From an uncultured Candidatus Poseidoniales archaeon (lineage in GTDB: Archaea > Thermoplasmatota > Poseidoniia > Poseidoniales > Thalassarchaeaceae), in the NCBI GenBank assembly GCA_964576865.1, contig CAZNVK010000004.1, forward strand, positions 3,006 to 67,005: a DNA stretch of 64,000 bases. Direction: 5' to 3'. The position numbers and the translations under genes are program-made. Positions within the stretch are counted from its first letter, which is position 1, and the number at the start of each line of letters is the position of its first letter. This document shows, in pieces, positions 1 through 64,000 of the stretch. The notes under the pieces are model-generated. The model searched no databases and was not told the DNA's origin. It saw only the letters and a list, made by a program, of their open reading frames with translations.

Positions 1-279
1 GGGGTCTCAAACTCCTCTCTTCTCATCGGAAAAGAGGCGACTGAGGCCTTCACAGGAATGGACCAAGACCAGATTAAAGATGCAATCGGCGCAAATACGC
101 ACGCGGGATACATCTCGACCCTTCGCGAGCGATTCCTCGCCCGAAAGCTGAACGTGAACGGACGAGCGATGGTCGACAGTCAAGGTGCCATTTTGATGGC
201 TGATTCCGTCGAACTCGACACGACTACGGCAGAAGAAGCAGCCAGAGACGTCATGTCTCGCTGGGGGGTGATTCTGTGA
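1..279 (+). CDS. Replication protein A large subunit, C-terminal fragment (5'-truncated by window edge)
   Basis: Frame 1 is open from base 1 (GVSNSSLLIGKEATEAFTGMDQDQ...LNVNGRAMVDSQG) to TGA at 279. It overlaps the start of an RPA2-family gene, the usual archaeal rpa operon layout. Confidence 0.6.
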   Translation, partial: GVSNSSLLIGKEATEAFTGMDQDQIKDAIGANTHAGYISTLRERFLARKLNVNGRAMVDSQGAILMADSVELDTTTAEEAARDVMSRWGVIL

Positions 280-1238
280 TGTCTCAACCAGCCCGCCGAA
301 CCCGCCAGACGGCGATCCGACTCTTCGCACAGGAGTACATGGATGCGAATCTTCCAGAGGAGGGCGCAGGAGAGTACGACCCCTCCTTCGTCATCACCAA
401 ACTCGGAGCCAAGGTCAACCGCGCCCTTGTCGGCGGAGTCATCGACCGAGTTGAGCGCCGTGAAGCCGACTCGGGCTCATTCTACACCGCTCACCTTCGC
501 GACCCTACCGGGACTCACCGCTTCGAGGTCGCCTCTTTCCAGCCGGAATTGCACGCTGATATCGAGGAGATTCTCAATCGCTTCGAAGCCGGCGACCGTT
601 TCCTCATGCTGATAGTGGGTCGCGCCCGATGGTTTGAGACCGAGGACGGCGGAATTTACACCTCATTCCGCGCCGAGGAATTCACCATCGTCGACAAAGA
701 ACGCTACACCCATTGGCTCGTCGAGACGGCCGCAGCGACCCTTCGCCGCCTCGACGCCTTCGAAGCCTCGATGGAATCCGACCTCACACCTGCAGCCCTA
801 GAGGCTTCGGGAGTCCCAGCCGACCTCGTCGACGGCATGATTCTCGCACGAGGTCATTACGGAGAATTCGACACTGAGAATTACCGCGTCGGTGTTCTCC
901 AAGGACTCTCGATGGCGACCGGTTCAGACATCATCATCGACGCCCCACCGAATGCTCAACCTACGCTTGAGCAAGCTGCTGATTCGCCAGCAGCCGATGC
1001 TATCGACGCAACCCAAGAGGCCGCACCAACTCCAACGGAGGACGTCGGTGAAATCCTCCTCGAAACAATTCGAGCCAGAGATTCGGGTGACGGAGTCGAT
1101 TACGACACGCTCGTTCACGCGGCGGTCATGGCTGGCCACAGCCGCGAAGCAGCCGAAGACGCGATCGACAACCTGCGAGATATCGAAGGCTCAATCATCG
1201 AGCCAAGATTCAGCTTCTTTCGACTAACTCCTGAGTGA
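276..1238 (+). CDS. RPA-associated / RPA2 (RPA32-like) OB-fold protein with C-terminal winged helix
   Basis: N-terminus RQTAIRLFAQEY...YDPSFVITKLGAKVNRALVGGV matches the archaeal RPA-associated (COG3390-type) OB fold. An acidic Ala/Pro linker leads to a ~65-aa helical WH-like C-terminal domain. Confidence 0.8.
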   Translation: MMSQPARRTRQTAIRLFAQEYMDANLPEEGAGEYDPSFVITKLGAKVNRALVGGVIDRVERREADSGSFYTAHLRDPTGTHRFEVASFQPELHADIEEILNRFEAGDRFLMLIVGRARWFETEDGGIYTSFRAEEFTIVDKERYTHWLVETAAATLRRLDAFEASMESDLTPAALEASGVPADLVDGMILARGHYGEFDTENYRVGVLQGLSMATGSDIIIDAPPNAQPTLEQAADSPAADAIDATQEAAPTPTEDVGEILLETIRARDSGDGVDYDTLVHAAVMAGHSREAAEDAIDNLRDIEGSIIEPRFSFFRLTPE

Positions 1239-1254
1239 TCAGAGTCTCATGCAA

Positions 1255-2271
1255 TTATCGGAGTCCAGCGATCAACTGCTCCGCCTCGGTCATCTTGGCG
1301 CGGATGCGGGCAATCGCGTCGGAATCTGCAACTGCGGTCCGCGGCGCACTCACAGGAGTAGCACCGACCTCTTGGAAGGCAACATCCCTAGCGCCCTTCG
1401 CCTCGGCGATTCGAGCAGCCACGAGCAAGAGACGAGTGCTGACCCCCTCATCATCAACTGGCCAGCCACGCCGCACAGCGATGCGCAGAAACAAATCCTC
1501 TTCCGGAGCAGACCAACGTCCGCCGTGGCTATTCAGAATGGTACCAATCATCCGCTCGATATCCTCGATCATCCCCGCAAGCGTCCCCAACGCCGAGGAT
1601 TCACCCTTCCCCTCAGAAGCAGAGAGCATGTCTGTCGCATCTTCCAACAGATGAGGTGCTACAGGAGCGAGAAAGTCCAAAGGCTCGTCGGGAACCTCGA
1701 TGACAATCACATCCCCCGATGCAACCTCGTCGTCCACATCCTCAACGACACCAGAAGGCGCAGTGACCCCACCAGCTTCTACCGCAACATCCGGCAAGCC
1801 ATTCCGCCTCAGTGAACGCTTGATCTGCCCCCAACCGCGACCTTGACTCGCGAGAACACCAGCGACCCTCCCCATCAGAACGGTTCGAGTCCCGGTCAAC
1901 TGCAATTCCAACTTCCGACAAAGTCCATGCAATTTCTCTCGTTCCATCTCGGCGAGATTCTCAACAGTCAACCGCCGAGAGTCATGATTCAGATGCAACC
2001 ACAAGCGCTGTCGCCGCTCCTTGTGCGAGCCAGACGACTTGATTCCGAATACCTTGAGCGTCTCACCCAATTCCTGATGCGACATCGCCTGAATCCCATC
2101 CCAACTCAGATCGTACTCACCCATCACCTGATTTCGAATCAATCGAGCGCGCACGACCTCGACCGACCCATTCTTCGGCAATCCAACAGCCTCGGCGCGC
2201 TCGCGCAGCTCGACCAAACGAGCCCGATACAACTGGTCGAGCAATACCAGATCAACCGACATCAGAACCAC
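1255..2271 (-). CDS. Protein with three SAP-like DNA-binding motifs
   Basis: Three helix-extended loop-helix repeats: LVELRERAEAVGLPKNGSVEVVRARL, HQELGETLKVFGIKSSGSHKERRQRL, REKLHGLCRKLELQLTGTRTVLMGRV. Confidence 0.7.
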   Translation of the reverse strand: MVLMSVDLVLLDQLYRARLVELRERAEAVGLPKNGSVEVVRARLIRNQVMGEYDLSWDGIQAMSHQELGETLKVFGIKSSGSHKERRQRLWLHLNHDSRRLTVENLAEMEREKLHGLCRKLELQLTGTRTVLMGRVAGVLASQGRGWGQIKRSLRRNGLPDVAVEAGGVTAPSGVVEDVDDEVASGDVIVIEVPDEPLDFLAPVAPHLLEDATDMLSASEGKGESSALGTLAGMIEDIERMIGTILNSHGGRWSAPEEDLFLRIAVRRGWPVDDEGVSTRLLLVAARIAEAKGARDVAFQEVGATPVSAPRTAVADSDAIARIRAKMTEAEQLIAGLR

Positions 2272-2363
2272 CGATACGACCGCAGCCGCACCCCAGCCGT
2301 CTTATCGCTTACCCATCGGAGCAACCATCCCATGCCGATTAGCAAGGAGGCCGCCCAAAGCCG

Positions 2364-3434
2364 TCACTCTTCGAGATCTATCCAAGCAGAAGTAGCCGGC
2401 CCTTCGCGAGGATGAGCCGGCAAATCGCTGCCCACACTCTCCAACATCTTGTCCCAATCATGCGAAAGTGAAACCGTGGCACTCTCCATCTTCGCCAACG
2501 GAACCACCCGCTCGGCAGACAAAGTGTGCCAACCATTGTCAGAAATCAACTCCAAGCGAATCTCGACATGAACCTCGGTGCCGGTCATCTCACCCTCCGG
2601 ATCGTGAAACGTCGACTCCATCGCCAAATCGTAATTCTCCTCGGCTTGACGCATCAAAGCACCAACCTGTCGGTGACGAACCAGCAAAGCAACACGGTCC
2701 AATTCAGCGGCAGACAAGCCACCCACCAAATTGTCATGAACCCACCAAACCGTCTCACCCTCACGCTCGGACAACCGCTCAACCAACCCTCGAGGGAATC
2801 CCGTCCGCGCGATTAGCACGATCAGGTCAGCATAGGGCACGGGCAGGTAACGGTCACCCTCGCGCTCGGCAGGATCGACCCCCAGAACGTGGCGCCGTGC
2901 CCCGGTTCGAATCGAATCATAAACCTCGCGCGAAGTAACAAAACCATCGATCTCGCCGCGCGCACGCAACCCCTCCATCCAAACAGCAAGCTCGCGCGAA
3001 TCGCCAGGAATCTCACCCAATTCATGAATCCCAGCGTAGGCTGCAGGGGAAAGAACTCGCAAACCACGACGTGCGCGCCGAAGCTGACGCCGAACAATCC
3101 TATCCTCACACAGGATAATCCCGCCCTTCGGCTGATACCAGACCCTGTCCTCACTGACCAGAACACGAGCCAGCCGACGAGGAACCCTCGCACCGATCAC
3201 CTGGCAGCCCGCGCCAAGCATATCGATCTGACGTCCATGAAGCAACCATCCTGGAACCGCCAACACATCCACATCCCCATCGCTGAGCACAGCAAATCCA
3301 GCCTCCAGAGAGGACACGGCGACCAACTCAAGCTCGATATCGGTCGCCGCCTCAGAAGCTGCAAACTCCTCAAGTCGCCTCGAAATGACGCAGTGCGGGT
3401 GGTCCAGTGTAGCGACGTTCAGTCGGTTTTCCAC
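2364..3434 (-). CDS. HemC (porphobilinogen deaminase)-fold protein lacking catalytic residues
   Basis: Colinear with HemC along the whole length (e.g. [27 protein letters not shown] vs [35 protein letters not shown] vs [17 protein letters not shown] vs SLPAVGQG). Start reassigned to GTG 3434, with SD GAGGTG 6 nt upstream. Confidence 0.65.
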   Translation of the reverse strand: [356 protein letters not shown]

Positions 3435-3523
3435 AGCGTCCACCTCAGGGGGGGAGCACGCAACGTGCCCATCCGCGCGGCCGCACACCCGTTGATATAG
3501 GCAACCCCTCACGACGAAACGCC

Positions 3524-4504
3524 ATGGTCTCACTCAGGAAGGCTCGCCGGGGCTTGAAAAAGCGTCGCGACCTTGTCGAGGAGGCTCTCGAAAATCTCGT
3601 GCAGGAGCGCTTGAGCAAGAGCGACGCGCCTGCTATGAGCCTGGCTCGAGATATTCTGCTGGCGGGAGGCAAGAGGTACAGGCCGATTCTTGCTTTGCTC
3701 GCATACGAGGCCGCCGGCGGCGAGGACGAGGAAGCGGTGATGGATCTAGCACTCGCCGGCGAGTTGATTCACACAGCGACTCTGGTTCACGATGATATCT
3801 ACGATCAATCGAAGACGCGTCGAGGAGTTCCGACGTTACATTCGACGCACGGGATTTCACATGGTATAATTTCGGGCGATTATCTCTTTGTTCTGGGATT
3901 TGGGCTGGCTGGTCGATGCGATGAACAGATCGTCAATCGGATGATGGAGACGTGTGCGAATATCGCATCGGGAGAGTTGCTTCAGTTCAATCATATTGGG
4001 GACCTCGGAACTACTCCTGAGGATTATTACGCGATAATCGATGGAAAGACTGCAGGGCCATTCGCCAGTGCTTGCGCCTGTGCTGCTATGTACGCGAGTG
4101 CACCAGATGATTTGGTCGAGACTCTGAGTGAATTCGGTTGGGAGGTCGGCAGGGCCTTCCAATTGGTCGATGACCTACTCGATCTGACAGGCGACCCCTC
4201 GATGGGTAAGCCGCGTGGAACCGATGTTCACGATGGAAAGATGACCCTGCCGATTATTCACGCTCTGACGATGCTACATGGAGTTGAGCGTGAGCAACTC
4301 GCCGATGTTTTGCAGAATTTCAGCGATGACCGATGGGGCGAGTTGACGGAATTGTTGGAGGGTGCTGGTTCATTCGATTACGCGGGGCAATTGATTGAGA
4401 ATCACATCGACCGCGCGTTCGCAGCGCTGAGCGGATTGCCCGATACCGAGGCGAAGGCGCTGATGTTGGAAATCGCCAAGCGCTCGCGCAGTCGACGGAC
4501 CTGA
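3524..4504 (+). CDS. trans-Polyprenyl diphosphate synthase (IspB/HepT-like, medium/long chain)
   Basis: GGKRYRP, first Asp-rich motif HTATLVHDDIYD followed by RRG, KT motif, second motif FQLVDDLLD, and DxxxGK. Confidence 0.9.
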   Translation: MVSLRKARRGLKKRRDLVEEALENLVQERLSKSDAPAMSLARDILLAGGKRYRPILALLAYEAAGGEDEEAVMDLALAGELIHTATLVHDDIYDQSKTRRGVPTLHSTHGISHGIISGDYLFVLGFGLAGRCDEQIVNRMMETCANIASGELLQFNHIGDLGTTPEDYYAIIDGKTAGPFASACACAAMYASAPDDLVETLSEFGWEVGRAFQLVDDLLDLTGDPSMGKPRGTDVHDGKMTLPIIHALTMLHGVEREQLADVLQNFSDDRWGELTELLEGAGSFDYAGQLIENHIDRAFAALSGLPDTEAKALMLEIAKRSRSRRT

Positions 4505-4538
4505 GGTGTCGGGAGAGGCTGCGCGCCGGGTGATTCTG

Positions 4539-5654
4539 ATGTCGGAGTTAACTGAGTCGGAGCGAACCGATTGGGATGTCATCGTCATCGGAGGTGGTCC
4601 TGCCGGTTCGACCGTCGCGCGCTACGTGGCTGAGGGCGGGCGCGACGTTCTGGTAATCGATGGGCGTGAGTCGATTGGCTCGCCGCTTCAATGCGGGGAA
4701 TTGGTCCCGACGAACGACGAGATGCGCAGGCTCTGTCCAGACGTTCCCGACATCGACGATTTGCTGCAGACGCCCGAGCATGCGATTTCGATACGCACCA
4801 GCGAGATGCATCTCGTTCCTCCTTCAGGAAAGCCCCTTCGTTACCCCTTCGAGGGCTTGATGCTCAACCGTGTGGCTCACGATGAATGGCTGGTCGATTT
4901 GGCCAAATCGAAGGGGGCGAATTACCTGACGAGCGCGCGCGTGGAGTCCGTTGATGGCGAGCGCGTCATCTTGCGCGATGGGCGCGAGTTTAGTGCGCGC
5001 GTGATCGTCGGCGCAGGCGGTCATAATGACCCACTGCGCCGCAGTCATTGGGATGAATCTAGCCTCAAAATTCCCATAAAATTCGTCTTGATGGACGGTG
5101 ATTTTGGCGATGCTGTCGAACTCCACTTCGGCGGAATGGCTCCGGGTGGGTATGCCTGGATGTTCCCGAAGTCCGATGGCGCCAATATCGGAGTGGGGAT
5201 CCAGAATAGATTCGCCAAGGGTCGCTCGCTCAATCTCTTCACCGACGATTTCGTCGGACGCTATGACGGAGCCATCACTTTCCAGGGTGCCGGCTCGCTT
5301 CCGATGTCGGGAACGATTGACACCTTTGTCAAAGGAAATCACCTACTCGTTGGCGACTCGGCCGGAATGGTTCTGCCATCAAACGGAGCCGGAATCACCA
5401 TCGCGATGATCGGTGGTCGAATCGCAGGCCAAGCAATAGTCGCTCACCTCGAATCGGGCGCATCACTGCTAGAGTACGAGCGTGAGTGGAAGCGTCAGAT
5501 GGGCAGGGTGATGCGCAATTCGAAGCGCTCATTCAGAATCGGCAGCTGGATTATGCGTCTGCCGGATTGGGTCCTCAATCTCGCATTCAATCCGCTGACC
5601 AAGCCATTCATCTGGCGCTTCGTCACCTGTCGGAAACCTTTCTTCATCTTCTGA
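4539..5654 (+). CDS. Geranylgeranyl reductase family FAD-dependent oxidoreductase
   Basis: VIVIGGGPAGS dinucleotide-binding motif, CGE, GYAWMFPK, LVGDSAG...P..GAGI. ATG at 4539 follows a GGGTGA SD-like sequence. Confidence 0.9.
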   Translation: MSELTESERTDWDVIVIGGGPAGSTVARYVAEGGRDVLVIDGRESIGSPLQCGELVPTNDEMRRLCPDVPDIDDLLQTPEHAISIRTSEMHLVPPSGKPLRYPFEGLMLNRVAHDEWLVDLAKSKGANYLTSARVESVDGERVILRDGREFSARVIVGAGGHNDPLRRSHWDESSLKIPIKFVLMDGDFGDAVELHFGGMAPGGYAWMFPKSDGANIGVGIQNRFAKGRSLNLFTDDFVGRYDGAITFQGAGSLPMSGTIDTFVKGNHLLVGDSAGMVLPSNGAGITIAMIGGRIAGQAIVAHLESGASLLEYEREWKRQMGRVMRNSKRSFRIGSWIMRLPDWVLNLAFNPLTKPFIWRFVTCRKPFFIF

Positions 5655-5693
5655 CTCAATGGGTATCCACTGATTCGTCGTTGTGCAAGTCAA

Positions 5694-6449
5694 TCAGCAG
5701 TTTGAACAGCAACCGGTTTTCGGTTCCGGCTTCGTCCCTTCCCAGATAGTCGCCATGCCAGGGAAGATTACCTTAGCACGCACATCGACGAAGCCGACTT
5801 CCTCGAGCATCCGAACATATTCCTTCGTCGTCCCAAAGTGGACGTAGGTCTTTGTCAGCCATTTCCACGGGTGGTCGCTCACACCACAAACGATACGCGC
5901 GTAGGCCCCGACCCAGACGCGCATCCACAGCCATCCGAACAGACCGTGCAGACGGTTCATCTTCGCAGGGTCCACGATCACCACACCCCCACCGGGTCGC
6001 AGCACACGCAAGACCTCGCCCAACCCTGCGCGCTTATCGTACCAATCACGGAATGAGAACAACGAGCACGCCGCGTCGAATGAGTCCGCCTCGAAGGGCA
6101 ATTCCTCAGCGGTGCCGAGGACGAATTCGACCAGGGAATCGCCGCGAGACTCACGCGCCGAATTGACTCGCGGTCGAGCCGCCTCAAGCATCAATTCGCT
6201 AGGGTCGAGACAGACCAAGTCGCAACCAACAACATCCTCAGCAAAGCTTCCCGGTCCACAGCCGACCTCCAGCACGCGCCCGCTCACCGAGTCGCCCTCA
6301 CCGGGCAAGCGCTCACGCACCGCGCGCCGCCAATTAGCTACCTGTCCAAGGGTGGCGAAGCGATTGATCCGGTCGTAGACCGGAATCGTCGCTTCGAGAT
6401 TCCGCATCAACTCCTCCCAATCGCCTGAACCGATGGTTTCGGAGTCCAC
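5694..6449 (-). CDS. Class I SAM-dependent methyltransferase, UbiE/MenG-like
   Basis: YDRINRFATLG...WRR, VLEVGCGPG motif I, AEELPFEADSFDA, and EVLRVLRPGG. Confidence 0.8.
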   Translation of the reverse strand: MDSETIGSGDWEELMRNLEATIPVYDRINRFATLGQVANWRRAVRERLPGEGDSVSGRVLEVGCGPGSFAEDVVGCDLVCLDPSELMLEAARPRVNSARESRGDSLVEFVLGTAEELPFEADSFDAACSLFSFRDWYDKRAGLGEVLRVLRPGGGVVIVDPAKMNRLHGLFGWLWMRVWVGAYARIVCGVSDHPWKWLTKTYVHFGTTKEYVRMLEEVGFVDVRAKVIFPGMATIWEGTKPEPKTGCCSNC

Positions 6450-6579
6450 GAAGGCGCTCTGCCGAGGTCCCGTATTTGGTAGGTTTGGGGGGGCCGGCCG
6501 CCGACTGGGCGAATAGCGAAAGCGAATGAACCGAAGGTTAGCATGATATACCCTTCTTCGGTCGCGCCCATCACCGAAG

Positions 6580-6903
6580 GTGAATCAAATGGGTCACGCA
6601 GATGTTCTCCGCACCATTAGGGAAGCAGAAGACGCCGCTACCGCGACGATCTCGAAGGCTGAATCGAAGGCATCGAGCATCGTCCAGAAGGCGCGGCTCG
6701 AAGCTGCTGAATCAATTCAAGCGAGCCGCGCAGAATCGGAGTCCGACGCTCAAAAGATCGTCGCCGATGCTCGCGCCGCTGCCGAGAAGGAAGCGGCAAA
6801 GGTCGCGGCGGATGGGGACTCATCGATCGATGCGATTCACTCGAGCGGTGAGAAGAACCGCGCGAGGGCAGTGAGCAAAGTGCTCGACGCCTTCCGCGCC
6901 TGA
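6580..6903 (+). CDS. atpH: A1AO ATP synthase subunit H (peripheral stalk)
   Basis: Ala/Glu-rich coiled coil (LRTIREAEDAA...) and first gene of the ATP synthase operon. The true start is probably ATG 6589. Confidence 0.85.
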   Translation: MNQMGHADVLRTIREAEDAATATISKAESKASSIVQKARLEAAESIQASRAESESDAQKIVADARAAAEKEAAKVAADGDSSIDAIHSSGEKNRARAVSKVLDAFRA

Positions 6904-6925
6904 ATCCACACGCTAAATCGGGAGG

Positions 6926-8965
6926 TTGCGAAGCATGTCACAGGTCCAGACGCGTCAGATGGGTCGCCTCGTTGCGGCTGGCGTCAAGGACGATCTGGAT
7001 GATGCTCTCGCCGTCCTCGCTCGCCTCAAGGCTCTCCACTTCATCGATTATGATGGGGCCGAGGACGGCTTGTCTCTCGGTACTCCCTCTGAGAAGGCCG
7101 ACGAGATTGGCCGCGTTCTGAACAAGGTTCGAGCAGCGGCCTCCCAGGTCGAGGCCAGCGGACCAACCGATGCTGTGCCCGCTGCCGGAGTTCGTGAATC
7201 GATTGATGGTGACCTGCCCGAGAAGGTCGACGCTCTGCTCGGACAGGTCGGTCGCATCGACGAGATCGATGCGAGCATCGCCTCGAAGAGCGAGGAGGAA
7301 TCGGTTCTCTCACAGATCGCTCCTCTCGGCGTCGATGTGGAATTGCTGAGTGGTTACTCATCGCTCACTACCTTCATCGGTACCGTGAGCGATGTTGCCG
7401 CGGCTCGCGCCGCGGCAGAAAACGGACTTTTCATCGATGGCGGAGACGTCATCGCAGTCTTCGTCCGCACCGATGACGCCTCCGCGACTTCAGCCGCCCT
7501 GCAGGCGGCTGGCTTCGCCGCAATCCAACTCCCAGAAGGCTCGGGCGACTCGACTGTCCGCATCAACGCCCTGGCGGGTGAGCGAGTAGAATTACTCAAC
7601 GAGCGCGAGGACCTCTCCACCTCTGTCGAATCCTGGACCGAGGAGAACGGAGAGGCTCTGCTCTGCGGACTCGAGGTCCTCGAGCGCGACCATGAGTTGA
7701 CCACTTCACCGGTCAAGGTCGCAGTCTCCGAGCACGCCTTCGTCATCGACGGCTGGGTCGAGATGGACCGCGCGCACGACATCAGCGTCGCCCTCGGTAA
7801 CTCATGCATTGTGGTCGACATCGAGCCCTTCGTCATCGAGGCGGGCGGCGGTCATCACGACCACGACCACCACCACGAGCCTGTCTCGCCGCCAATCGCC
7901 TTCCAGCCACGCTCGAGGACCAAGCCTCTCGAACTGGTCACAGACATGGTCGGTCGACCTGGCTACGGCCGCCTCGACCCGACCGTTTTCATGTTCTTCA
8001 CCTACCCTCTATTCTTCGGATTGATGCTCGGTGACATGGCCTACGGATTGGTCACGATGGGTCTCGGTTGGCTCCTTCTCTCAAAGGCTGGAACCAATGA
8101 AGGTCTCAAGTTGGGCGGTCGCTTCCTGCTGCTGATCGGCACCGCGACCGTACTCTTCGGCTACATCTACGCAGAATTCGCCGGATGGGAAATCTTCCCG
8201 CACCACGGTCACAGCCCGGTCGAGTGGATGCAGGCTCTCTATCCGGCGGTTGACTCGCACGGCTACGCATTCAAGGCAAAGTTGGGTTACAACATCACTT
8301 TCGCCTTCCCGTTCCACCGCGTCTCTAGCAACCTGATGGATCTCATCATCCTCACCCTCTACATGGGCTGGATACACGTCATGGTTGGCCTCATCATGGG
8401 CTTCCGCGATGTCCTCCTGGTCGGTAACGGACACGGCGGGATCGGCTGGGTTGCAGCCTTCTTCGAGAAGGGCGCCTGGATGATTCTGCTGGTCGGCGGG
8501 CTTCTCTTCACGCACGCGTACATAGGTTCCCACGGGGAATTCATGGGCGCGGGCGTGGCTTTGATTGGAATTGCTACGGTCTGTTTGATGTGGACTTTGT
8601 ACCGCTATCACGGCCTCGATTTGCCGATCGCCTTGATGATGGGTCCAATCGAGGCGCTCGGCATGATGCCGACCATCATCTCCTATGTTCGACTGTTCGC
8701 GGTTGGCGTTGTCGGAGTCAAGATCGCAGAGACCGGCAATCACATGTTCTTCGACAATATTTCCCTCGACGAGCCATTGATGGCCGTCTTACTCTTCATC
8801 GGCTGGTTCGTAGTCCAAGCATTCGCTTGGATTCTCGGCGTTTTCAGCCCTAACATCCACGCGGCCCGTCTGCACATGGTCGAGTGGATGAAGCAATACT
8901 ACGATTCCAGCGGCAAGCCGTTCTCGCCCTTTGGCGGGACTTCGCGCTTTGTGGAGGGTGAGTAA
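6926..8965 (+). CDS. atpI: A1AO ATP synthase subunit I (a)
   Basis: Soluble N-half, then DPT...FPLFFGLMLGDMAYG, multiple TM helices, ISYVRLFAVG (essential Arg), IHAARLHMVEW, and Y...GKPFSPF. Confidence 0.95.
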   Translation: MRSMSQVQTRQMGRLVAAGVKDDLDDALAVLARLKALHFIDYDGAEDGLSLGTPSEKADEIGRVLNKVRAAASQVEASGPTDAVPAAGVRESIDGDLPEKVDALLGQVGRIDEIDASIASKSEEESVLSQIAPLGVDVELLSGYSSLTTFIGTVSDVAAARAAAENGLFIDGGDVIAVFVRTDDASATSAALQAAGFAAIQLPEGSGDSTVRINALAGERVELLNEREDLSTSVESWTEENGEALLCGLEVLERDHELTTSPVKVAVSEHAFVIDGWVEMDRAHDISVALGNSCIVVDIEPFVIEAGGGHHDHDHHHEPVSPPIAFQPRSRTKPLELVTDMVGRPGYGRLDPTVFMFFTYPLFFGLMLGDMAYGLVTMGLGWLLLSKAGTNEGLKLGGRFLLLIGTATVLFGYIYAEFAGWEIFPHHGHSPVEWMQALYPAVDSHGYAFKAKLGYNITFAFPFHRVSSNLMDLIILTLYMGWIHVMVGLIMGFRDVLLVGNGHGGIGWVAAFFEKGAWMILLVGGLLFTHAYIGSHGEFMGAGVALIGIATVCLMWTLYRYHGLDLPIALMMGPIEALGMMPTIISYVRLFAVGVVGVKIAETGNHMFFDNISLDEPLMAVLLFIGWFVVQAFAWILGVFSPNIHAARLHMVEWMKQYYDSSGKPFSPFGGTSRFVEGE

Positions 8966-9008
8966 TCACATGGCACGCCGCTGATACCATATAAGGAGGA
9001 AAAAGGAA

Positions 9009-9347
9009 ATGAAGACAACCGCAATGAAAGGACTGAGTGCACTGTTCGTCCTGTTCGTCGTCGCAGCATTCGCGACTGGCGTTCAGGCACAGGATGACAC
9101 CACGCACGCAGATGAAGGAACAAGCGACAACACCGCAGGCTATGCCGCTCTTGGAGCAGGCTTGGCCCTCGGTCTCGCTGGAATCGGAACTGGCCTCAGC
9201 CAGGGACCAATCGGAGCAGCATCCGTCGGTATGATCGCCGAGGACGCTGGCCGCCTCGGTCACGCGATTCTGTTCACTGCTCTGCCGGAGACCATCGTCC
9301 TGTTCGGTTTCCTCGCGATGTTCCTGATGCCAGGCCTTGCGGCTTGA
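9009..9347 (+). CDS. atpK: A1AO ATP synthase subunit K (c, proteolipid) with N-terminal signal peptide
   Basis: One Gly-rich hairpin, GAGLALGLAGIGTGLSQG...ALPETIVLFG, with the carrier Glu. The N-terminus is a hydrophobic leader ending VQA. Confidence 0.95.
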   Translation: MKTTAMKGLSALFVLFVVAAFATGVQAQDDTTHADEGTSDNTAGYAALGAGLALGLAGIGTGLSQGPIGAASVGMIAEDAGRLGHAILFTALPETIVLFGFLAMFLMPGLAA

Positions 9348-9393
9348 GTATCTCGCGAGAACCGAGATAGAACGAATCACAACACGAGGTGAG

Positions 9394-9954
9394 ATGATGA
9401 CACTGGAAGCGCTTGCAAACGAGATCGCTGCCGCGGCTAAGGCCGAGGGCAAGGCGATCACCGATGCAGCTCGCGCGCAGGCGAAGGAGATCGCTGCGGA
9501 GGCATCGGCTGAAGCCGAAGGCGTCCGCTCCGAGATGATCGCGCGCGCGGAGCGAGAGAGCAGCCAGCTGTCGGTGGAAGTCGTGGCTTCGGCCCGACAA
9601 GGCAATCAGAAGCGAGAACTCATCGCACGCCGCGAAGAGTTGGACGCTACTCGAGACGCGGTGCGCACTGAGGTCGGCTCTGCCGACCTCGAAGGTCGCT
9701 CTGACATTCTGAAGGCTCTGCTCGCAGAGGCTAAGGGTGCTGGCGACGATATGGTGCTGCACCCTGTTGCCATCGATAGGAAGGCGCTCACAGGCCAAGG
9801 TTTCGACCTTGGCGACGACGTCGACGGACTGGGAGGATTCACTCTCGAGTCCGCCGACGGATCGATTGTACTGGATTTCCGCTTCGACAGCCGCCTCGAG
9901 GGAGCTTGGGAAAGCAACCTCGGCGCTGTCAACGAAGCGATGTTCGGAAACTGA
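9394..9954 (+). CDS. atpE: A1AO ATP synthase subunit E
   Basis: Coiled-coil N-terminus; C-terminus LGGFTLESADGSIVLDFRFDSRL. SD GAGGTG precedes ATG 9394. Confidence 0.9.
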   Translation: MMTLEALANEIAAAAKAEGKAITDAARAQAKEIAAEASAEAEGVRSEMIARAERESSQLSVEVVASARQGNQKRELIARREELDATRDAVRTEVGSADLEGRSDILKALLAEAKGAGDDMVLHPVAIDRKALTGQGFDLGDDVDGLGGFTLESADGSIVLDFRFDSRLEGAWESNLGAVNEAMFGN

Positions 9955-9967
9955 ATGAGGAATTGAC

Positions 9968-11020
9968 ATGGCGAGAATGGCAAGCGGCCGATCGAATATG
10001 GCAAACGCCGGTGCGCGCGCGAAAGCGCGCAAGGCGTCGCTGATCGATGGTACGCGTATGCGACAGCTGCTACAGCAGGGCACCGATTCAATCGGCGCCA
10101 GCATCGGCGAGTTCGGATACCGCGCCGAGATGGATGTCTACTCCGCCCGCATGGGCGGTTCGGATGCCATCGAGGCGGCGCTCAGCCACAATCTCGACAA
10201 TGATCTCGACTCAGTGCTCGACTTCTGCCAGGGGAACCTCAAGGGTCTCGTGGCAATCTACGTCGAGCGTTACCACTACGAGAAGGCGAAGACCGTCCTC
10301 AGGGCGGTCAACAAGGGTGCTTCGGACGAACTGATCGCCGATCAGATTCTCCCCGAGGAGAACCCAAAGAACAGTCTCTGGCTGCACATCGTGCGAACCA
10401 CTGAGACCGTTCAGGAAGCCGCTGACGCGATGGCGGGAACCCCATGGGGTCGTTGCCTCGCCAAGCTCGAGGGCGAACCATCTCTGCAGGAGATGGAGGA
10501 CGCCCTCGACAGGCAATATTTCGCAAATTCTCTCGCAGCGGTAAAGGGCCCGGACGGAAGCCCGCAACTCCTGCGCTATCTGCGCACCGAAATCGATCAT
10601 CGAAACATCGTGAACCAATTCCGCGCTCAGAAGCAGAACCTCTCTGCTGAGACGCGCGCGAACCTGAACATACCGGGAGGCAGGATCGGAGAAGCTGTGC
10701 TGCGCGCGGCCAATCAAGCCGATTCGGAGGAGGCATTGCTTGATGCCCTCCGTCGTTCGAACGCCTTCGACGATTCCGGCTTCGAGGAAGCCATGCAGGA
10801 GTCTGCCAAGCGAGGTACATTCGACCCGCTCGTCAATCTCCTGCGCAACCAGCGACTGGCGATGCTGAAGCGATTCTCGCATCTCAATCCGGTCTCTGCC
10901 TTCCCGGTAATCTACTACATTCAAGCCAAGGTTCTGGAGGTTCAGAACCTACGCCTGCTCGTGCGCGGCAAGGCTGCTGGTCTCAGCGATGAGGTCATCG
11001 AAGCGCACCTATATGTCTGA
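9968..11020 (+). CDS. atpC: A1AO ATP synthase subunit C
   Basis: NARARARKASL-type N-terminus, LDRQYF, EIDHRNI, and K..EVQNLRLLVRGK at the C-terminus; operon position fits. Confidence 0.9.
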   Translation: MARMASGRSNMANAGARAKARKASLIDGTRMRQLLQQGTDSIGASIGEFGYRAEMDVYSARMGGSDAIEAALSHNLDNDLDSVLDFCQGNLKGLVAIYVERYHYEKAKTVLRAVNKGASDELIADQILPEENPKNSLWLHIVRTTETVQEAADAMAGTPWGRCLAKLEGEPSLQEMEDALDRQYFANSLAAVKGPDGSPQLLRYLRTEIDHRNIVNQFRAQKQNLSAETRANLNIPGGRIGEAVLRAANQADSEEALLDALRRSNAFDDSGFEEAMQESAKRGTFDPLVNLLRNQRLAMLKRFSHLNPVSAFPVIYYIQAKVLEVQNLRLLVRGKAAGLSDEVIEAHLYV

Positions 11021-11026
11021 GGTGAA

Positions 11027-11329
11027 ATGATGGAAATCGCAGTTGTCGGTACACCAGAATTCACTCTCGGATTCCAACTCGCCGGCGTTACACGCCTGCA
11101 CAACCCCGAGGACCTCGAAGAGACCGCAACGGTCCTTCGAGCTCTGCTCGACCAACCCGAGGTCGGCATTGTCGTAATCGACAGCGCCGAGCTCACCCAG
11201 ATGCCAGAGAGGCTGCGCCAGCAACTCTCAGACAGCATCACGCCCACAGTGTTGGGCATTGGGACCGAGGAGGATAACACCCTCCGCGAGTCCATCAAGT
11301 CGGCCCTTGGAGTCGACTTGTGGAAGTGA
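11027..11329 (+). CDS. atpF: A1AO ATP synthase subunit F
   Basis: [18 protein letters not shown] and [15 protein letters not shown] are typical subunit F motifs. Confidence 0.95.
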
Positions 11330-11358
11330 ATTCCAAGAAAGAAGAAGGAAGTGAAAAA

Positions 11359-13101
11359 ATGAGTGAGGATAATGGAGTGATCTATCGCATTTCAGGACCT
11401 GTTGTGACCGCCGTAGGCATAACCCCCCGTATGTACGAGGTTGTGCGCGTAGGCCATGAGGGACTGATGGGTGAAGTCATTGAATTGCACGGAGACCAAT
11501 CGGTCATCCAGGTATACGAGGAGACGTCGGGAATCAAGCCAGGCGAGCCCGTGATTCGAACTGGGCAGACCCTGTCTGTCCAACTCGGTCCGGGTCTGCT
11601 AACGCAGATTTACGACGGAATCCAGCGACCGCTGGAGGACCTCGAAGAGACGATGGGTGTCTTCATCACACGTGGTGTGGACGCCGACGGTCTCGATCTG
11701 TCGAAGGAGTGGGAGTTCAACGCGACCGCTGCCGTCGGCGACGAGGTCGCGGCCGGTGCGGTGATCGGAGTGGTCCAAGAGACCGAGACGATTGAGCACC
11801 GCGTCATGGTTCCACCTGGAAAGGGTGGCGTCATCAAGAGCATCGAGTCGGGTTCATTCGACGTGACCCAGACCGTTTGTACGCTCGAAGATGGCACCGA
11901 GATTGCCATGATGCAGGAGTGGCCGGTGCGAACGCCCCGACCATTCGTGCAGAAGTACGCACCGGATGTGCCACTCATCACAGGCCAGAGGATCCTCGAC
12001 TTCCTATTCCCTCTGGCCAAGGGTGGTACCGCTGGTATTCCCGGACCATTCGGAAGCGGCAAGACCGTCACCCAGCAGCAGCTGGCGAAGTGGTCCGACG
12101 CTCAGATCGTTGTCTACATCGGATGCGGTGAGCGCGGGAACGAGATGACTGAGGTTCTGACAGAGTTCCCTCACCTCATCGACCCGCACACAGGAAAGCC
12201 TCTGATGAACCGAACCACGATGATTGCAAACACCTCCAACATGCCTGTGGCTGCTCGTGAGGCTTCGGTTTACACTGGAATCACCATCGCCGAATACTTC
12301 CGCGACATGGGCTACGACGTCGCTCTCATGGCCGACTCTACAAGCCGCTGGGCCGAAGCAATGCGTGAGATTTCCTCACGTTTGGAAGAGATGCCCGGTG
12401 AGGAGGGTTACCCTGCTTACCTATCGAGCCGACTCGCCGAGTTCTACGAGCGAGCTGGCCGTGTCCAGACGCTCGCCGGCGACGACGGATCTGTATCCGT
12501 CATCGGAGCCGTGTCCCCGCCTGGCGGTGACATCTCCGAGCCTGTCAGCCAGGGTACACTGCGTATCGTCAAGGTGTTCTGGGGACTCGACGCTGGCCTC
12601 GCTCGCCAGCGCCACTTCCCTGCGATTAACTGGCTCAGCTCCTACTCGCTGTACCCACAGGCACTCGACCAGTGGTACCGTGACAATATCGCCAGCGACT
12701 TCCCAGAGATTCGCACGGAGATCAGTGCGCTTCTGCAGGTTGAAGCCGAGCTTCAGGAAATCGTCCAGCTGGTCGGTTCCGACGCCTTGCCTATCGACCA
12801 GCAGTTGACTCTCGAAGTCGCTCGAATGATTCGTGAATTCTTCCTGCAGCAGAACGCTTTCCACGATGTGGATACTTACAGCGACCTGAAGCTGCAATAC
12901 ACGATGGCCCGTGCTATCCTCGCCTTCCAGGCGGAGGCGAAGAAGGCCATCGCCGGCGGTTCGGCCCTCGAGGACGTGGTGAACGTTCAGGCCCGAACCG
13001 ACATCATGCGCGGACGATTCGAGTCCGGCTACAGTGACCGCATCGAAGGACTCGTGTCCGACATGGGTAAGCAGATTGCTGCTACCATGGAGGAGAACTG
13101 A
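11359..13101 (+). CDS. atpA: A1AO ATP synthase catalytic subunit A
   Basis: Walker [27 protein letters not shown], and [11 protein letters not shown]. Length is normal, with no intein. Confidence 0.98.
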
Positions 13102-13113
13102 GGAGGGATATGA

Positions 13114-14499
13114 ATGAGTGGAAAGGAATACCGAACCATCACCGACGTCAAGGGACCTCTTGTGTTCCTGAACAAGACCGAACCAGTCGCCTATGGTGAA
13201 ATCGTCCAGTTGCGACTCACCGACGGCTCAATGAAGAACGGACAGGTTCTCGACACCTCCGACGACCAAGTCGTCGTTCAGGTATTCGAGGGAACCGCCC
13301 GTGTCGACCGCCAGACCGGCGTCAAGTTCCTCGGAGACGTTTTCCGCCTGCCTGTGAGCAAGGACCTCATCGGCCGTATCCTCGACGGAGCCGGTCGACC
13401 TCGCGACGGTGGACCAGCAATCGTCCCAGATGAGATGGCTGACATCATTGGAGCGGCGATCAACCCTTACTCGCGTCAGAGCCCAGAGTCGTTCATCCAG
13501 ACCGGTGTGTCTGCAATCGACGCCTGCACCTCGCTGGTGCGCGGACAGAAGCTGCCGATCTTCAGCGCCTCTGGTCTGCCACACAACGATATCGCTCTGC
13601 AGATTGCCCGACAAGCCAAGCTCGTCGGCAGCGACGACGATTTCGTGGTTGTTTTCTGCGCTATGGGAATCACCGCTGAGGAGTACAATTACTTCGTTCA
13701 CGACCTCGAGCGCACCGGCGCTCTCGAGAACGCAGCTCTCTTCGTCAACCTCGCAGACGACCCAGCCGTCGAGCGCCTGATCACTCCGCGACTGGCGCTG
13801 ACAGCAGCTGAGTACCTAGCCTTCGAGCACGATTACCACGTGCTCGTCATCTACACTGACATGACCAACTACTGCGAGTCCCTGCGACAGATCGGTGCCG
13901 CCCGTGAGGAGGTTCCCGGACGACGGGGTTACCCCGGTTACATGTACACTGACCTAGCAATGCTCTACGAGCGCGCGGGCCTTGTGAAGGGCAAGAAGGG
14001 AAGCATCACGCAATTCCCGATTCTCACGATGCCTGGTGACGATATCACCCACCCGATCCCTGATCTATCCGGTTACATCACCGAGGGACAGATCGTTATT
14101 TCGCGTGAGCTGCACCAGAAGGGTATCTACCCGCCGATCAACGTTCTGCCTTCGCTCAGCCGACTGATGAACGCTGGTATCGGACCGGGCAAGACCCGAG
14201 AGGACCACAAGTCGGTATCCGACCAGCTCTACGCTGCTTACGCTCAGGGTCGCGAGTTGCGCGGCCTTGTTGCGATCGTCGGTGAGGACGCGCTGAACGA
14301 GCGTGACCTCCAGCTGCTGAAGTTCGCGGACATCTTCGAGAACAAGTTCCTGCGACAGAGCCGCGATGAGGACCGCAGCATCGACGAGGGCACGCTCGAC
14401 CTCGCTTGGGATCTGCTGACCAATATCGACACGAAGTACCTCGTGCGATTGGACCAGAAGTGGATCGACAAGTACCACCCAACCGAGAAGAAGGAGTGA
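13114..14499 (+). CDS. atpB: A1AO ATP synthase subunit B
   Basis: [33 protein letters not shown], and [16 protein letters not shown]. Confidence 0.98.
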
Positions 14500-14535
14500 A
14501 ACCCGCGTACTGCGAGTCGATAAGGAGGTGAATGA

Positions 14536-15153
14536 ATGGCATTGGACATCAAACCAACCAGGTCCGAGCTGATCAACCTCAAGCGACGCATCAAGCAGAC
14601 ATCGAGCGGGTACAACCTGCTGAAGATGAAGCGCGATGGTCTGTTTCACGAGTTCCGTACTCTTCTCTCGGAGATGATTTCGGCTCGTGAGGAACTCGTC
14701 GGAACCTACCGCGAGGCGGTCGAGGCGATCAGCCTCGCCAGCGCCATCGAGGGAGGCTTGGCGGTGAAGAGTGCGGCTATCGCGAACTCGGCTTCACCCG
14801 AGGTTCAAGTCAGCCGCCGCAACATCATGGGAGTGGTCGTTCCTCAAGTCGTTGGAGAGAATCTCACCTCGACCATCGAGGAGCGTGGGACCGGCCTCAT
14901 CGGAGGCTCGCCTTACATCGATGAGGCCGCTGATGCTTACTCGGACCTAATCGCGAATATCGTCAAGGCAGCCGAGATGGAAGCGACTCTCAAGCGCCTG
15001 CTCGAGGAGATCGAGTCGACCAAGCGTCGTGTCAACGCGCTTGAGTTCAAGGTTATTCCAGAGATGAAGGAAGCACAGACTTTCATTCAGCTCAGACTTG
15101 AAGAGATGGAAAGAGAGGAAACTTTCCGCTTGAAGCGATTCAAGAACAAGTAA
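14536..15153 (+). CDS. atpD: A1AO ATP synthase subunit D
   Basis: PTRSELINLKRR...GYNLLKMKRD and TKRRVNALEFKVIP...LEEMERE. Confidence 0.97.
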   Translation: MALDIKPTRSELINLKRRIKQTSSGYNLLKMKRDGLFHEFRTLLSEMISAREELVGTYREAVEAISLASAIEGGLAVKSAAIANSASPEVQVSRRNIMGVVVPQVVGENLTSTIEERGTGLIGGSPYIDEAADAYSDLIANIVKAAEMEATLKRLLEEIESTKRRVNALEFKVIPEMKEAQTFIQLRLEEMEREETFRLKRFKNK

Positions 15154-15299
15154 GCCTGACTCATATTGCTCAGAGCGATTCTCTGTCCTCAGACGGTCGG
15201 CTCGGAATCGATTGATAGCTGGCGGTCTCCGACCGCCAATCCGACCGTCGGATCAGAACGAATCGCGATCTCGTCAGGCTCACTTGTGAACCGCTTGAA
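15139..15299. other. Long imperfect fold-back (nested inverted repeats) spanning the atpD stop codon
   Basis: Nested arms: ACAAGT/ACTTGT, AGCCTGAC/GTCAGGCT, GCGATTC/GAATCGC, TCTG/CAGA, TCC/GGA, GACGGTCGG/CCGACCGTC, and an inner TGGCGGTC/GACCGCCA. Confidence 0.75.
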
Positions 15300-15439
15300 C
15301 GTGCGAACCGGGAGAGCCTTTGGAGTTCGACCTGAGGGTCTTGGGAGAGTTTGCGGGTGTGCCGCGGGTGAAGGATTCATCTTGCGCGGTTTGATAGGTA
15401 GGTGCTTGAGTTCGCAACCACCGCAGGTGGTTGATTCCC

Positions 15440-17890
15440 GTGTCCGAGGCAGAACCAATCATTCTCGACCACTCGTCTTGGACACAGCAGGATTTGCTGT
15501 TGCACATCATTCAGCGCTACTTCGACCTCGGTAACGAAGCGCTGGCTGGACAAGCTTGGGAGGCGAGAGCCAAGGGCGGGCGAAGCGATTCTGCGGCTCT
15601 CGCCGACCTCAATTCCCAGCTCTATCCACTCGGTTTTCTGGCGATGCTTGACGAGGGCGACCCTCCCATCATCAGCATCGCCCCTCATCCTGAGGATCAG
15701 CCAATTATCCCCAATTGGCAGATGGGTGTAGTCTGGGCGATGATGGCTGGATTCCTGACCCTCATCGGAACCGCTTGGCTGGGTCAGTACAATCCCGATG
15801 CAGTTCCATTCGATGGTGGATTGCTCAAGGATGCAGCTCTTCAGATGGCCTTGCCGATGATGCTGGTTCTAGGTCTGGCAAGCGAAGCGAGGCGGCGAAT
15901 GGCTGCCCGATTCGGTGTTGAAATCGGCCATGTCGTACCGATCGCATTCCCGATCCTCTCTGCGAGTTGGCCATTCGGAATCGCAGGAGTTCTGAGCCAG
16001 CGCAGACCGGATTTGACCCCTATACCGAACCGGCGAGCGCTGGCGATGATTGAATTCAGTGCACCTCTGGTACTCTTCTTCGGCGGCACCGCCTTGACGC
16101 TGATCGGCCTCCATCTGACGCCGGTGGAGCCGCCGAATCTGACGGGTGCGCCAATCGCCTTCCAAAACAATCCACTGATCACAATCCTCTCGCTTGATTG
16201 GCTCGGCGAGTCTCTGTGGATCAAATTGCAGTGGATTCACCTCACAGGACTAGCTGGAATCGGCCTGACACTCATCGGCTGGACCCTCCTGCTGCCGATT
16301 CCCGGCCTCCCCGGCGACCGCCTTCTGCACGCCATTTTCGGTCCAGCCCAGATGTCGGATGCAAGCCGACAGACCTCGATGTTCATCACCATGCTGACCG
16401 CGATGGTGATCATCTTCGCCAAGACCGAATACATGCCTTGGCTCATCATCGCGGCCCTCGGCGCGATGCGTCGATTCAGCCCAGAAAACACGCCCGCGCC
16501 GCTCATCATCAACGAAGCCTTGGTGCCGACTCCAGAGGAGCGTTCGCGCTTCGCAGCAATCCTCGTCTTCGTCTTGATCGCTGGATTCCCTGGGATGTAC
16601 CCCTCGTACAACATTCCCGATTGGGGTGGGGGGCTCGATACCTCGGATTGGGCGGAAGAATTGCAATTGACGCTCTCCGAGACCTACGACTTGAACCTCG
16701 AGCTCGCCCCTGCTGGAGTCCTCCCAGTCTCTGGTTGGTTGCAACTGCGAATCGAAGGTGAAAACTCGGTGGCTTGGCAAATCACCTCTCCCCAGTTCAA
16801 CGAGGATGGATTCCATCGTTTCGATGGCGTCACTCAGAATTCTCCAGCGACGCTGAGCGCGACGATAACACCACTCGACATCGCGCTCGACAACCCCTCT
16901 GCGACCCCAGACACAGCAATGTGGCTACGCATTCTAGTCGAGGTCGAGGGCCACATCGACGAGCATCTCATCACCCTTCTCCACCCGCAGACGACCTCCC
17001 CCATCGACCCGCTCTGGCTGCTCATCGAGGACACCGACACACCGCGGATCTGCATGAGCGTCGATAAGGTCGACAATAGGTCAGCAACTCTGGCACTGAC
17101 CAATCCATTCTGGGAGTTCGAGGGCGAGACCAATCTCACCGAACCCGGACTGCACGATGTCTGCTTGCGCGGATACCCCGGTGCCTTGCAGTCCTCGACT
17201 TCTCACGATGAATATCAGCGAATCATGGGCCCTGAGTTGGCGCTGGAATTCGACGATGGCGAGCGCATAATCTGGTTGATGCCGGTCAATGGGACCGAGG
17301 CTCGATTGCAAGTGTCGGATTCTCAATGGCAGATGCCGTATTGGATGGCCGCGAACTCACCCTACACGATTTCATTCGCGGCCCAGGGAACAGCATTCTG
17401 TCCGTCGAGCCAGATTCATCCAGAGATGGACACGAGCGGCTCGTGGAACTGGACATTCCACGAGCGCTCGACAATACTGATTTCAGCCGGAGATTTAGGT
17501 GAGGGAACCCTTCACTTCGGCGAGGAGGGTTGGTTAGCATTTTGTCAGGAGGGAGTGCTGCTTCGTTCATACCGAATTGGGGAGGGCGAGGACGTCCTTC
17601 TGATGCCCGGAGAACTCGGAAGAGGCCTGCAAACCTCACAGAACATCATCGTCAATCGCGAGAATCACAGCCTTTTCGTGCGGGTTGAATGGAGCGGAGA
17701 TGCGCCGGAATCGGATGTCTGGGATGTCTCGATTCCTGATCAGGTCGAGGCGCATTCCGAGGTGGCAATCGAGATTCAATCGAGTGGTGATTTGTCGCTT
17801 TATCGCGCGGTTTGGGTGACCGTTTCAGATGGTGATATCACCGTTCATCTGGCCGCGCGCTGCCCTGTTGATGGGTGCGAGGTGAGCTGA
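15440..17890 (+). CDS. Site-2 protease (M50)-like membrane protein, zinc ligands lost, with large C-terminal extracellular region
   Basis: Colinear with archaeal M50 proteins (P.RRAL..I..SAPL, IHLTGLAG, LLPIPGLPGDRLLHAIFG), but HExxH reads SEARR and LDG reads LPG. The probable start is GTG 15440. Confidence 0.7.
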   Translation: MSEAEPIILDHSSWTQQDLLLHIIQRYFDLGNEALAGQAWEARAKGGRSDSAALADLNSQLYPLGFLAMLDEGDPPIISIAPHPEDQPIIPNWQMGVVWAMMAGFLTLIGTAWLGQYNPDAVPFDGGLLKDAALQMALPMMLVLGLASEARRRMAARFGVEIGHVVPIAFPILSASWPFGIAGVLSQRRPDLTPIPNRRALAMIEFSAPLVLFFGGTALTLIGLHLTPVEPPNLTGAPIAFQNNPLITILSLDWLGESLWIKLQWIHLTGLAGIGLTLIGWTLLLPIPGLPGDRLLHAIFGPAQMSDASRQTSMFITMLTAMVIIFAKTEYMPWLIIAALGAMRRFSPENTPAPLIINEALVPTPEERSRFAAILVFVLIAGFPGMYPSYNIPDWGGGLDTSDWAEELQLTLSETYDLNLELAPAGVLPVSGWLQLRIEGENSVAWQITSPQFNEDGFHRFDGVTQNSPATLSATITPLDIALDNPSATPDTAMWLRILVEVEGHIDEHLITLLHPQTTSPIDPLWLLIEDTDTPRICMSVDKVDNRSATLALTNPFWEFEGETNLTEPGLHDVCLRGYPGALQSSTSHDEYQRIMGPELALEFDDGERIIWLMPVNGTEARLQVSDSQWQMPYWMAANSPYTISFAAQGTAFCPSSQIHPEMDTSGSWNWTFHERSTILISAGDLGEGTLHFGEEGWLAFCQEGVLLRSYRIGEGEDVLLMPGELGRGLQTSQNIIVNRENHSLFVRVEWSGDAPESDVWDVSIPDQVEAHSEVAIEIQSSGDLSLYRAVWVTVSDGDITVHLAARCPVDGCEVS

Positions 17891-18843
17891 TGCGGATCGC
17901 TGTTATCGGTGTTGGGGCGATCGGTGGCGTGGTCCTGGGTGCACTCGCTGATACCGATGCTGATTTGGTCGCCGTCGCGCGAGGGGCGGGGGCTTCGAAT
18001 CTCGAGATGATGGGCTTGCTGCTACACACTCCTGAGGGCGCGATCGAGATGATTCCACCCGAGCGATACTTGGTGGTGGATAGCGAGGAGGGTCCCGTTT
18101 CCGAGCAGATTCGTGGGACCTGCGATGCTGCGGTTCTTTGTGGGAAGGCGGCATCGACTCCGGTTTTGGCTCAATTGGCTGAGGAGGTTCTTACCGAGGG
18201 GGGCATGGCCATCAGCTTGCAGAATGGACTCGGCCATCCCGAGGCGCTCGCGCATCGGCTGGGTCGCGATCGCGTTCTTGGGGGTTCGATTACTCACGGT
18301 GCTTGGAGAGATGGTGAAGGCAGCGTCCACTGGGTCGGGCGCGGTGCTGTTCGGCTCGGCAATCTCGATGGGGGCGAGCCTGGGGTTGTGGCTGCGGGGC
18401 TGGTCGCGGCGCTGGATGTGGCTGGCTTGGAACCGATTTGGTCGGATGATGTCCAGCGCATCGTCTGGCGCAAGATTCTGTTGAATGTCGCCATCAATCC
18501 AGTCTGCGCGATTGCTGGCGTTCGCAATGGTGCGGTCGCCGAGGTTCCTGAACTCTGGGAGCAGGCGATGGGGTCGATGTTCGAGGCGGCGGCTGTGGCC
18601 CGAGCCTTGGGCGTTGATCTGGGTGAAGTCGACCTTGAAGAGCATCTGCGAAAGGTGGTCGAGGCGACTGCGGACAATCGCTGCTCGATGTTGCAGGATG
18701 TGATGGCTGGGCGCGCCACTGAGATCGATTCTCTGTGTGGCGCGGTGGTCGAGCGCGGCGAGGCGGTCGGTGTGCCGACGCCGGTAAATCAATCTCTACA
18801 CGCGCTCGTCAAAGGTATCGAGCGCTCGGGCGAATTCGCTTGA
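17890..18843 (+). CDS. panE: 2-dehydropantoate 2-reductase (ketopantoate reductase family)
   Basis: VIGVGAIGG, SLQNGLG, WRKILLNVAINP, and SMLQDVMAGRATEIDSLCGAVV. Confidence 0.9.
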   Translation: MRIAVIGVGAIGGVVLGALADTDADLVAVARGAGASNLEMMGLLLHTPEGAIEMIPPERYLVVDSEEGPVSEQIRGTCDAAVLCGKAASTPVLAQLAEEVLTEGGMAISLQNGLGHPEALAHRLGRDRVLGGSITHGAWRDGEGSVHWVGRGAVRLGNLDGGEPGVVAAGLVAALDVAGLEPIWSDDVQRIVWRKILLNVAINPVCAIAGVRNGAVAEVPELWEQAMGSMFEAAAVARALGVDLGEVDLEEHLRKVVEATADNRCSMLQDVMAGRATEIDSLCGAVVERGEAVGVPTPVNQSLHALVKGIERSGEFA

Positions 18844-18860
18844 CCGCCGGTTGGGCTGGC

Positions 18861-20507
18861 TCATTCGCAATCGATGTTGAAGTGGAGTCCAACATTCTCG
18901 CGCCGAGCGATGCTGGCTTCGATCACGAGCTCGGCGCAGATGATCAGATTGCGCAACTCGACCATGGTCTGAGTCGGCTTGGTCGCGTGCCAGACCGGAA
19001 CTACCTCCGAGCGGATGTGCGCGATGCGGCGCTCGGCCCGCTTGAGTCGAGCATCGCTCTTCACCAATCCGACATCATTCGTCATCATGCTGCGCAGGGC
19101 CAATAAATCGCTGCGAAGCGTCCCATGCTCAGCCAATTCATCGAGGTCTTCACCTCGCCATCGGGCGATGTCCTGGACGACCTCGGGCAATAACTCGGTT
19201 TCAGCGAGCATGACGATGTCAGAGGCCGCTCGCTCAGAATACACGACCGCCTCGAGCAAGGAGTTCGAGGCTAAGCGATTCGCACCATGTAGGCCAGTCC
19301 GTGCCACCTCGCCAATCGCGTAGAGGCCAGGTAAAACAACCCCATTCCGAAGGGCACGCCCCTTCGAATCGACCGTCACGCCACCGACCAGATAGTGAGC
19401 GGCTGGTCGAACAGGAATCGGGTCAGGCCCAATCCTGATGCCGAGTTCCGCAACACGAGCGGCAATCGTCGGGAACTCGTCGGCAAGCGCATCGGCATCC
19501 AGATGCTCCGTAACCAACAGAACGTGCTCATCGCCGCTGCGCTTCAACTCGCGATCGGTCGCGCGAGCGACCACATCGCGAGTATCCAGCGAACCCTTCT
19601 CCGAATAGCGCGCCATGTACGAGCGCTCAGCAGGAGAACCGGCCGCAGGCCAGCCTCCAGCAGAGCGCCACGAGGCATGCTCGGAACGAGTCATCAGAAT
19701 CGCCCCGTGCCCTCGCATCGCCTCGGTGATCAAGAAAGGATTCTCAGAATCAACGGCCAATGCGGTTGGATGGAACTGAATGAATTCCATATCGCTGACA
19801 TCTGCCCCAACCCGATGAGCCATAGCAACACCATCCCCAGTAGCAACCGGAGGGTTGGTAGTAGCCAAGTGCAACATTCCAGCCCCACCTGAAGCCAGCA
19901 CAACACAACGCGAAGCCAGAGTGTAGACCTTGCCATCGGGAGCCAGGCACCACAACCCAGCAACCCCCTGCTCAGGTGCCCCAAGGTCCCTCCTAACCAA
20001 ATCCAGAACCATCCAATTCTCAAGAATCCGCAAGCCTGACTCGTACTCGCCAGCAACACCCCGAGTCAGCGCCCGCTCAATCTCAGCACCGGTGCGGTCG
20101 CGAGAATGCAGAATCCTCCGCTGGGAGTGACCGCCCTCGCGCGTCAAATCATACAATCCATCCGCGCTCAAATCGAATTGAACACCCTGCTCGACGAGGT
20201 CGCGAATTCGCAAGGCAGCATCAGCCACAACCGAGCGAACCACGCCCTCGTCGCACAAACCACCCCCGGAGGCCAAAGTATCGCGAACATGCGCCTCCAG
20301 AGCCTCCTCATCATCAACGTCCAGAACCCCTGCGATGCCTCCCTGAGCCCAGTTTGTGGAAGAGGTGGAGAGGCTTTTCTTGGTGACGATGGCGACCGAG
20401 AGTCCAGCGCGAAAGCAGCGCAGTGCGAGGAATAATCCAGCGATTCCCGAGCCTATTACCGCGACGTCGACCGGCGGCAGAGAACGGTTCGTAGCCTCCT
20501 CTGCCAT
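18861..20507 (-). CDS. nadB: L-aspartate oxidase
   Basis: VIGSGIAGL, STNWAQGGIA, REGGHSQRRILH, MEFIQFHPT, LITEAMRG, AAHYLVGG, and GLHGANRLASNSLLEAVV. Confidence 0.95.
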   Translation of the reverse strand: MAEEATNRSLPPVDVAVIGSGIAGLFLALRCFRAGLSVAIVTKKSLSTSSTNWAQGGIAGVLDVDDEEALEAHVRDTLASGGGLCDEGVVRSVVADAALRIRDLVEQGVQFDLSADGLYDLTREGGHSQRRILHSRDRTGAEIERALTRGVAGEYESGLRILENWMVLDLVRRDLGAPEQGVAGLWCLAPDGKVYTLASRCVVLASGGAGMLHLATTNPPVATGDGVAMAHRVGADVSDMEFIQFHPTALAVDSENPFLITEAMRGHGAILMTRSEHASWRSAGGWPAAGSPAERSYMARYSEKGSLDTRDVVARATDRELKRSGDEHVLLVTEHLDADALADEFPTIAARVAELGIRIGPDPIPVRPAAHYLVGGVTVDSKGRALRNGVVLPGLYAIGEVARTGLHGANRLASNSLLEAVVYSERAASDIVMLAETELLPEVVQDIARWRGEDLDELAEHGTLRSDLLALRSMMTNDVGLVKSDARLKRAERRIAHIRSEVVPVWHATKPTQTMVELRNLIICAELVIEASIARRENVGLHFNIDCE

Positions 20508-20747
20508 GCCGATTCCTCAGTGGATTTCCCATTGAAGATTGTCCAGCCGCAACCAACGGCGAAAGCAGCGGCTTCGGCGGCGAATCAGCGAGATTGAGGG
20601 CGCCGCCACCAACCACGCCTTCGGCGTTCTGACCAAGTGTCTGCAATCGGTTTGCTAAGCGCGCCGTTGCCTCAACCTTCATAGTCTGTTAAGGGGCGAG
20701 GGCGAGCCTGACGTTGGCCATTTTTCCTTCGTCAAACGGGTGATGGG

Positions 20748-23700
20748 ATGCACTTACTGCGGATTGAGGTTGAGAATTTCAAATCCTTCGGCGGTGAGAT
20801 GACGATTCCCTTCGAAGAGGGATTTACTGCAATAACCGGCCCAAACGGGTCTGGAAAGTCGAATTCTGGCGACGCCATCCAATTCGTTCTGGGCACACGC
20901 TCGACAAAGGTCATGCGGGCGGACAACGTTGCTGATTTGATCTTCAATGGCGGCAAGCGCGGCAAGCCAGCGCGTCATATGTCGGTGACGCTCGTGTTTG
21001 CGAATACTCCTGAGCTGGACGGGCGTCGCCGTCTTCGTGTTGAGTCGGATGAGGCTTCCTTCACTCGCTCGGTTCGGTTGAACCGGAAGAGTCAGCCGAT
21101 TTCTTCGTACCGGATTGGTGAGCGCAGTGTGACTGCGACGGAGATGCGCCGGACTCTGGCTGAGGCTGGTCTGCATGGTGATGGTTACAATATCGTGCTG
21201 CAGGGTGATGTGACGAATCTTGCTACGATGACCGATTTCAAGCGACGTGGCGTGCTCGAGGAAGTCGCTGGCGTGACCGCTTACGATGCGGAGATTCGTT
21301 CGGCGAATAACCAGCGAAAGGCGGTCGAGCACGATATCGAAACTATCGAATTGTTCGAGGCTGACCAGAAGGCACGCCTGAAGAAATTGGCCAAGGAGCG
21401 CGAGCAGGCGCTGAAATATCGCGATTTGAAGGAGCAACTTGATCGCGCTCGGATTGTCCTTGCTCAGGCGCGATATCGCAATCGTGTCGATGAGATCAGC
21501 ATGCTCAATGAGGACCATGCGAAGTATCAGGAGCGGGATGGCAAGATTCGCGAGAGCGTGCGCTCGAACGAGTCTCGTCTGCTCGCTCTCGAAGAGGAAC
21601 TCGTCAATGTCTCTCGCGAGCTGGATGCGATGGCTACCGGCGAGTCGAGGGCTGTGATGGATCAGATCAAGGCGCTCGAGATCGAGATGGAGACGAGCCG
21701 TGACCGCATCGGTGACCAGAAGCGGGCCTCTGCGGACGCTTCTGAGGAAATCGAAGAGATTCAAGGCGACCTCGATGGCGTTGAGACGGCGGTTGCAAAA
21801 CTGCTCGAAGATATCGAATCGGCTCGTCAGGCCGTCATCGATGCTGATGCGGACCTAGCCAAGGCCGAGGCTGATGAGACCGAGGCGCGCAAGGCCATCG
21901 AGTCCGGAGATAAACACGCTCGTGACTTGAACCGAGCACTTGGCCTCGCTACCGACGAGGTGAACAAAGTACACGCAATGCGGGCTGAGGCGCGCCTCGA
22001 ATCGGATAGGGCTGAACAGGCGGCCCGTATTGCCTCAGACAATCTCGCCGACTTGGAGGAACAGTACGAGGTAGTCTCGCTTGAGCGCGACGACTTGGAA
22101 TTGACTGGAGAGGATCTTCGCGAGGCCAAGCCGGCCGAGAACCGCGAGGACTTGGCGGTTCAACTGCAGAGATTGCAGAAGGAGGAATCGGCACTGCGCG
22201 GAGACCGTGATAGTGCAGAGGAGCAATTGCGCGAGGCGAACCGCGCCCTCGACCGAGCTCGAGCCGCGCAGGAGGCTCGCGCATCGAAGCCGGGGTCTGC
22301 AGTTACTCTACGCTCGCTGGCCAAGTTGCGAGAGAGCGGAGAGATTCGCGGAATCCTCGGCTCGTTGGGCGAGTTAACCTCGCCCAAGGAGGCCGCCCAT
22401 GAGGAGGCGCTGGCCTATGCATTGGGCGGCGGCATGAATTCAATCGTCGTCAGCGACGAAGAGGTCGCCGCCAATTGCATCAAGTGGCTACGAGCTAATG
22501 GCGGCGGTCGCGCGACCTTCCTTCCACTGACTAAGATCAGCGCATCTCGCGCCCAAGGCCGAGCGCTGATGGTCGCGCGCAATCCAGGAATAATCGGATT
22601 CGCACACGACCTCCTCGACTACGACGAGGAGATCGAGACGGCGGTGCGATTCGCCTGCCGCAACACGCTCATCGTCCAATCGATGGACGTCGCCCGCCGA
22701 AATATGGGTGGCGTCAGAATGGTCACCCTCGACGGATCGATAGTCGAAGCGACAGGAGCCATGACCGGCGGTTCATCGAGCAAGGGCTCACGCCCGTCAT
22801 TCGGCGGAGCCGGAGCAGCCGGAGCGGGAATGGACAAACTCGAATCGGCTGTCGAGCGAGCGAACCTGCGATATTCGACCGTCGAGGCGGCGCTCAAGGA
22901 CCTGCGCAACAACCAGAACGAGGTTCGAAACAAGATTCACGGCCTCGACGGTAGCGACCATTCGGTCAAACTCAGAGATTGGAAGGCCGATGTCAGAATC
23001 GCTCAGAAGCAGGTCGACGACATCGGCCGAAAAGTCGTCGAAGCCCGAACAGAACACGAGAAACTCGAAGCCGCCAGCCGAGAAGCAGCCGAAGCATCAG
23101 CCCAAGCCGAGGAGGACTTCGAAGAAGCATCAGAAGCCCGTCGTCTAGCAGGAGAAGCCCTGCAGAATCACACTCCAGACCATCTCTCACAACTCCTGCG
23201 CAGCGCCCAGGACACGCGAACCGAGGCAGTCAGAAGCAAGTTGAGTGCCGAGGCGCAAATCACCACGGGCGACGAGCGGCTCAACGTCCTCAACGAGCGC
23301 AAGGAAGACCTGACCCGAGCACTCGACCGCCAGAATGCTATCATAACTCAGGCGACTGCGACTATCGAGGGGCTCAACTCCGCGATAGTCACTGCCGAAG
23401 AGAACCTCGTTGAACTCAAGGAGCAAGCCTCGCAATTCAACGAGGAGCATCAAATCCTCACCACTCGCCGCGACGAAATCGTCGACGAGCGCGCCAGCCT
23501 GCGCGCCCACGTCGATCAGATGCAGACCCAGCGCGAGACCATCAAGTCAAGGCTCGAAGGCCTCGTCGAAAACATTCGAAACAAGGAAGCAACCCTCGTC
23601 GAGCTCAAGGAAGAACTCGCCGAGAATCAGATCGAACTTCCAGATTCAGAAACTCAACTGCCAACAGTGGCCGAGGCGGAGAAGGGGGTGCAGGGCCTAG

Positions 23701-24737
23701 ATCGCCGCCTCGGCCAACTCGGCGACGTCAATATGCTAGCAATCGAGGATTACGACCAAACCGTCGAAAGAATCGCTGGACTCGTCGCCGACGGCAAGCT
23801 CTGCAAGGAGCGTCACGCAATGCTCGTCAGCCTTGCAGAGCAACTCGAAGACGAGAGGCGAACACGGCTCGTCGCCGTGTTCAACCACATCAATACCAAC
23901 TTCACACGCGCTTACAGGCTTCTGCAGCCCGGTGGCGAAGGTGAGTTGCAATTGGAGAACCCGAAGAACCCGTTCGAGGGTGGTCTCAAGATGGCATGCA
24001 TCCCTCCTGGAAAGAGCAAGAGAACCCGTCGCAGCTTCCTCTCTGGCGGCGAGAAATCGATGGCGGCACTGGCGTTCATATTCGCGATTCAGGACTACGA
24101 ACCGAGCCCGTTCTACTACTTCGATGAGGTAGATCAGAACCTCGATCCATTCAACGCGGAGCGCATCGCGACACTGTGTCGACTCCGCAGCATGCAGGCC
24201 CAATTCATCATGGTCACACTACGCAAGGTCAGCCTAACACTGGCTGACCACCACATCGGAATAACCCACGCTGGCGATGGAGTCAGCCGCCGGATAGCAG
24301 ACTTTGACAGGGCGGCTGCGATTGAACTCGGTGAAGAGTTCGAGGCCGAGCAAGACGCGCTGGCTGAGGCTCAGAAGGCCAAGGCGGAGATGGGCGAATT
24401 GCCCAGCGAGGAGACGATGCCGAGGGTGCCTGAGCCGATGGAGAAGCCACAGAGTCTTGGTGGCCTCGCAGATAGGGCTGGAGTCGAGGTTACCGAGGAA
24501 GAGTTGAGGCTGGATCAGTTGCCTGAGGTCGAGGCGACCCCTGTTGAATCCGAGGATGACGATCTCGCTGAATCTGAATCGACGATGACCTCGCTGATCG
24601 AGCGGACCGAGGAGTGGACCGAGGATATCGCTGAGAAGGAGGCTGCTATTCCGACTGAGGATGAAGTGGAGACTGAATCAGCCGATTCGACCGACGCGCT
24701 TGAGGCAGAGGAGAGCGTCGAGCAGGAGTTGGAGTGA
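20748..24737 (+). CDS. smc: Chromosome segregation protein SMC, with long acidic C-terminal tail
   Basis: NFKSF, Walker A GPNGSGKSN, coiled coils, hinge (GGGRATFLPL), signature LSGGEKS, and Walker B FDEVDQNLD. Confidence 0.97.
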   Translation: MHLLRIEVENFKSFGGEMTIPFEEGFTAITGPNGSGKSNSGDAIQFVLGTRSTKVMRADNVADLIFNGGKRGKPARHMSVTLVFANTPELDGRRRLRVESDEASFTRSVRLNRKSQPISSYRIGERSVTATEMRRTLAEAGLHGDGYNIVLQGDVTNLATMTDFKRRGVLEEVAGVTAYDAEIRSANNQRKAVEHDIETIELFEADQKARLKKLAKEREQALKYRDLKEQLDRARIVLAQARYRNRVDEISMLNEDHAKYQERDGKIRESVRSNESRLLALEEELVNVSRELDAMATGESRAVMDQIKALEIEMETSRDRIGDQKRASADASEEIEEIQGDLDGVETAVAKLLEDIESARQAVIDADADLAKAEADETEARKAIESGDKHARDLNRALGLATDEVNKVHAMRAEARLESDRAEQAARIASDNLADLEEQYEVVSLERDDLELTGEDLREAKPAENREDLAVQLQRLQKEESALRGDRDSAEEQLREANRALDRARAAQEARASKPGSAVTLRSLAKLRESGEIRGILGSLGELTSPKEAAHEEALAYALGGGMNSIVVSDEEVAANCIKWLRANGGGRATFLPLTKISASRAQGRALMVARNPGIIGFAHDLLDYDEEIETAVRFACRNTLIVQSMDVARRNMGGVRMVTLDGSIVEATGAMTGGSSSKGSRPSFGGAGAAGAGMDKLESAVERANLRYSTVEAALKDLRNNQNEVRNKIHGLDGSDHSVKLRDWKADVRIAQKQVDDIGRKVVEARTEHEKLEAASREAAEASAQAEEDFEEASEARRLAGEALQNHTPDHLSQLLRSAQDTRTEAVRSKLSAEAQITTGDERLNVLNERKEDLTRALDRQNAIITQATATIEGLNSAIVTAEENLVELKEQASQFNEEHQILTTRRDEIVDERASLRAHVDQMQTQRETIKSRLEGLVENIRNKEATLVELKEELAENQIELPDSETQLPTVAEAEKGVQGLDRRLGQLGDVNMLAIEDYDQTVERIAGLVADGKLCKERHAMLVSLAEQLEDERRTRLVAVFNHINTNFTRAYRLLQPGGEGELQLENPKNPFEGGLKMACIPPGKSKRTRRSFLSGGEKSMAALAFIFAIQDYEPSPFYYFDEVDQNLDPFNAERIATLCRLRSMQAQFIMVTLRKVSLTLADHHIGITHAGDGVSRRIADFDRAAAIELGEEFEAEQDALAEAQKAKAEMGELPSEETMPRVPEPMEKPQSLGGLADRAGVEVTEEELRLDQLPEVEATPVESEDDDLAESESTMTSLIERTEEWTEDIAEKEAAIPTEDEVETESADSTDALEAEESVEQELE

Positions 24738-25753
24738 GTCCGATGTCTGTCTTTGACGCTACTGCGATGCGAGACGACATTGTGACTCGTCTCCTGCACG
24801 GGGAAGAGGACTTGGAGACGAGTCGCTATCTTGACAGGTTGGTCGAACTCGCTAGTCTGGAGGATGCTGAGCATCAATTCCTCATCGATCCGTTCGACCG
24901 TTCTGTCGCATTGGTGTTTCAATTGTTCAGGTCGAAAGATCTCGATCCGTGGGATGTTGACCTGACGAATTTCTTGGAGATGTTCGATGAGCGCATCAAG
25001 ACGGCTGAGAACATCGACCTGCCGACCTGCGGTCGGCTAATTCGAATGGCTTGGCAGATCCTTCGTGGTCAGGCCTCAACCCTGATTGATCGACAGGATC
25101 GAGCCTGGGACAATCTCGAGGACGAGTTCCTCGATTTCGATATGGGTGGATGGGAATCAGATTTCGATGAGGACGATTACAACTTCTCTGTTGGCGTCCT
25201 CACCGGGGCGGCGGACACGGTTCTGCCCTCGATGTTCGAAGGGCGGATTCATCGGGATGAGAGCCGCCCCGTCACACTCGGTGAGTTGTTGATGGGATTA
25301 CAGAGCGCAAAGCAGATCTCTGAGGATCTCAAGCTTCGCGAGCAGATCGCTAAGGAACGCCGGGAGGCTCATTCCAAGGCGCGAGCGCGATTCTCAGGTA
25401 GCCTTCACGTAGAGGATTTGGAAGGTGATCTACGCAGGACTTGGTTAGCCCTTCGAGAAAGACAGGTCGTCGGCAATGGAGCTGTTGACATCAAGGAAAT
25501 CGCTGGACACCTGCGCGACCGTTCACTCGAGAATGGATTGGAGGTGACGGAGGCAGAGGCTGAAGCGCAGGTTACGGCGCTGGTCTCATCTCTCTTCCTG
25601 ACCCATCGCGGATATGCTGATTTAACCCAAGAATCGGGGCGCAATGGCAAGATTACGCTCAAAGATTTGCACCCTGATTACAAGGATGGCTTCGATGCTT
25701 TGACGGAGGAGATCAATCCGAAGCCAGAGTTGGAGGTGGAAATCGATGTCTGA
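24734..25753 (+). CDS. scpA: Kleisin / segregation and condensation protein A
   Basis: LDPWDVDL, RPVTLGELL, and a C-terminal WH motif (LVSSLFLTHRGYADLTQE); sits between smc and scpB. Confidence 0.85.
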   Translation: MSPMSVFDATAMRDDIVTRLLHGEEDLETSRYLDRLVELASLEDAEHQFLIDPFDRSVALVFQLFRSKDLDPWDVDLTNFLEMFDERIKTAENIDLPTCGRLIRMAWQILRGQASTLIDRQDRAWDNLEDEFLDFDMGGWESDFDEDDYNFSVGVLTGAADTVLPSMFEGRIHRDESRPVTLGELLMGLQSAKQISEDLKLREQIAKERREAHSKARARFSGSLHVEDLEGDLRRTWLALRERQVVGNGAVDIKEIAGHLRDRSLENGLEVTEAEAEAQVTALVSSLFLTHRGYADLTQESGRNGKITLKDLHPDYKDGFDALTEEINPKPELEVEIDV

Positions 25754-26378
25754 TGGTGTCGAATTGTCGACCATCCTCGAGGCGATCCTATTCAGCGCCG
25801 GCCGTTCGATGACGGTCGAGGAGCTGTTGGAGCAGACTGGCAGGACTCGCTCCGAGGTCTCGGGGGCTCTGTCGAATCTGCAATCGACCATCAAGCGAAG
25901 GCGCGATTCGGCCCTTCAATTGACCGAGGTTGCGGGCCGGTGGATCTTCGAGGTTCGCCCGACTCTCTCCGCTCATCTGCCTGAGTCGGTGCGCCCAGAT
26001 GTTCCCGCTCGATTGCTTCCGGCCGCAGCCCTCATCGCTTACCATCAACCGATGAAGCAGGCGCAATTGGTCGACATGATTGGCACAAAGGCCTACGATA
26101 GGGTGAGGGAGTTAGCAGGTCTCGGATTCGTCGATAGGCGAAGGGATGGATTGACTCGCAGGCTGACCACGACACGCCGCTTCGCAGAGTACTTTGGTTG
26201 CCCATACGTCGAGTATCGAAAGGTGCGTGAATGGTTCCGTGCGGAGGCTGCGAAGGCGGGCCTGACAAGTGCTCAGTTGGCCGCTTCACTCTCGGATGAG
26301 CAGATGACCATCGAGGAATTCACCGAGGTGCCTTCACAAGAAGCGCTGGCGATGGAAGCGGCTCAGGTCGAAGACTGA
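25746..26378 (+). CDS. scpB: Segregation and condensation protein B (kite subunit)
   Basis: LEAILFSAGRSM, AALIAYHQPMKQAQL, and TTRRFAEYFG. Confidence 0.92.
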   Translation: MSDGVELSTILEAILFSAGRSMTVEELLEQTGRTRSEVSGALSNLQSTIKRRRDSALQLTEVAGRWIFEVRPTLSAHLPESVRPDVPARLLPAAALIAYHQPMKQAQLVDMIGTKAYDRVRELAGLGFVDRRRDGLTRRLTTTRRFAEYFGCPYVEYRKVREWFRAEAAKAGLTSAQLAASLSDEQMTIEEFTEVPSQEALAMEAAQVED

Positions 26379-26422
26379 GGACTGGTTTTCCTCTTGGACC
26401 GGCGAGGGTTCAGCGAGTGAAT

Positions 26423-27718
26423 TCATTCGCCGCGAACTTGCTTCAACGCGTCTTCGACAGCTGCCATGGTGATTCGGTCGCCCGACTCGCGAACGATCGC
26501 TGCGACCGGTTCAATCTCTTCAGCAGAGGTTCCAGCGCTTGCGATCATGTTGCGCAAATGCAACTTCATGTGGCCGGCTTGGATGCCCACTGTTGCCAGA
26601 GCGCGAAGCGCTCCTAGGTTCTGAGCGAGGCCTGCTGCGGCCATGCACTTTGCGAGTTGGTCTGCGGAATTGATGCCGAGCAGGGCTACATTCGCCTGCG
26701 CTCCAGGGTGGATGCGGATCGCTCCACCGACGAGGCCGACTGCCATTGGAATCTCGATTGAACCGACGAGATTGCCCTCGGCGTCCTTCTCCCAGTGGGT
26801 CATCGAGCCGTAGCGGCGCTCGTGAGCAGCGTATGAGTGAGCGCCGGATTCAACCGCGCGCCAATCCTGGCCGCAGGCGATGGCGATTGGCGAAATTGCG
26901 TTCATGATTCCCTTGTTGTGTGTGGTTGCGCGGAATGGGTCGGCTGCGGCGAAGTGGTAGGCCTGAAGCACACCCTCGATGACCTCGGCGCCACGATTTG
27001 CATCATCGCCAGAATCGGACATCTCTTCTGGAGTGAAAGTTGCACTCACGCGAGCCAGTCTGTGGACCGCGAGGTTGCTGATAATTCGCAGAATAACAGT
27101 TCCTCCAGATAGGCTCTCGACGCGGGGTGCAATCGTCTCGGCCATGGTATTGACCGCATTCGCGCCCATGGCATCACGGCAATCGACGAGGATGTGTACG
27201 ATGACCATCGGTCCGGACTCTGTCTCGATGATTCGCGCTTCGACGTCTCGGCATCCGCCACCAAACTTGACGAGAATCGGGTCGACTTCGTTGCATGCCT
27301 GAATCAGCTCGTCCTTGGCAGCCAAGATCGCCGCACGAGATGCTTCGGGGTCCTCGCAGCCGACGACCTGAATCTGACCGATCATCACTGGGTCGGTATT
27401 GTCAGAGGTGAATCCACCCTTGACCTGACATCGCTTTGCCATGTTCGAAGCGGCAGCGACGACGCTGGCTTCTTCGACGACGAACGGAATTAGATAGTGC
27501 TCATCGTCGATGATGAAATTGGTTGCAACTCCAATGGGTAGAGAATAACGGCCGATGACATTCTCGATCATTCGGTCGGCCGTGCCTTCATCGAGTTCGG
27601 CATCTGCCCAGGCCTGAACCTGTTGATCGGTCAGTCCGGCTAATTCTGCCAGCATGGCACGTCGCTCGGGCACGGATAGCTTGTAGAATCCCTTGAGTCG
27701 ACTGTTCTCAACAGGCAT
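26423..27718 (-). CDS. mvaA: HMG-CoA reductase, class II (bacterial type)
   Basis: MIENVIG, EEASVVAA, DAMGANAVNT, THNKGIMN, and GIQAGHMKLH. Confidence 0.95.
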   Translation of the reverse strand: MPVENSRLKGFYKLSVPERRAMLAELAGLTDQQVQAWADAELDEGTADRMIENVIGRYSLPIGVATNFIIDDEHYLIPFVVEEASVVAAASNMAKRCQVKGGFTSDNTDPVMIGQIQVVGCEDPEASRAAILAAKDELIQACNEVDPILVKFGGGCRDVEARIIETESGPMVIVHILVDCRDAMGANAVNTMAETIAPRVESLSGGTVILRIISNLAVHRLARVSATFTPEEMSDSGDDANRGAEVIEGVLQAYHFAAADPFRATTHNKGIMNAISPIAIACGQDWRAVESGAHSYAAHERRYGSMTHWEKDAEGNLVGSIEIPMAVGLVGGAIRIHPGAQANVALLGINSADQLAKCMAAAGLAQNLGALRALATVGIQAGHMKLHLRNMIASAGTSAEEIEPVAAIVRESGDRITMAAVEDALKQVRGE

Positions 27719-27829
27719 TGATTCACCTGCCCTTGCGACAGCCCTCCTGTTCTAAGCCCTTCGTGGCCGAATGGCCTAAATCGATGGCCTGAAGCCCAAT
27801 CGAGCATTCTCCAAAGATTGCTGATAATT

Positions 27830-28023
27830 CACTCCAAAGCAGGGGGTGGAGTGCCCTTAATGGTCAATCTTGGACGCTCAAAAAAGCGTTAATCAGACCA
27901 TTAACGCTTTGTTAACGCATTCCGAAAGCGTTAGTTATGCGTTAATGGTGAAATATCCAAAACACATCACACAAAGCCTATTACGAAAATTTGTAGTCTG
28001 AAACATCAATAAAATGCGTTAAA
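27830..28023. promoter_or_regulatory. AT-rich intergenic region with six WAWGCGTTAA-type boxes, including a perfect 11-6-11 palindrome
   Basis: AAAGCGTTAAT (27883-27893) + CAGACC + ATTAACGCTTT (27900-27910). Further copies at 27912-27921 (-), 27925-27934, 27936-27946 and 28013-28023. 27941-28020 is 25/80 G+C. Confidence 0.75.
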
Positions 28024-28086
28024 CCACACTTATCGAAGCGTGAGAACACGTGAACATTATGTACTCTCACACGCGCGTAAGTGATA

Positions 28087-30210
28087 ATGGTCGAAGGGCC
28101 GCCAAACATCCTCGATCTGCCTCCATTGCGAGGCAACCCCTTCGACCTGCGGCCGATCGAGCCAAGCCGCGCCGAATACCTCGTCGGCCGGGACAAACTA
28201 CTCTCGGAGTGGAGGGAGCATCTGATTTCCCAAACACCGAGGATGCTCCTCCTAGTCGGAGACCGAGGCTCGGGCAAAACCTCGCTTCTGAACGCCCTCG
28301 CCTCGACAACCTCCCGCCGACCATACATCGGACAGTTTTGGCCCGAGGGGGATGACCCTGTGCAGGGTGTGATTCACGAGTTGTCTGTGCACTTTGGGGG
28401 GTTCGAGTTGCCGCCGTCGATGCAGCAGATTTCGGACAGAATGGTTGACGTTCTCGATAAGGAGACGGGCACGCTCCCGCTGATCGCCTTCGATTATCCC
28501 GCGAAAATTGACCTCAACCCGATGCTCACAAGACTCGCTCCGCTGCTGCAGAGACTCCGCGCCCTGGTCGTGGTCGTGGTCACTCCGTCTCAGCTGGCTG
28601 GGTTGGATGATGAGGTGCTGGAGATGTTTGATGCGCCTCATCATCTTCAGAACCTGGATGCGAGGCAGATTCAGGTTCTGTCAAACCGAAGGATTTCGCG
28701 GTCGGCCAATCAGAAGTGGAATATCCGGCCGACCCTGTTGAATGCGATTCATCGCCATTCGGATGGCAATCCTCGCAGGGTAATCCGTTTGTTACGCGAT
28801 TTGGTTGATGAACGACACGATCCGGATGGCGGCGACGTTCTCGAGCGATTGACGACATGGCGAGCGCCGCCGGTTGAAACGGAATCGAAACCCACGCCTG
28901 TTTCCGCACCTACTGTGGTCCAACAACCTGTGGTTTCAGACCCTGAGGATATCACTTCCTACTCTAGCGATGAGGAAGTTGTAGTTCAGTTGGACGAACT
29001 CGAGGAGTTCGATGAGTTCGAGGAATCGATGGATGATGAGGAGCCTGACGACCTCTGGGATGAGGGGGGAATCGAGGAGGAGGTCGAAGATTCTCCTTCG
29101 TGGAATGATGAATTCGAGGCCCCAGAAGATCTCTGGGGCGAGCCTGAAGGAGAAGACGAGGTCGACGAATCTGAGGATGAAGAAAGATTCCATCAGGCGG
29201 AGGTCGAGCACGAACCAACTCCGCCTGAACCTTCGTTGCAAGAGGAGTATCACAGAGTTGCAGAAGATCCGGCTTTCCTCTACATGGAGGAAGGGACTGA
29301 ACCTCCAACACGACCTAGCACGAAGGGTAATTTCGGAAGGTTGCTCGGCCGAACAATCAGTGCCAATGACCGGATGCCAGCGACGGGCGATGACACGCCA
29401 ATCACCGTCGCCGACCCACATCCAAGCCTCGTGCCCAAGTCATCCAGTGAGCCAAGTGCGCCAAGTGCCCCTAAAACTCCGGTTCGAGATATGGCACCTG
29501 AGAGTGTGGCAGATGAGCAATCGACCGCCCGCATCGATACTAGTGTCGCTGCGGGCGAGGAAGAACACGTCTTCCACGATAATCATGCGCTGTGGATAGT
29601 CGATTCAGAATCGAAGTCAACCCTGCCTGATCCGAGCGCCTACACTCCACCGCCACCTTCGCCAGCACCTGAGCCGGCGGCGGAGTTCGAAACCGAGTGG
29701 TTCGTCGACGATGGCGAAGCCGAACCAGAGCCAGAGTCGTTGCAAGAGCCGCAGGCCGAGTTTGATCCCGAACCCGTATTCGAGCCAATCGCTGAGGCTG
29801 AGCCACCTGCGCGTGAAATCCACATTCCAGCGATTCCCACTGCAGCCCCAGCAGCAGCTCCCGCGCCACCTCCGCCTCCAGTTCCCGCGCCTGCTCCCGT
29901 TCCGGTCGCAGTGCCGATCTCACTCGGTCCGACTTGGGAGCCGGACGAGCCATTCGATGCCATGGTTCTCCACGCTCTCACCGAGGCAGAGAGGATGATT
30001 CTCGAGGCCTCGTCCGTCAGGGAAATTTCACCATCAGATGATGAATTGCAAGCTCGCTTGGAGGTCGGGCGACCTCGCCTCTCACAGATCTACAATGGCA
30101 TGCGCCGCAAAGGGCTGCTCTCGGTCCGCAAGCAAGGTCGAACGCGATACTTCAAACTCAGTGATGCCGCAGGACAGCACCTCCGCGGAGCACCACAGGG
30201 GGTTGCATGA
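28087..30210 (+). CDS. Orc1/Cdc6-like AAA+ P-loop domain + acidic/Pro-rich disordered linker + C-terminal winged helix-turn-helix
   Basis: NPF...LVGR, Walker A GDRGSGKTS, degenerate Walker B LIAFDY, and GNPRR. About 400 aa of E/D/P-rich low complexity follow. The C-terminus is LTEAERMILE...LQARLEVGRPRLSQIYNGMRRKGLLSVRKQGRTRYFKL. Confidence 0.75.
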   Translation: MVEGPPNILDLPPLRGNPFDLRPIEPSRAEYLVGRDKLLSEWREHLISQTPRMLLLVGDRGSGKTSLLNALASTTSRRPYIGQFWPEGDDPVQGVIHELSVHFGGFELPPSMQQISDRMVDVLDKETGTLPLIAFDYPAKIDLNPMLTRLAPLLQRLRALVVVVVTPSQLAGLDDEVLEMFDAPHHLQNLDARQIQVLSNRRISRSANQKWNIRPTLLNAIHRHSDGNPRRVIRLLRDLVDERHDPDGGDVLERLTTWRAPPVETESKPTPVSAPTVVQQPVVSDPEDITSYSSDEEVVVQLDELEEFDEFEESMDDEEPDDLWDEGGIEEEVEDSPSWNDEFEAPEDLWGEPEGEDEVDESEDEERFHQAEVEHEPTPPEPSLQEEYHRVAEDPAFLYMEEGTEPPTRPSTKGNFGRLLGRTISANDRMPATGDDTPITVADPHPSLVPKSSSEPSAPSAPKTPVRDMAPESVADEQSTARIDTSVAAGEEEHVFHDNHALWIVDSESKSTLPDPSAYTPPPPSPAPEPAAEFETEWFVDDGEAEPEPESLQEPQAEFDPEPVFEPIAEAEPPAREIHIPAIPTAAPAAAPAPPPPPVPAPAPVPVAVPISLGPTWEPDEPFDAMVLHALTEAERMILEASSVREISPSDDELQARLEVGRPRLSQIYNGMRRKGLLSVRKQGRTRYFKLSDAAGQHLRGAPQGVA

Positions 30211-30506
30211 TGTCGGACGATGGGGCTACGGTCACGCGCGAGAAGGTCGAGCAGTACCTCGCTTTGACCGCCGAGGCGCGGGCCAAAGCTACGCCTTCGA
30301 CCACCAACGAGACAGACGCCGCGCGCCTCGCCTCGATGATGCGAATGTGCGATGACTACCAGGCAGATGCCAAGCATTTTCTTGAGCAAGGTGACCTTGT
30401 GAGAGCCTTTGGTGCGATCAATTACGCACACGCTTGGATAGATGCAGCTGTCCGAATCGGACTCATGGATGGTCATGACGACGACCGTCTGTTCACTCTG
30501 CCCTGA
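30207..30506 (+). CDS. DUF357 family protein
   Basis: DYQADAKHFLEQGDLVRAFGAINYAHAWIDA matches this archaeal family. Its start overlaps the upstream stop (ATGA). Confidence 0.85.
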   Translation: MMSDDGATVTREKVEQYLALTAEARAKATPSTTNETDAARLASMMRMCDDYQADAKHFLEQGDLVRAFGAINYAHAWIDAAVRIGLMDGHDDDRLFTLP

Positions 30507-30518
30507 GGGTGAGTGGTA

Positions 30519-30884
30519 TCAACCGACCCTGCGCAGCGCAGGTCCACCAGTGACCTCGATATATGAACCGCCAGAACTGACCAAGCGCTCCTTCAGCCGC
30601 CGGTCAACCGTCAACACCGGCCAGCCCCCCTCAACGGACAAACTCACCAGCATATCGTCGGTGTGAGACATCCCATCGACATCCGACATCCGCTCGCACC
30701 GCGCATCGAGCAAATCCAACAGCAAACCACCGCGCCGCTCACCAAGAGCCTGCAACTCAGCAGCAACCGACTCCAGCAACAGCAACCGAGGCGCACCGGC
30801 AACCTGTGCCATCGCCACGTCGAGATTCAATCGCGCATCGACCAATGCGACCCAGCCACAAGCGTCGATGAGGACGCTCGACAT
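30519..30884 (-). CDS. PIN-domain ribonuclease (Fcf1/Utp24-like)
   Basis: VLIDAC, V..EL, TDD.LV, and VLTVDRRLKERL. Conserved position after eif2g. Confidence 0.8.
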   Translation of the reverse strand: MSSVLIDACGWVALVDARLNLDVAMAQVAGAPRLLLLESVAAELQALGERRGGLLLDLLDARCERMSDVDGMSHTDDMLVSLSVEGGWPVLTVDRRLKERLVSSGGSYIEVTGGPALRRVG

Positions 30885-30888
30885 TCGC

Positions 30889-32136
30889 TCACCCCGTGAT
30901 GGTTCCGTGACCGATTAGCCGCCATCGCGTGCCGATTCGGCGTGAGAGTGTGATGCGACTGCCCTCGAGCGCGCAGATAGGCAGGCGCAGGCGCAGTGTT
31001 GCCTTCTTGCCCTTGATTGCGGTCACTTGGCCAACGCTGGTAGCGGTGGCCGAGTTGACCATGAGCATCTCGTTAGGCTGGAGCGGGCGGACCTTCTCGG
31101 GCGCGTCGTCTCCGCTTGCAACCATGTGCTCGAGAAGGTCGAGGTCGAGGTTGAACTCCTCCCAGATCGGAGGCAGTTCACCCTCGCGTGCCATCACTTG
31201 ACCAGACAGATCGTCTGCCTTGGTGGCCATTGGATCCATCGGAGTCGCGACCCCACACAGGCCACCAGCGTGGATGGTCTCGAGGTCGAGACCACCACCT
31301 TGAACAGACTCGATGACCGTCTTGATCGGTTCCCATCGAGTCTTGCTTCCTTCCTTGACGCGCCGTCCCGGCGCGATGAGAATCTTGTCTCCAACAGAGA
31401 ATTCTCCCTTTACCACCGAGCCGCCGATGATGCCACCGCGCAGCTTCGCCGGTCTCGTCCCAGGGCGATTGATGTCGAAGGAGCGAGCCACGTACATCAG
31501 CGCCTCCTCCTTCTTGCCGTGGTCCGGCGTTGGAATGGTATCCTCGATGGCCTGAATCAGAATGTCGAGATTGACATCGTGGTGGGCCGAGATTGGAATG
31601 ATCGGCGCATTCTCGGCCACAGTTCCAGCGACGAATTCCTTGATTTCATTGTACGAATCAATCGCCCGCTCGCGGGTGACCAAATCGATCTTGTTCTGCA
31701 CCACAACGACATTCTCGATACCCGCGATCTGCAGCGCAGCTAGGTGCTCACGAGTCTGTGGCTGCGGACACTTCTCAGTCGCCGACACGAGCAGCAGAGC
31801 ACCGTCCATAATCGACGAGCCTGAGATCATCACCGCCATCAGCGTCTCGTGACCTGGCGCGTCGACGAAAGAGACGACTCGAAGCAATTCCTTCTCGTCG
31901 TCTCCCTTTCCATCAGGGCGCTTGCCCTTAGGATAGTAATCCCCCTTCTTGGTCTTGTAGAAGGCGGTGTCGGCATAGCCGAGTTTGATGCTGATGCCCC
32001 TCTTTCGCTCCTCGGAGTGAGTATCGGTCCAGACCCCCGAGAGAGCCCTTGTGAGCGTGGTCTTTCCGTGGTCGACGTGACCGACCATACCGATGTTGAC
32101 TTCGGGTTGGCGAGGGAGTTGACTTGCCAGACTCAT
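30889..32136 (-). CDS. eif2g: Translation initiation factor 2 gamma subunit
   Basis: QPEVNIGMVGHVDHGKTT, RGISIKLGY, DAPGHE, NKID, SA, and WRLIGHG. Confidence 0.97.
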   Translation of the reverse strand: MSLASQLPRQPEVNIGMVGHVDHGKTTLTRALSGVWTDTHSEERKRGISIKLGYADTAFYKTKKGDYYPKGKRPDGKGDDEKELLRVVSFVDAPGHETLMAVMISGSSIMDGALLLVSATEKCPQPQTREHLAALQIAGIENVVVVQNKIDLVTRERAIDSYNEIKEFVAGTVAENAPIIPISAHHDVNLDILIQAIEDTIPTPDHGKKEEALMYVARSFDINRPGTRPAKLRGGIIGGSVVKGEFSVGDKILIAPGRRVKEGSKTRWEPIKTVIESVQGGGLDLETIHAGGLCGVATPMDPMATKADDLSGQVMAREGELPPIWEEFNLDLDLLEHMVASGDDAPEKVRPLQPNEMLMVNSATATSVGQVTAIKGKKATLRLRLPICALEGSRITLSRRIGTRWRLIGHGTITG

Positions 32137-32150
32137 CAACTCCTGCCGGT

Positions 32151-32648
32151 TCACTCCTCTTCATCGGAGGGCGTCTCGGCAGCGGCCTCTTCCTCGAGGC
32201 CGAAGATCACAGGCAGGGTTCGGTTCCCGGCCTCGACGACCTTCAGATTGATCTGTCGCGTATCCTGACTGATGACATTGCCGCGCAGGTTGCGTCGGCG
32301 GCGGATTCCATCGTACTTGTAGCGGTAGACCTGCGCGTTCTTCTTGACGTAGCGCTTGCCCTTGTATCCGACTCCAGGCGAGACGAGAACCGACTTCACG
32401 CCGGCTCCATCGAGGTCAGGGCGCATTGGGCGACCGGTGACATCGGAGCCGCCGGTAATCTCCAATTTGTAGCCGGAAAGGGACTGGTCGCCCTCGCCGA
32501 CGAACATGCCGTCGACCGCGTCTCCGATCTTCTTTCCGAGGAAGTGGTTGTAGTTCGAGCCGGTGATATCGACTGCATAAGCTCGTCCACCAGCACTGGG
32601 TCTGGTGTCGTTGATCACCGCCTTGAAGGCCTGTTCGCTACCTGCCAT
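32151..32648 (-). CDS. rps6e: 30S ribosomal protein S6e
   Basis: FKAVIND, LEITGGSDVTGRPMRPD, RRRRNLRGN, and QINLKVV. Confidence 0.93.
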   Translation of the reverse strand: MAGSEQAFKAVINDTRPSAGGRAYAVDITGSNYNHFLGKKIGDAVDGMFVGEGDQSLSGYKLEITGGSDVTGRPMRPDLDGAGVKSVLVSPGVGYKGKRYVKKNAQVYRYKYDGIRRRRNLRGNVISQDTRQINLKVVEAGNRTLPVIFGLEEEAAAETPSDEEE

Positions 32649-32717
32649 GATGTCACCTGAACGGCCTCCCGACAAGCGACCCCTATAAGAGCGGTTCGGA
32701 GTCACCTACGGTGAGTT

Positions 32718-33893
32718 TCAGCCCCTCAGCAATTCCCTTTCGATTCTGCTCTCAATCGTGGCGGGTGCTGTGTTCGTCATCGTGATGTGCGTGGTTCTCC
32801 CTCGTCCGACGTTCTTGTGCGCCGCCCTCGTCTCGATCAGACCCTCGGTCTCCAGGGCCTTGAGGTGCTTCCAGAAAGTGGTGTAGCTGCGAGCTTTGAC
32901 CTCGTGTTCCTCGCAGACGAGCAGGTAGAGCTTCTGTGCATCCCCGCTCGAGACTTCCTCGGCTTTCTTCAAGCGACGGCAGATGCCGAGCAAAACCAGC
33001 TTCTGATGTTTCGACAGATTGTCAACCGAACTCGGCTCCAGCGATGCCTTGCGCAGAGTGCTGGGCCGGACGTCCTCGGGGAGGACTTCGCCGCGTCCGG
33101 CTTTCTCGGCGCGTCGGATGGACGCGTCGAGCAATTCGATGGCCATTCGAGCGTCGCCGGAATCGGCCGAGAAGCGGCCGATCTTGGTGAGGGTTTCAGC
33201 GGCGACGCTCCCCATTCTGCAAGCTACTTCGGCGCGTTGCGCCGCGATGCCGGTGAGGGTGTCGGCATCGTAGGGTCTCATCTCGATGAGGTTGGACTGT
33301 CCGAGGCGAGAAATTATGGCGGGTTCGAAGAGTTTGAGCAGGGTCGGATTCTGGCTAACGAGAATCATCGAGATCGAGCCTTGGGCTTCCTGCCCTTCGT
33401 CGATTCGAAGCAATTTGTAGATGATGTCCGACGAGTCGCGATTGACCAGCACATCGACCTCGTCGAGGATGAGCAGAAGATGGCTCTCGTGGGTGTGGAG
33501 GTTGCGGCGAATCGACTGGATGATTTCTCCAGAGCTGAAGCCTCGTTCTGGGTGTCGGGCGTCGAGGCTCAGCGCGATTTGTTGCAGGACTTGCGAGCCG
33601 GTCGGGTGGTTGCGGCAATTGACGTGGGTGATGACGATTCTGCGCCGACCGTCGAGGTGGCGCTGGATGTCATCCGCGAATCGTTGGGTGAGGACGGTCT
33701 TGCCCGAGCCGACAGGACCGATGACCACGGCTTGTGCGCTCGTATCGTGATTCTCGATCTGCGAGAAGATTCCTGCCATGTCACCGAGTTCCTCGTCGCG
33801 ACCGATGAGGGTAGGCGGAATCCAGTCGTACGACAGGGGGCCCTTGTCGAGCAGGACCTTGCCTGCTCCGATGCGGTCGAGGTATCCTGCCAT
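32718..33893 (-). CDS. cdc6: Orc1/Cdc6 replication initiator
   Basis: YDWIPPTLIGRDEE, Walker A GPVGSGKT, VNCR, Walker B LILDEVD, GDARMAIELL, and a C-terminal WH ending GRGRT. Confidence 0.95.
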   Translation of the reverse strand: MAGYLDRIGAGKVLLDKGPLSYDWIPPTLIGRDEELGDMAGIFSQIENHDTSAQAVVIGPVGSGKTVLTQRFADDIQRHLDGRRRIVITHVNCRNHPTGSQVLQQIALSLDARHPERGFSSGEIIQSIRRNLHTHESHLLLILDEVDVLVNRDSSDIIYKLLRIDEGQEAQGSISMILVSQNPTLLKLFEPAIISRLGQSNLIEMRPYDADTLTGIAAQRAEVACRMGSVAAETLTKIGRFSADSGDARMAIELLDASIRRAEKAGRGEVLPEDVRPSTLRKASLEPSSVDNLSKHQKLVLLGICRRLKKAEEVSSGDAQKLYLLVCEEHEVKARSYTTFWKHLKALETEGLIETRAAHKNVGRGRTTHITMTNTAPATIESRIERELLRG

Positions 33894-33937
33894 TCAACGG
33901 AGTCGTGCTCTCACCGTTCTTAGAGATATTTGCTGCA

Positions 33938-33975
33938 GCGCGCGCGCATACACACGTCTGTGACGCGCGCGCGTG
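33938..33975. repeat. Alternating purine-pyrimidine tracts / (GC)5...(CG)5 inverted repeat upstream of cdc6
   Basis: GCGCGCGCGCATACACACGT (33938-33957) and ACGCGCGCGCGTG (33963-33975). Confidence 0.7.
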
Positions 33976-33981
33976 AGGATT

Positions 33982-35091
33982 CTAGGGAATCTCATCGAAT
34001 TGGTAGCCATTCTCCCACTGCTTGACGCCGAGTGCTACCTCGAGTTCGAACGGCGTAATCAGCGGCTTGGCATACTTCACCGCGTCATCGATCGCGATGC
34101 GTGGGCACGCGGTGTTGACGAAAGCGTCGACCGGATAGAAATCGATGAGGTCCGGTCCGACGTGATCAAGCGCAAGCAAGTATCCCTTCTTGCCGTGCTG
34201 CTCGAGAAGCCTCTTCATGCGAATCGCCAGATTGCGTCGCATTTGTCCCGGCTTCTCACCAATCAAAATCCCGAAGGATTTCGCATCATCAACAGAGAAA
34301 ATCAGTCCCATTCGCTGGCGTAGAATCCGCTCAATGCGCTCGAACGACATCTCGCTCGCTTCCCCGTTGTACGGGTCGAGCAGCGCCAGCGGTTTCCCAG
34401 TATGCATCACCAATCCGATCGGGTGGAAATCACCCGAGCCGAGGAAGAGATAGTGTCCAATCGAGGGGTCGTCGCCCGAGTAATTGCATCCCAGAACCTG
34501 TCCGGGGAAGGTCAGACGAGCCCCTCCAACAGGAATCTCGACCTCGAATCCAGCATTCTCCAATCTCTGCTTGTAATCCTCCAATAAGTGCAGATGTTGA
34601 ATCGAGCCAACCAGCCCCAATTTAGTTCCAGAAAGAGGTGCGACGCGGCCCACCGCGTCGACGAAGCGCTCGCGCGCTTCCTCCTCGCTGAGATCGAAAG
34701 GAGTCGTAGCCTCAGCGAGCCTTGCTTCTGCAATCCCCTTGTGTCGCGCGAGGATGGGCACAACCGGGTCAATTGCGGGGTCGCCGTCGTAGGTGACCGG
34801 AACGAAGTGCGTGGGCATTCCCGAGTCGATATTCATTGCACTGTGCCCCATGTGAGCGACCAATTCGACCCCCATCATGCGCATCTTATCGTGCACCAGA
34901 TCACACGCCCCATAACATGGGTCAGCCGCCAGCACAACCTTCGCTTGGGAGCTATCTTCGATGGAATCCATCATTTCGAGGGCCTGCATTTTCAGGCCCT
35001 CGGGAACCTGCAGAGCAACGAGTCGGTGGTCGTTCTCCTTGATGCGCTCGACGAGGTCATCGAGCTGGAAGTCGTGTCGCTCCATGTCCAT
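33982..35091 (-). CDS. dph2: Diphthamide biosynthesis enzyme Dph2 (2-(3-amino-3-carboxypropyl)histidine synthase)
   Basis: VALQVPEGLK, DPCYGACD, HMGHS, GQVLGCNYS, K.GQ.R, and VNTACPRIAIDD. True start set at ATG 35091, not the ORF-track start of 35775. Confidence 0.95.
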   Translation of the reverse strand: MDMERHDFQLDDLVERIKENDHRLVALQVPEGLKMQALEMMDSIEDSSQAKVVLAADPCYGACDLVHDKMRMMGVELVAHMGHSAMNIDSGMPTHFVPVTYDGDPAIDPVVPILARHKGIAEARLAEATTPFDLSEEEARERFVDAVGRVAPLSGTKLGLVGSIQHLHLLEDYKQRLENAGFEVEIPVGGARLTFPGQVLGCNYSGDDPSIGHYLFLGSGDFHPIGLVMHTGKPLALLDPYNGEASEMSFERIERILRQRMGLIFSVDDAKSFGILIGEKPGQMRRNLAIRMKRLLEQHGKKGYLLALDHVGPDLIDFYPVDAFVNTACPRIAIDDAVKYAKPLITPFELEVALGVKQWENGYQFDEIP

Positions 35092-35157
35092 GGTAACGCC
35101 TCGCCGTCCGAGGTTCGGTATTTGAGCGGTTGCATGGGAATCGTGGTTCGTTTCGCA

Positions 35158-35223
35158 GGGGTTTGGCTGGGGTTTGGCGAGGGTTTGGCTGGGGTTTGGC
35201 GAGGGTTTGGCTTGGGTTTGGTG
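35158..35223 (+). repeat. 11-bp tandem repeat x6, consensus RGGGTTTGGC(T/G)
   Basis: GGGGTTTGGCT-GGGGTTTGGCG-AGGGTTTGGCT-GGGGTTTGGCG-AGGGTTTGGCT-TGGGTTTGGTG, in the divergent dph2/proC intergenic region. Confidence 0.9.
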
Positions 35224-35272
35224 GGTTCTTGCGCGCGTGGGAGTGAAATAGGACGCGCGGGCCGGGCGCGGC

Positions 35273-36091
35273 ATGGATAGCGCCGAGTGCTTTCGCGTCG
35301 GGATTGTCGGCGTGGGCAATATGGGTGCCGCGCTGGCGCGCGGGATGGTTGTCCGTGGGGGATTTGAGGCGGCCGATGTGATGGTCGCTGACCTCGATTT
35401 TGAGAAGGTTGGCCGCCTCGTTAACGATCTTGGTGTTCGGCAGGCTGCGAGCCTGTTGGAGTTAGCTGAGTTTTCTGATTTGGTCGTGCTCGCAGCCAAG
35501 CCCCAGGCCTTCGATGGGTTGTTGGCGGGCCTGAACGGTTCGATTAGGCCTGGCAAGACGGTGATGAGCATCGCTGCCGGTGTGACGACCGGAACTCTGG
35601 AGGCAGCACTCGGTGCGGGAGTGGCGGTCGTACGAGTGATGCCTAACCTACCTGCTCTGGTTGGAGAGGGTATCAGCGTCTTCTGTCGCGGTGCGAATGC
35701 TCGCGACGCTGATGTCGAGCGAGTCGCCAAGGTACTCGATTCGGTCGGCGAATCGCTCGAGGCTTCCGAGGACATGATGGATCCTGTTACCGCTCTCTCC
35801 GGGACTGGTCCGGCTTACATTTTCCATACCATGGAAGCGATGATCGAGAGCGGTATCGAGATGGGGATGTCTCGCGAGATGGCCGAGCGCCTCGTCCTTC
35901 AGACTGTCCTTGGCGCAGCGTCCCTAGCAATCGAATCAGATGCCGACCCAGGCACTCTGCGTGAGCGTGTCACCTCAAAGGGTGGGACTACCGAGGCGGC
36001 GATTTCACATCTTGCGCAACAGGACTATGTCAGGTTGGTTATCGACGCGATTCTCTCCGCTCGTGACCGTTCAGCCGAACTCGGTGAATAA
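35273..36091 (+). CDS. proC: Pyrroline-5-carboxylate reductase
   Basis: VGVGNMG, LAAKPQ, SIAAGV, VRVMPNLP, TALSGTGPAY, and RVTSKGGTT. Confidence 0.95.
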   Translation: MDSAECFRVGIVGVGNMGAALARGMVVRGGFEAADVMVADLDFEKVGRLVNDLGVRQAASLLELAEFSDLVVLAAKPQAFDGLLAGLNGSIRPGKTVMSIAAGVTTGTLEAALGAGVAVVRVMPNLPALVGEGISVFCRGANARDADVERVAKVLDSVGESLEASEDMMDPVTALSGTGPAYIFHTMEAMIESGIEMGMSREMAERLVLQTVLGAASLAIESDADPGTLRERVTSKGGTTEAAISHLAQQDYVRLVIDAILSARDRSAELGE

Positions 36092-36093
36092 AT

Positions 36094-36111
36094 TCGATTC
36101 GCTCGAATCGA
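36094..36111. terminator. Short hairpin between convergent proC and LLM oxidoreductase genes
   Basis: TCGATTCG-CT-CGAATCGA inverted repeat directly after the proC stop. Terminator function is inferred only from position. Confidence 0.35.
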
Positions 36112-36118
36112 TTACAGC

Positions 36119-37171
36119 TCACTTCGATTCACGGAGTTCGTGTACTCTCGGAATCACTTCTGTTGCGAACAGCCGAATCGATTCCATCGAGTCTTCATGA
36201 GGGATTGTCCCATTGCTATATTTCAAGTCGAACCGATTCACCCCGAGCATATCTGTCACCTTGACAATCTTCTCAGCAACGGTTTGAGGTGAACCGATGA
36301 ACAATGCTCCATCCGGTCCAGCGCCATACTCGAATTGGTCGAACCTCATTCGCGGCCAACCTCTCTCTCTACCAATTCTTGAGAACATGGCATTGTGGTG
36401 TGGCCAGACTTTGCTCATCGCCTCAGAGTCGGATTCCGCCACGAAGCCAGGGCAATGAATCGCCACCTCTCCAGTCGCGAATCCGAACCTCTCACGAGAT
36501 GAGTGATAGAGGTTGACGAATTCCTTGAATCGAAATGGCGAGCCTCCAATGATAGCCAGCATCAGCGGGAAATCATACTTCGCGGCACGCACGACGGATT
36601 CTGGGCTTCCACCGACTCCAACCCAGGATTTCATTCGAGGCGCCTTGATTTGAGGATAGACGGATTGCTCGTTGAGTGGGGACCGTAATTCGCCTGACCA
36701 TGTCACTCGTCCTCCATCTCTCAGTTGTGCGAAGATCTGCAATTTTTCCTCAAATAATTGGTCGTAATCCCTTAGGTCATGACCGAATAATGGGAATGAT
36801 TCCGTGAATGATCCACGGCCGAGAATCGGTTCCGCCCTTCCATTCGACAATGCGTCCACCGTCGCAAATCTCTGGTAGACTCGTACCGGGTCGTCGGTGC
36901 TGAGCACTGTTACTGCGGTGTTGAGTCTGATTTTCTCGGTTCGTGTGGCGATTCCGGCGAGCATGGTTTCAGGGGCTGAAATCACAAAATCAGGTCTGTG
37001 ATGCTCGCCGACACCGAAGCAATCGATGCCGAGGCGATCGGCAGAGATGGCCTCTTCGAGCACGTTCCGGATGACCTCAGAGTCGTGCTTGAGTTTACCA
37101 TCGGCGTCGAAGGTGGTATCGCCGAATGTGTGAATCCCGAATTCCATGCGATTCTCTGTGGACAGGCTCAT
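36119..37171 (-). CDS. Luciferase-like (LLM class) flavin-dependent oxidoreductase
   Basis: FGVGEHHRPDF, LSTDDPVRVYQRFATVDALSNGRAE..LGRGSFTESFPLFG, and WVGVGGSPESV.RAA. Confidence 0.92.
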   Translation of the reverse strand: MSLSTENRMEFGIHTFGDTTFDADGKLKHDSEVIRNVLEEAISADRLGIDCFGVGEHHRPDFVISAPETMLAGIATRTEKIRLNTAVTVLSTDDPVRVYQRFATVDALSNGRAEPILGRGSFTESFPLFGHDLRDYDQLFEEKLQIFAQLRDGGRVTWSGELRSPLNEQSVYPQIKAPRMKSWVGVGGSPESVVRAAKYDFPLMLAIIGGSPFRFKEFVNLYHSSRERFGFATGEVAIHCPGFVAESDSEAMSKVWPHHNAMFSRIGRERGWPRMRFDQFEYGAGPDGALFIGSPQTVAEKIVKVTDMLGVNRFDLKYSNGTIPHEDSMESIRLFATEVIPRVHELRESK

Positions 37172-37178
37172 CCGAGCT

Positions 37179-37757
37179 TCACTCCACAATCTCGACCTTT
37201 CCATCGATGATATCTATGCGCGCGAGCGAGCGGATTGGCCAATGCGGCTTCTCGCGGTTGAGACGCTCGCGCCCCTCACCCTTCTCGATGGCGATGACGA
37301 CATCTTGCAGGATGACACCCATGTCTTCGAGCTGCTGGAGGAGTGGTTCGAGGGTACCACCCGTTGAGATCACGTCATCGACGATGACGACGCGTTCTCC
37401 AGACTTGATATCGTTGATGAAAACGGTGGACTGCGAGTAACCGGTCGCTACATCGACTCGGGTCTCGCCCTCCATCCCGTAAGAGCGCTTGCGGATGACA
37501 ACCGTCGGCTTGCCAGTCGCATCTCCTACCGCGGCGAGCAGTGGTAACCCCATCGCCTCGACGGTGACGATCAAATCGACTTGTGACCAGTCAACGCTCG
37601 ACACAATCAGGTCTCGCGTCGCGCGTAGAACATCGGGGTCCATACGCGGAATTCCATCCGAAATCGGGTGGATGAAGTAGGGATAATCACCCTTCCAGAT
37701 AATCGGCGCCCCACGCAGAGAGGCTTGCAGAATCGAAAGTGGGTCGCCGGGTGCCAT
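37179..37757 (-). CDS. hpt: Archaeal hypoxanthine/guanine (purine) phosphoribosyltransferase
   Basis: YPYFIHPISDGIP, EAMGLPL, and PRPP-binding motif VVIVDDVISTGGT. Confidence 0.88.
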   Translation of the reverse strand: MAPGDPLSILQASLRGAPIIWKGDYPYFIHPISDGIPRMDPDVLRATRDLIVSSVDWSQVDLIVTVEAMGLPLLAAVGDATGKPTVVIRKRSYGMEGETRVDVATGYSQSTVFINDIKSGERVVIVDDVISTGGTLEPLLQQLEDMGVILQDVVIAIEKGEGRERLNREKPHWPIRSLARIDIIDGKVEIVE

Positions 37758-37769
37758 GCCCGACCCCTC

Positions 37770-38315
37770 TCAAATGAGGCCCTTTGCCTTCAGGTGCTCT
37801 TCGCCTCGCACCACTCGCATGGTGGTCGGGCTTGGGAACTTCATGCCTGCCTTGCGCAGAGCATCGCGCGCGGCGAGATAGAACTCAGCCGAAGTGTGAA
37901 TGGAGACGATGACATCGTTCTTCTTGACGCGCGCCGCGGTGCCGACATTCTTGCCGAAAGCGTTGCGCATTCCTTGCGAGACACGATCGGCCCCGGCTCC
38001 GGTTGCCTGCTTATTCTCTCGGAGAATGTTGTGAGGGTACTTGTGAATGCGAAGTGCGTATCCCTGCTCTCCAGCAGCGTTTCGAATGGTCGAATTGGAG
38101 ACCATGCGAGCAGCCTCGAGAGCGGTGTGGCGGATCTGAACCGCGTTGTCGACGCTGAGCTCGACCACAACTTCGAATTCACCCGCCTCGGCAGCCTTTC
38201 GGTTGCCCATGTGGTAGCGTAGGATTCGGTTATTTGGAACTCCACCGGTATACTCTCGGCGGGTGTAAGCCTGGCCCTTGACCTGGCGATACATCTTTGC
38301 TGGCTTGCGTGCCAT
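37770..38315 (-). CDS. rpl10e: 50S ribosomal protein L10e/L16
   Basis: MARKPAKMYR, RHTALEAAR, YPHNILRENKQATGAGADRVSQGMRNAFGK, and KFP. Confidence 0.97.
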   Translation of the reverse strand: MARKPAKMYRQVKGQAYTRREYTGGVPNNRILRYHMGNRKAAEAGEFEVVVELSVDNAVQIRHTALEAARMVSNSTIRNAAGEQGYALRIHKYPHNILRENKQATGAGADRVSQGMRNAFGKNVGTAARVKKNDVIVSIHTSAEFYLAARDALRKAGMKFPSPTTMRVVRGEEHLKAKGLI

Positions 38316-38350
38316 CTCGACTACCTCGGACTCGGCCGACCTGCCTGCCG

Positions 38351-38382
38351 TATATAATGCTGAGTGAAGCCCCTACGGGGCT
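38351..38382 (-). promoter_or_regulatory. TATA box of rpl10e with upstream GC palindrome
   Basis: TTATATA on the minus strand at 38357-38351, ~36 nt upstream of the ATG. AGCCCC-TAC-GGGGCT lies at 38368-38382. Confidence 0.55.
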
Positions 38383-38453
38383 AGCGTCGCCGTAGGAAAG
38401 AGTCACGTGAGTCCGTCGAGCGGTGAGACCTCATCCAGTCTGCAATCCCCAGC

Positions 38454-39395
38454 TCAACTAGTCCGCAACCGCTCGCTCTCACCCTGAACCAGACGGACAC
38501 CACTAACGATTAGAATGAAGCCGACGAGAAGGGTCCAGCCGACCTTCTCGTCGAGCAACCAGACGCCGCCCAGCACGCCAAAAACCGGCACCAAGAAAAC
38601 ATACGAGGCGGCAGCTGTCGCCCCCAATTTTTCGATTCCTTGAGCGAACCAATAGTAGGCGAGGACCGTGGAAAGTGCGCCGAGGTAGAGGATGGCGTAC
38701 CAATCGGTGAGCGTGGGTTGTGGAATGCCGTATTCAATCGTCTCCCAAACCGCCAGAGGAGTCAACATCAACGTCCCAAGAAGCGAGTACCAAACGACGA
38801 TTTCCAGAGTGGTCGCCTGCGCCTCACCCCGCCTTCGCTCCATCATACGCTTGGTCATGTTAGTCGTCAGCGCCCAGTTCAACGACGCGAGGAGAATCAG
38901 GAAGTCGCCGAGGATTCTCTCATCGAATGGAAGTTCCGTATTCGGTGACCATCCTGTTACTACGGCGACTCCGATGAATCCGCATGCGAGGCCAGCGAAC
39001 ATCTTGCGAGAGATTGGCTGGCCGAGCAGCGGCGCGGCGAGCAGGACTGTGAAAATTGGGTTGAAGGTGATGATCAGCGAGGCGTCGCCGGCCGCTGTCA
39101 ACCTCATTCCGTGCATGAAGAATACTTGGTAGCCAAGGACGCCTGTCAATCCGATGAGAGCCAGAGTCTTCCAGGATTGACGATCATTGGGTAACCATCT
39201 AACTGGTTGTCCGCGCGCTGCGCGCGCGGCAAACCAAGCATAGAACAGGAGCATGGTGACGACGTAACGAAGCCATGCTCCTGTCAGCGGCGGAAGGCCC
39301 AGAGCGAGGATCCTTCCGACCGCCCAAGATAGACCCCAGATGAGTGCGACGAGCAGCATCAGGCCGTGCATGACCAACTGCCGCTCGTCGCTCAT
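38454..39395 (-). CDS. DMT/EamA family transporter
   Basis: About 10 TM helices, IWGLSW, and two EamA repeats (TAAGDASLI...NPIFTVLLA; GATAAASYVFLVPVFG). Confidence 0.9.
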   Translation of the reverse strand: MSDERQLVMHGLMLLVALIWGLSWAVGRILALGLPPLTGAWLRYVVTMLLFYAWFAARAARGQPVRWLPNDRQSWKTLALIGLTGVLGYQVFFMHGMRLTAAGDASLIITFNPIFTVLLAAPLLGQPISRKMFAGLACGFIGVAVVTGWSPNTELPFDERILGDFLILLASLNWALTTNMTKRMMERRRGEAQATTLEIVVWYSLLGTLMLTPLAVWETIEYGIPQPTLTDWYAILYLGALSTVLAYYWFAQGIEKLGATAAASYVFLVPVFGVLGGVWLLDEKVGWTLLVGFILIVSGVRLVQGESERLRTS

Positions 39396-39495
39396 CGAGT
39401 GCACCCGGCCTTGTGACCGGCGCACTCGGAACATCATATTGACTGAGGAGATGGCTTACGCCAGCGGCTCAGCGAATCGCTGTAGGTGAACGGAT

Positions 39496-39804
39496 TCACT
39501 CTTCAGCGCCGGCGAGGAAAGCGCTCTCGATGAATCCCCAAGGGACGATGATGATACGAAGAGCGAGTGCTCCTGCGCTGTTGTGTCCGCGGTCGCGAAG
39601 GCGACCGACCCAAAGTCCAAGATTAGCCCAGAGTACTGCAAGTGATGCAATCGATCCAACGATTGCACCTGCGTCCCCGATTGCTACTGCTAACATGCTG
39701 AGCACCATGTTGATGACGAAGAGGGCAATGGCCCCCAGCCACCAATCCTTTCTCGTGTATCTCATTCCTTCAGCGAACATCATGTGTCCTTGTACATCTA
39801 CCAT
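39496..39804 (-). CDS. DUF805 family small membrane protein
   Basis: RYTRKDWW, TM helices, and VGRLRDRG (compare the family RRLHD.G motif). Confidence 0.7.
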   Translation of the reverse strand: MVDVQGHMMFAEGMRYTRKDWWLGAIALFVINMVLSMLAVAIGDAGAIVGSIASLAVLWANLGLWVGRLRDRGHNSAGALALRIIIVPWGFIESAFLAGAEE

Positions 39805-40045
39805 GTTTCATTCTCCTGCCCTACTCGGGCAAACTGCAATTATCTCATTTTGCTTATGAATTGAATCCCGGCACGCGGGGTTTTGAGGCCTCAAATCGCT
39901 TCTCAGTCACGCAGCCGTGTCGCAAATTCTTGCCGGCACAGAAAATTTCCTTCCACGGTTCGTTGAAAGCCCGCCCCTTTGGGGCGGAGAGAGGATTGCT
40001 TATGCACCCTCGGCGCGCAGGTATGGCCCACGCGTAGCGTAAGCG

Positions 40046-42757
40046 ATGGAGGTGAGAGTTGTGGCGAAGCGTTCGATGCTTGACCAATACGCCGAGATCA
40101 AGGCGCAGCACCCCGATACTGTGCTCTTCTTCCGCATGGGTGATTTCTACGAAATGTTCCACGAAGACGCGGTCATCGCTTCCGAGGTCCTAGGGATAAC
40201 GCTGACTAGTCGGGACAAAAATTCCGACGAGCCGGTGCCGATGGCCGGGGTTCCTTGGCACTCGGTCGAGTCGTACCTCCAAGGCATGCTTCGAGCGGGG
40301 CACAAGGTGACGATGTGCGAGCAGGAGGAGGAATTGAGGCCAGGTTCGAAGATACTTGAGCGGGTTGTTACTCGGGTTTACACGCCTGGTTCTCTGTATG
40401 AGGAGGACCTGATCGGTGAGGATGGTTCGAGCCTTCTTGCCGGTGTCGTTGCTCGTGGAGATGGTCTCGGTGTGGCGATTTTGGATTCCTCGACCGGTCG
40501 GGCTTGGTTGCAGCAGCACGCGGGTGCTGGGCGGTTTGAACGCGTGCGCGATGAGTTGCAGCGGTGGGCGCCGAGCGAGTTGGTGCTCGATCGGCGCGAT
40601 GCTGAGAGCGAGGAGATGCGTGGGCTTTTGGGAGCTCTTGATCTGGTAACGTTGAGTGTTCACGAGGGGAGTTCTGAGCAGCATCTACAGGCTGTTCGTG
40701 ACCACCTCGACTTGACTGATTTGGGTTCGGTGGACCTCGATCGCAGGCCTCTTGCAATGGAGGCCTGTGGGCTTACCGCTGGATATCTGGCGAAATTGCA
40801 CCTCGTCGATGTCGTTCCTCTGCGCGAGGTGCATTTCGATGCTGATGATGGGCATCTTGTGCTGGACCAGACGACGCTTCGCAATCTCGAATTGACACAT
40901 ACGCTCGCTGGTGAGAAGGAGGGTTCGTTGGTCCAAGCGATTGATTGCACGCGGACTTGGATGGGTCGCAGGCAACTCAAGGAATGGATTCTGCGACCCT
41001 TGACAGATACCGAGCGGATTGCGGCGCGGCAGGCTGCGGTTGCGAGTTTGGTCAAGGCTCCGCGCCGACTTGATACGATTCGTGAGACGCTCAAATCGAT
41101 GCGCGATTTGGAGCGTCTCGCCACGCGCTTGGCCTATGGGCGTGCTAATGCGCGCGACTTGATTGCCGTGGCGGATTGCCTCGAGCGAATGCCACGCCTG
41201 CAAGGCCTTCTTTCGGAAGGCCAATCCGAATTGCTTCACGAATGCGCTCAAGGATTGTCGGACCTCGACCCGCTGATGCATCATATCGCTTCGCGGGTCG
41301 TAGCCGAGCCGCCGCTGACGATACGCGATGGCGGCATTTTCCAGACTGGTGTTCATGAGCAGTTGGACGACCTGCGTCAGAAGGCGGGTGAAGGCACTGA
41401 TTGGTTGCGGTCCTTTGAGTCACGCGAGAGGGAGAGACTGGATATTCCGAACCTGAAAGTGAAGCATAATCGACAGTTCGGGTTCTTCATCGAAGTCACT
41501 AATTCCCACCTCGACAAGGTTCCCGAAGAGTACCATCGTCGCCAAACGATGACTAATGCAGAACGCTATACTACGGAGCAGTTGAAGGAATGGGAAGAGG
41601 TCATTCTGACCGCGGACGACCGAGCTAAAGCGCTCGAGCATGAGTTGTTCGTCGAGCTTCGTCGTGAGGTCGCTTCACATTCAATCACTTTGAGCGAATT
41701 AGGGCGGAAAGTTGCGAGCGCGGACGTGCTGGCCGCCTTCGCTCATCATGCGCGGAAGCGCTCGTGGAATCGGCCTGAAATCCGCTTGGATTCAACGATG
41801 GATATCGTTGGTGGTCGTCATCCAGTACTGGAGGATGATGGGCGGTTTGTGCCCAACGGAACCCGTTTTGACAAGCGCCGTCGCTTCCTCCTATTGACCG
41901 GGCCGAATATGGGCGGAAAGTCGACCTATTTGCGGCAGACAGCCCTCATCACAATCCTCGCTCAGGCGGGTGCATTCGTGCCTGCTGAGAAGGCTCGAAT
42001 TGGCGTTGTCGACCGCGTCTTCACACGCGTTGGAGCGCATGATGACCTCCGACGCGGTCGTTCCACTTTTATGATGGAGATGATCGAGGTTGCGCATATT
42101 CTCAGGCGAGCGACTCCGCGAAGTCTCGTCTTGCTCGACGAAGTGGGCCGCGGGACCTCGACATTCGATGGACTCGCAATCGCTTGGTCGGTGACCGAGG
42201 ACATCGCGTCGCGAGTGGGGGCTCGGACCCTTTTCGCGACGCATTATCACCAATTGACTGGGCTGGCAGAGGAGATCGATGGGCTTGTCAATGTCCACGT
42301 TCAAGTCGCCGATGTCAACGGCGAAATCCGCTTCCTTCACACTGTAGCCGATGGACCATGCGACGACTCCTATGGTGTTCAGGTGGCAGCACTGGCTGGT
42401 CTACCAAGCGGAGTCGTCGAGCGCGCGCGCGACCTGCTGATTTTCCTTGAAGGACAAGCCCAGGGCGCGCGCGCTGGAGTCGATGGAACCCCTGAGTCAC
42501 GCGAGGCTGGACAGTCGAGTCTATACGGATGGATGCTCCCAACAGGTGGCGCTCCGCAGCCTCGCAGCGAACCGGTTTCTGAGGGCGAGCCTGCCAAGGA
42601 GGTAATCGTGCAAGAGGACCCCGTTCTACGTGAAATCGCCGAACGCTTGGAAGCGTTGGACCCAGATTCCTTGACTCCACGCGAGGCTCTCGAAGCCCTC
42701 TATGCAATGCGCAATGCGCTTGAGAAGACGGCTGATTCGAAGACGGTGGAGGAGTGA
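40046..42757 (+). CDS. mutS: DNA mismatch repair protein MutS (MutS1)
   Basis: LFFRMGDFYEMF (mismatch-binding Phe), TGPNMGGKSTYLRQ, STFMMEM, DEVGRGTSTFDG, FATHYH, and SYGVQVA. Confidence 0.98.
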   Translation: MEVRVVAKRSMLDQYAEIKAQHPDTVLFFRMGDFYEMFHEDAVIASEVLGITLTSRDKNSDEPVPMAGVPWHSVESYLQGMLRAGHKVTMCEQEEELRPGSKILERVVTRVYTPGSLYEEDLIGEDGSSLLAGVVARGDGLGVAILDSSTGRAWLQQHAGAGRFERVRDELQRWAPSELVLDRRDAESEEMRGLLGALDLVTLSVHEGSSEQHLQAVRDHLDLTDLGSVDLDRRPLAMEACGLTAGYLAKLHLVDVVPLREVHFDADDGHLVLDQTTLRNLELTHTLAGEKEGSLVQAIDCTRTWMGRRQLKEWILRPLTDTERIAARQAAVASLVKAPRRLDTIRETLKSMRDLERLATRLAYGRANARDLIAVADCLERMPRLQGLLSEGQSELLHECAQGLSDLDPLMHHIASRVVAEPPLTIRDGGIFQTGVHEQLDDLRQKAGEGTDWLRSFESRERERLDIPNLKVKHNRQFGFFIEVTNSHLDKVPEEYHRRQTMTNAERYTTEQLKEWEEVILTADDRAKALEHELFVELRREVASHSITLSELGRKVASADVLAAFAHHARKRSWNRPEIRLDSTMDIVGGRHPVLEDDGRFVPNGTRFDKRRRFLLLTGPNMGGKSTYLRQTALITILAQAGAFVPAEKARIGVVDRVFTRVGAHDDLRRGRSTFMMEMIEVAHILRRATPRSLVLLDEVGRGTSTFDGLAIAWSVTEDIASRVGARTLFATHYHQLTGLAEEIDGLVNVHVQVADVNGEIRFLHTVADGPCDDSYGVQVAALAGLPSGVVERARDLLIFLEGQAQGARAGVDGTPESREAGQSSLYGWMLPTGGAPQPRSEPVSEGEPAKEVIVQEDPVLREIAERLEALDPDSLTPREALEALYAMRNALEKTADSKTVEE

Positions 42758-44739
42758 AGATGGCCGAACTCGAAGAGCCGATTCGTGCTGAAATCAAGCA
42801 GCTCGACGAGTTGACTATCGGACAGATTGCAGCCGGTGAAGTAGTCGAGCGTCCGGCTCAGGTAGTCAAGGAACTCGTCGAGAATGCCTTCGATGCCGGA
42901 GCGAGGCGTGTCCGCATCGAAGTCGAGCGGGGCGGCTTCGACCGAATCACCGTCATCGATGATGGTCACGGAATTCCAGCCGCCGAACTCCCACTAGCAA
43001 TCACCCGCCACGCCACCAGCAAATTGAGTGGGCCAGAGGACCTCAACCAGATCGAGACGAAGGGGTTCCGTGGTGAGGCACTCGCATCGATAGGGGCTGT
43101 CAGCGAATTGACCGTCTCAAGCCGCATCGGAGATGGCGAAGGCGCCCAGATTCGAGTCGACAATGGAATCGTCTCCGAAATCGAGGCAGCCGGCATCGCG
43201 CCCGGAACCAGAATCGATGTACTGAACATCTTTGCAAAGGTACCAGCGCGTCTCTCATTCCAACGCCGAGCATCGACCGAGACAGCCGCAATTGTCGATG
43301 TCGGCGTTCAAGCAGCCCTCTCCGAACCGAGTGCGGGCATCCTCGTCGAGGTTGACGGCAGAACCGTACTGGATTGCCCACCCGCAGAGACGGCCGAGGA
43401 TCGCCTCTACGACCTATTCGGAGCGACCTCGGCCGAACTCATCCAACTCACGACTCCGGCCGCCGATTCAGACGCCCCGGGCGATGAGCGCTGGACCGGC
43501 TGGGTCTCACCCCCCGGCTTAACGCGCAGCCGACCCGACGATATTCACATCCTTGTCAACGGCAGACCGGTCGCGCCGGGACCTTTCCTTCAAGCGGTGC
43601 GGCGCGGTTACCACACCCGCTTGATGGTCGGCCGCCACCCGATGGGGGTGCTGAGCCTGAGCCTTCCTCCCGACGAAGTCGACGTCAATGTGCACCCCAC
43701 GAAGCGCGAAGTCCGGCTCAAGCACTCTTGGCGTGTCCTCGAGCGCCTCGAACGTTCAATCAAGCACACGCTCGCCCACATCGCAACCCAACCAGAGGCT
43801 GCGGAGGCGACGGTCCTCGAGGGAATAGCAGAGCGAGCCGATTCTGCCGAACCGAAGAAATCGGTTTCGCGAGCACCATCGAAATTGCCAGAATGGGCCA
43901 GCGCAGCCAGCGCAGAACCCACAGTTCAGACTCGATTTTCCAGCGCGAGAACCGCAGTTGAACCCACTTCACGCCCTACTCCACGCCCCGAATCTGAACT
44001 GACGACATCCCAAGACACACTCCCCGGAATGGACACCGAACCGACCGCACCAGCGCTCTCATCCGAGGAGCGAACCCTCCACCGACACGCGGTCGGTACA
44101 AGCACTTCCCCACTCGACGAACCGGTGCCCGAGGCGGAGGCATTACCGGACCTTCCGGAGATGGTTCCATTGGCGCAGTTGGCCGATTCTTACATTCTTG
44201 CCGAGGGTGGTGACGAACTCTTCATCATCGATCAACACGCCCTCCATGAACGCATCCGATACGAACGACTCCGCGACCAAATGGTCAGCTGGAAAGGCCA
44301 GAAACTCGTCGCTCCGCTGACCCTTGAAATAGGCGCGAGGCAGAAGGCTGCAGCGGTAGCGGGTCAGCCGAGACTCGCAGAATTGGGGGTTGGATTTGAG
44401 GTGGTCGACGGGGGCCTTGAGATTACTTCTGTGCCGGAGGTCCTCGTCGGGAACGAAGGTTTGGAAGGATTCCTCCAAGACTTGCTAATCGAACTCGCGA
44501 GCGCTCCTGATGGGGCGAGTGAGTTCGATGCCGTCACCGCGCTGCGCGACCATGTCGCTTTCATGCGTTCATGTCGCGGAGCGGTGAAGGCAAATGAAAG
44601 ATTGAATCTAGCACAGATGCGCAGGCTACTGGAGGATATGCGCACTGTGCCTAACCCGTGGGCCTGCGTCCACGGTCGGCCGACGGTGCTGCGATTGACG
44701 ATGGATCATCTCGACCGGCACTTCGGCCGTCATGGCTGA
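42754..44739 (+). CDS. mutL: DNA mismatch repair protein MutL with endonuclease motif
   Basis: IAAGEVVERP, KELVENAFDA, GFRGEAL, VDVNVHPTKREV, DQHALHERIRYE, SCR, and CVHGRP. Confidence 0.97.
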   Translation: MKMAELEEPIRAEIKQLDELTIGQIAAGEVVERPAQVVKELVENAFDAGARRVRIEVERGGFDRITVIDDGHGIPAAELPLAITRHATSKLSGPEDLNQIETKGFRGEALASIGAVSELTVSSRIGDGEGAQIRVDNGIVSEIEAAGIAPGTRIDVLNIFAKVPARLSFQRRASTETAAIVDVGVQAALSEPSAGILVEVDGRTVLDCPPAETAEDRLYDLFGATSAELIQLTTPAADSDAPGDERWTGWVSPPGLTRSRPDDIHILVNGRPVAPGPFLQAVRRGYHTRLMVGRHPMGVLSLSLPPDEVDVNVHPTKREVRLKHSWRVLERLERSIKHTLAHIATQPEAAEATVLEGIAERADSAEPKKSVSRAPSKLPEWASAASAEPTVQTRFSSARTAVEPTSRPTPRPESELTTSQDTLPGMDTEPTAPALSSEERTLHRHAVGTSTSPLDEPVPEAEALPDLPEMVPLAQLADSYILAEGGDELFIIDQHALHERIRYERLRDQMVSWKGQKLVAPLTLEIGARQKAAAVAGQPRLAELGVGFEVVDGGLEITSVPEVLVGNEGLEGFLQDLLIELASAPDGASEFDAVTALRDHVAFMRSCRGAVKANERLNLAQMRRLLEDMRTVPNPWACVHGRPTVLRLTMDHLDRHFGRHG

Positions 44740-45917
44740 GTCAGACCGAGCAATTGCTCGATGAATCCGGGATGGGTAACATCACAGAATTCGGCGCCGA
44801 CGATGTCTGCGCCGACCTTGCTGGCGAGAATCATTGCCGTCATAGCGAGCCGGTGGTCGAGGTGAGTCTCGACTGGTGAGTCGGGTTTGCTTGGGGCTTG
44901 TCCTGCGGGGATTACGAGGCCGTCTTCGGTCTCATCAGCATTCATTCCGAACGCTGCCAGTAATTCGACTGTGCGCGCGAGTCTATTGGATTCCTTCCCG
45001 CGCGCGTGAGCGATTCCAGTAATCGTCCCGCCTTCGGTCAACGCCAGCCAGACCGCGGCTGGAGATACGATATCGCTGGCGTCGCGAAGGTTTACTTCGC
45101 CACCGCCAGCGCGGTCGATAGCGTCGAAGGCCATCAACATCAGAGGGTCGTAGGCAGGTAACGAGGTGCGCAATTGCAAACCTTCGTGAAGAATTTCGAG
45201 CAAGATGGCCATCGAAAAGAGACTGAGTTCAGGTGGAATGTCAGCCTCCTCGGGAGGCTGGACCGACCATGGTTCGAGGATCAGTGGATTCGCCATCTCA
45301 ATAGGGCATCCGCAGCGGTGTGCCACATCGAATGTCATCCCTGTATAACCTCGGCTGACCCCTTCGCCCTCGAGGTGAATCTCGATGGCCTCACTGAGTC
45401 CGGGGGAGGCTAGAATCAAGGCGCTGAGTGGCTGACTAGAAGTTGTCAAATCAACCGTTGCACCCCCAGTCATGACTCCCTCGACGGTCGCCGGCAAAGC
45501 ATCGCTGCTGACCTCGACACCCATCTCGCGCAGCACTTGACCAAGCCCACTGTTCCGGCTCCGCAGAGATTCATCACCATCCAGATTGACCGCGACGCCC
45601 ATCGTAGCCGCCATCGCGGTCAATACCCGAGCCGCCGTCCCCGAGTTGCCGCAATCCAATACTTCCGAAGGTGCGGCCAAGCCACCCTCCGGCGGCTCGA
45701 CCAACCATCCATCCTCGCCTCGATGGACTCGCACACCGAGCCTCTCCAAGCAGCGAGCCATCGACTCAGCATCTGCGCCCGCGGCTCCATCAAACCGCAA
45801 TAGACAGCCACTGCGCCCCTGTGCAACCAGAGCCATCCAGCGAATCAGATGACTCTTCGAGGGAGGCAGAGCCCACTCACGCGAGCCGGCCAGAGCCATC
45901 TCGGGAATGCTAAGCAC
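44730..45917 (-). CDS. aroA: 3-phosphoshikimate 1-carboxyvinyltransferase (EPSP synthase)
   Basis: PPSKSHLIR, DCGNSGTAAR, GDESLRSR, SSQ..SALIL, KESNRL, and DHRLAM. Confidence 0.88.
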   Translation of the reverse strand: MLSIPEMALAGSREWALPPSKSHLIRWMALVAQGRSGCLLRFDGAAGADAESMARCLERLGVRVHRGEDGWLVEPPEGGLAAPSEVLDCGNSGTAARVLTAMAATMGVAVNLDGDESLRSRNSGLGQVLREMGVEVSSDALPATVEGVMTGGATVDLTTSSQPLSALILASPGLSEAIEIHLEGEGVSRGYTGMTFDVAHRCGCPIEMANPLILEPWSVQPPEEADIPPELSLFSMAILLEILHEGLQLRTSLPAYDPLMLMAFDAIDRAGGGEVNLRDASDIVSPAAVWLALTEGGTITGIAHARGKESNRLARTVELLAAFGMNADETEDGLVIPAGQAPSKPDSPVETHLDHRLAMTAMILASKVGADIVGAEFCDVTHPGFIEQLLGLTQP

Positions 45918-46001
45918 ACCCGCTCATCGAGGCCGGCCAATTCAACCCAACGACGCAGCCCCGAGACAATTAGAGCGCAGACCTACCGTGTGGTGAGCCG
46001 G

Positions 46002-46847
46002 TCAAGCCCGAATCACATCGCCGAAGTTAGCCTCGCCATCCCAAGCATCCGCCTTGGCATCGATCACACTCGCGGCAAGAGTCTCGTCGAGCGTGCCTCG
46101 CATCTCAATCAGATTCGCACGCTCGAGCATCTTCGGACTCAAGCCAGGCATCAAAACAGAGATTGCCCGAGGCACCCTGCCTGGGTAGACCTCGTTGACG
46201 TGGCGGACGATATTGGTGGTGCAGGTATTGGTGAGAGTGTTGTACCACTCGGGTGTTTCGACCAAATCATTGGTTCGCCGAAGGTAAGATTCAAGCATCC
46301 GTCGCTCATTTCCTTCACCCAGAACAACCGCCTTGAATAGGTGTGTAATCGAGTTTTTTCGACAGCGCGTTCGGACTCCGATAACGTCGCTCTCCCTCGC
46401 CCAGACGTAGATCAATTCGTACTCGCGGAATAGCCCTCGAACTGGGTGGTAACGCTCCCCCTTTTCCCTTCGTACCTCGATTGAACAGGCCAATCTTCGT
46501 CCGTCGGCAAAGGCCCAGGAGAGAATTGTGTGGGCCATCTGAGGATGTTTTGGGTCGAAATATTCCAAGGTAAGCCAGATGGATTCGACCTCGTTGAGGT
46601 CGTACTCTTCGTTCACCCAACTCTCATCGAAGTCCTTGGTTGAAAGCCAGTTGAAGTCGCGGATATTGGTAATTTTTACTATGTCGCCGTCGAACTCGAC
46701 GGTTGCATTTCGCGAGTTATCGTTGACCCAGGACCTGTCGTTCGAGGGTCGTAATTTGTGTACGCGATGCCACACGGCGACTAGGAATAGGAATCCCAAG
46801 GCTGCGAGCACGGTCAGAGCCGTGGTCAGCACTGCGAGTGCATCCAC
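46002..46847 (-). CDS. DUF4105 (Lnb_N-like) family protein with N-terminal TM anchor
   Basis: NIRDFNW, YDL, AHTILSWAFADG, SIEVR.E.GE.Y, YELIYV.A.E.D, and YNTLTNTCTTNI.RH. Confidence 0.8.
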   Translation of the reverse strand: MDALAVLTTALTVLAALGFLFLVAVWHRVHKLRPSNDRSWVNDNSRNATVEFDGDIVKITNIRDFNWLSTKDFDESWVNEEYDLNEVESIWLTLEYFDPKHPQMAHTILSWAFADGRRLACSIEVRREKGERYHPVRGLFREYELIYVWARESDVIGVRTRCRKNSITHLFKAVVLGEGNERRMLESYLRRTNDLVETPEWYNTLTNTCTTNIVRHVNEVYPGRVPRAISVLMPGLSPKMLERANLIEMRGTLDETLAASVIDAKADAWDGEANFGDVIRA

Positions 46848-46894
46848 GGCCGATGAGAGGTCGGGTCAAGCATGAATGCTGCTGAGGCGAGGGG

Positions 46895-46981
46895 TGGCGC
46901 GGCAGGGGAGATTCGAACTCCCGAGGTGAAACACCACTGGATTAGCAATCCAGCGCAATGGCCAGGCTATGCGACTGCCGC
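46895..46981 (-). tRNA. tRNA-Ser (anticodon GCT), CCA encoded
   Basis: Minus strand GCGGCAG...CTGCCGC-G-CCA acceptor stem, anticodon arm CTGGA-TTGCTAA-TCCAG, long variable arm GGTG-TTT-CACC, and T arm GGGAG-TTCGAAT-CTCCC. Confidence 0.97.
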
Positions 46982-47027
46982 AGTGTTCCGGCGACCCGAG
47001 TTTTCCGCTTAAGCCGAGCGGTTCGAA

Positions 47028-49736
47028 TCACTCTTCCTCGCTGGCCGGGAGGGCGTCTGCATCGTAGTCATCATCGCCCTCAAGGAGGTCAGCTGGAAGG
47101 CGCGCGACGAAGATGATTTCGTCGATGTGTGACTTCTTGTCAGAGTCGCGCAACTCCATGATTCGAGTTCCCTTGGTGACCTTGCCGAGGGTTTCCTTGG
47201 TCTGGGTGGCTGGCATTCGAATCATCATTCCGCTGCCTGTTAGCATGAATAACTGGTCGTCGAGGTCTGGGATTTGACGGACTCCGACGATGGCATCCTC
47301 GTCGGAAAGCGCCATCGTTCTGACTCCCTTCGTGCCTCGATTGGTCTTGCGGTAGCCGTCACGCATGGTTAGAGGCTCGCCGTCATCATCGAGTGACTGC
47401 GAGCCTGATTCGTCGAGGAGTGGGATCATTTCACCCGAGCCGAGTCGGCTTCTTTTTGCCATTCCGTACTTCGAAATGGTCAGCACGCTGGTGTTCGCAT
47501 CGTCGGTCACAATCATGCCGATGACGCAGTCTCCTGCACCGAGTTTCATTCCGCTGACACCTTGGCTTACGCGTCCTTGCACGCGCACCGTGTGAGTCGT
47601 TTGCACATCTCCGGTTGCCGGATCGGTGCGCGTCTTGACCTCTGCTGGGAGGAAGCGGCAGGCGTAGCCGCCGCTCGAGACGAGTACGACGTGGTCGGCG
47701 TCGGTAGCCGGTCGTACTTGCACTAGAGCATCGTTCTCAGTGGCGAATTTCAGGGCGTACTTGCCGTTGCGGTTAATCTTCGCATACTCGGCAAGTCGGC
47801 TTCGCTTGATGCGGCCTCTACTGGTCGCGAAGATCAGGTAATGGCCTTCTGGATTTTCGATGAGGTCACGGTCCATCGGTAGGATCGAGACGACCTTTTC
47901 GTCGTCGCGGATCCCTTGCAGTAGGTTACGGATGTGGGTTCCGCGACCGTACCTGCTAGCGAGTGGGGTCTCCCATGCTCGCAGTCCGTAGACGCGACCT
48001 TGGTCGGTGAAGATGAGTAGCCTGTCCTTTGAGAAGCAGGTTACGATTGCTGCTGGTGCGTCCTCGTCCTTGGTAGCGACTCCCTTCAGCCCCTTGCCAC
48101 CACGGTTCTGTAGGCGGAATGCTTCGACTGGTAGATGGCGGATGTAATTGTCTTGGGTTAGCGAAATCACCAGTGCGCGCTCGGCCACAAGGTCCTCGCG
48201 GTCCATCGAGAGTGGGGTTGGGTCGATGTGTGTTCGGCGCTCGTCACCGTGCTTTTCGACGACCTGTTCTAACTCTTCGAGGAGAATCTCAAGTCGGCGC
48301 TTACGGCTTTCGAGAATTGCCATGTATTCCTTGATGGCTTCCTTGAGCTTGTTGAGTTCATCCTCGACTTCCTTGACGTTCAACTTCGTCAATTGGTAAA
48401 GTCGGCGCTCGGCGATTGCCTTTGCCTGTCGCTCAGAGAAGTCGAAGCGCTTGATCTTCGGGAATTTTTCATCGCCGCGCAGGTATCCTTCGAATTGGTC
48501 GCGCGAGTCAGAATTTCTGCCGACTTCGATGATCTCAGCCATGCGCTTTTGCGCGCGCATCAGACCTTCGAGAATGTGCGCGCGAGCCTCGGCCTTATCG
48601 AGTTCGAACTGGGTTCTGCGCTCGATAACGGTCTCGCGGTGGCGCATGTAGGTGTGTAGAATCGTCGAGAGGTCGAGTTGTACCGGCTTGCCGTTGAGGA
48701 TTCCCATCATGTTAGCCGAGTAGGATTCCTGCAACCTACTCGATTGGTACAATTGATTGAGAATCGCGTGAGGATCTGCATTATTCTTGACCTCGATGAC
48801 GACCCGGATTCCTTCCTTGCTCGACTCGTCTCGAATATCACGGATTCCTTTGATGGTCTCCTTCGAGACGAGGTCGGCGATTCCCTGCAGCATTCCCGCC
48901 TTGCGGACTTGGTAGGGAATCGATGTGATGATTATGCGCTTGCCCGATGAATCGTCGCGGACTTCCGCGTCTGAACGAATGTGGAATCGGCCGTGACCGG
49001 TGCGATACATGTCGAGAATCCCATCGATTCCGTAAATCGTCGCACCGGTGGGGAAATCAGGTCCTTTCAGAAATTCCATGTACTCCAGCGCGTCAATCTT
49101 CGGAGCCTTGTCAAGCGATCTCTTGCGGTCCTCTTCAATCACTTTCTCGGTGTGAAAGCGGACCGCTGCGGCGACCTCGTTGAGGTTGTGTGGAGGAATC
49201 TTGGTCGCCATTCCGACGGCTATACCATCGCTTCCGTTCAGCAAGAGATTCGGGAGGCGCGAAGGCAGTACCGTCGGCTCATGTTCGCTATCATCGAAAT
49301 TAGCAACCATGTCGATGGTATTCTTGTTGATGTCATCGAGCATGTGTGAGGAGAGTCGATCCAGCCGGCTCTCAGTATAACGCATAGCAGCCGGCGGATC
49401 GCCATCGATGGAGCCGAAATTGCCCTGTCCATCGATGAGAGGATAGCGTAGAGAGAAGTCCTGAGCCATCCTAACCATGGTGTCGTAGAGGGCTTGGTCA
49501 CCGTGAGGGTGGTACTTTCCCATCACTTCACCGACGGAGCGAGCAGATTTGCTGTAGCTCTTTTCGTGCGTGTGGCCGGCCTGATGCATACCCCATAGAA
49601 TCCTGCGGTGCACCGGTTTCAAACCGTCGCGAACATCGGGTAGGGCGCGGCCGATGATGACGCTCATCGCGTAGTTGATGTAACTCTCTTTCATCTCCTC
49701 TGAGACGAATCTTCGCTGTAGATCTTCACTCATCAT
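47028..49736 (-). CDS. gyrA: DNA gyrase subunit A
   Basis: [30 protein letters not shown] (catalytic Tyr), [14 protein letters not shown], and GyrA-box QNRGGKG. Confidence 0.98.
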
Positions 49737-49742
49737 CTCACC

Positions 49743-51746
<2,004 letters not shown>

Positions 51747-51856
51747 TCAACCTTTGGTGTCCATGGGGGGTTAATCAATACTCCTGAATGGGGAGGTCTG
51801 AGGGCCTGAAAGTGAAAGTGAACGGTTCAATTCCTAATCATTTCAACGGGCACTTC

Positions 51857-51875
51857 ACCCCTCCAAAGGAGGGGT
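51857..51875. promoter_or_regulatory. Perfect palindrome ACCCCTCC-AAA-GGAGGGGT in the gyrB/aroD divergent promoter
   Basis: Seen directly. It lies 19 nt upstream of a TTAAA box that precedes aroD. Confidence 0.5.
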
Positions 51876-51922
51876 TCTGACTCACAATACGGTTAAACAG
51901 ACCTCGTCGGTCGCGCGACTCG

Positions 51923-52732
51923 ATGCGTCGACCTACCATCTGTGTGTCACTCTCAGGATGCACTGTGGAGGAGATGCTTGCCGATGCAGCTCGTGCAACC
52001 GCGGTTGGCGCCGATTTGTGTGAGGTCCGGCTCGACAGGCTATGGGTAGTGGAGAAACCGCCAGAGCCTGTCGAAATTGACCCTGCTGCGGCCGATGGAC
52101 GCCGCAGAAGGCCAGTCTACACCCCTCCAGAGTATATTTCCCAACCATTCGATTCGGTCGATCTCGCAACCGCTCTTGACGCATTCAAGGGTGGTATCGA
52201 CCTTCCTGTTGTTCTGACCTGCCGTCCAGAGCGACAGGGAGGTCATTTCCCAGGTTCTGAAGAGGAGAGAATTGATGTTCTTCGTGCGGCTATTGAGAGC
52301 GGTGTGAGTTGGGTTGATCTCGAGACGGATATCGAAGCGAAGACTCGTACAGAATTGATGTCGATTGCAGAAGGCAAGACCCAAGTCATCGCTTCGATTC
52401 ACACTGATGAGGAACCGGGAAGCGCATCCGAAATCGTCTCCGACATTGAAGATATGGCGTCAAGCGGCGAGATTCTCAAAGTCTGCTACAAGACATCAGG
52501 CCGCAATTCGGGATTGAAATTATTCGAAGCCGCTTGGAACCTCAAAGAATCGGAGCTCAAGACATCAATCATGGGTCTTGGTGCTGGAGGCGATTGGACC
52601 CGAATCCACGCGCCATTGCTTCACCAAGATCTGGTGTACTCGACCATGGAAACAGGGTCGCACCTATCCTCTCAAGGCCGAATCAATGCTTCGGACCTAT
52701 TCATCGCTTGGGAAATGCTCCAGTACGATTGA
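51923..52732 (+). CDS. aroD: Type I 3-dehydroquinate dehydratase
   Basis: ADLCEVRLD, VLTCRPERQGG.F, WVDLE, IASIH, ILKV (Schiff-base Lys), and IMGLGAGG..TR. Confidence 0.88.
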   Translation: MRRPTICVSLSGCTVEEMLADAARATAVGADLCEVRLDRLWVVEKPPEPVEIDPAAADGRRRRPVYTPPEYISQPFDSVDLATALDAFKGGIDLPVVLTCRPERQGGHFPGSEEERIDVLRAAIESGVSWVDLETDIEAKTRTELMSIAEGKTQVIASIHTDEEPGSASEIVSDIEDMASSGEILKVCYKTSGRNSGLKLFEAAWNLKESELKTSIMGLGAGGDWTRIHAPLLHQDLVYSTMETGSHLSSQGRINASDLFIAWEMLQYD

Positions 52733-52742
52733 AGCGCATGCT

Positions 52743-53615
52743 TCACTGTTCCAGAAGGGGAACAATCTGAGTTTCTTCGCCTCTGTCTCCACCCGTTGTA
52801 GCGTGGTATCGAGAGTGCAGAATCAATGGAACCACGATGCAACTGATGGGCAGCAATCCAACTATGATGTATGCTGTGAATTTAGGCAGTGTGAGTCGGT
52901 CCTCGACGTCGACCCACACCTGAACAATCATGTCGCCGTCGAGTTTCACCGCATCCGAGGGTCGACTATTGTTCCAACCATCGAGAACCAGATAGTACTG
53001 GGCGTCTTCTGACTCACCGAACCAGGAGACCCAGCCTTTGTTGTCGTTGTCCAGTGCGGTCGAGAATGAGGTGCTGCGCTTATTCTCGTAAGCGTGAGTG
53101 TCTCGGAAGGGTATGAAAGTGGTGAGGTCTCGCCATTCCACCGGAATCCACTTCAAGTCCTCATCCTCCATCGCCCAACCTCCTTGCACTGCGTCATAAT
53201 TTTGGGAATACATATCCCAATTTGATTGCGAGAGCAGGTAGACATCCCCCTGAGTCTTGCTTGTGGGCGGGTTTTCTGGGTCTGCGTGAAACTCGATGCA
53301 GAATGTGTAGGAGTAGCCTGGAACAAGCTCCATTCGCAGGGCTTTCCCCTCATTTTCCCCGAGTTCAATCTCCACGTAGAGATCGGTATTCAAGGAATCT
53401 AGTTCATTCGATTGGGAATCCCAACTCCACCAACCGCCGTCTTCGACGTCAACAACCTCGGCTACTAGTGGGTTCATTCCCACACTCGGGGCTACGGAGC
53501 AATCGCTCGAATCGGCTACGACTGGCGCGGCAGTTGCGAGTAAAATCACTAGCATTGGAGTCAGCAGCATGAAGCTGAATGCGCCAACTGCGAGCCTGCG
53601 TCCAGTCTTCTTCAC
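52743..53615 (-). CDS. Hypothetical secreted, C-terminally anchored protein
   Basis: N-terminal signal-like hydrophobic stretch, beta-rich acidic body, and a C-terminal TM helix. Abuts the PKD protease gene, so probably co-transcribed. Confidence 0.7.
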   Translation of the reverse strand: MKKTGRRLAVGAFSFMLLTPMLVILLATAAPVVADSSDCSVAPSVGMNPLVAEVVDVEDGGWWSWDSQSNELDSLNTDLYVEIELGENEGKALRMELVPGYSYTFCIEFHADPENPPTSKTQGDVYLLSQSNWDMYSQNYDAVQGGWAMEDEDLKWIPVEWRDLTTFIPFRDTHAYENKRSTSFSTALDNDNKGWVSWFGESEDAQYYLVLDGWNNSRPSDAVKLDGDMIVQVWVDVEDRLTLPKFTAYIIVGLLPISCIVVPLILHSRYHATTGGDRGEETQIVPLLEQ

Positions 53616-53616
53616 C

Positions 53617-56600
53617 TCAGCGCCTCCGAGTCCTGATCGGGCGGACGTATCCAGACTCCTTGTTCCTTCGCTCGTCCACCGTCAGATACTTCGGTTGTGG
53701 TGGTGGAGTGTGTTGATCCATGCCTGGGAGACCGCCTTCCGCTTCTACTTCCTGCACATCGTATGTCTCAAGCATTTCCTCGGCATCGATCTCTTCTTCG
53801 TCCTTCTGCCGCATTACAAGCCAACCCAAGATGAGAACCATCGCGACTAGGGCAAGCAGGCCTGCGCTCTCTTTGTTTGGGATGAAATCCCGCCATGTCA
53901 ATTCGTCCCAAGATCTCTGGCGGCGGTCTTCTTCGGCGGATAGCACGGTGACGATGTAATCCTCGGTAGTGCAGACGCCGACTCCATCGCAGACCTGTAG
54001 GACGATGCGGATTTCTCCGGTTTGATACCAAGTCATATTGCCCCAGAGGAAGTCATTCCTCGGGTCTCCATCTTGGTCCGAATCGATGAGTGCGTTGAGA
54101 TCCCAGTCGACCGAGAGTTGGTCGGTGAGGCTGATGTCTCGGTCGTTATTGGTGATGCCGTCTCCATCGCTATCATCGAAGGCATCGAAATCCAACCAAG
54201 CTTCGAGCCCCTCTTCCAAATCGGCGTCGAAGGCGCTGTGGTTGAGAAGAACCAAGTCGCCTTGTGTAACGTAATCGGAGTCGATTGGGTCGATAGGATT
54301 GATTTCGGGGGCTCGTGAAATGTGAACGAGCATCGAGGTGGTATTGGTGTCTCCACCCTCGAAGCCGTCGACCACGGTCAGAGTCACGACGTAGGTCCCC
54401 GGTCGTTCCCAAGAGTGCCAGACCATCGGGCCTTCGACTTGCGGAGTCGCATCGCCGAAGTCCCAAATCCAGCGTGTGATGCCGTTCCACTCGGGGTCGT
54501 TCTGGTCGGTGGAATGGCGACCGACGAAGCGCGGGTCGGCATCGTAACTGGCTGAACCGTCGAGTTTGAGCGGGTAATTCGGTGCGAGGAAGGCTCCTCC
54601 GTCGGTAGCGAAGGGAACCCACCAATTCGCTGCCATGCCGTCATCTGGAATGGAGGGTAGTGGGGTTCCATTCAGGCTTGGTTGGAAGAATTCGACCATC
54701 GGAACGGGCAGTGGATTCGCGATGCGAATCTGGTAGGATTTGGTCGCCGATTCCGCACCGCGCTCGTCGACGACTGTTAGCGAGACGGTGTAAAGGCCAG
54801 GCTCGGTGAATGTGTGATGGATTCCTGAGACGTTTTCGATCTCGTTATCCATGCCGGTTATGTTCCAGCGAGTCTGCAGGAGTGAGGTGTCACCGTCGGG
54901 GTCGAAGGACATGCTTTCGAAGAAATACTCGGTCTCGACGGTGCCGTCCGTTGGTCGGTCGAATACGGCCACTGGGCGTTGATTGAGGACACGGACGGTG
55001 AGTGTCACGCTCGACATATTGCCATCGTCATCGGTGACCTCGAGCGTGATTGATTTCAGCCCTGGAGTCTTCCATCCAACACTCGGGTTCTGGGCGACCG
55101 AACTACTCGTCGAGAAGTCCGAGGTGAGGGTCATTCCACGACCTGAGAGATTGACTCCCTCATCGAACGTCCAGAGAAATTCGACGATGATTCCGTCATC
55201 GTCGGTGAAGACATTGGGCATCTCGAGGGGTGTGAGTGTGAAGGTCTGGAGCTCCTCAGCAAAGATCTGGCGAGGGACCCGGTTGAGGACGCGCACGTAG
55301 ATCTGCTCCTCGACGACAAAGGTCCCATCGTGAATCGTCAAAGTCAGAGTGTAGATGATTCCATCAGCGCTACCGTCGACGTAGGCATGGCTGGCCTCGA
55401 CCATTCCTTGCCCGCCCTCGTCGCTTCCATCACCCCAATTCCAAGTGAATTCCATCTGCTCGTGAGGCACGTTATCGACGGTGCTTCTCGCAGAGAATAG
55501 AACGCGCTGATTGGTGAGTAAGACGACTTCGTCGGTGATTGCGACTCCATCCACGCGAATCTCAGGGATCGGTTCTGTTGTGTCGGCGACTACAAGGGTC
55601 CAAGACTGGGTTTCCGAGTAGAATCCACCGACGTCTCGGACCGTGAGTGAGATTGTGTAATTGCCCGCCTGAGTGTAGATGTGAACAGGATTCTTGAGCC
55701 CAGAAGTGGTATTGTCACCGAGATCCCAATGGTAGGATATCGGGGTCTCATTATGGCTGTAACTGCTGTTCAATTGGCCGAATCCCCAGACGTCGAAGCC
55801 ACCTCCGAACATGCTGACTGGAAGCCAAGTCTGGGTGATGGCGGTGGAAGTCGAACCGGTTGCGACAGGCTCCATGTTTCCTAAACCGAATGGCAGGGTG
55901 AATGCGGTGTCGACGACTTGTCCTGTGATGTCGCGGATGTCGACACCAAAGGTCCAATCGCCAGTTTCGGGAGGAGTGAACCAAATCGATTCCTCGGTCG
56001 GGATGCTATTTCCAGCGGTGACTGCGAAGGTGATGGAATCGGTCAGGGTATTGTTGACGAATGCCTCGAAGGTGACCTCAATGATTTCGAAGAACGCGTT
56101 CGAGGTCACTTCGAGTTGAATCTCGACGCTATCGTCGAGATTGTCTCCGTCGCGGTCGAATGGAATGATTTCCATGATGTCGACTTCAGCGGGGTCGGTG
56201 ATGATCTCAGCTTGAACGACGATATCGGTTGTTGGATAGGAACCGGTTGTGATGCCGCAGCTTGCGAAGTTGTAGTCGCAATCTGTCACTTGAGACTCGT
56301 ACCAGGCGATGACCCAGACCTCGTCGGTAGTGTTCCCGAAGCCGTGGACCAATCCGGTTCCGGCCCCAGTGGCTGAATCGATGCGTAATCTGGTCATTGA
56401 CCAAGTTCCTGTCGAGGCATCCTTGGCAAGGACGGTTCCTGCCACGCCGAATTGGGTTGGTTGCACCATTAGATTGAGCGGCGCGCCTGTGCCACCTGCG
56501 AACTTGTAGGCGCGCATTCCCCAGCCCTCCAACTCATGTGTCGGGCTGGTCCAAGATGTCTGCCACTCATCGCGGTATCCGCTCATCTGCGCCCTGCAGA

Positions 56601-57723
56601 TGAAGCCGGTAACGCATCCAGCAGTCATGGCGATATTCGAGAATCCGAATGCTCCTTGGGCGCTGTCGAGGGCAACAGCGGCGGTGAAATTGGCGAAGAT
56701 GTCAGACATCGTCTCACCGATCGCAGTCGAGCCAGGCTCGGGGTTTCGAGCGAGATTCTCGACACCGATACCGCCGGTTGCTGTGTCGGCGACGAGGCGA
56801 GAGATTGCTGCACCGCCGCCGAGTTTGTCGGCTAGATACATCAGGAACATGAAACCTCCACCATAATCGGCGATTCGCTGATTCCACCAGCGCACGCTCA
56901 TATTGGCATTCTGCGACCATTCATTCGCGTGCTGCGAAAGCGAATCGGTGACTCCGAAGCAGAGGTAGGCAGCCATGTCCGCCGCGCCCTCGTCAATCCA
57001 GAGGTACTCGTAAGGGTCGCGGGCATTGTGGAGCAGGTGCTCAAACTCGTGAGCGAGAATTGTGTTGCGCCAGCTCATGTCGCCGGAGTCGACGAAGAGA
57101 ATCTCTCGCTGGCTGGCAACGTTGGGGTCGAAGTATCCCCCGATGCCACCAGCACCATCGATTGCGAAGAGTAGAATCTCGATCTGACAATTATTGTCGA
57201 TGTCTGGAGGATCGCCGAAGTAGGTGGTGTCAGTCGGGTAGATCGTCGACTCCCAAGTCGATGCGATATCGTTCAGGGTCGTCGCAGAAATCACCACTCC
57301 GTCCTCGACGAAGATCGCCGAATTGGTCGAGATCTTCTCAACGGTCGCCGAGACCAATCCGCTCGAAGTCGTGAATGTGTCAGTGTCGTCGACCTCCCAC
57401 GCATTCTCACACGACTTCGCCACAGAACGCGAGTTCTGATAGGATGCTGAGAACGGCAGCACGAGATTCGGATAGCCGTCCTCGACCCACTGCTTCTTCA
57501 GGTATCCAAAGGCAGAGTAAACCGGCCGCTCAGCATCGTTGTAAAGGTAGGCATGACCATCAGCGGCCGGATCGAAATCACTCAAGTCCCCCGGCTCAAC
57601 AGTGTTCCCCTCACCGCCAGAAGCACCGCTCGCCCCTACCATCGGCACCATCACCGAGGCGAGCATAAACCAAACCAACAACAACGAAGTTGTTGAACGA
57701 CTTGAACCGCTAGAAGTCCTCAC
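53617..57723 (-). CDS. Large secreted zinc metallopeptidase with multiple PKD domains and C-terminal membrane anchor
   Basis: Signal peptide, ILAHEFEHLLH + WIDEGAAD (HExxH...E), repeated PKD motifs (WDLGD, WNWGDG, WDFGD; H.Y..PG.Y.V.LTV), DxDxDG Ca-binding loops, and a C-terminal TM helix. Confidence 0.9.
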   Translation of the reverse strand: MRTSSGSSRSTTSLLLVWFMLASVMVPMVGASGASGGEGNTVEPGDLSDFDPAADGHAYLYNDAERPVYSAFGYLKKQWVEDGYPNLVLPFSASYQNSRSVAKSCENAWEVDDTDTFTTSSGLVSATVEKISTNSAIFVEDGVVISATTLNDIASTWESTIYPTDTTYFGDPPDIDNNCQIEILLFAIDGAGGIGGYFDPNVASQREILFVDSGDMSWRNTILAHEFEHLLHNARDPYEYLWIDEGAADMAAYLCFGVTDSLSQHANEWSQNANMSVRWWNQRIADYGGGFMFLMYLADKLGGGAAISRLVADTATGGIGVENLARNPEPGSTAIGETMSDIFANFTAAVALDSAQGAFGFSNIAMTAGCVTGFICRAQMSGYRDEWQTSWTSPTHELEGWGMRAYKFAGGTGAPLNLMVQPTQFGVAGTVLAKDASTGTWSMTRLRIDSATGAGTGLVHGFGNTTDEVWVIAWYESQVTDCDYNFASCGITTGSYPTTDIVVQAEIITDPAEVDIMEIIPFDRDGDNLDDSVEIQLEVTSNAFFEIIEVTFEAFVNNTLTDSITFAVTAGNSIPTEESIWFTPPETGDWTFGVDIRDITGQVVDTAFTLPFGLGNMEPVATGSTSTAITQTWLPVSMFGGGFDVWGFGQLNSSYSHNETPISYHWDLGDNTTSGLKNPVHIYTQAGNYTISLTVRDVGGFYSETQSWTLVVADTTEPIPEIRVDGVAITDEVVLLTNQRVLFSARSTVDNVPHEQMEFTWNWGDGSDEGGQGMVEASHAYVDGSADGIIYTLTLTIHDGTFVVEEQIYVRVLNRVPRQIFAEELQTFTLTPLEMPNVFTDDDGIIVEFLWTFDEGVNLSGRGMTLTSDFSTSSSVAQNPSVGWKTPGLKSITLEVTDDDGNMSSVTLTVRVLNQRPVAVFDRPTDGTVETEYFFESMSFDPDGDTSLLQTRWNITGMDNEIENVSGIHHTFTEPGLYTVSLTVVDERGAESATKSYQIRIANPLPVPMVEFFQPSLNGTPLPSIPDDGMAANWWVPFATDGGAFLAPNYPLKLDGSASYDADPRFVGRHSTDQNDPEWNGITRWIWDFGDATPQVEGPMVWHSWERPGTYVVTLTVVDGFEGGDTNTTSMLVHISRAPEINPIDPIDSDYVTQGDLVLLNHSAFDADLEEGLEAWLDFDAFDDSDGDGITNNDRDISLTDQLSVDWDLNALIDSDQDGDPRNDFLWGNMTWYQTGEIRIVLQVCDGVGVCTTEDYIVTVLSAEEDRRQRSWDELTWRDFIPNKESAGLLALVAMVLILGWLVMRQKDEEEIDAEEMLETYDVQEVEAEGGLPGMDQHTPPPQPKYLTVDERRNKESGYVRPIRTRRR

Positions 57724-57782
57724 TCACACGCACCCCAGCAATAAGACAGGTTCAAGCCCCACTCCAACCCGCTATAACATCG

Positions 57783-58871
57783 ATGGAGCATCGTTCGGAC
57801 GCATCCGGCCCGAAGGGCCGACTCCCAAGTGCCTCCAAGCCAGCGCGGCGAATCCCAATGATACTCGTCGCGACCATCGTCCTCACCGCGCTCACACTGC
57901 TCTTAAGCAACGCAGGGGGGGAGTCCCCAGAACAGGGTGAAAGTGGTTGGCAGGTGAAAGTGATCGAGCCAGAGTTGGTGAGCATCGTCCCACACGACCC
58001 GACGGCGTTCACCCAAGGCCTCGAAATCCATGACGGCAAGTTCTACGAAAGCACCGGACTCTACGGCGAATCGAGCGTGCGAATCGTCAACATGAGCACC
58101 GGCGAAATCGAGGTACAGCACGACCTTTCCGACGAGTATTTCGGCGAGGGTCTCACCATCTGGAACGACTCGGTCATCCAACTCACTTGGCGCGAAAATA
58201 CCGGCTTCATTTACGACCTTGAGACCCTCGAACCCATCGGGAATTTCACCTACTCGGGAGAGGGCTGGGGACTATGCGCGCGCGATGACGAAATCTGGAT
58301 GTCCGACGGTAGTTCATCCATCATGCGGATGTCCGAGGATTTTTCCACCGTCGAGGAGGAGATGGAGATTCGAGTTCACGGACTCTCCCTCGACCGCTGG
58401 AACGAGTTGGAGTGTCGAGGTTTCATTTTCGCGAATAGATGGTATGATGACTCGATGTATGCAATAGTTCCCTACCACAAAAATGGAATTGGGCCTGTGT
58501 GTGAAAAGGTAGATTTCTCCGCGATTAGAGATGAGTTCGAAAGCGAGGATTCGGGCGTTCTCAACGGAATCGCCTACGATAATGAATCGAGGACATGGTG
58601 GGTGACCGGGAAGAATTGGTCAAATTATTACGAAGTTAAGATTGGATTCAGGGGGGGTATTTTTGACTACAATTGTGAAGCAATCTCTAATCCAGTGATT
58701 CCTCGCCTACCCGGTCTTTACGGGTGGCTGGATCAGTATATCCCGATGTGGTTTGTTTCGACGGTTCTGGTCTATTCTGCAATCTTACTCGTTCTCATCT
58801 CACCATTCGCGTTCTACAGGCGTTGGAAGCGTCAAACTGAGAAGCCGCCTCGTCTCAGCGAGGAAAAGTAG
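57783..58871 (+). CDS. Glutaminyl-peptide cyclotransferase (beta-propeller, plant/bacterial type I)
   Basis: PHDPTAFTQGL, YESTGLYG.SS, YFGEGLT, QLTW, GEGWGL, MSDGS, NELE, VLNGIAYD, and VTGKNW. TM helices at both ends. Confidence 0.92.
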   Translation: MEHRSDASGPKGRLPSASKPARRIPMILVATIVLTALTLLLSNAGGESPEQGESGWQVKVIEPELVSIVPHDPTAFTQGLEIHDGKFYESTGLYGESSVRIVNMSTGEIEVQHDLSDEYFGEGLTIWNDSVIQLTWRENTGFIYDLETLEPIGNFTYSGEGWGLCARDDEIWMSDGSSSIMRMSEDFSTVEEEMEIRVHGLSLDRWNELECRGFIFANRWYDDSMYAIVPYHKNGIGPVCEKVDFSAIRDEFESEDSGVLNGIAYDNESRTWWVTGKNWSNYYEVKIGFRGGIFDYNCEAISNPVIPRLPGLYGWLDQYIPMWFVSTVLVYSAILLVLISPFAFYRRWKRQTEKPPRLSEEK

Positions 58872-58886
58872 GAGGCGGCGAGCAAC

Positions 58887-59624
58887 ATGTCAGGCGACGA
58901 TGATTCACGCAGAAGCCGCCTCGAATGGTGGCTCGAGGACCTCTCAGTCGACCCAGCGACGCGAGTCGCGGGAGCCATCCTGATAATTCTGGGAAGCGTC
59001 CTCGGCGTCGTCACTGGAAGCCTGCACATCACCGCCGACGTTGGCGATGTTTTGACCGGCCAGCTCGACGATTCCGGCGGGCTGGCCGATGTCCACGGAG
59101 CTGTCTATTCAGCCCTCGTCGACAATTCCACCGGCGGCGACGCCATGGAAGGCGTCGTCGTCATTCTCTACGACGAGGAATTCCTCGAGATCGGCCGCGA
59201 CACCACCGATTCCGGCGGCCGATTCTCGATAGACGACGTAACCCGCCACTCATCCACCCTCGTCGTCGACCACCCCGACCACATAACCCAACGAATCCTG
59301 CTCATCCCGGGAGACCATGCCCAGATCACGGTGACGTTGACGGAGGGTGAGGGTGAGGAGGAGATCGACATGAGGGGTGAGAGCCATCTCGCTGAATCGG
59401 TGCTTATCACTTCGATAATCGGTGCACTGACCCTCATCGCTGGCATCGCTGGATTGGTTGGTGGAATCGAGGCTTACAATGGCAAGAGCCACTTCCGCAC
59501 GCAGTTTTTGGCGTATCTTGGGTTGTGGAGTCAGGGGCTGATGTTCATCGGTCCACTGTTCATTCTGATGGGGATGGGGCTGGCGTATCTGACGCGCGGG
59601 CAGTTTGGCTTCGTGGAGGCTTGA
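58887..59624 (+). CDS. Membrane protein with carboxypeptidase-regulatory-like (prealbumin-fold) extracellular domain
   Basis: TM helix, then V.G.V....TG.DAMEGVVV......DTTDSGGRFSI..V beta-sandwich pattern, then 2 C-terminal TM helices. Confidence 0.65.
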   Translation: MSGDDDSRRSRLEWWLEDLSVDPATRVAGAILIILGSVLGVVTGSLHITADVGDVLTGQLDDSGGLADVHGAVYSALVDNSTGGDAMEGVVVILYDEEFLEIGRDTTDSGGRFSIDDVTRHSSTLVVDHPDHITQRILLIPGDHAQITVTLTEGEGEEEIDMRGESHLAESVLITSIIGALTLIAGIAGLVGGIEAYNGKSHFRTQFLAYLGLWSQGLMFIGPLFILMGMGLAYLTRGQFGFVEA

Positions 59625-59625
59625 C

Positions 59626-60966
59626 GTGTACCTCATCACCATCGAAGGGGGGGACGGCTCCGGCAAGGGCTTGGCCACAAAGGTCGTCGCCGAAGTGCTG
59701 GAACGCGAGTTTTGTTTTACGTCGGTTGAGGTTACTGGCGAGCCGCGACGCGATCATCCGCTTGGGCGGCTCGCTATCGACTCGGTGCGGCAACAGACGC
59801 ACACTCCGGAAGCGGAGGCCGGGTTGTTTGCCGCTGACCGAGTCGACCATTCTCACGGCTGGATTTTGCCTCGGCTTGAGGAGGGGCGAATCTGCGTGAG
59901 TGAACGCAATGTGCATTCATCTCTTGTGTATCAGGGGATTGTTGGTGGATTGGGGGTCGAGCGCGTTGCTCAGATCAATTCTGCCGCGCTCGTTCCTGAT
60001 CTTTGCATCTGGGTGGATTGCGATCCGGATGTGGCGATGAAGCGGATTCAATCTGGGACTCTGCGAATGATGTCTGACAAGGCTGAGTATTTCGAGACGA
60101 CCGAGTTGCAGAAGCGGATTCGGGCGGGGTATGCCTCGCTTCTGTCGGGGGAAGTCGAGATGCCGACGCCCTTCGATATGGGTGCTATCATCGGGCCGGT
60201 TTCGAATGAGTCGACTGAGAGGGAGTTTCGACGCAAGTTGACGCTGCATATTCGCAAGTTCATACATTCGCGGCCCGAGCCGTTGAATGTCGATACGGAG
60301 GCTGTTGAGCGATTTATGTTGCAGCGTCTGATCAAGTCGACGAAAGGTCAGACGGTGCTCGATGGGTTGGGTGTTGAGCCAGCTCGTACGCGCGCTGATT
60401 GGTTGGATGGCAAGGCTCCTTGGCGGGTTTTGCGTGAGGCGCAGGCTGAGCATTCTTCGGCGCTCGAGGCTGTGGGTGAGGACGAGCGCGTCGACGTGCC
60501 GAAATCTGTGCTGGCTCATTCGATTTCATCGATTTGCGGAACGCTGGCACTTCTTCCTTCTGCTGATGTGAATGAGTTGCGGGCGGCTCAAGGGCCAGTC
60601 CGCGCGGTGTCCGATTCGCATTCTCACAAGGTTCTACGATTCATGGCCGACCGCTCAGGTTGGGTCAATCAACACAAATCACTGCTCGGTCGAGATGCCG
60701 CGCGCAATCAATTGCGCGACGAATCTCACCCATTCGGCACACTGGTGTTGATCTTGTGGCCGCTTCGCCGTGCTATCTCACGCTGGTTAGCCGCGAATCC
60801 TGACACTCACCCTCGATTCGCCATGGGTCAAATTGTTCGTTCTGGTGAGCATCCACGCGCGGTGCGGGATGCGATTGAGCGGCTGGCGATTCTCGGAAAT
60901 GGAAAGTCCGAGGCGGCCGCTCCGGCGGGCTCGAGCGGACTCGTCGCGTGGTGGCAAGGTCAGTAG
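59626..60966 (+). CDS. tmk: Thymidylate kinase fused to a ~230-aa C-terminal domain
   Basis: ITIEGGDGSGK, LFAADR..H, ER...SSLVYQG, PDL.IW.D, and KRIRAGY. GTG 59626 is preceded by a GGAGG SD. Confidence 0.8.
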   Translation: MYLITIEGGDGSGKGLATKVVAEVLEREFCFTSVEVTGEPRRDHPLGRLAIDSVRQQTHTPEAEAGLFAADRVDHSHGWILPRLEEGRICVSERNVHSSLVYQGIVGGLGVERVAQINSAALVPDLCIWVDCDPDVAMKRIQSGTLRMMSDKAEYFETTELQKRIRAGYASLLSGEVEMPTPFDMGAIIGPVSNESTEREFRRKLTLHIRKFIHSRPEPLNVDTEAVERFMLQRLIKSTKGQTVLDGLGVEPARTRADWLDGKAPWRVLREAQAEHSSALEAVGEDERVDVPKSVLAHSISSICGTLALLPSADVNELRAAQGPVRAVSDSHSHKVLRFMADRSGWVNQHKSLLGRDAARNQLRDESHPFGTLVLILWPLRRAISRWLAANPDTHPRFAMGQIVRSGEHPRAVRDAIERLAILGNGKSEAAAPAGSSGLVAWWQGQ

Positions 60967-60995
60967 GTTTGGTCAGATTGTCCGGTGACTAGAGC

Positions 60996-61826
60996 TCATT
61001 CTGTTGCCGACTCGATTGGAGCCTCGTCCATCAGTTTCAGCCGTGCATTGGCTGGCAAACGCACCGCCTCGGCGCCGTCAAATTCGTGCGGCCGAGCCGA
61101 GAACGTCGCTGCGAAGAACAAGCCTCCGACGAACCCGGCTGGGGTTCCTGTGAGGATCCGCAGAAGGTTCGTCGACTCATACGATGTCAGCAATTGAGTA
61201 AATCCATCGATAGCCATTGGGCCCAGACCAAGTCCTAGGATGGCGAGCATGGCGAGCATTCGGGAGTCGTTGAGGTAGAAGCGTTCGACGGAATTATCGG
61301 AGAAAATCGACAGGAATGTGTCGCGCACCATCCATCGATTGTAGCCGCGGCGTGACCATAAAAGACAGGCTGCGACGAAGCCGAACAGGATTCCGATATC
61401 ACGAGTGCAAACCGCCATCTGATTGCCGTTAATCTCCCAAGAACGCTCGTACTTCTGGTGGCAATTCAGGTCTCCGATAGCGTAGACCGTGGCCGAAATC
61501 GGGTCGAGGTCGGTCCAAGCGAAGGAGCCTCCGTGGGCCGATTGGTCGTGGCCTATCTCAGCGTCTTCGCCATGGTCTCCATTCCCCCATGACCATATTC
61601 CATCGTGCGTCGCGTAATCCATTCTGTTGGCTCGGGCAGAGAGGTCGGGAATCGAATCCGCGGGCAGTGCCAGTGGGATCAGGAAGACGAGAATTAGGTA
61701 GACTCCTGCGATGGCTGCGAGGTTGCGGCCGACCTTGGATTCGCGCTCACGATCCGGTCGGCCGTTCTTCAGCAGACCAGACTCTGATTGCGCCATTGTT
61801 CGGTCGGTGGGTTCTATCGCCATCAA
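60996..61826 (-). CDS. DUF2085 family membrane protein
   Basis: NCHQKYERS..INGNQMAVCTRDIGI, PMAIDGFTQL, and NLLRILTG. Confidence 0.85.
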   Translation of the reverse strand: MMAIEPTDRTMAQSESGLLKNGRPDRERESKVGRNLAAIAGVYLILVFLIPLALPADSIPDLSARANRMDYATHDGIWSWGNGDHGEDAEIGHDQSAHGGSFAWTDLDPISATVYAIGDLNCHQKYERSWEINGNQMAVCTRDIGILFGFVAACLLWSRRGYNRWMVRDTFLSIFSDNSVERFYLNDSRMLAMLAILGLGLGPMAIDGFTQLLTSYESTNLLRILTGTPAGFVGGLFFAATFSARPHEFDGAEAVRLPANARLKLMDEAPIESATE

Positions 61827-61840
61827 CCTATCCGCGTCAC

Positions 61841-62611
61841 ATGGTCGAGGTCGGAGTGCGGGATGCCTTCGCTATCTCCGCGGTCATCGGCGTCATGGTC
61901 TTCGTCATGGGTTCGATGATGGCTTTCTTCGCCGGCGGGATGGCTGATGATGGGATTGCGCCGGCGCTTCGCACCGGTGCTGTTCTGGGGCTTGGAACCG
62001 GTGCGGTGGTGCTGATGTTCGCACTCGCGCGCGTGCGCGACCATGCTGAGAAAGGCGATGCACGCGCGGCGGCGCGCGCGGCTGAAGTCGATGCATTGCG
62101 CGCCGAGATGACCTATCTGACCGACGAGACTGATGGGGCATGGGATGTTGATGAGCGAGTGCGCCGCGAACGCGGTGTGCTGACCTTCGATATGCATGGA
62201 CTCGATGCCGCTGCCGCTGCTGGTGCGACCGAGCGACTGTTGGGGATTAGGTCGAGTCTTCAGAGGGTACGATTAGTAACCGGTCGAGGTGAAATTCTAC
62301 ACGAGGGATCAGCGGACCCGGGCATCCGCCCCGCGGTTCTCCAGCGCTTACGAATCGGAGCGGAGGCTGTCGATTGGCAAGTTCTGATGAAGGCGGGCTC
62401 GATCACCCTGCGGCCGATGGGCAAGGCTCCTACCTCGGCTCAACGCGCCCGCCGTTTCTCAATCTTCGTCGTGCCGATGTGCACAGTGATGGGCTTCACC
62501 TTCCGAGACTTGGCAGGCTCGACGATGGCTGACCAAGGACTCGCCTTTGGAATCGGAGCGGGAGTGCTGATGACCGCACTTCTCTCGAGTTATCGCGACC
62601 GCTCTGGTTGA
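61841..62611 (+). CDS. Smr-domain protein flanked by transmembrane helices (2 N-terminal, 2 C-terminal)
   Basis: LTFDMHGL.AAAA and VRLVTGRG...H...PGIRPAV.QRL match the Smr core. Hydrophobic helices flank it on both sides. Start set at ATG 61841. Confidence 0.7.
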   Translation: MVEVGVRDAFAISAVIGVMVFVMGSMMAFFAGGMADDGIAPALRTGAVLGLGTGAVVLMFALARVRDHAEKGDARAAARAAEVDALRAEMTYLTDETDGAWDVDERVRRERGVLTFDMHGLDAAAAAGATERLLGIRSSLQRVRLVTGRGEILHEGSADPGIRPAVLQRLRIGAEAVDWQVLMKAGSITLRPMGKAPTSAQRARRFSIFVVPMCTVMGFTFRDLAGSTMADQGLAFGIGAGVLMTALLSSYRDRSG

Positions 62612-62623
62612 GCAATTAGCAGT

Positions 62624-62764
62624 TCAGGAATAGTCGGGGATACCCTCACAACAGGCTTCGACAACACGTCGACACCTCGGGCATTCCATGTGTTGGCGCA
62701 TCGGAATCGCTGCGCCGCGAAAGCCGCACTCACAACGAATCGCGGCGCAATGATCGTGGTCCAC
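62624..62764 (-). CDS. Small Cys/His-rich putative metal-binding protein (46 aa; absent from the ORF track)
   Basis: Manual translation from GTG: MDHDHCAAIRCECGFRGAAIPMRQHMECPRCRRVVEACCEGIPDYS*. It fills the gap between sufD and the Smr gene. Confidence 0.6.
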   Translation of the reverse strand: MDHDHCAAIRCECGFRGAAIPMRQHMECPRCRRVVEACCEGIPDYS

Positions 62765-62831
62765 GAACCGCTTCGGCCTCGCTCAGCCCAAATCACTTGC
62801 TCAAGCGAGCCGCGCCTCAGCGCGGTCTCGC

Positions 62832-63935
62832 TCAGGCACTGAGGTCGGCGAGCTCGTCTTGCAGGTGCTCCGCCAGCCAGTGGTGGAGGGCATCGCTGCC
62901 CATCTCAACCAGAGTTGAATTGAGGAAGGCAGCGATGAGGGCATCGCGGGCTTCTTCGGTGTCGAATCCGCGGGATTCCAAGTAGAACATTTGGTCCTCA
63001 TCCACGGGTCCGTTCGCTGTGCCGTGACCGCAGCCGACGACATCGTGCTCGCTCACTTCGAGCTCAGGAATCGAGTCGGCTTCGGCCTTCTCGGAGAGTA
63101 GTAGGTTGTGGAAAAGTTGGCCCGCGTCGGCTCCCCGCGCTCCCTTGGCGACCCGGAGCATTCCGGTTCCGACCGTACGCGAGTTTCCCCCACATGCCGA
63201 GTGCCAATCTAGACGGGAGAATGTCTCTGGGGCGTCGTGATGAATCTCGACGTGATGGTCGAGGTGCATCTGATCAGCGGAGAGAATCGAGCCGAGCACA
63301 TTGAGGTGGCCGCCCGTCTCTCCCATCTTGTATCGCAGGTCGGCCTTGGTTCGCTCGCTTCCCGAACTGACCGTTCCTGCCTTGACCTGCGCGTCGCGTC
63401 CGATAGCGATGCTATCGACTCGCAGTAATGTTCCCGAATCGGTGTGGCCGATGACGACATCGGCGAGAATTGAGCCATCACCGATTCGACCGCTGCGCAG
63501 GAATCCTGTCCATGGCGCAGCGCCACTGATTTGGGTAATCAATTCGAATTCACAATGCCGTCCGACATCTAGTGCCAGATGCAGAGCACATGGCTCATCA
63601 CCAGTATCGATGTCGAGGACGATCGGCGCACTGGCGACGAAATTATTCTCCACGCGCAACGTGTAGACCGAGTCGCCAGCGGCGGCGCGGATGAAAGAAG
63701 AAGTGACTTCATCTGACTCAGGAAGAACCTCAGCGCCGATGATTCCCTCCTCGATCGAGATTCCGACCAAAGCTACATCTTCATCCAGGCAAGAAAGGGA
63801 CAACTTCGGAGCAGATGTCTTCGGAATCTCGCCCAAATCTCCACTGGGATGAACACGCTTCCAGGGCGTATAACGCCAGAGATGGTCCGCCCTGTCAGGC
63901 TCACCAAGAGACTTGTATAGGCTCGCAGCATCCAT
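62832..63935 (-). CDS. sufD: Fe-S cluster assembly protein SufD (SufBD family)
   Basis: WRYTP, beta-helix core, HNLLLSE.A.ADSIPELE, CGHG, and VDEDQMFYLESRG. Confidence 0.9.
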   Translation of the reverse strand: MDAASLYKSLGEPDRADHLWRYTPWKRVHPSGDLGEIPKTSAPKLSLSCLDEDVALVGISIEEGIIGAEVLPESDEVTSSFIRAAAGDSVYTLRVENNFVASAPIVLDIDTGDEPCALHLALDVGRHCEFELITQISGAAPWTGFLRSGRIGDGSILADVVIGHTDSGTLLRVDSIAIGRDAQVKAGTVSSGSERTKADLRYKMGETGGHLNVLGSILSADQMHLDHHVEIHHDAPETFSRLDWHSACGGNSRTVGTGMLRVAKGARGADAGQLFHNLLLSEKAEADSIPELEVSEHDVVGCGHGTANGPVDEDQMFYLESRGFDTEEARDALIAAFLNSTLVEMGSDALHHWLAEHLQDELADLSA

Positions 63936-63951
63936 ATTTTTGCCCCCAAAC

Positions 63952-64000
63952 TCAGCCGATGCTGCCTTCCATTTCTAGCGCCATCAATTTGTTCAGTTCG
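63952..64000 (-). CDS. sufB: SufB C-terminal fragment (truncated by window edge)
   Basis: The minus strand reads ELNKLMALEMEGSIG*, the characteristic SufB C-terminus, directly upstream of sufD. Confidence 0.8.
   Translation of the reverse strand, partial: ELNKLMALEMEGSIG

What the first reader, a model, noticed from the sequence alone, without database searches (positions are those of the whole stretch)
2400..60700. Repeated sharp A+C to G+T strand-composition flips every few kb, including inside single genes
Seen: on the + strand, A+C-rich tracts switch abruptly to G+T-rich tracts at about 3450, 17480, 20600, 24300, 28340, 35150, 40000, 46200 and 59330, regardless of gene direction. Within one + gene (58887-59624), 59221-59280 is 40/60 A+C and 59521-59580 is 42/60 G+T. 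In the AAA gene, 28261-28320 is 38/60 A+C and 28381-28440 is 38/60 G+T. In smc, 21121-21180 is 37/60 G+T (GAG/GCT/GCG codons) but 23041-23100 is 42/60 A+C (GAA/GCC/GCA). The effect appears carried by synonymous positions. Known: keto (G+T) skew flips mark points where leading and lagging strands swap. Inference: there may be many local bidirectional initiation points for DNA synthesis, repair or resection (e.g. recombination-dependent replication) rather than one origin, or a strand-specific mutator acting outward from fixed sites.
Basis: partly seen in the sequence, partly recalled or inferred. Interest (0 to 1): 0.66.

Follow-up and report, generated by a model that had tools for sequence, protein, structure and literature searches.

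The report
Strand-skew mosaic in a marine archaeon
In this GC-rich Marine Group II archaeon and its GC-rich relatives, stretches of about 0.5-2 kb have one DNA strand stripped of A (and partly C) and enriched in G and T; the favoured strand switches from stretch to stretch whatever the gene direction. It looks like an undescribed, heritable, strand-specific substitution pressure, not a set of mini replication origins.

Summary

- **Where the signal sits.** It is strongest at four-fold degenerate sites and holds genome-wide. The variance of strand skew in 100-site blocks is 5.8 times the random expectation. It is 1.1-1.6 times in AT-rich species of the same genus and 1.5 times in E. coli.
- **Other site classes.** Two-fold sites, codon positions 1 and 2, and intergenic DNA follow the same local polarity.
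- **Gene direction.** Polarity ignores it: the sense strand is keto-rich in 53% of strong-patch sites and amino-rich in 47%.
- **Patch size.** The median is about 0.5 kb and 90% are under 1.3 kb. The genome has 879 patches.
- **Conservation.** The regional polarity map is nearly identical in five other GC-rich genomes of three lineages of the genus, even when measured on non-overlapping codon columns. It is absent or faint in AT-rich congeners.
- **Composition.** Against the AT-rich relatives, patches have lost A on one strand (A to G) while T and C on that strand are unchanged.
- **Excluded.** No sequence motif, promoter-like AT peak, tRNA gene, amino-acid composition, tRNA decoding class, RNA-folding benefit or repair-gene gain or loss explains it.
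- **Edges.** Upward and downward switches are almost mirror images, so local bidirectional origins are poorly supported.

Best reading: a DNA-level, regionally stable, strand-asymmetric transition pressure of unknown enzymology.

The parts
593..3504 (.). A+C-rich (amino) tract on the + strand. It spans the + gene 276-1238 and the two - genes 1255-2271 and 2364-3533. + strand four-fold composition for 1339-3504 is A .36, C .33, G .21, T .10, so T is depleted.
   Evidence: Segmentation. All three gene calls are validated because divergence from two relatives is concentrated at codon position 3 (32/22/219, 56/31/202 and 60/39/214).
3450..3550 (.). Upward switch 1. It lies at the divergent gene pair 2364-3533(-) / 3524-4504(+).
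   Evidence: Four-fold skew goes from -0.36 to +0.09.
17704..18804 (.). G+T-rich (keto) patch over the 3' end of 15431-17890(+) and panE 17875-18843(+). Four-fold composition is A .07, C .29, G .36, T .28.
   Evidence: Pfam match for PanE.
19290..20286 (.). Amino patch inside the flavoprotein gene 18861-20507(-). + strand composition is A .37, C .29, G .26, T .07.
20894..21824 (.). Keto patch in the 5' third of smc (20748-24737, +). Four-fold composition is A .05, C .29, G .35, T .31.
22361..23834 (.). Amino patch in the middle of smc. Four-fold composition is A .22, C .52, G .17, T .10.
24431..25093 (.). Keto patch across the smc 3' end and the next + gene.
   Evidence: Four-fold skew goes from -0.33 to +0.30 while positions 1+2 stay flat.
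28434..29163 (.). Keto patch inside the STAND/AAA gene 28081-30210(+).
33849..35656 (.). Keto patch across the dph2(-)/proC(+) divergent region. It contains the strongest raw skew in the window: +0.32 at 35101-35700.
39655..41860. Keto patch of 2.2 kb. It spans the small - ORF 39496-39804 (no ortholog found in either relative), the intergenic region and the first two thirds of mutS (+). Four-fold composition is A .09, C .24, G .36, T .31.
42912..44085 (.). Two amino patches inside mutL (42754-44739, +).
44643..44928 (.). Keto patch across the convergent junction of mutL(+) and the EPSP synthase gene (-).
45483..46125 (.). Amino patches in 44730-45917(-) and 46002-46847(-). It is a change between two genes on the same strand.
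46443..48447 (.). Keto patches over 46002-46847(-), tRNA-Ser (46895-46981, -) and 47028-49736(-).
57256..58319 (.). Amino patches across the divergent pair 53617-57723(-) / 57783-58871(+).
58976..59264 (.). Amino patch inside gene 58887-59624(+). Four-fold composition is A .11, C .72, G .10, T .07.
59288..59294 (.). The sharpest switch in the window. It lies inside one gene, and four-fold skew jumps by 1.22 units.
59390..60633 (.). Keto patch over the 3' end of 58887-59624(+) and the thymidylate kinase gene 59605-60966(+). Four-fold composition is A .08, C .20, G .43, T .30.

Best explanation
The window shows a genome-wide mosaic of domains, mostly 0.2-2 kb long (median 0.5 kb). In each domain a DNA-level, strand-asymmetric substitution pressure has turned amino bases into keto bases on one strand: mainly A to G, plus C to T relative to neutral regions. 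Which strand is affected is a stable regional property, and it is unrelated to gene direction.

The pressure belongs to the GC-rich lineages of the Marine Group II genus MGIIb-O1. It accompanies their rise in GC: in strong domains the A:T to G:C change has happened on one strand only.

**Shown**
- All site classes are affected.
- Polarity is independent of orientation.
- The regional map is conserved across lineages whose individual synonymous sites have largely turned over.
- Amino-acid replacements follow the local polarity.
- The shift is uniform over sequence contexts.
- Per-site rates on recent branches remain asymmetric.

**Inferred**
The keto-rich strand is the one that is preferentially single-stranded or resynthesised in tract-sized repair or recombination events. 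Two routes fit:
- hydrolytic deamination of A and C on an exposed strand, in a genus that lacks endonuclease V and mostly lacks UDG;
- G:T-type misincorporation into a resynthesised strand.

The local strand preference is either inherited or set by a conserved local feature not yet identified. The domains are not replication origins.
For: **Synonymous sites**
- Four-fold sites are over-dispersed 5.8-fold in 100-site blocks. The autocorrelation is +0.06 and decays to zero by 750-1000 nt.
- Patch class called on even sites predicts composition at odd sites, with keto skew from +0.41 to -0.39.

**DNA-level effect, not sense-strand effect**
- Sites in neighbouring genes on opposite strands correlate negatively in sense coordinates. 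That is a positive correlation on the + strand. Convergent pairs give -0.03 to -0.045.
- Intergenic skew follows the flanking polarity (r=0.39, p=2e-19).
- Codon positions 1 and 2 follow with slopes 0.12 and 0.08.
- The change in position-1+2 keto content between this genome and an AT-rich ortholog tracks polarity (r=0.27, p=4e-27). The ortholog's own amino-acid composition predicts polarity only at r=0.14.
- Two-fold sites follow. NNR codons end in G at .76.60 and .45 in sense-keto, neutral and sense-amino patches. NNY codons end in T at .55.41 and .22.
- The sense strand is keto-rich in 53% and amino-rich in 47% of strong-patch sites.
- A validated tract at 593-3504 spans + and - genes.

**Lineage specificity**
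Variance ratios are 6.6, 6.0 and 5.8 (BH13, CAYF, this genome), 2.1-3.3 (G014, G018, LRMED, UBA58), 1.1-1.6 (AT-rich congeners), 1.3 (another family) and 1.5 (E. coli).

**Conserved map**
Measured on disjoint codon columns, the disattenuated correlation is 0.99, 1.0, 0.91, 0.85 and 0.77 with the GC-rich relatives. With the AT-rich ones it is 0.05-0.34.

**Composition**
In smc, the AT-rich relatives have about A .35, C .20, G .13, T .31 in the keto-patch columns and A .26, C .28, G .11, T .35 in the amino-patch columns. This genome's keto patch has A .03, C .22, G .39, T .36. Its amino patch has A .25, C .56, G .10, T .09.

**Context**
The A/G shift has an odds ratio of 0.27-0.42 in all 15 trinucleotide contexts tabulated.

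**Recent branches**
The per-site A>G rate is .121 in keto patches and .043 in amino patches.

**Repair genes**
EndoV is absent in 27 of 27 genomes of the genus, and UDG is present in 6 of 27.
Against: - **No molecular agent identified.** EndoV, UDG, RNase HI, Y-family polymerase and MutS do not differ between patchy and non-patchy genomes.
- **Deamination alone is an awkward fit.** Spontaneous deamination should favour C>T and lower GC, whereas GC rose.
- **Recent rates are too weak.** The asymmetries on recent branches are smaller than needed to hold the present amplitudes. They imply equilibrium skews of about +0.06 and -0.21, against observed +0.30 and -0.44. Parsimony with a diverged outgroup biases this test towards apparent relaxation.
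- **Gene calls are my own.** The opposite-strand and intergenic evidence rests on my own gene caller. At whole-gene level the convergent-pair correlation is only r=-0.15, p=0.07.
- **Some link to genes exists.** Crossing a gene boundary roughly halves the correlation, and upward switches are enriched near 5' ends.
- **The conserved map is unexplained.** Sharing of the polarity map by the deepest branch of the genus (UBA58) needs one of two things: very long maintenance, or an unidentified local determinant.
Confidence: 0.55

Rival explanations
1. Many local bidirectional initiation points for DNA synthesis exist, for example recombination-dependent replication or repair. Each creates an origin-like upward flip of keto skew that decays outward.
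For: The axis of the skew (G+T against A+C) is the one linked to replication. Sharp upward jumps outnumber sharp downward ones in the extreme tail: 46 against 23 at z>=4.5, and 36 against 12 beyond 3 SD. Increment skewness is +0.18 +/- 0.03.
Against: - At moderate thresholds up and down switches are equally frequent (144 against 135), and their averaged profiles are near mirror images.
- No motif or AT-rich element marks the up-switches.
- The excess of sharp up-steps is concentrated within 150 nt of gene 5' ends (28% against a 12% background).
- About 440 'origins' in 1.65 Mb would be needed.
- There is no long-range coherence: correlation is zero beyond 1 kb and contig-level skew is at most 0.07.
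Confidence: 0.08
2. Transcription-linked single-strand exposure sets the polarity. The non-template strand, including the one exposed by R-loops formed by sense or antisense transcripts, gains G and T. G-richness stabilises further R-loops, so the polarity reinforces itself.
For: - The chemistry fits, because amino bases on a displaced strand deaminate to keto readings.
- There is a mean 5'-to-3' decline of sense-strand keto skew, from +0.07 to -0.05.
- Up-switches are enriched 2.4-fold near gene starts.
- Divergent intergenic regions show an average upward step.
- A self-reinforcing polarity would explain why the map outlives site turnover.
Against: - Domain polarity is unrelated to gene direction (53:47). 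Antisense transcription would therefore have to dominate in about half the domains.
- Domains cross convergent gene junctions with the same DNA-strand polarity.
- No promoter-like AT peak sits at internal switches.
- RNase HI is present in all genomes tested.
Confidence: 0.15
3. Selection on synonymous codon choice explains the pattern. Slow and fast translation domains, or codon optimality tied to expression or protein folding, are conserved among orthologs and visible only where selection on codon usage is strong.
For: - The polarity map is conserved in sense coordinates among orthologs.
- Genes with more typical codon usage are more A/C-ending (rho=-0.36).
- A ramp-like G/T excess sits at 5' ends.
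- Correlation drops at gene boundaries.
Against: - Positions 1 and 2, amino-acid replacements and intergenic DNA all follow the same polarity.
- The axis pairs G with T and A with C. C-ending NNY goes with A-ending NNR, which is not a codon-optimality axis.
- Every 4-fold or 2-fold box for which a tRNA was recovered among the 30 tRNA loci scanned has a C34 or U34 tRNA; Thr, Val and Gly have the full G34/U34/C34 set and Lys and Glu have both U34 and C34. G-ending codons are therefore read by Watson-Crick pairing, and keto/amino is not a decoding class.
- Neighbours on opposite strands correlate in DNA-strand terms, not in sense terms.
- Native mRNA windows fold slightly more stably than synonymous shuffles, and this is unrelated to skew. 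Selection against self-pairing is therefore not the cause.
Confidence: 0.1
4. GC-biased gene conversion with a strand bias explains the pattern. In recombination heteroduplexes of about 1 kb, only G:T mismatches are converted, to G:C. Other mismatches are restored to the resident strand. A to G is then fixed only on the strand that has the sense of the invading strand.
For: - The phenomenon accompanies a GC rise from about 45% to 56% and consists of one-strand A:T to G:C change.
- Tract length (median 0.5 kb, 90% under 1.3 kb) is in the range of prokaryotic recombination tracts. That range comes from general knowledge.
- Both tract edges are sharp and carry no motif.
- MutS and MutL are present.
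Against: - It needs the same strand to invade repeatedly at a given locus over long times, and no hotspot signal was found.
- AT-rich congeners have the same MutS/L.
- Relative to neutral regions, C to T is also shifted, which plain GC-biased conversion does not predict.
- No polymorphism data were available.
Confidence: 0.1
5. The pattern is an artefact. Candidates are chimeric assembly of strains, wrong-strand gene calls or damaged-DNA sequencing errors.
For: The genome is a 50-contig MAG that is 85% complete. The gene calls are my own.
Against: - The raw-sequence skew needs no gene calls.
- The same map is seen in six assemblies from different projects, including a 1.6-Mb single-contig MAG and Tara contigs.
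- ORFs are intact and 85-97% identical to those of relatives.
- Key gene calls are validated by divergence concentrated at codon position 3.
Confidence: 0.02

Closest known systems
Replication-associated strand compositional asymmetry of bacterial chromosomes (leading strand rich in G and T; reviewed in PMC3269016 and PMC10030826)
   Same: The compositional axis is the same (G+T against A+C, with GC skew and TA skew changing together). It is visible at synonymous sites, at non-coding sites and, more weakly, in amino-acid usage. It is independent of gene direction.
   Different: - The scale is 0.2-5 kb instead of a replichore of hundreds of kb to Mb.
- There are about 880 domains per 1.65 Mb.
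- No long-range coherence and no origin or terminus markers were found.
- Both domain edges are sharp.
- The amplitude at four-fold sites (up to +/-0.8) exceeds typical replication skews.
N-shaped skew domains of mammalian genomes (upward skew jumps at replication initiation zones with linear decline between them; from my own knowledge, Touchon/Huvet/Arneodo and colleagues)
   Same: A weak excess of sharp upward over sharp downward jumps gives a slight sawtooth.
   Different: The asymmetry is small (skewness 0.18). The averaged up and down profiles are near mirror images. The domains are about 1000 times shorter.
Heavy/light-strand asymmetry of vertebrate mitochondrial DNA (deamination of A and C on the strand left single-stranded; from my own knowledge, Reyes 1998; Faith and Pollock 2003)
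   Same: Both amino bases (A and C) are replaced by keto bases (G and T) on one strand, at all weakly constrained sites, with a knock-on effect on amino-acid composition.
   Different: There is no single origin-anchored gradient. The polarity alternates every kb. The net effect raises GC instead of lowering it.
Transcription-associated skew and R-loop-linked GC skew at promoters (PMC3787257, PMC5786239, PMC3315797)
   Same: The scale is in kilobases. There is an excess of G and T on a strand presumed to be exposed, and a small average 5'-to-3' gradient in genes.
   Different: Polarity here is unrelated to the annotated direction of transcription (53:47), and domains run through convergent gene junctions.
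Strand-coordinated clustered mutation (kataegis) from deaminases acting on single-stranded DNA at breaks or in break-induced replication (mentioned in PMC10030826)
   Same: The changes are strand-coordinated and the tracts are kilobase-sized.
   Different: There is no sequence-context preference (odds ratios are uniform over 15 contexts). A to G is as prominent as C to T. The polarity is stable over evolutionary time rather than arising from one-off events.

Membership tests
Replication-associated strand skew (origin/terminus switching) | Polarity is coherent over a whole replichore and switches only at origins and termini | tested here: not met
   Autocorrelation falls to zero by 750-1000 nt. 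Contig-level keto skew is at most 0.07. The genome has 879 domains.
Replication-associated strand skew (origin/terminus switching) | G+T excess on one strand at synonymous and non-coding sites, irrespective of gene direction | tested here: met
Replication-associated strand skew (origin/terminus switching) | Recognisable origin elements or a shared motif at upward switches | tested here: not met
   Scans of 4-, 6- and 8-mers gave a maximum mean step of 0.08 for well-sampled words. There is no AT-rich peak. Orc1/Cdc6 genes and ORB boxes were not specifically searched.
N-domain type sawtooth skew | Sharp upward jumps with gradual decline, and no sharp downward jumps | tested here: inconclusive
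   Increment skewness is +0.18 +/- 0.03, and extreme jumps run about 2:1 up:down. However, sharp downward jumps number 135 against 144 upward ones, and the profiles are mirror-like.
Transcription-associated strand asymmetry | Polarity follows the transcribed (sense) strand | tested here: not met
   Sense polarity is 53:47. Orientation is the same in both polarity classes. Only a small mean 5'-to-3' gradient exists. Real transcript directions could not be tested.
Single-strand deamination footprint (mtDNA type) | Loss of both A and C, and gain of G and T, on the same strand | tested here: met
   The keto-rich strand has A .104, C .203, G .432, T .261. Neutral regions have .202.295.298.206.
Single-strand deamination footprint (mtDNA type) | Gradient proportional to time spent single-stranded from a defined origin | tested here: not met
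   No anchoring sites were found, and the domains are block-like with two sharp edges.
Enzymatic deaminase clusters (kataegis-like) | Preference of the mutated base for a di- or trinucleotide context | tested here: not met
   The A/G odds ratio is 0.27-0.42 in all 15 contexts tabulated. The C/T odds ratio is 0.32-0.83.
Translational codon-usage selection | Confined to synonymous coding sites and organised by tRNA decoding classes | tested here: not met
   Positions 1/2 and intergenic DNA follow the polarity. Among the 30 tRNA loci scanned, the four-fold boxes Thr, Val and Gly have G34, U34 and C34 tRNAs, and the two-fold boxes Lys and Glu have both U34 and C34.
GC-biased gene conversion | AT-to-GC variants segregate at higher frequency than GC-to-AT variants in recombining regions | not testable with these tools
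Only the association with a GC rise is shown.

The most novel reading that the evidence does not exclude
GC-rich Marine Group II archaea carry self-maintaining 'strand-polarity domains'. In each region of about 0.5-2 kb, one DNA strand is persistently the target of amino-to-keto transitions. The polarity is inherited regionally through complete turnover of individual sites. It is independent of both replication direction and gene transcription, and it is the route by which the lineage's GC content rose. That would be a third, undescribed source of strand asymmetry beside replication and transcription. Unchecked notes from this scan suggest it may be widespread in archaea.
Probability: 0.3. Interest if true: 0.85.

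Novelty: new variant of a known kind. Interest (0 to 1): 0.72.

Why it matters
**What is new.** Textbook strand asymmetry comes from replication (chromosome-scale) or transcription (gene-oriented). This case is a strong asymmetry on a kilobase scale. It is blind to gene orientation and specific to some lineages of one genus of very abundant ocean archaea. Its regional map is conserved beyond synonymous saturation.

**Consequences if it is mutational.**
- It exposes a DNA transaction in uncultured archaea that leaves one strand vulnerable, or resynthesised, in fixed tracts.
- It shows that a 10-point GC shift can proceed one strand at a time.
- It violates the stationarity and strand-symmetry assumptions of codon and phylogenetic models.
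- It biases codon-usage-based predictions of expression or horizontal transfer.
- It visibly steers amino-acid replacement.

**A practical tool.** The block-variance statistic used here could be run over all genomes. Phylogenetic profiling could then look for the responsible gene.

Tried and rejected
1. **Motif anchoring of switches.**
   - K-mer enrichment around 105 up and 96 down switches, plus a genome-wide step scan for all 4-, 6- and 8-mers, found nothing with a mean step above 0.08 at adequate counts.
   - GGCC, proposed in earlier scan notes for other archaea, gives -0.013. G/C-runs give +0.02 to +0.05. (CG)n runs go weakly with downward steps.
2. **Promoter-like AT peak at switches.** None was found.
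3. **tRNA genes at flips.** The window has one tRNA, and it is not at a switch.
4. **Amino-acid composition as the cause.** The AT-rich ortholog's composition predicts polarity only at r=0.14.
5. **Codon family and next-base context as the cause.** Both were controlled for, and the signal remains.
6. **Selection against mRNA self-pairing.** Native windows are 1.6-1.8 kcal/mol more stable than shuffles, and this is unrelated to skew.
7. **Wobble against Watson-Crick decoding classes.** Rejected on the tRNA set.
8. **Repair-gene differences.** None of the following discriminates between patchy and non-patchy genomes:
   - EndoV, absent in all;
   - UDG, present in 6 of 27;
   - RNase HI, present in all;
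   - Y-family polymerase, absent in the genus;
   - MutS1, present in all.
9. **Descent from a patchy GC-rich ancestor, tested through an A-T imprint in AT-rich relatives.** There is no imprint (r about 0). My back-of-envelope expectation is also about 0, so this test does not decide the question. A weak G-C imprint exists (r=0.07-0.23).
10. **Whole-gene neighbour correlations.** They are near zero, so this is not a regional island effect.
11. **Metagenome or metatranscriptome reads.** SNP spectra and transcript directions were therefore not examined.
12. **Literature.** Four full-text searches and one review found no description of the pattern.

Full report
**Source and setting.**
- The window is C4:3006-67005 of a 1.65-Mb, 50-contig MAG with 56% GC.
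- Record titles of close relatives place it in Marine Group II: Poseidoniales, Thalassarchaeaceae, MGIIb genus O1.
- Pfam confirms ordinary archaeal housekeeping genes in the window: polyprenyl synthase, geranylgeranyl reductase, PanE, a flavoprotein, dph2, proC, mutS, mutL, EPSP synthase and thymidylate kinase.
- I called genes with my own dicodon model: 1155 genes covering 84% of the genome.
- Contested calls were checked by whether divergence from two relatives is concentrated at codon position 3. It is for 276-1238(+), 1255-2271(-) and 2364-3533(-).

- Keto skew in 600-nt windows runs from -0.30 to +0.32, against a random SD of 0.04.
All nine switch points are upward jumps of +0.19 to +0.30.
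- At the three intragenic switches (24300, 28340, 59330), the jump is carried by third and four-fold positions, while positions 1+2 do not move.
- Four of the nine switches lie at divergent gene pairs, where orientation adds to the jump.

**It is a genome-wide property of synonymous sites.**
- Per-gene four-fold keto content is over-dispersed (z SD 2.8), even after controlling for codon family.
- Permuting synonymous codons within genes shows spatial clustering in 37% of genes at p<=0.05 and in 23% at p<=0.005. Examples are smc (z=10.5), 58887-59624 (z=9.9) and mutS (z=6.3).
- Residuals were conditioned on codon family and on the following base. They autocorrelate at +0.06 within 100 nt, reach zero by 750-1000 nt, and turn slightly negative beyond that.
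- Classifying blocks on even-numbered sites predicts the composition of odd-numbered sites, with keto skew from +0.41 to -0.39.
- Segmentation gives 40 patches in the window (median 470 nt, maximum 2.2 kb). Genome-wide it gives 879 patches: 429 keto and 450 amino, median 517 nt, 90% under 1.3 kb, covering 36% of the sequence.

**It is a DNA-strand effect rather than a sense-strand effect.**
- Sites in adjacent genes on opposite strands correlate negatively in sense coordinates, which is a positive correlation on the + strand. Convergent pairs give -0.03 to -0.045 out to 500 nt, and divergent pairs -0.01 to -0.02. Co-directional neighbours give +0.02 to +0.03.
- Intergenic keto skew follows the flanking four-fold polarity (r=0.39, p=2e-19).
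- Codon positions 1 and 2 follow with slopes of 0.12 and 0.08.
- The difference in position-1+2 keto content between this genome and its AT-rich ortholog tracks polarity (r=0.27, p=4e-27). The ortholog's own amino-acid composition predicts polarity only at r=0.14, and its position-1/2 keto content not at all. The pressure therefore drives amino-acid change, and not the reverse.
- Two-fold sites behave the same way. NNR codons end in G at .76.60 and .45 in sense-keto, neutral and sense-amino patches. NNY codons end in T at .55.41 and .22.
- In strong patches the sense strand is the keto-rich one for 53% of sites and the amino-rich one for 47%.
- The tract at 593-3504 is A+C-rich on the + strand and runs across one + gene and two validated - genes.
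- Caveat: the opposite-strand statistics rest on my gene calls. At whole-gene level the convergent correlation is only r=-0.15, p=0.07.

**It is lineage-specific.** I ran the same pipeline on other genomes. The table gives the variance ratio for 100-site blocks.

| Genome or group | Variance ratio | GC |
|---|---|---|
| BH13 | 6.6 | 54.5-56% (with CAYF and this genome) |
| CAYF | 6.0 | |
| This genome | 5.8 | |
| G014 | 3.3 | 50-53% (with LRMED-022 and G018) |
| LRMED-022 | 2.8 | |
| G018 | 2.1 | |
| UBA58 | 3.3 | 57% |
| Four AT-rich congeners | 1.1-1.6 | 44-47% |
| Another Poseidoniales family | 1.3 | |
| E. coli | 1.5 | |

- Short-range autocorrelation is more than ten times stronger in this genome than in the controls.
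- GC alone is not sufficient. E. coli has GC4 of 0.63 and G020 has GC4 of 0.49, and neither shows the mosaic.

**What changed.**
- In smc, the AT-rich relatives have four-fold composition near A .35, C .20, G .13, T .31 in the keto-patch columns and A .26, C .28, G .11, T .35 in the amino-patch columns.
- In this genome the keto patch has A .03, C .22, G .39, T .36.
- The amino patch has A .25, C .56, G .10, T .09.
- Genome-wide, the keto-rich strand of strong patches has A .10, C .20, G .43, T .26. Neutral blocks have about .20.30.30.21.
- The rise in GC has therefore been achieved, in strong patches, by A to G on one strand only (T to C on the other). GC4 is about the same in patches and neutral regions.
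- The A/G shift has an odds ratio of 0.27-0.42 in all 15 trinucleotide contexts tabulated. The C/T shift has 0.32-0.83. There is no deaminase-like target motif.

**The polarity map is conserved far beyond individual sites.**
- In 50-codon windows of orthologs, this genome's profile correlates with CAYF (r=0.79), BH13 (0.74), G014 and LRMED (0.52-0.55), UBA58 (0.47), AT-rich congeners (0.06-0.13) and another family (-0.01).
- I then used disjoint codon columns for the two genomes, so that identity by descent at single sites cannot contribute. The disattenuated correlations are 0.99, 1.0, 0.91, 0.85 and 0.77 for CAYF, BH13, LRMED, G014 and UBA58. They are 0.34, 0.26, 0.05 and 0.15 for the non-patchy genomes.
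- UBA58 belongs to the same GTDB genus. By SMC identity it is the deepest branch (67-70% to all the others), and the GC-rich clade of this genome is nested among AT-rich lineages.
- Two histories fit. Either the map is ancestral, was actively maintained, and was lost in AT-rich lineages, or it arose twice with the same polarity from an unidentified local determinant.
- AT-rich relatives show no A-T imprint and a weak G-C imprint (r=0.07-0.23). This does not decide between the two histories.

**Is the pressure still acting?**
- I used CAYF as sister and BH13 as outgroup, with 7542 aligned four-fold sites in the window. Patch class was defined from the outgroup only.
- The per-site A>G rate on the two recent branches is .121 in keto patches and .043 in amino patches.
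- In amino patches, keto-to-amino changes run at .124 per site and the reverse at .081. In keto patches the difference is small (.134 against .119).
- The asymmetry persists in the right direction but is weaker than needed to hold present amplitudes. Parsimony with a diverged outgroup biases this test towards apparent relaxation.

**Switch points.**
- Up and down switches are about equally common: 144 against 135 at z>=3.5. Up-switches are in excess only in the extreme tail: 46 against 23 at z>=4.5. Increment skewness is +0.18 +/- 0.03.
- Their averaged profiles are near mirror images and decay over about 1 kb.
- Up-switches are 2.4-fold enriched within 150 nt of gene 5' ends. This matches a small mean 5'-to-3' decline of sense keto skew, from +0.07 to -0.05.
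- No 4-, 6- or 8-mer marks the switches. GGCC gives -0.013, G/C-runs give +0.02 to +0.05, and (CG)n runs go weakly with downward steps.
- There is no AT-rich peak. The one tRNA gene in the window is not at a switch.

**Other explanations tested.**
- Selection against mRNA self-pairing. Native 150-nt windows fold 1.6-1.8 kcal/mol more stably than gene-wide or local synonymous shuffles. The same holds in an AT-rich control, and there is no relation to skew.
- Decoding classes. Among the 30 tRNA loci scanned, Thr, Val and Gly have G34, U34 and C34 tRNAs, and Lys and Glu have both U34 and C34. G-ending codons are therefore not wobble-read.
- Repair genes. Endonuclease V is absent from all 27 genomes of the genus. 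UDG is present in 6 of 27. Y-family polymerase is absent from all O1 genomes tested. RNase HI and MutS1 are present in all. None separates patchy from non-patchy genomes.
- Assembly artefact. This is excluded because the map is shared by independent assemblies, including a single-contig MAG.

**Interpretation.**
- The best-supported reading is a DNA-level, regionally stable, strand-asymmetric transition pressure, amino to keto on one strand, that operates in the GC-rich MGIIb-O1 lineages.
- I infer that the keto-rich strand is the one preferentially exposed or resynthesised in tract-sized repair or recombination events. Two chemistries fit: deamination of A and C on exposed single strands, and G:T-type misincorporation into a resynthesised strand.
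- A strand-biased form of GC-biased conversion fits the GC rise and the tract size, but it needs a persistent local strand choice.
- Codon selection is contradicted by the non-synonymous and non-coding sites.

**Novelty.**
- Four full-text searches and a recent review of strand asymmetries gave no description of an orientation-independent, kilobase-scale mosaic in prokaryotes.
- Unchecked notes from this scan report similar mosaics in several other archaea, some said to be anchored on GGCC. That anchoring is absent here.
- I class this finding as a new variant of a known kind, namely strand compositional asymmetry. There is a real chance that it reflects an undescribed process.

Noticed in passing
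whole genus (27 genomes), not window-specific: Endonuclease V (PF04493) is absent from all 27 genomes of the genus. A family UDG (PF03167) is found in only 6 of 27. No Y-family polymerase (PF00817) is found in any of the 11 MGIIb-O1 genomes tested. This is a thin repertoire for handling deaminated bases.
   Followed up: partly
genus level; loci L136-L158: One GTDB genus spans about 41% to 59% GC: UBA23 about 41%, the core O1 44-47%, the LRMED group 50-53%, this clade 54-56% and UBA58 57-59%. Four-fold GC ranges from 0.28 to 0.61.
   Followed up: partly
window 33982-35775 (-) and 35273-36091 (+): The long - ORF containing dph2 is 597 aa and overlaps proC by about 500 nt, and its best Pfam stretch covers residues 382-591 (the extent of a second matched stretch was not listed). 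The real dph2 start is probably much further downstream, which would leave a divergent promoter region near 35.0-35.27 kb.
   Followed up: no
window 59605-60966 (+): The thymidylate kinase ORF is 453 aa, but the Tmk domain covers only residues 13-180. The C-terminal 270 residues or so have no Pfam match.
   Followed up: no
window 57783-58871 (+), 52743-53615 (-) and 28081-30210 (+): These three genes are much more diverged from the two closest relatives than their neighbours are. Their identities to the two relatives are 66/62%, 79/68% and 82/73% aa, against a typical 93-97%. They are a glutaminyl cyclase-like protein, an unnamed protein and a STAND/AAA NTPase.
   Followed up: no
genome-wide, downward switches: (CG)n runs such as CGCGCG are enriched near downward (G+T to A+C) switches: 26 of 96 against 9.1 expected. 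They have a small negative mean step of -0.07. The cause is unknown and may be purely compositional.
   Followed up: partly
window 20748-24737 compared with the rest of the window: Synonymous divergence from the sister lineage CAYF is uneven. Four-fold identity is 0.79 in smc but 0.65 on average over the window. This hints at recombination among close lineages.
   Followed up: no
genome-wide coding windows of 150 nt: Native coding sequence folds about 1.6 kcal/mol more stably than synonymous-codon shuffles in this genome. In an AT-rich congener the difference is 0.8 kcal/mol. This suggests mild selection for, not against, local mRNA structure.
   Followed up: no
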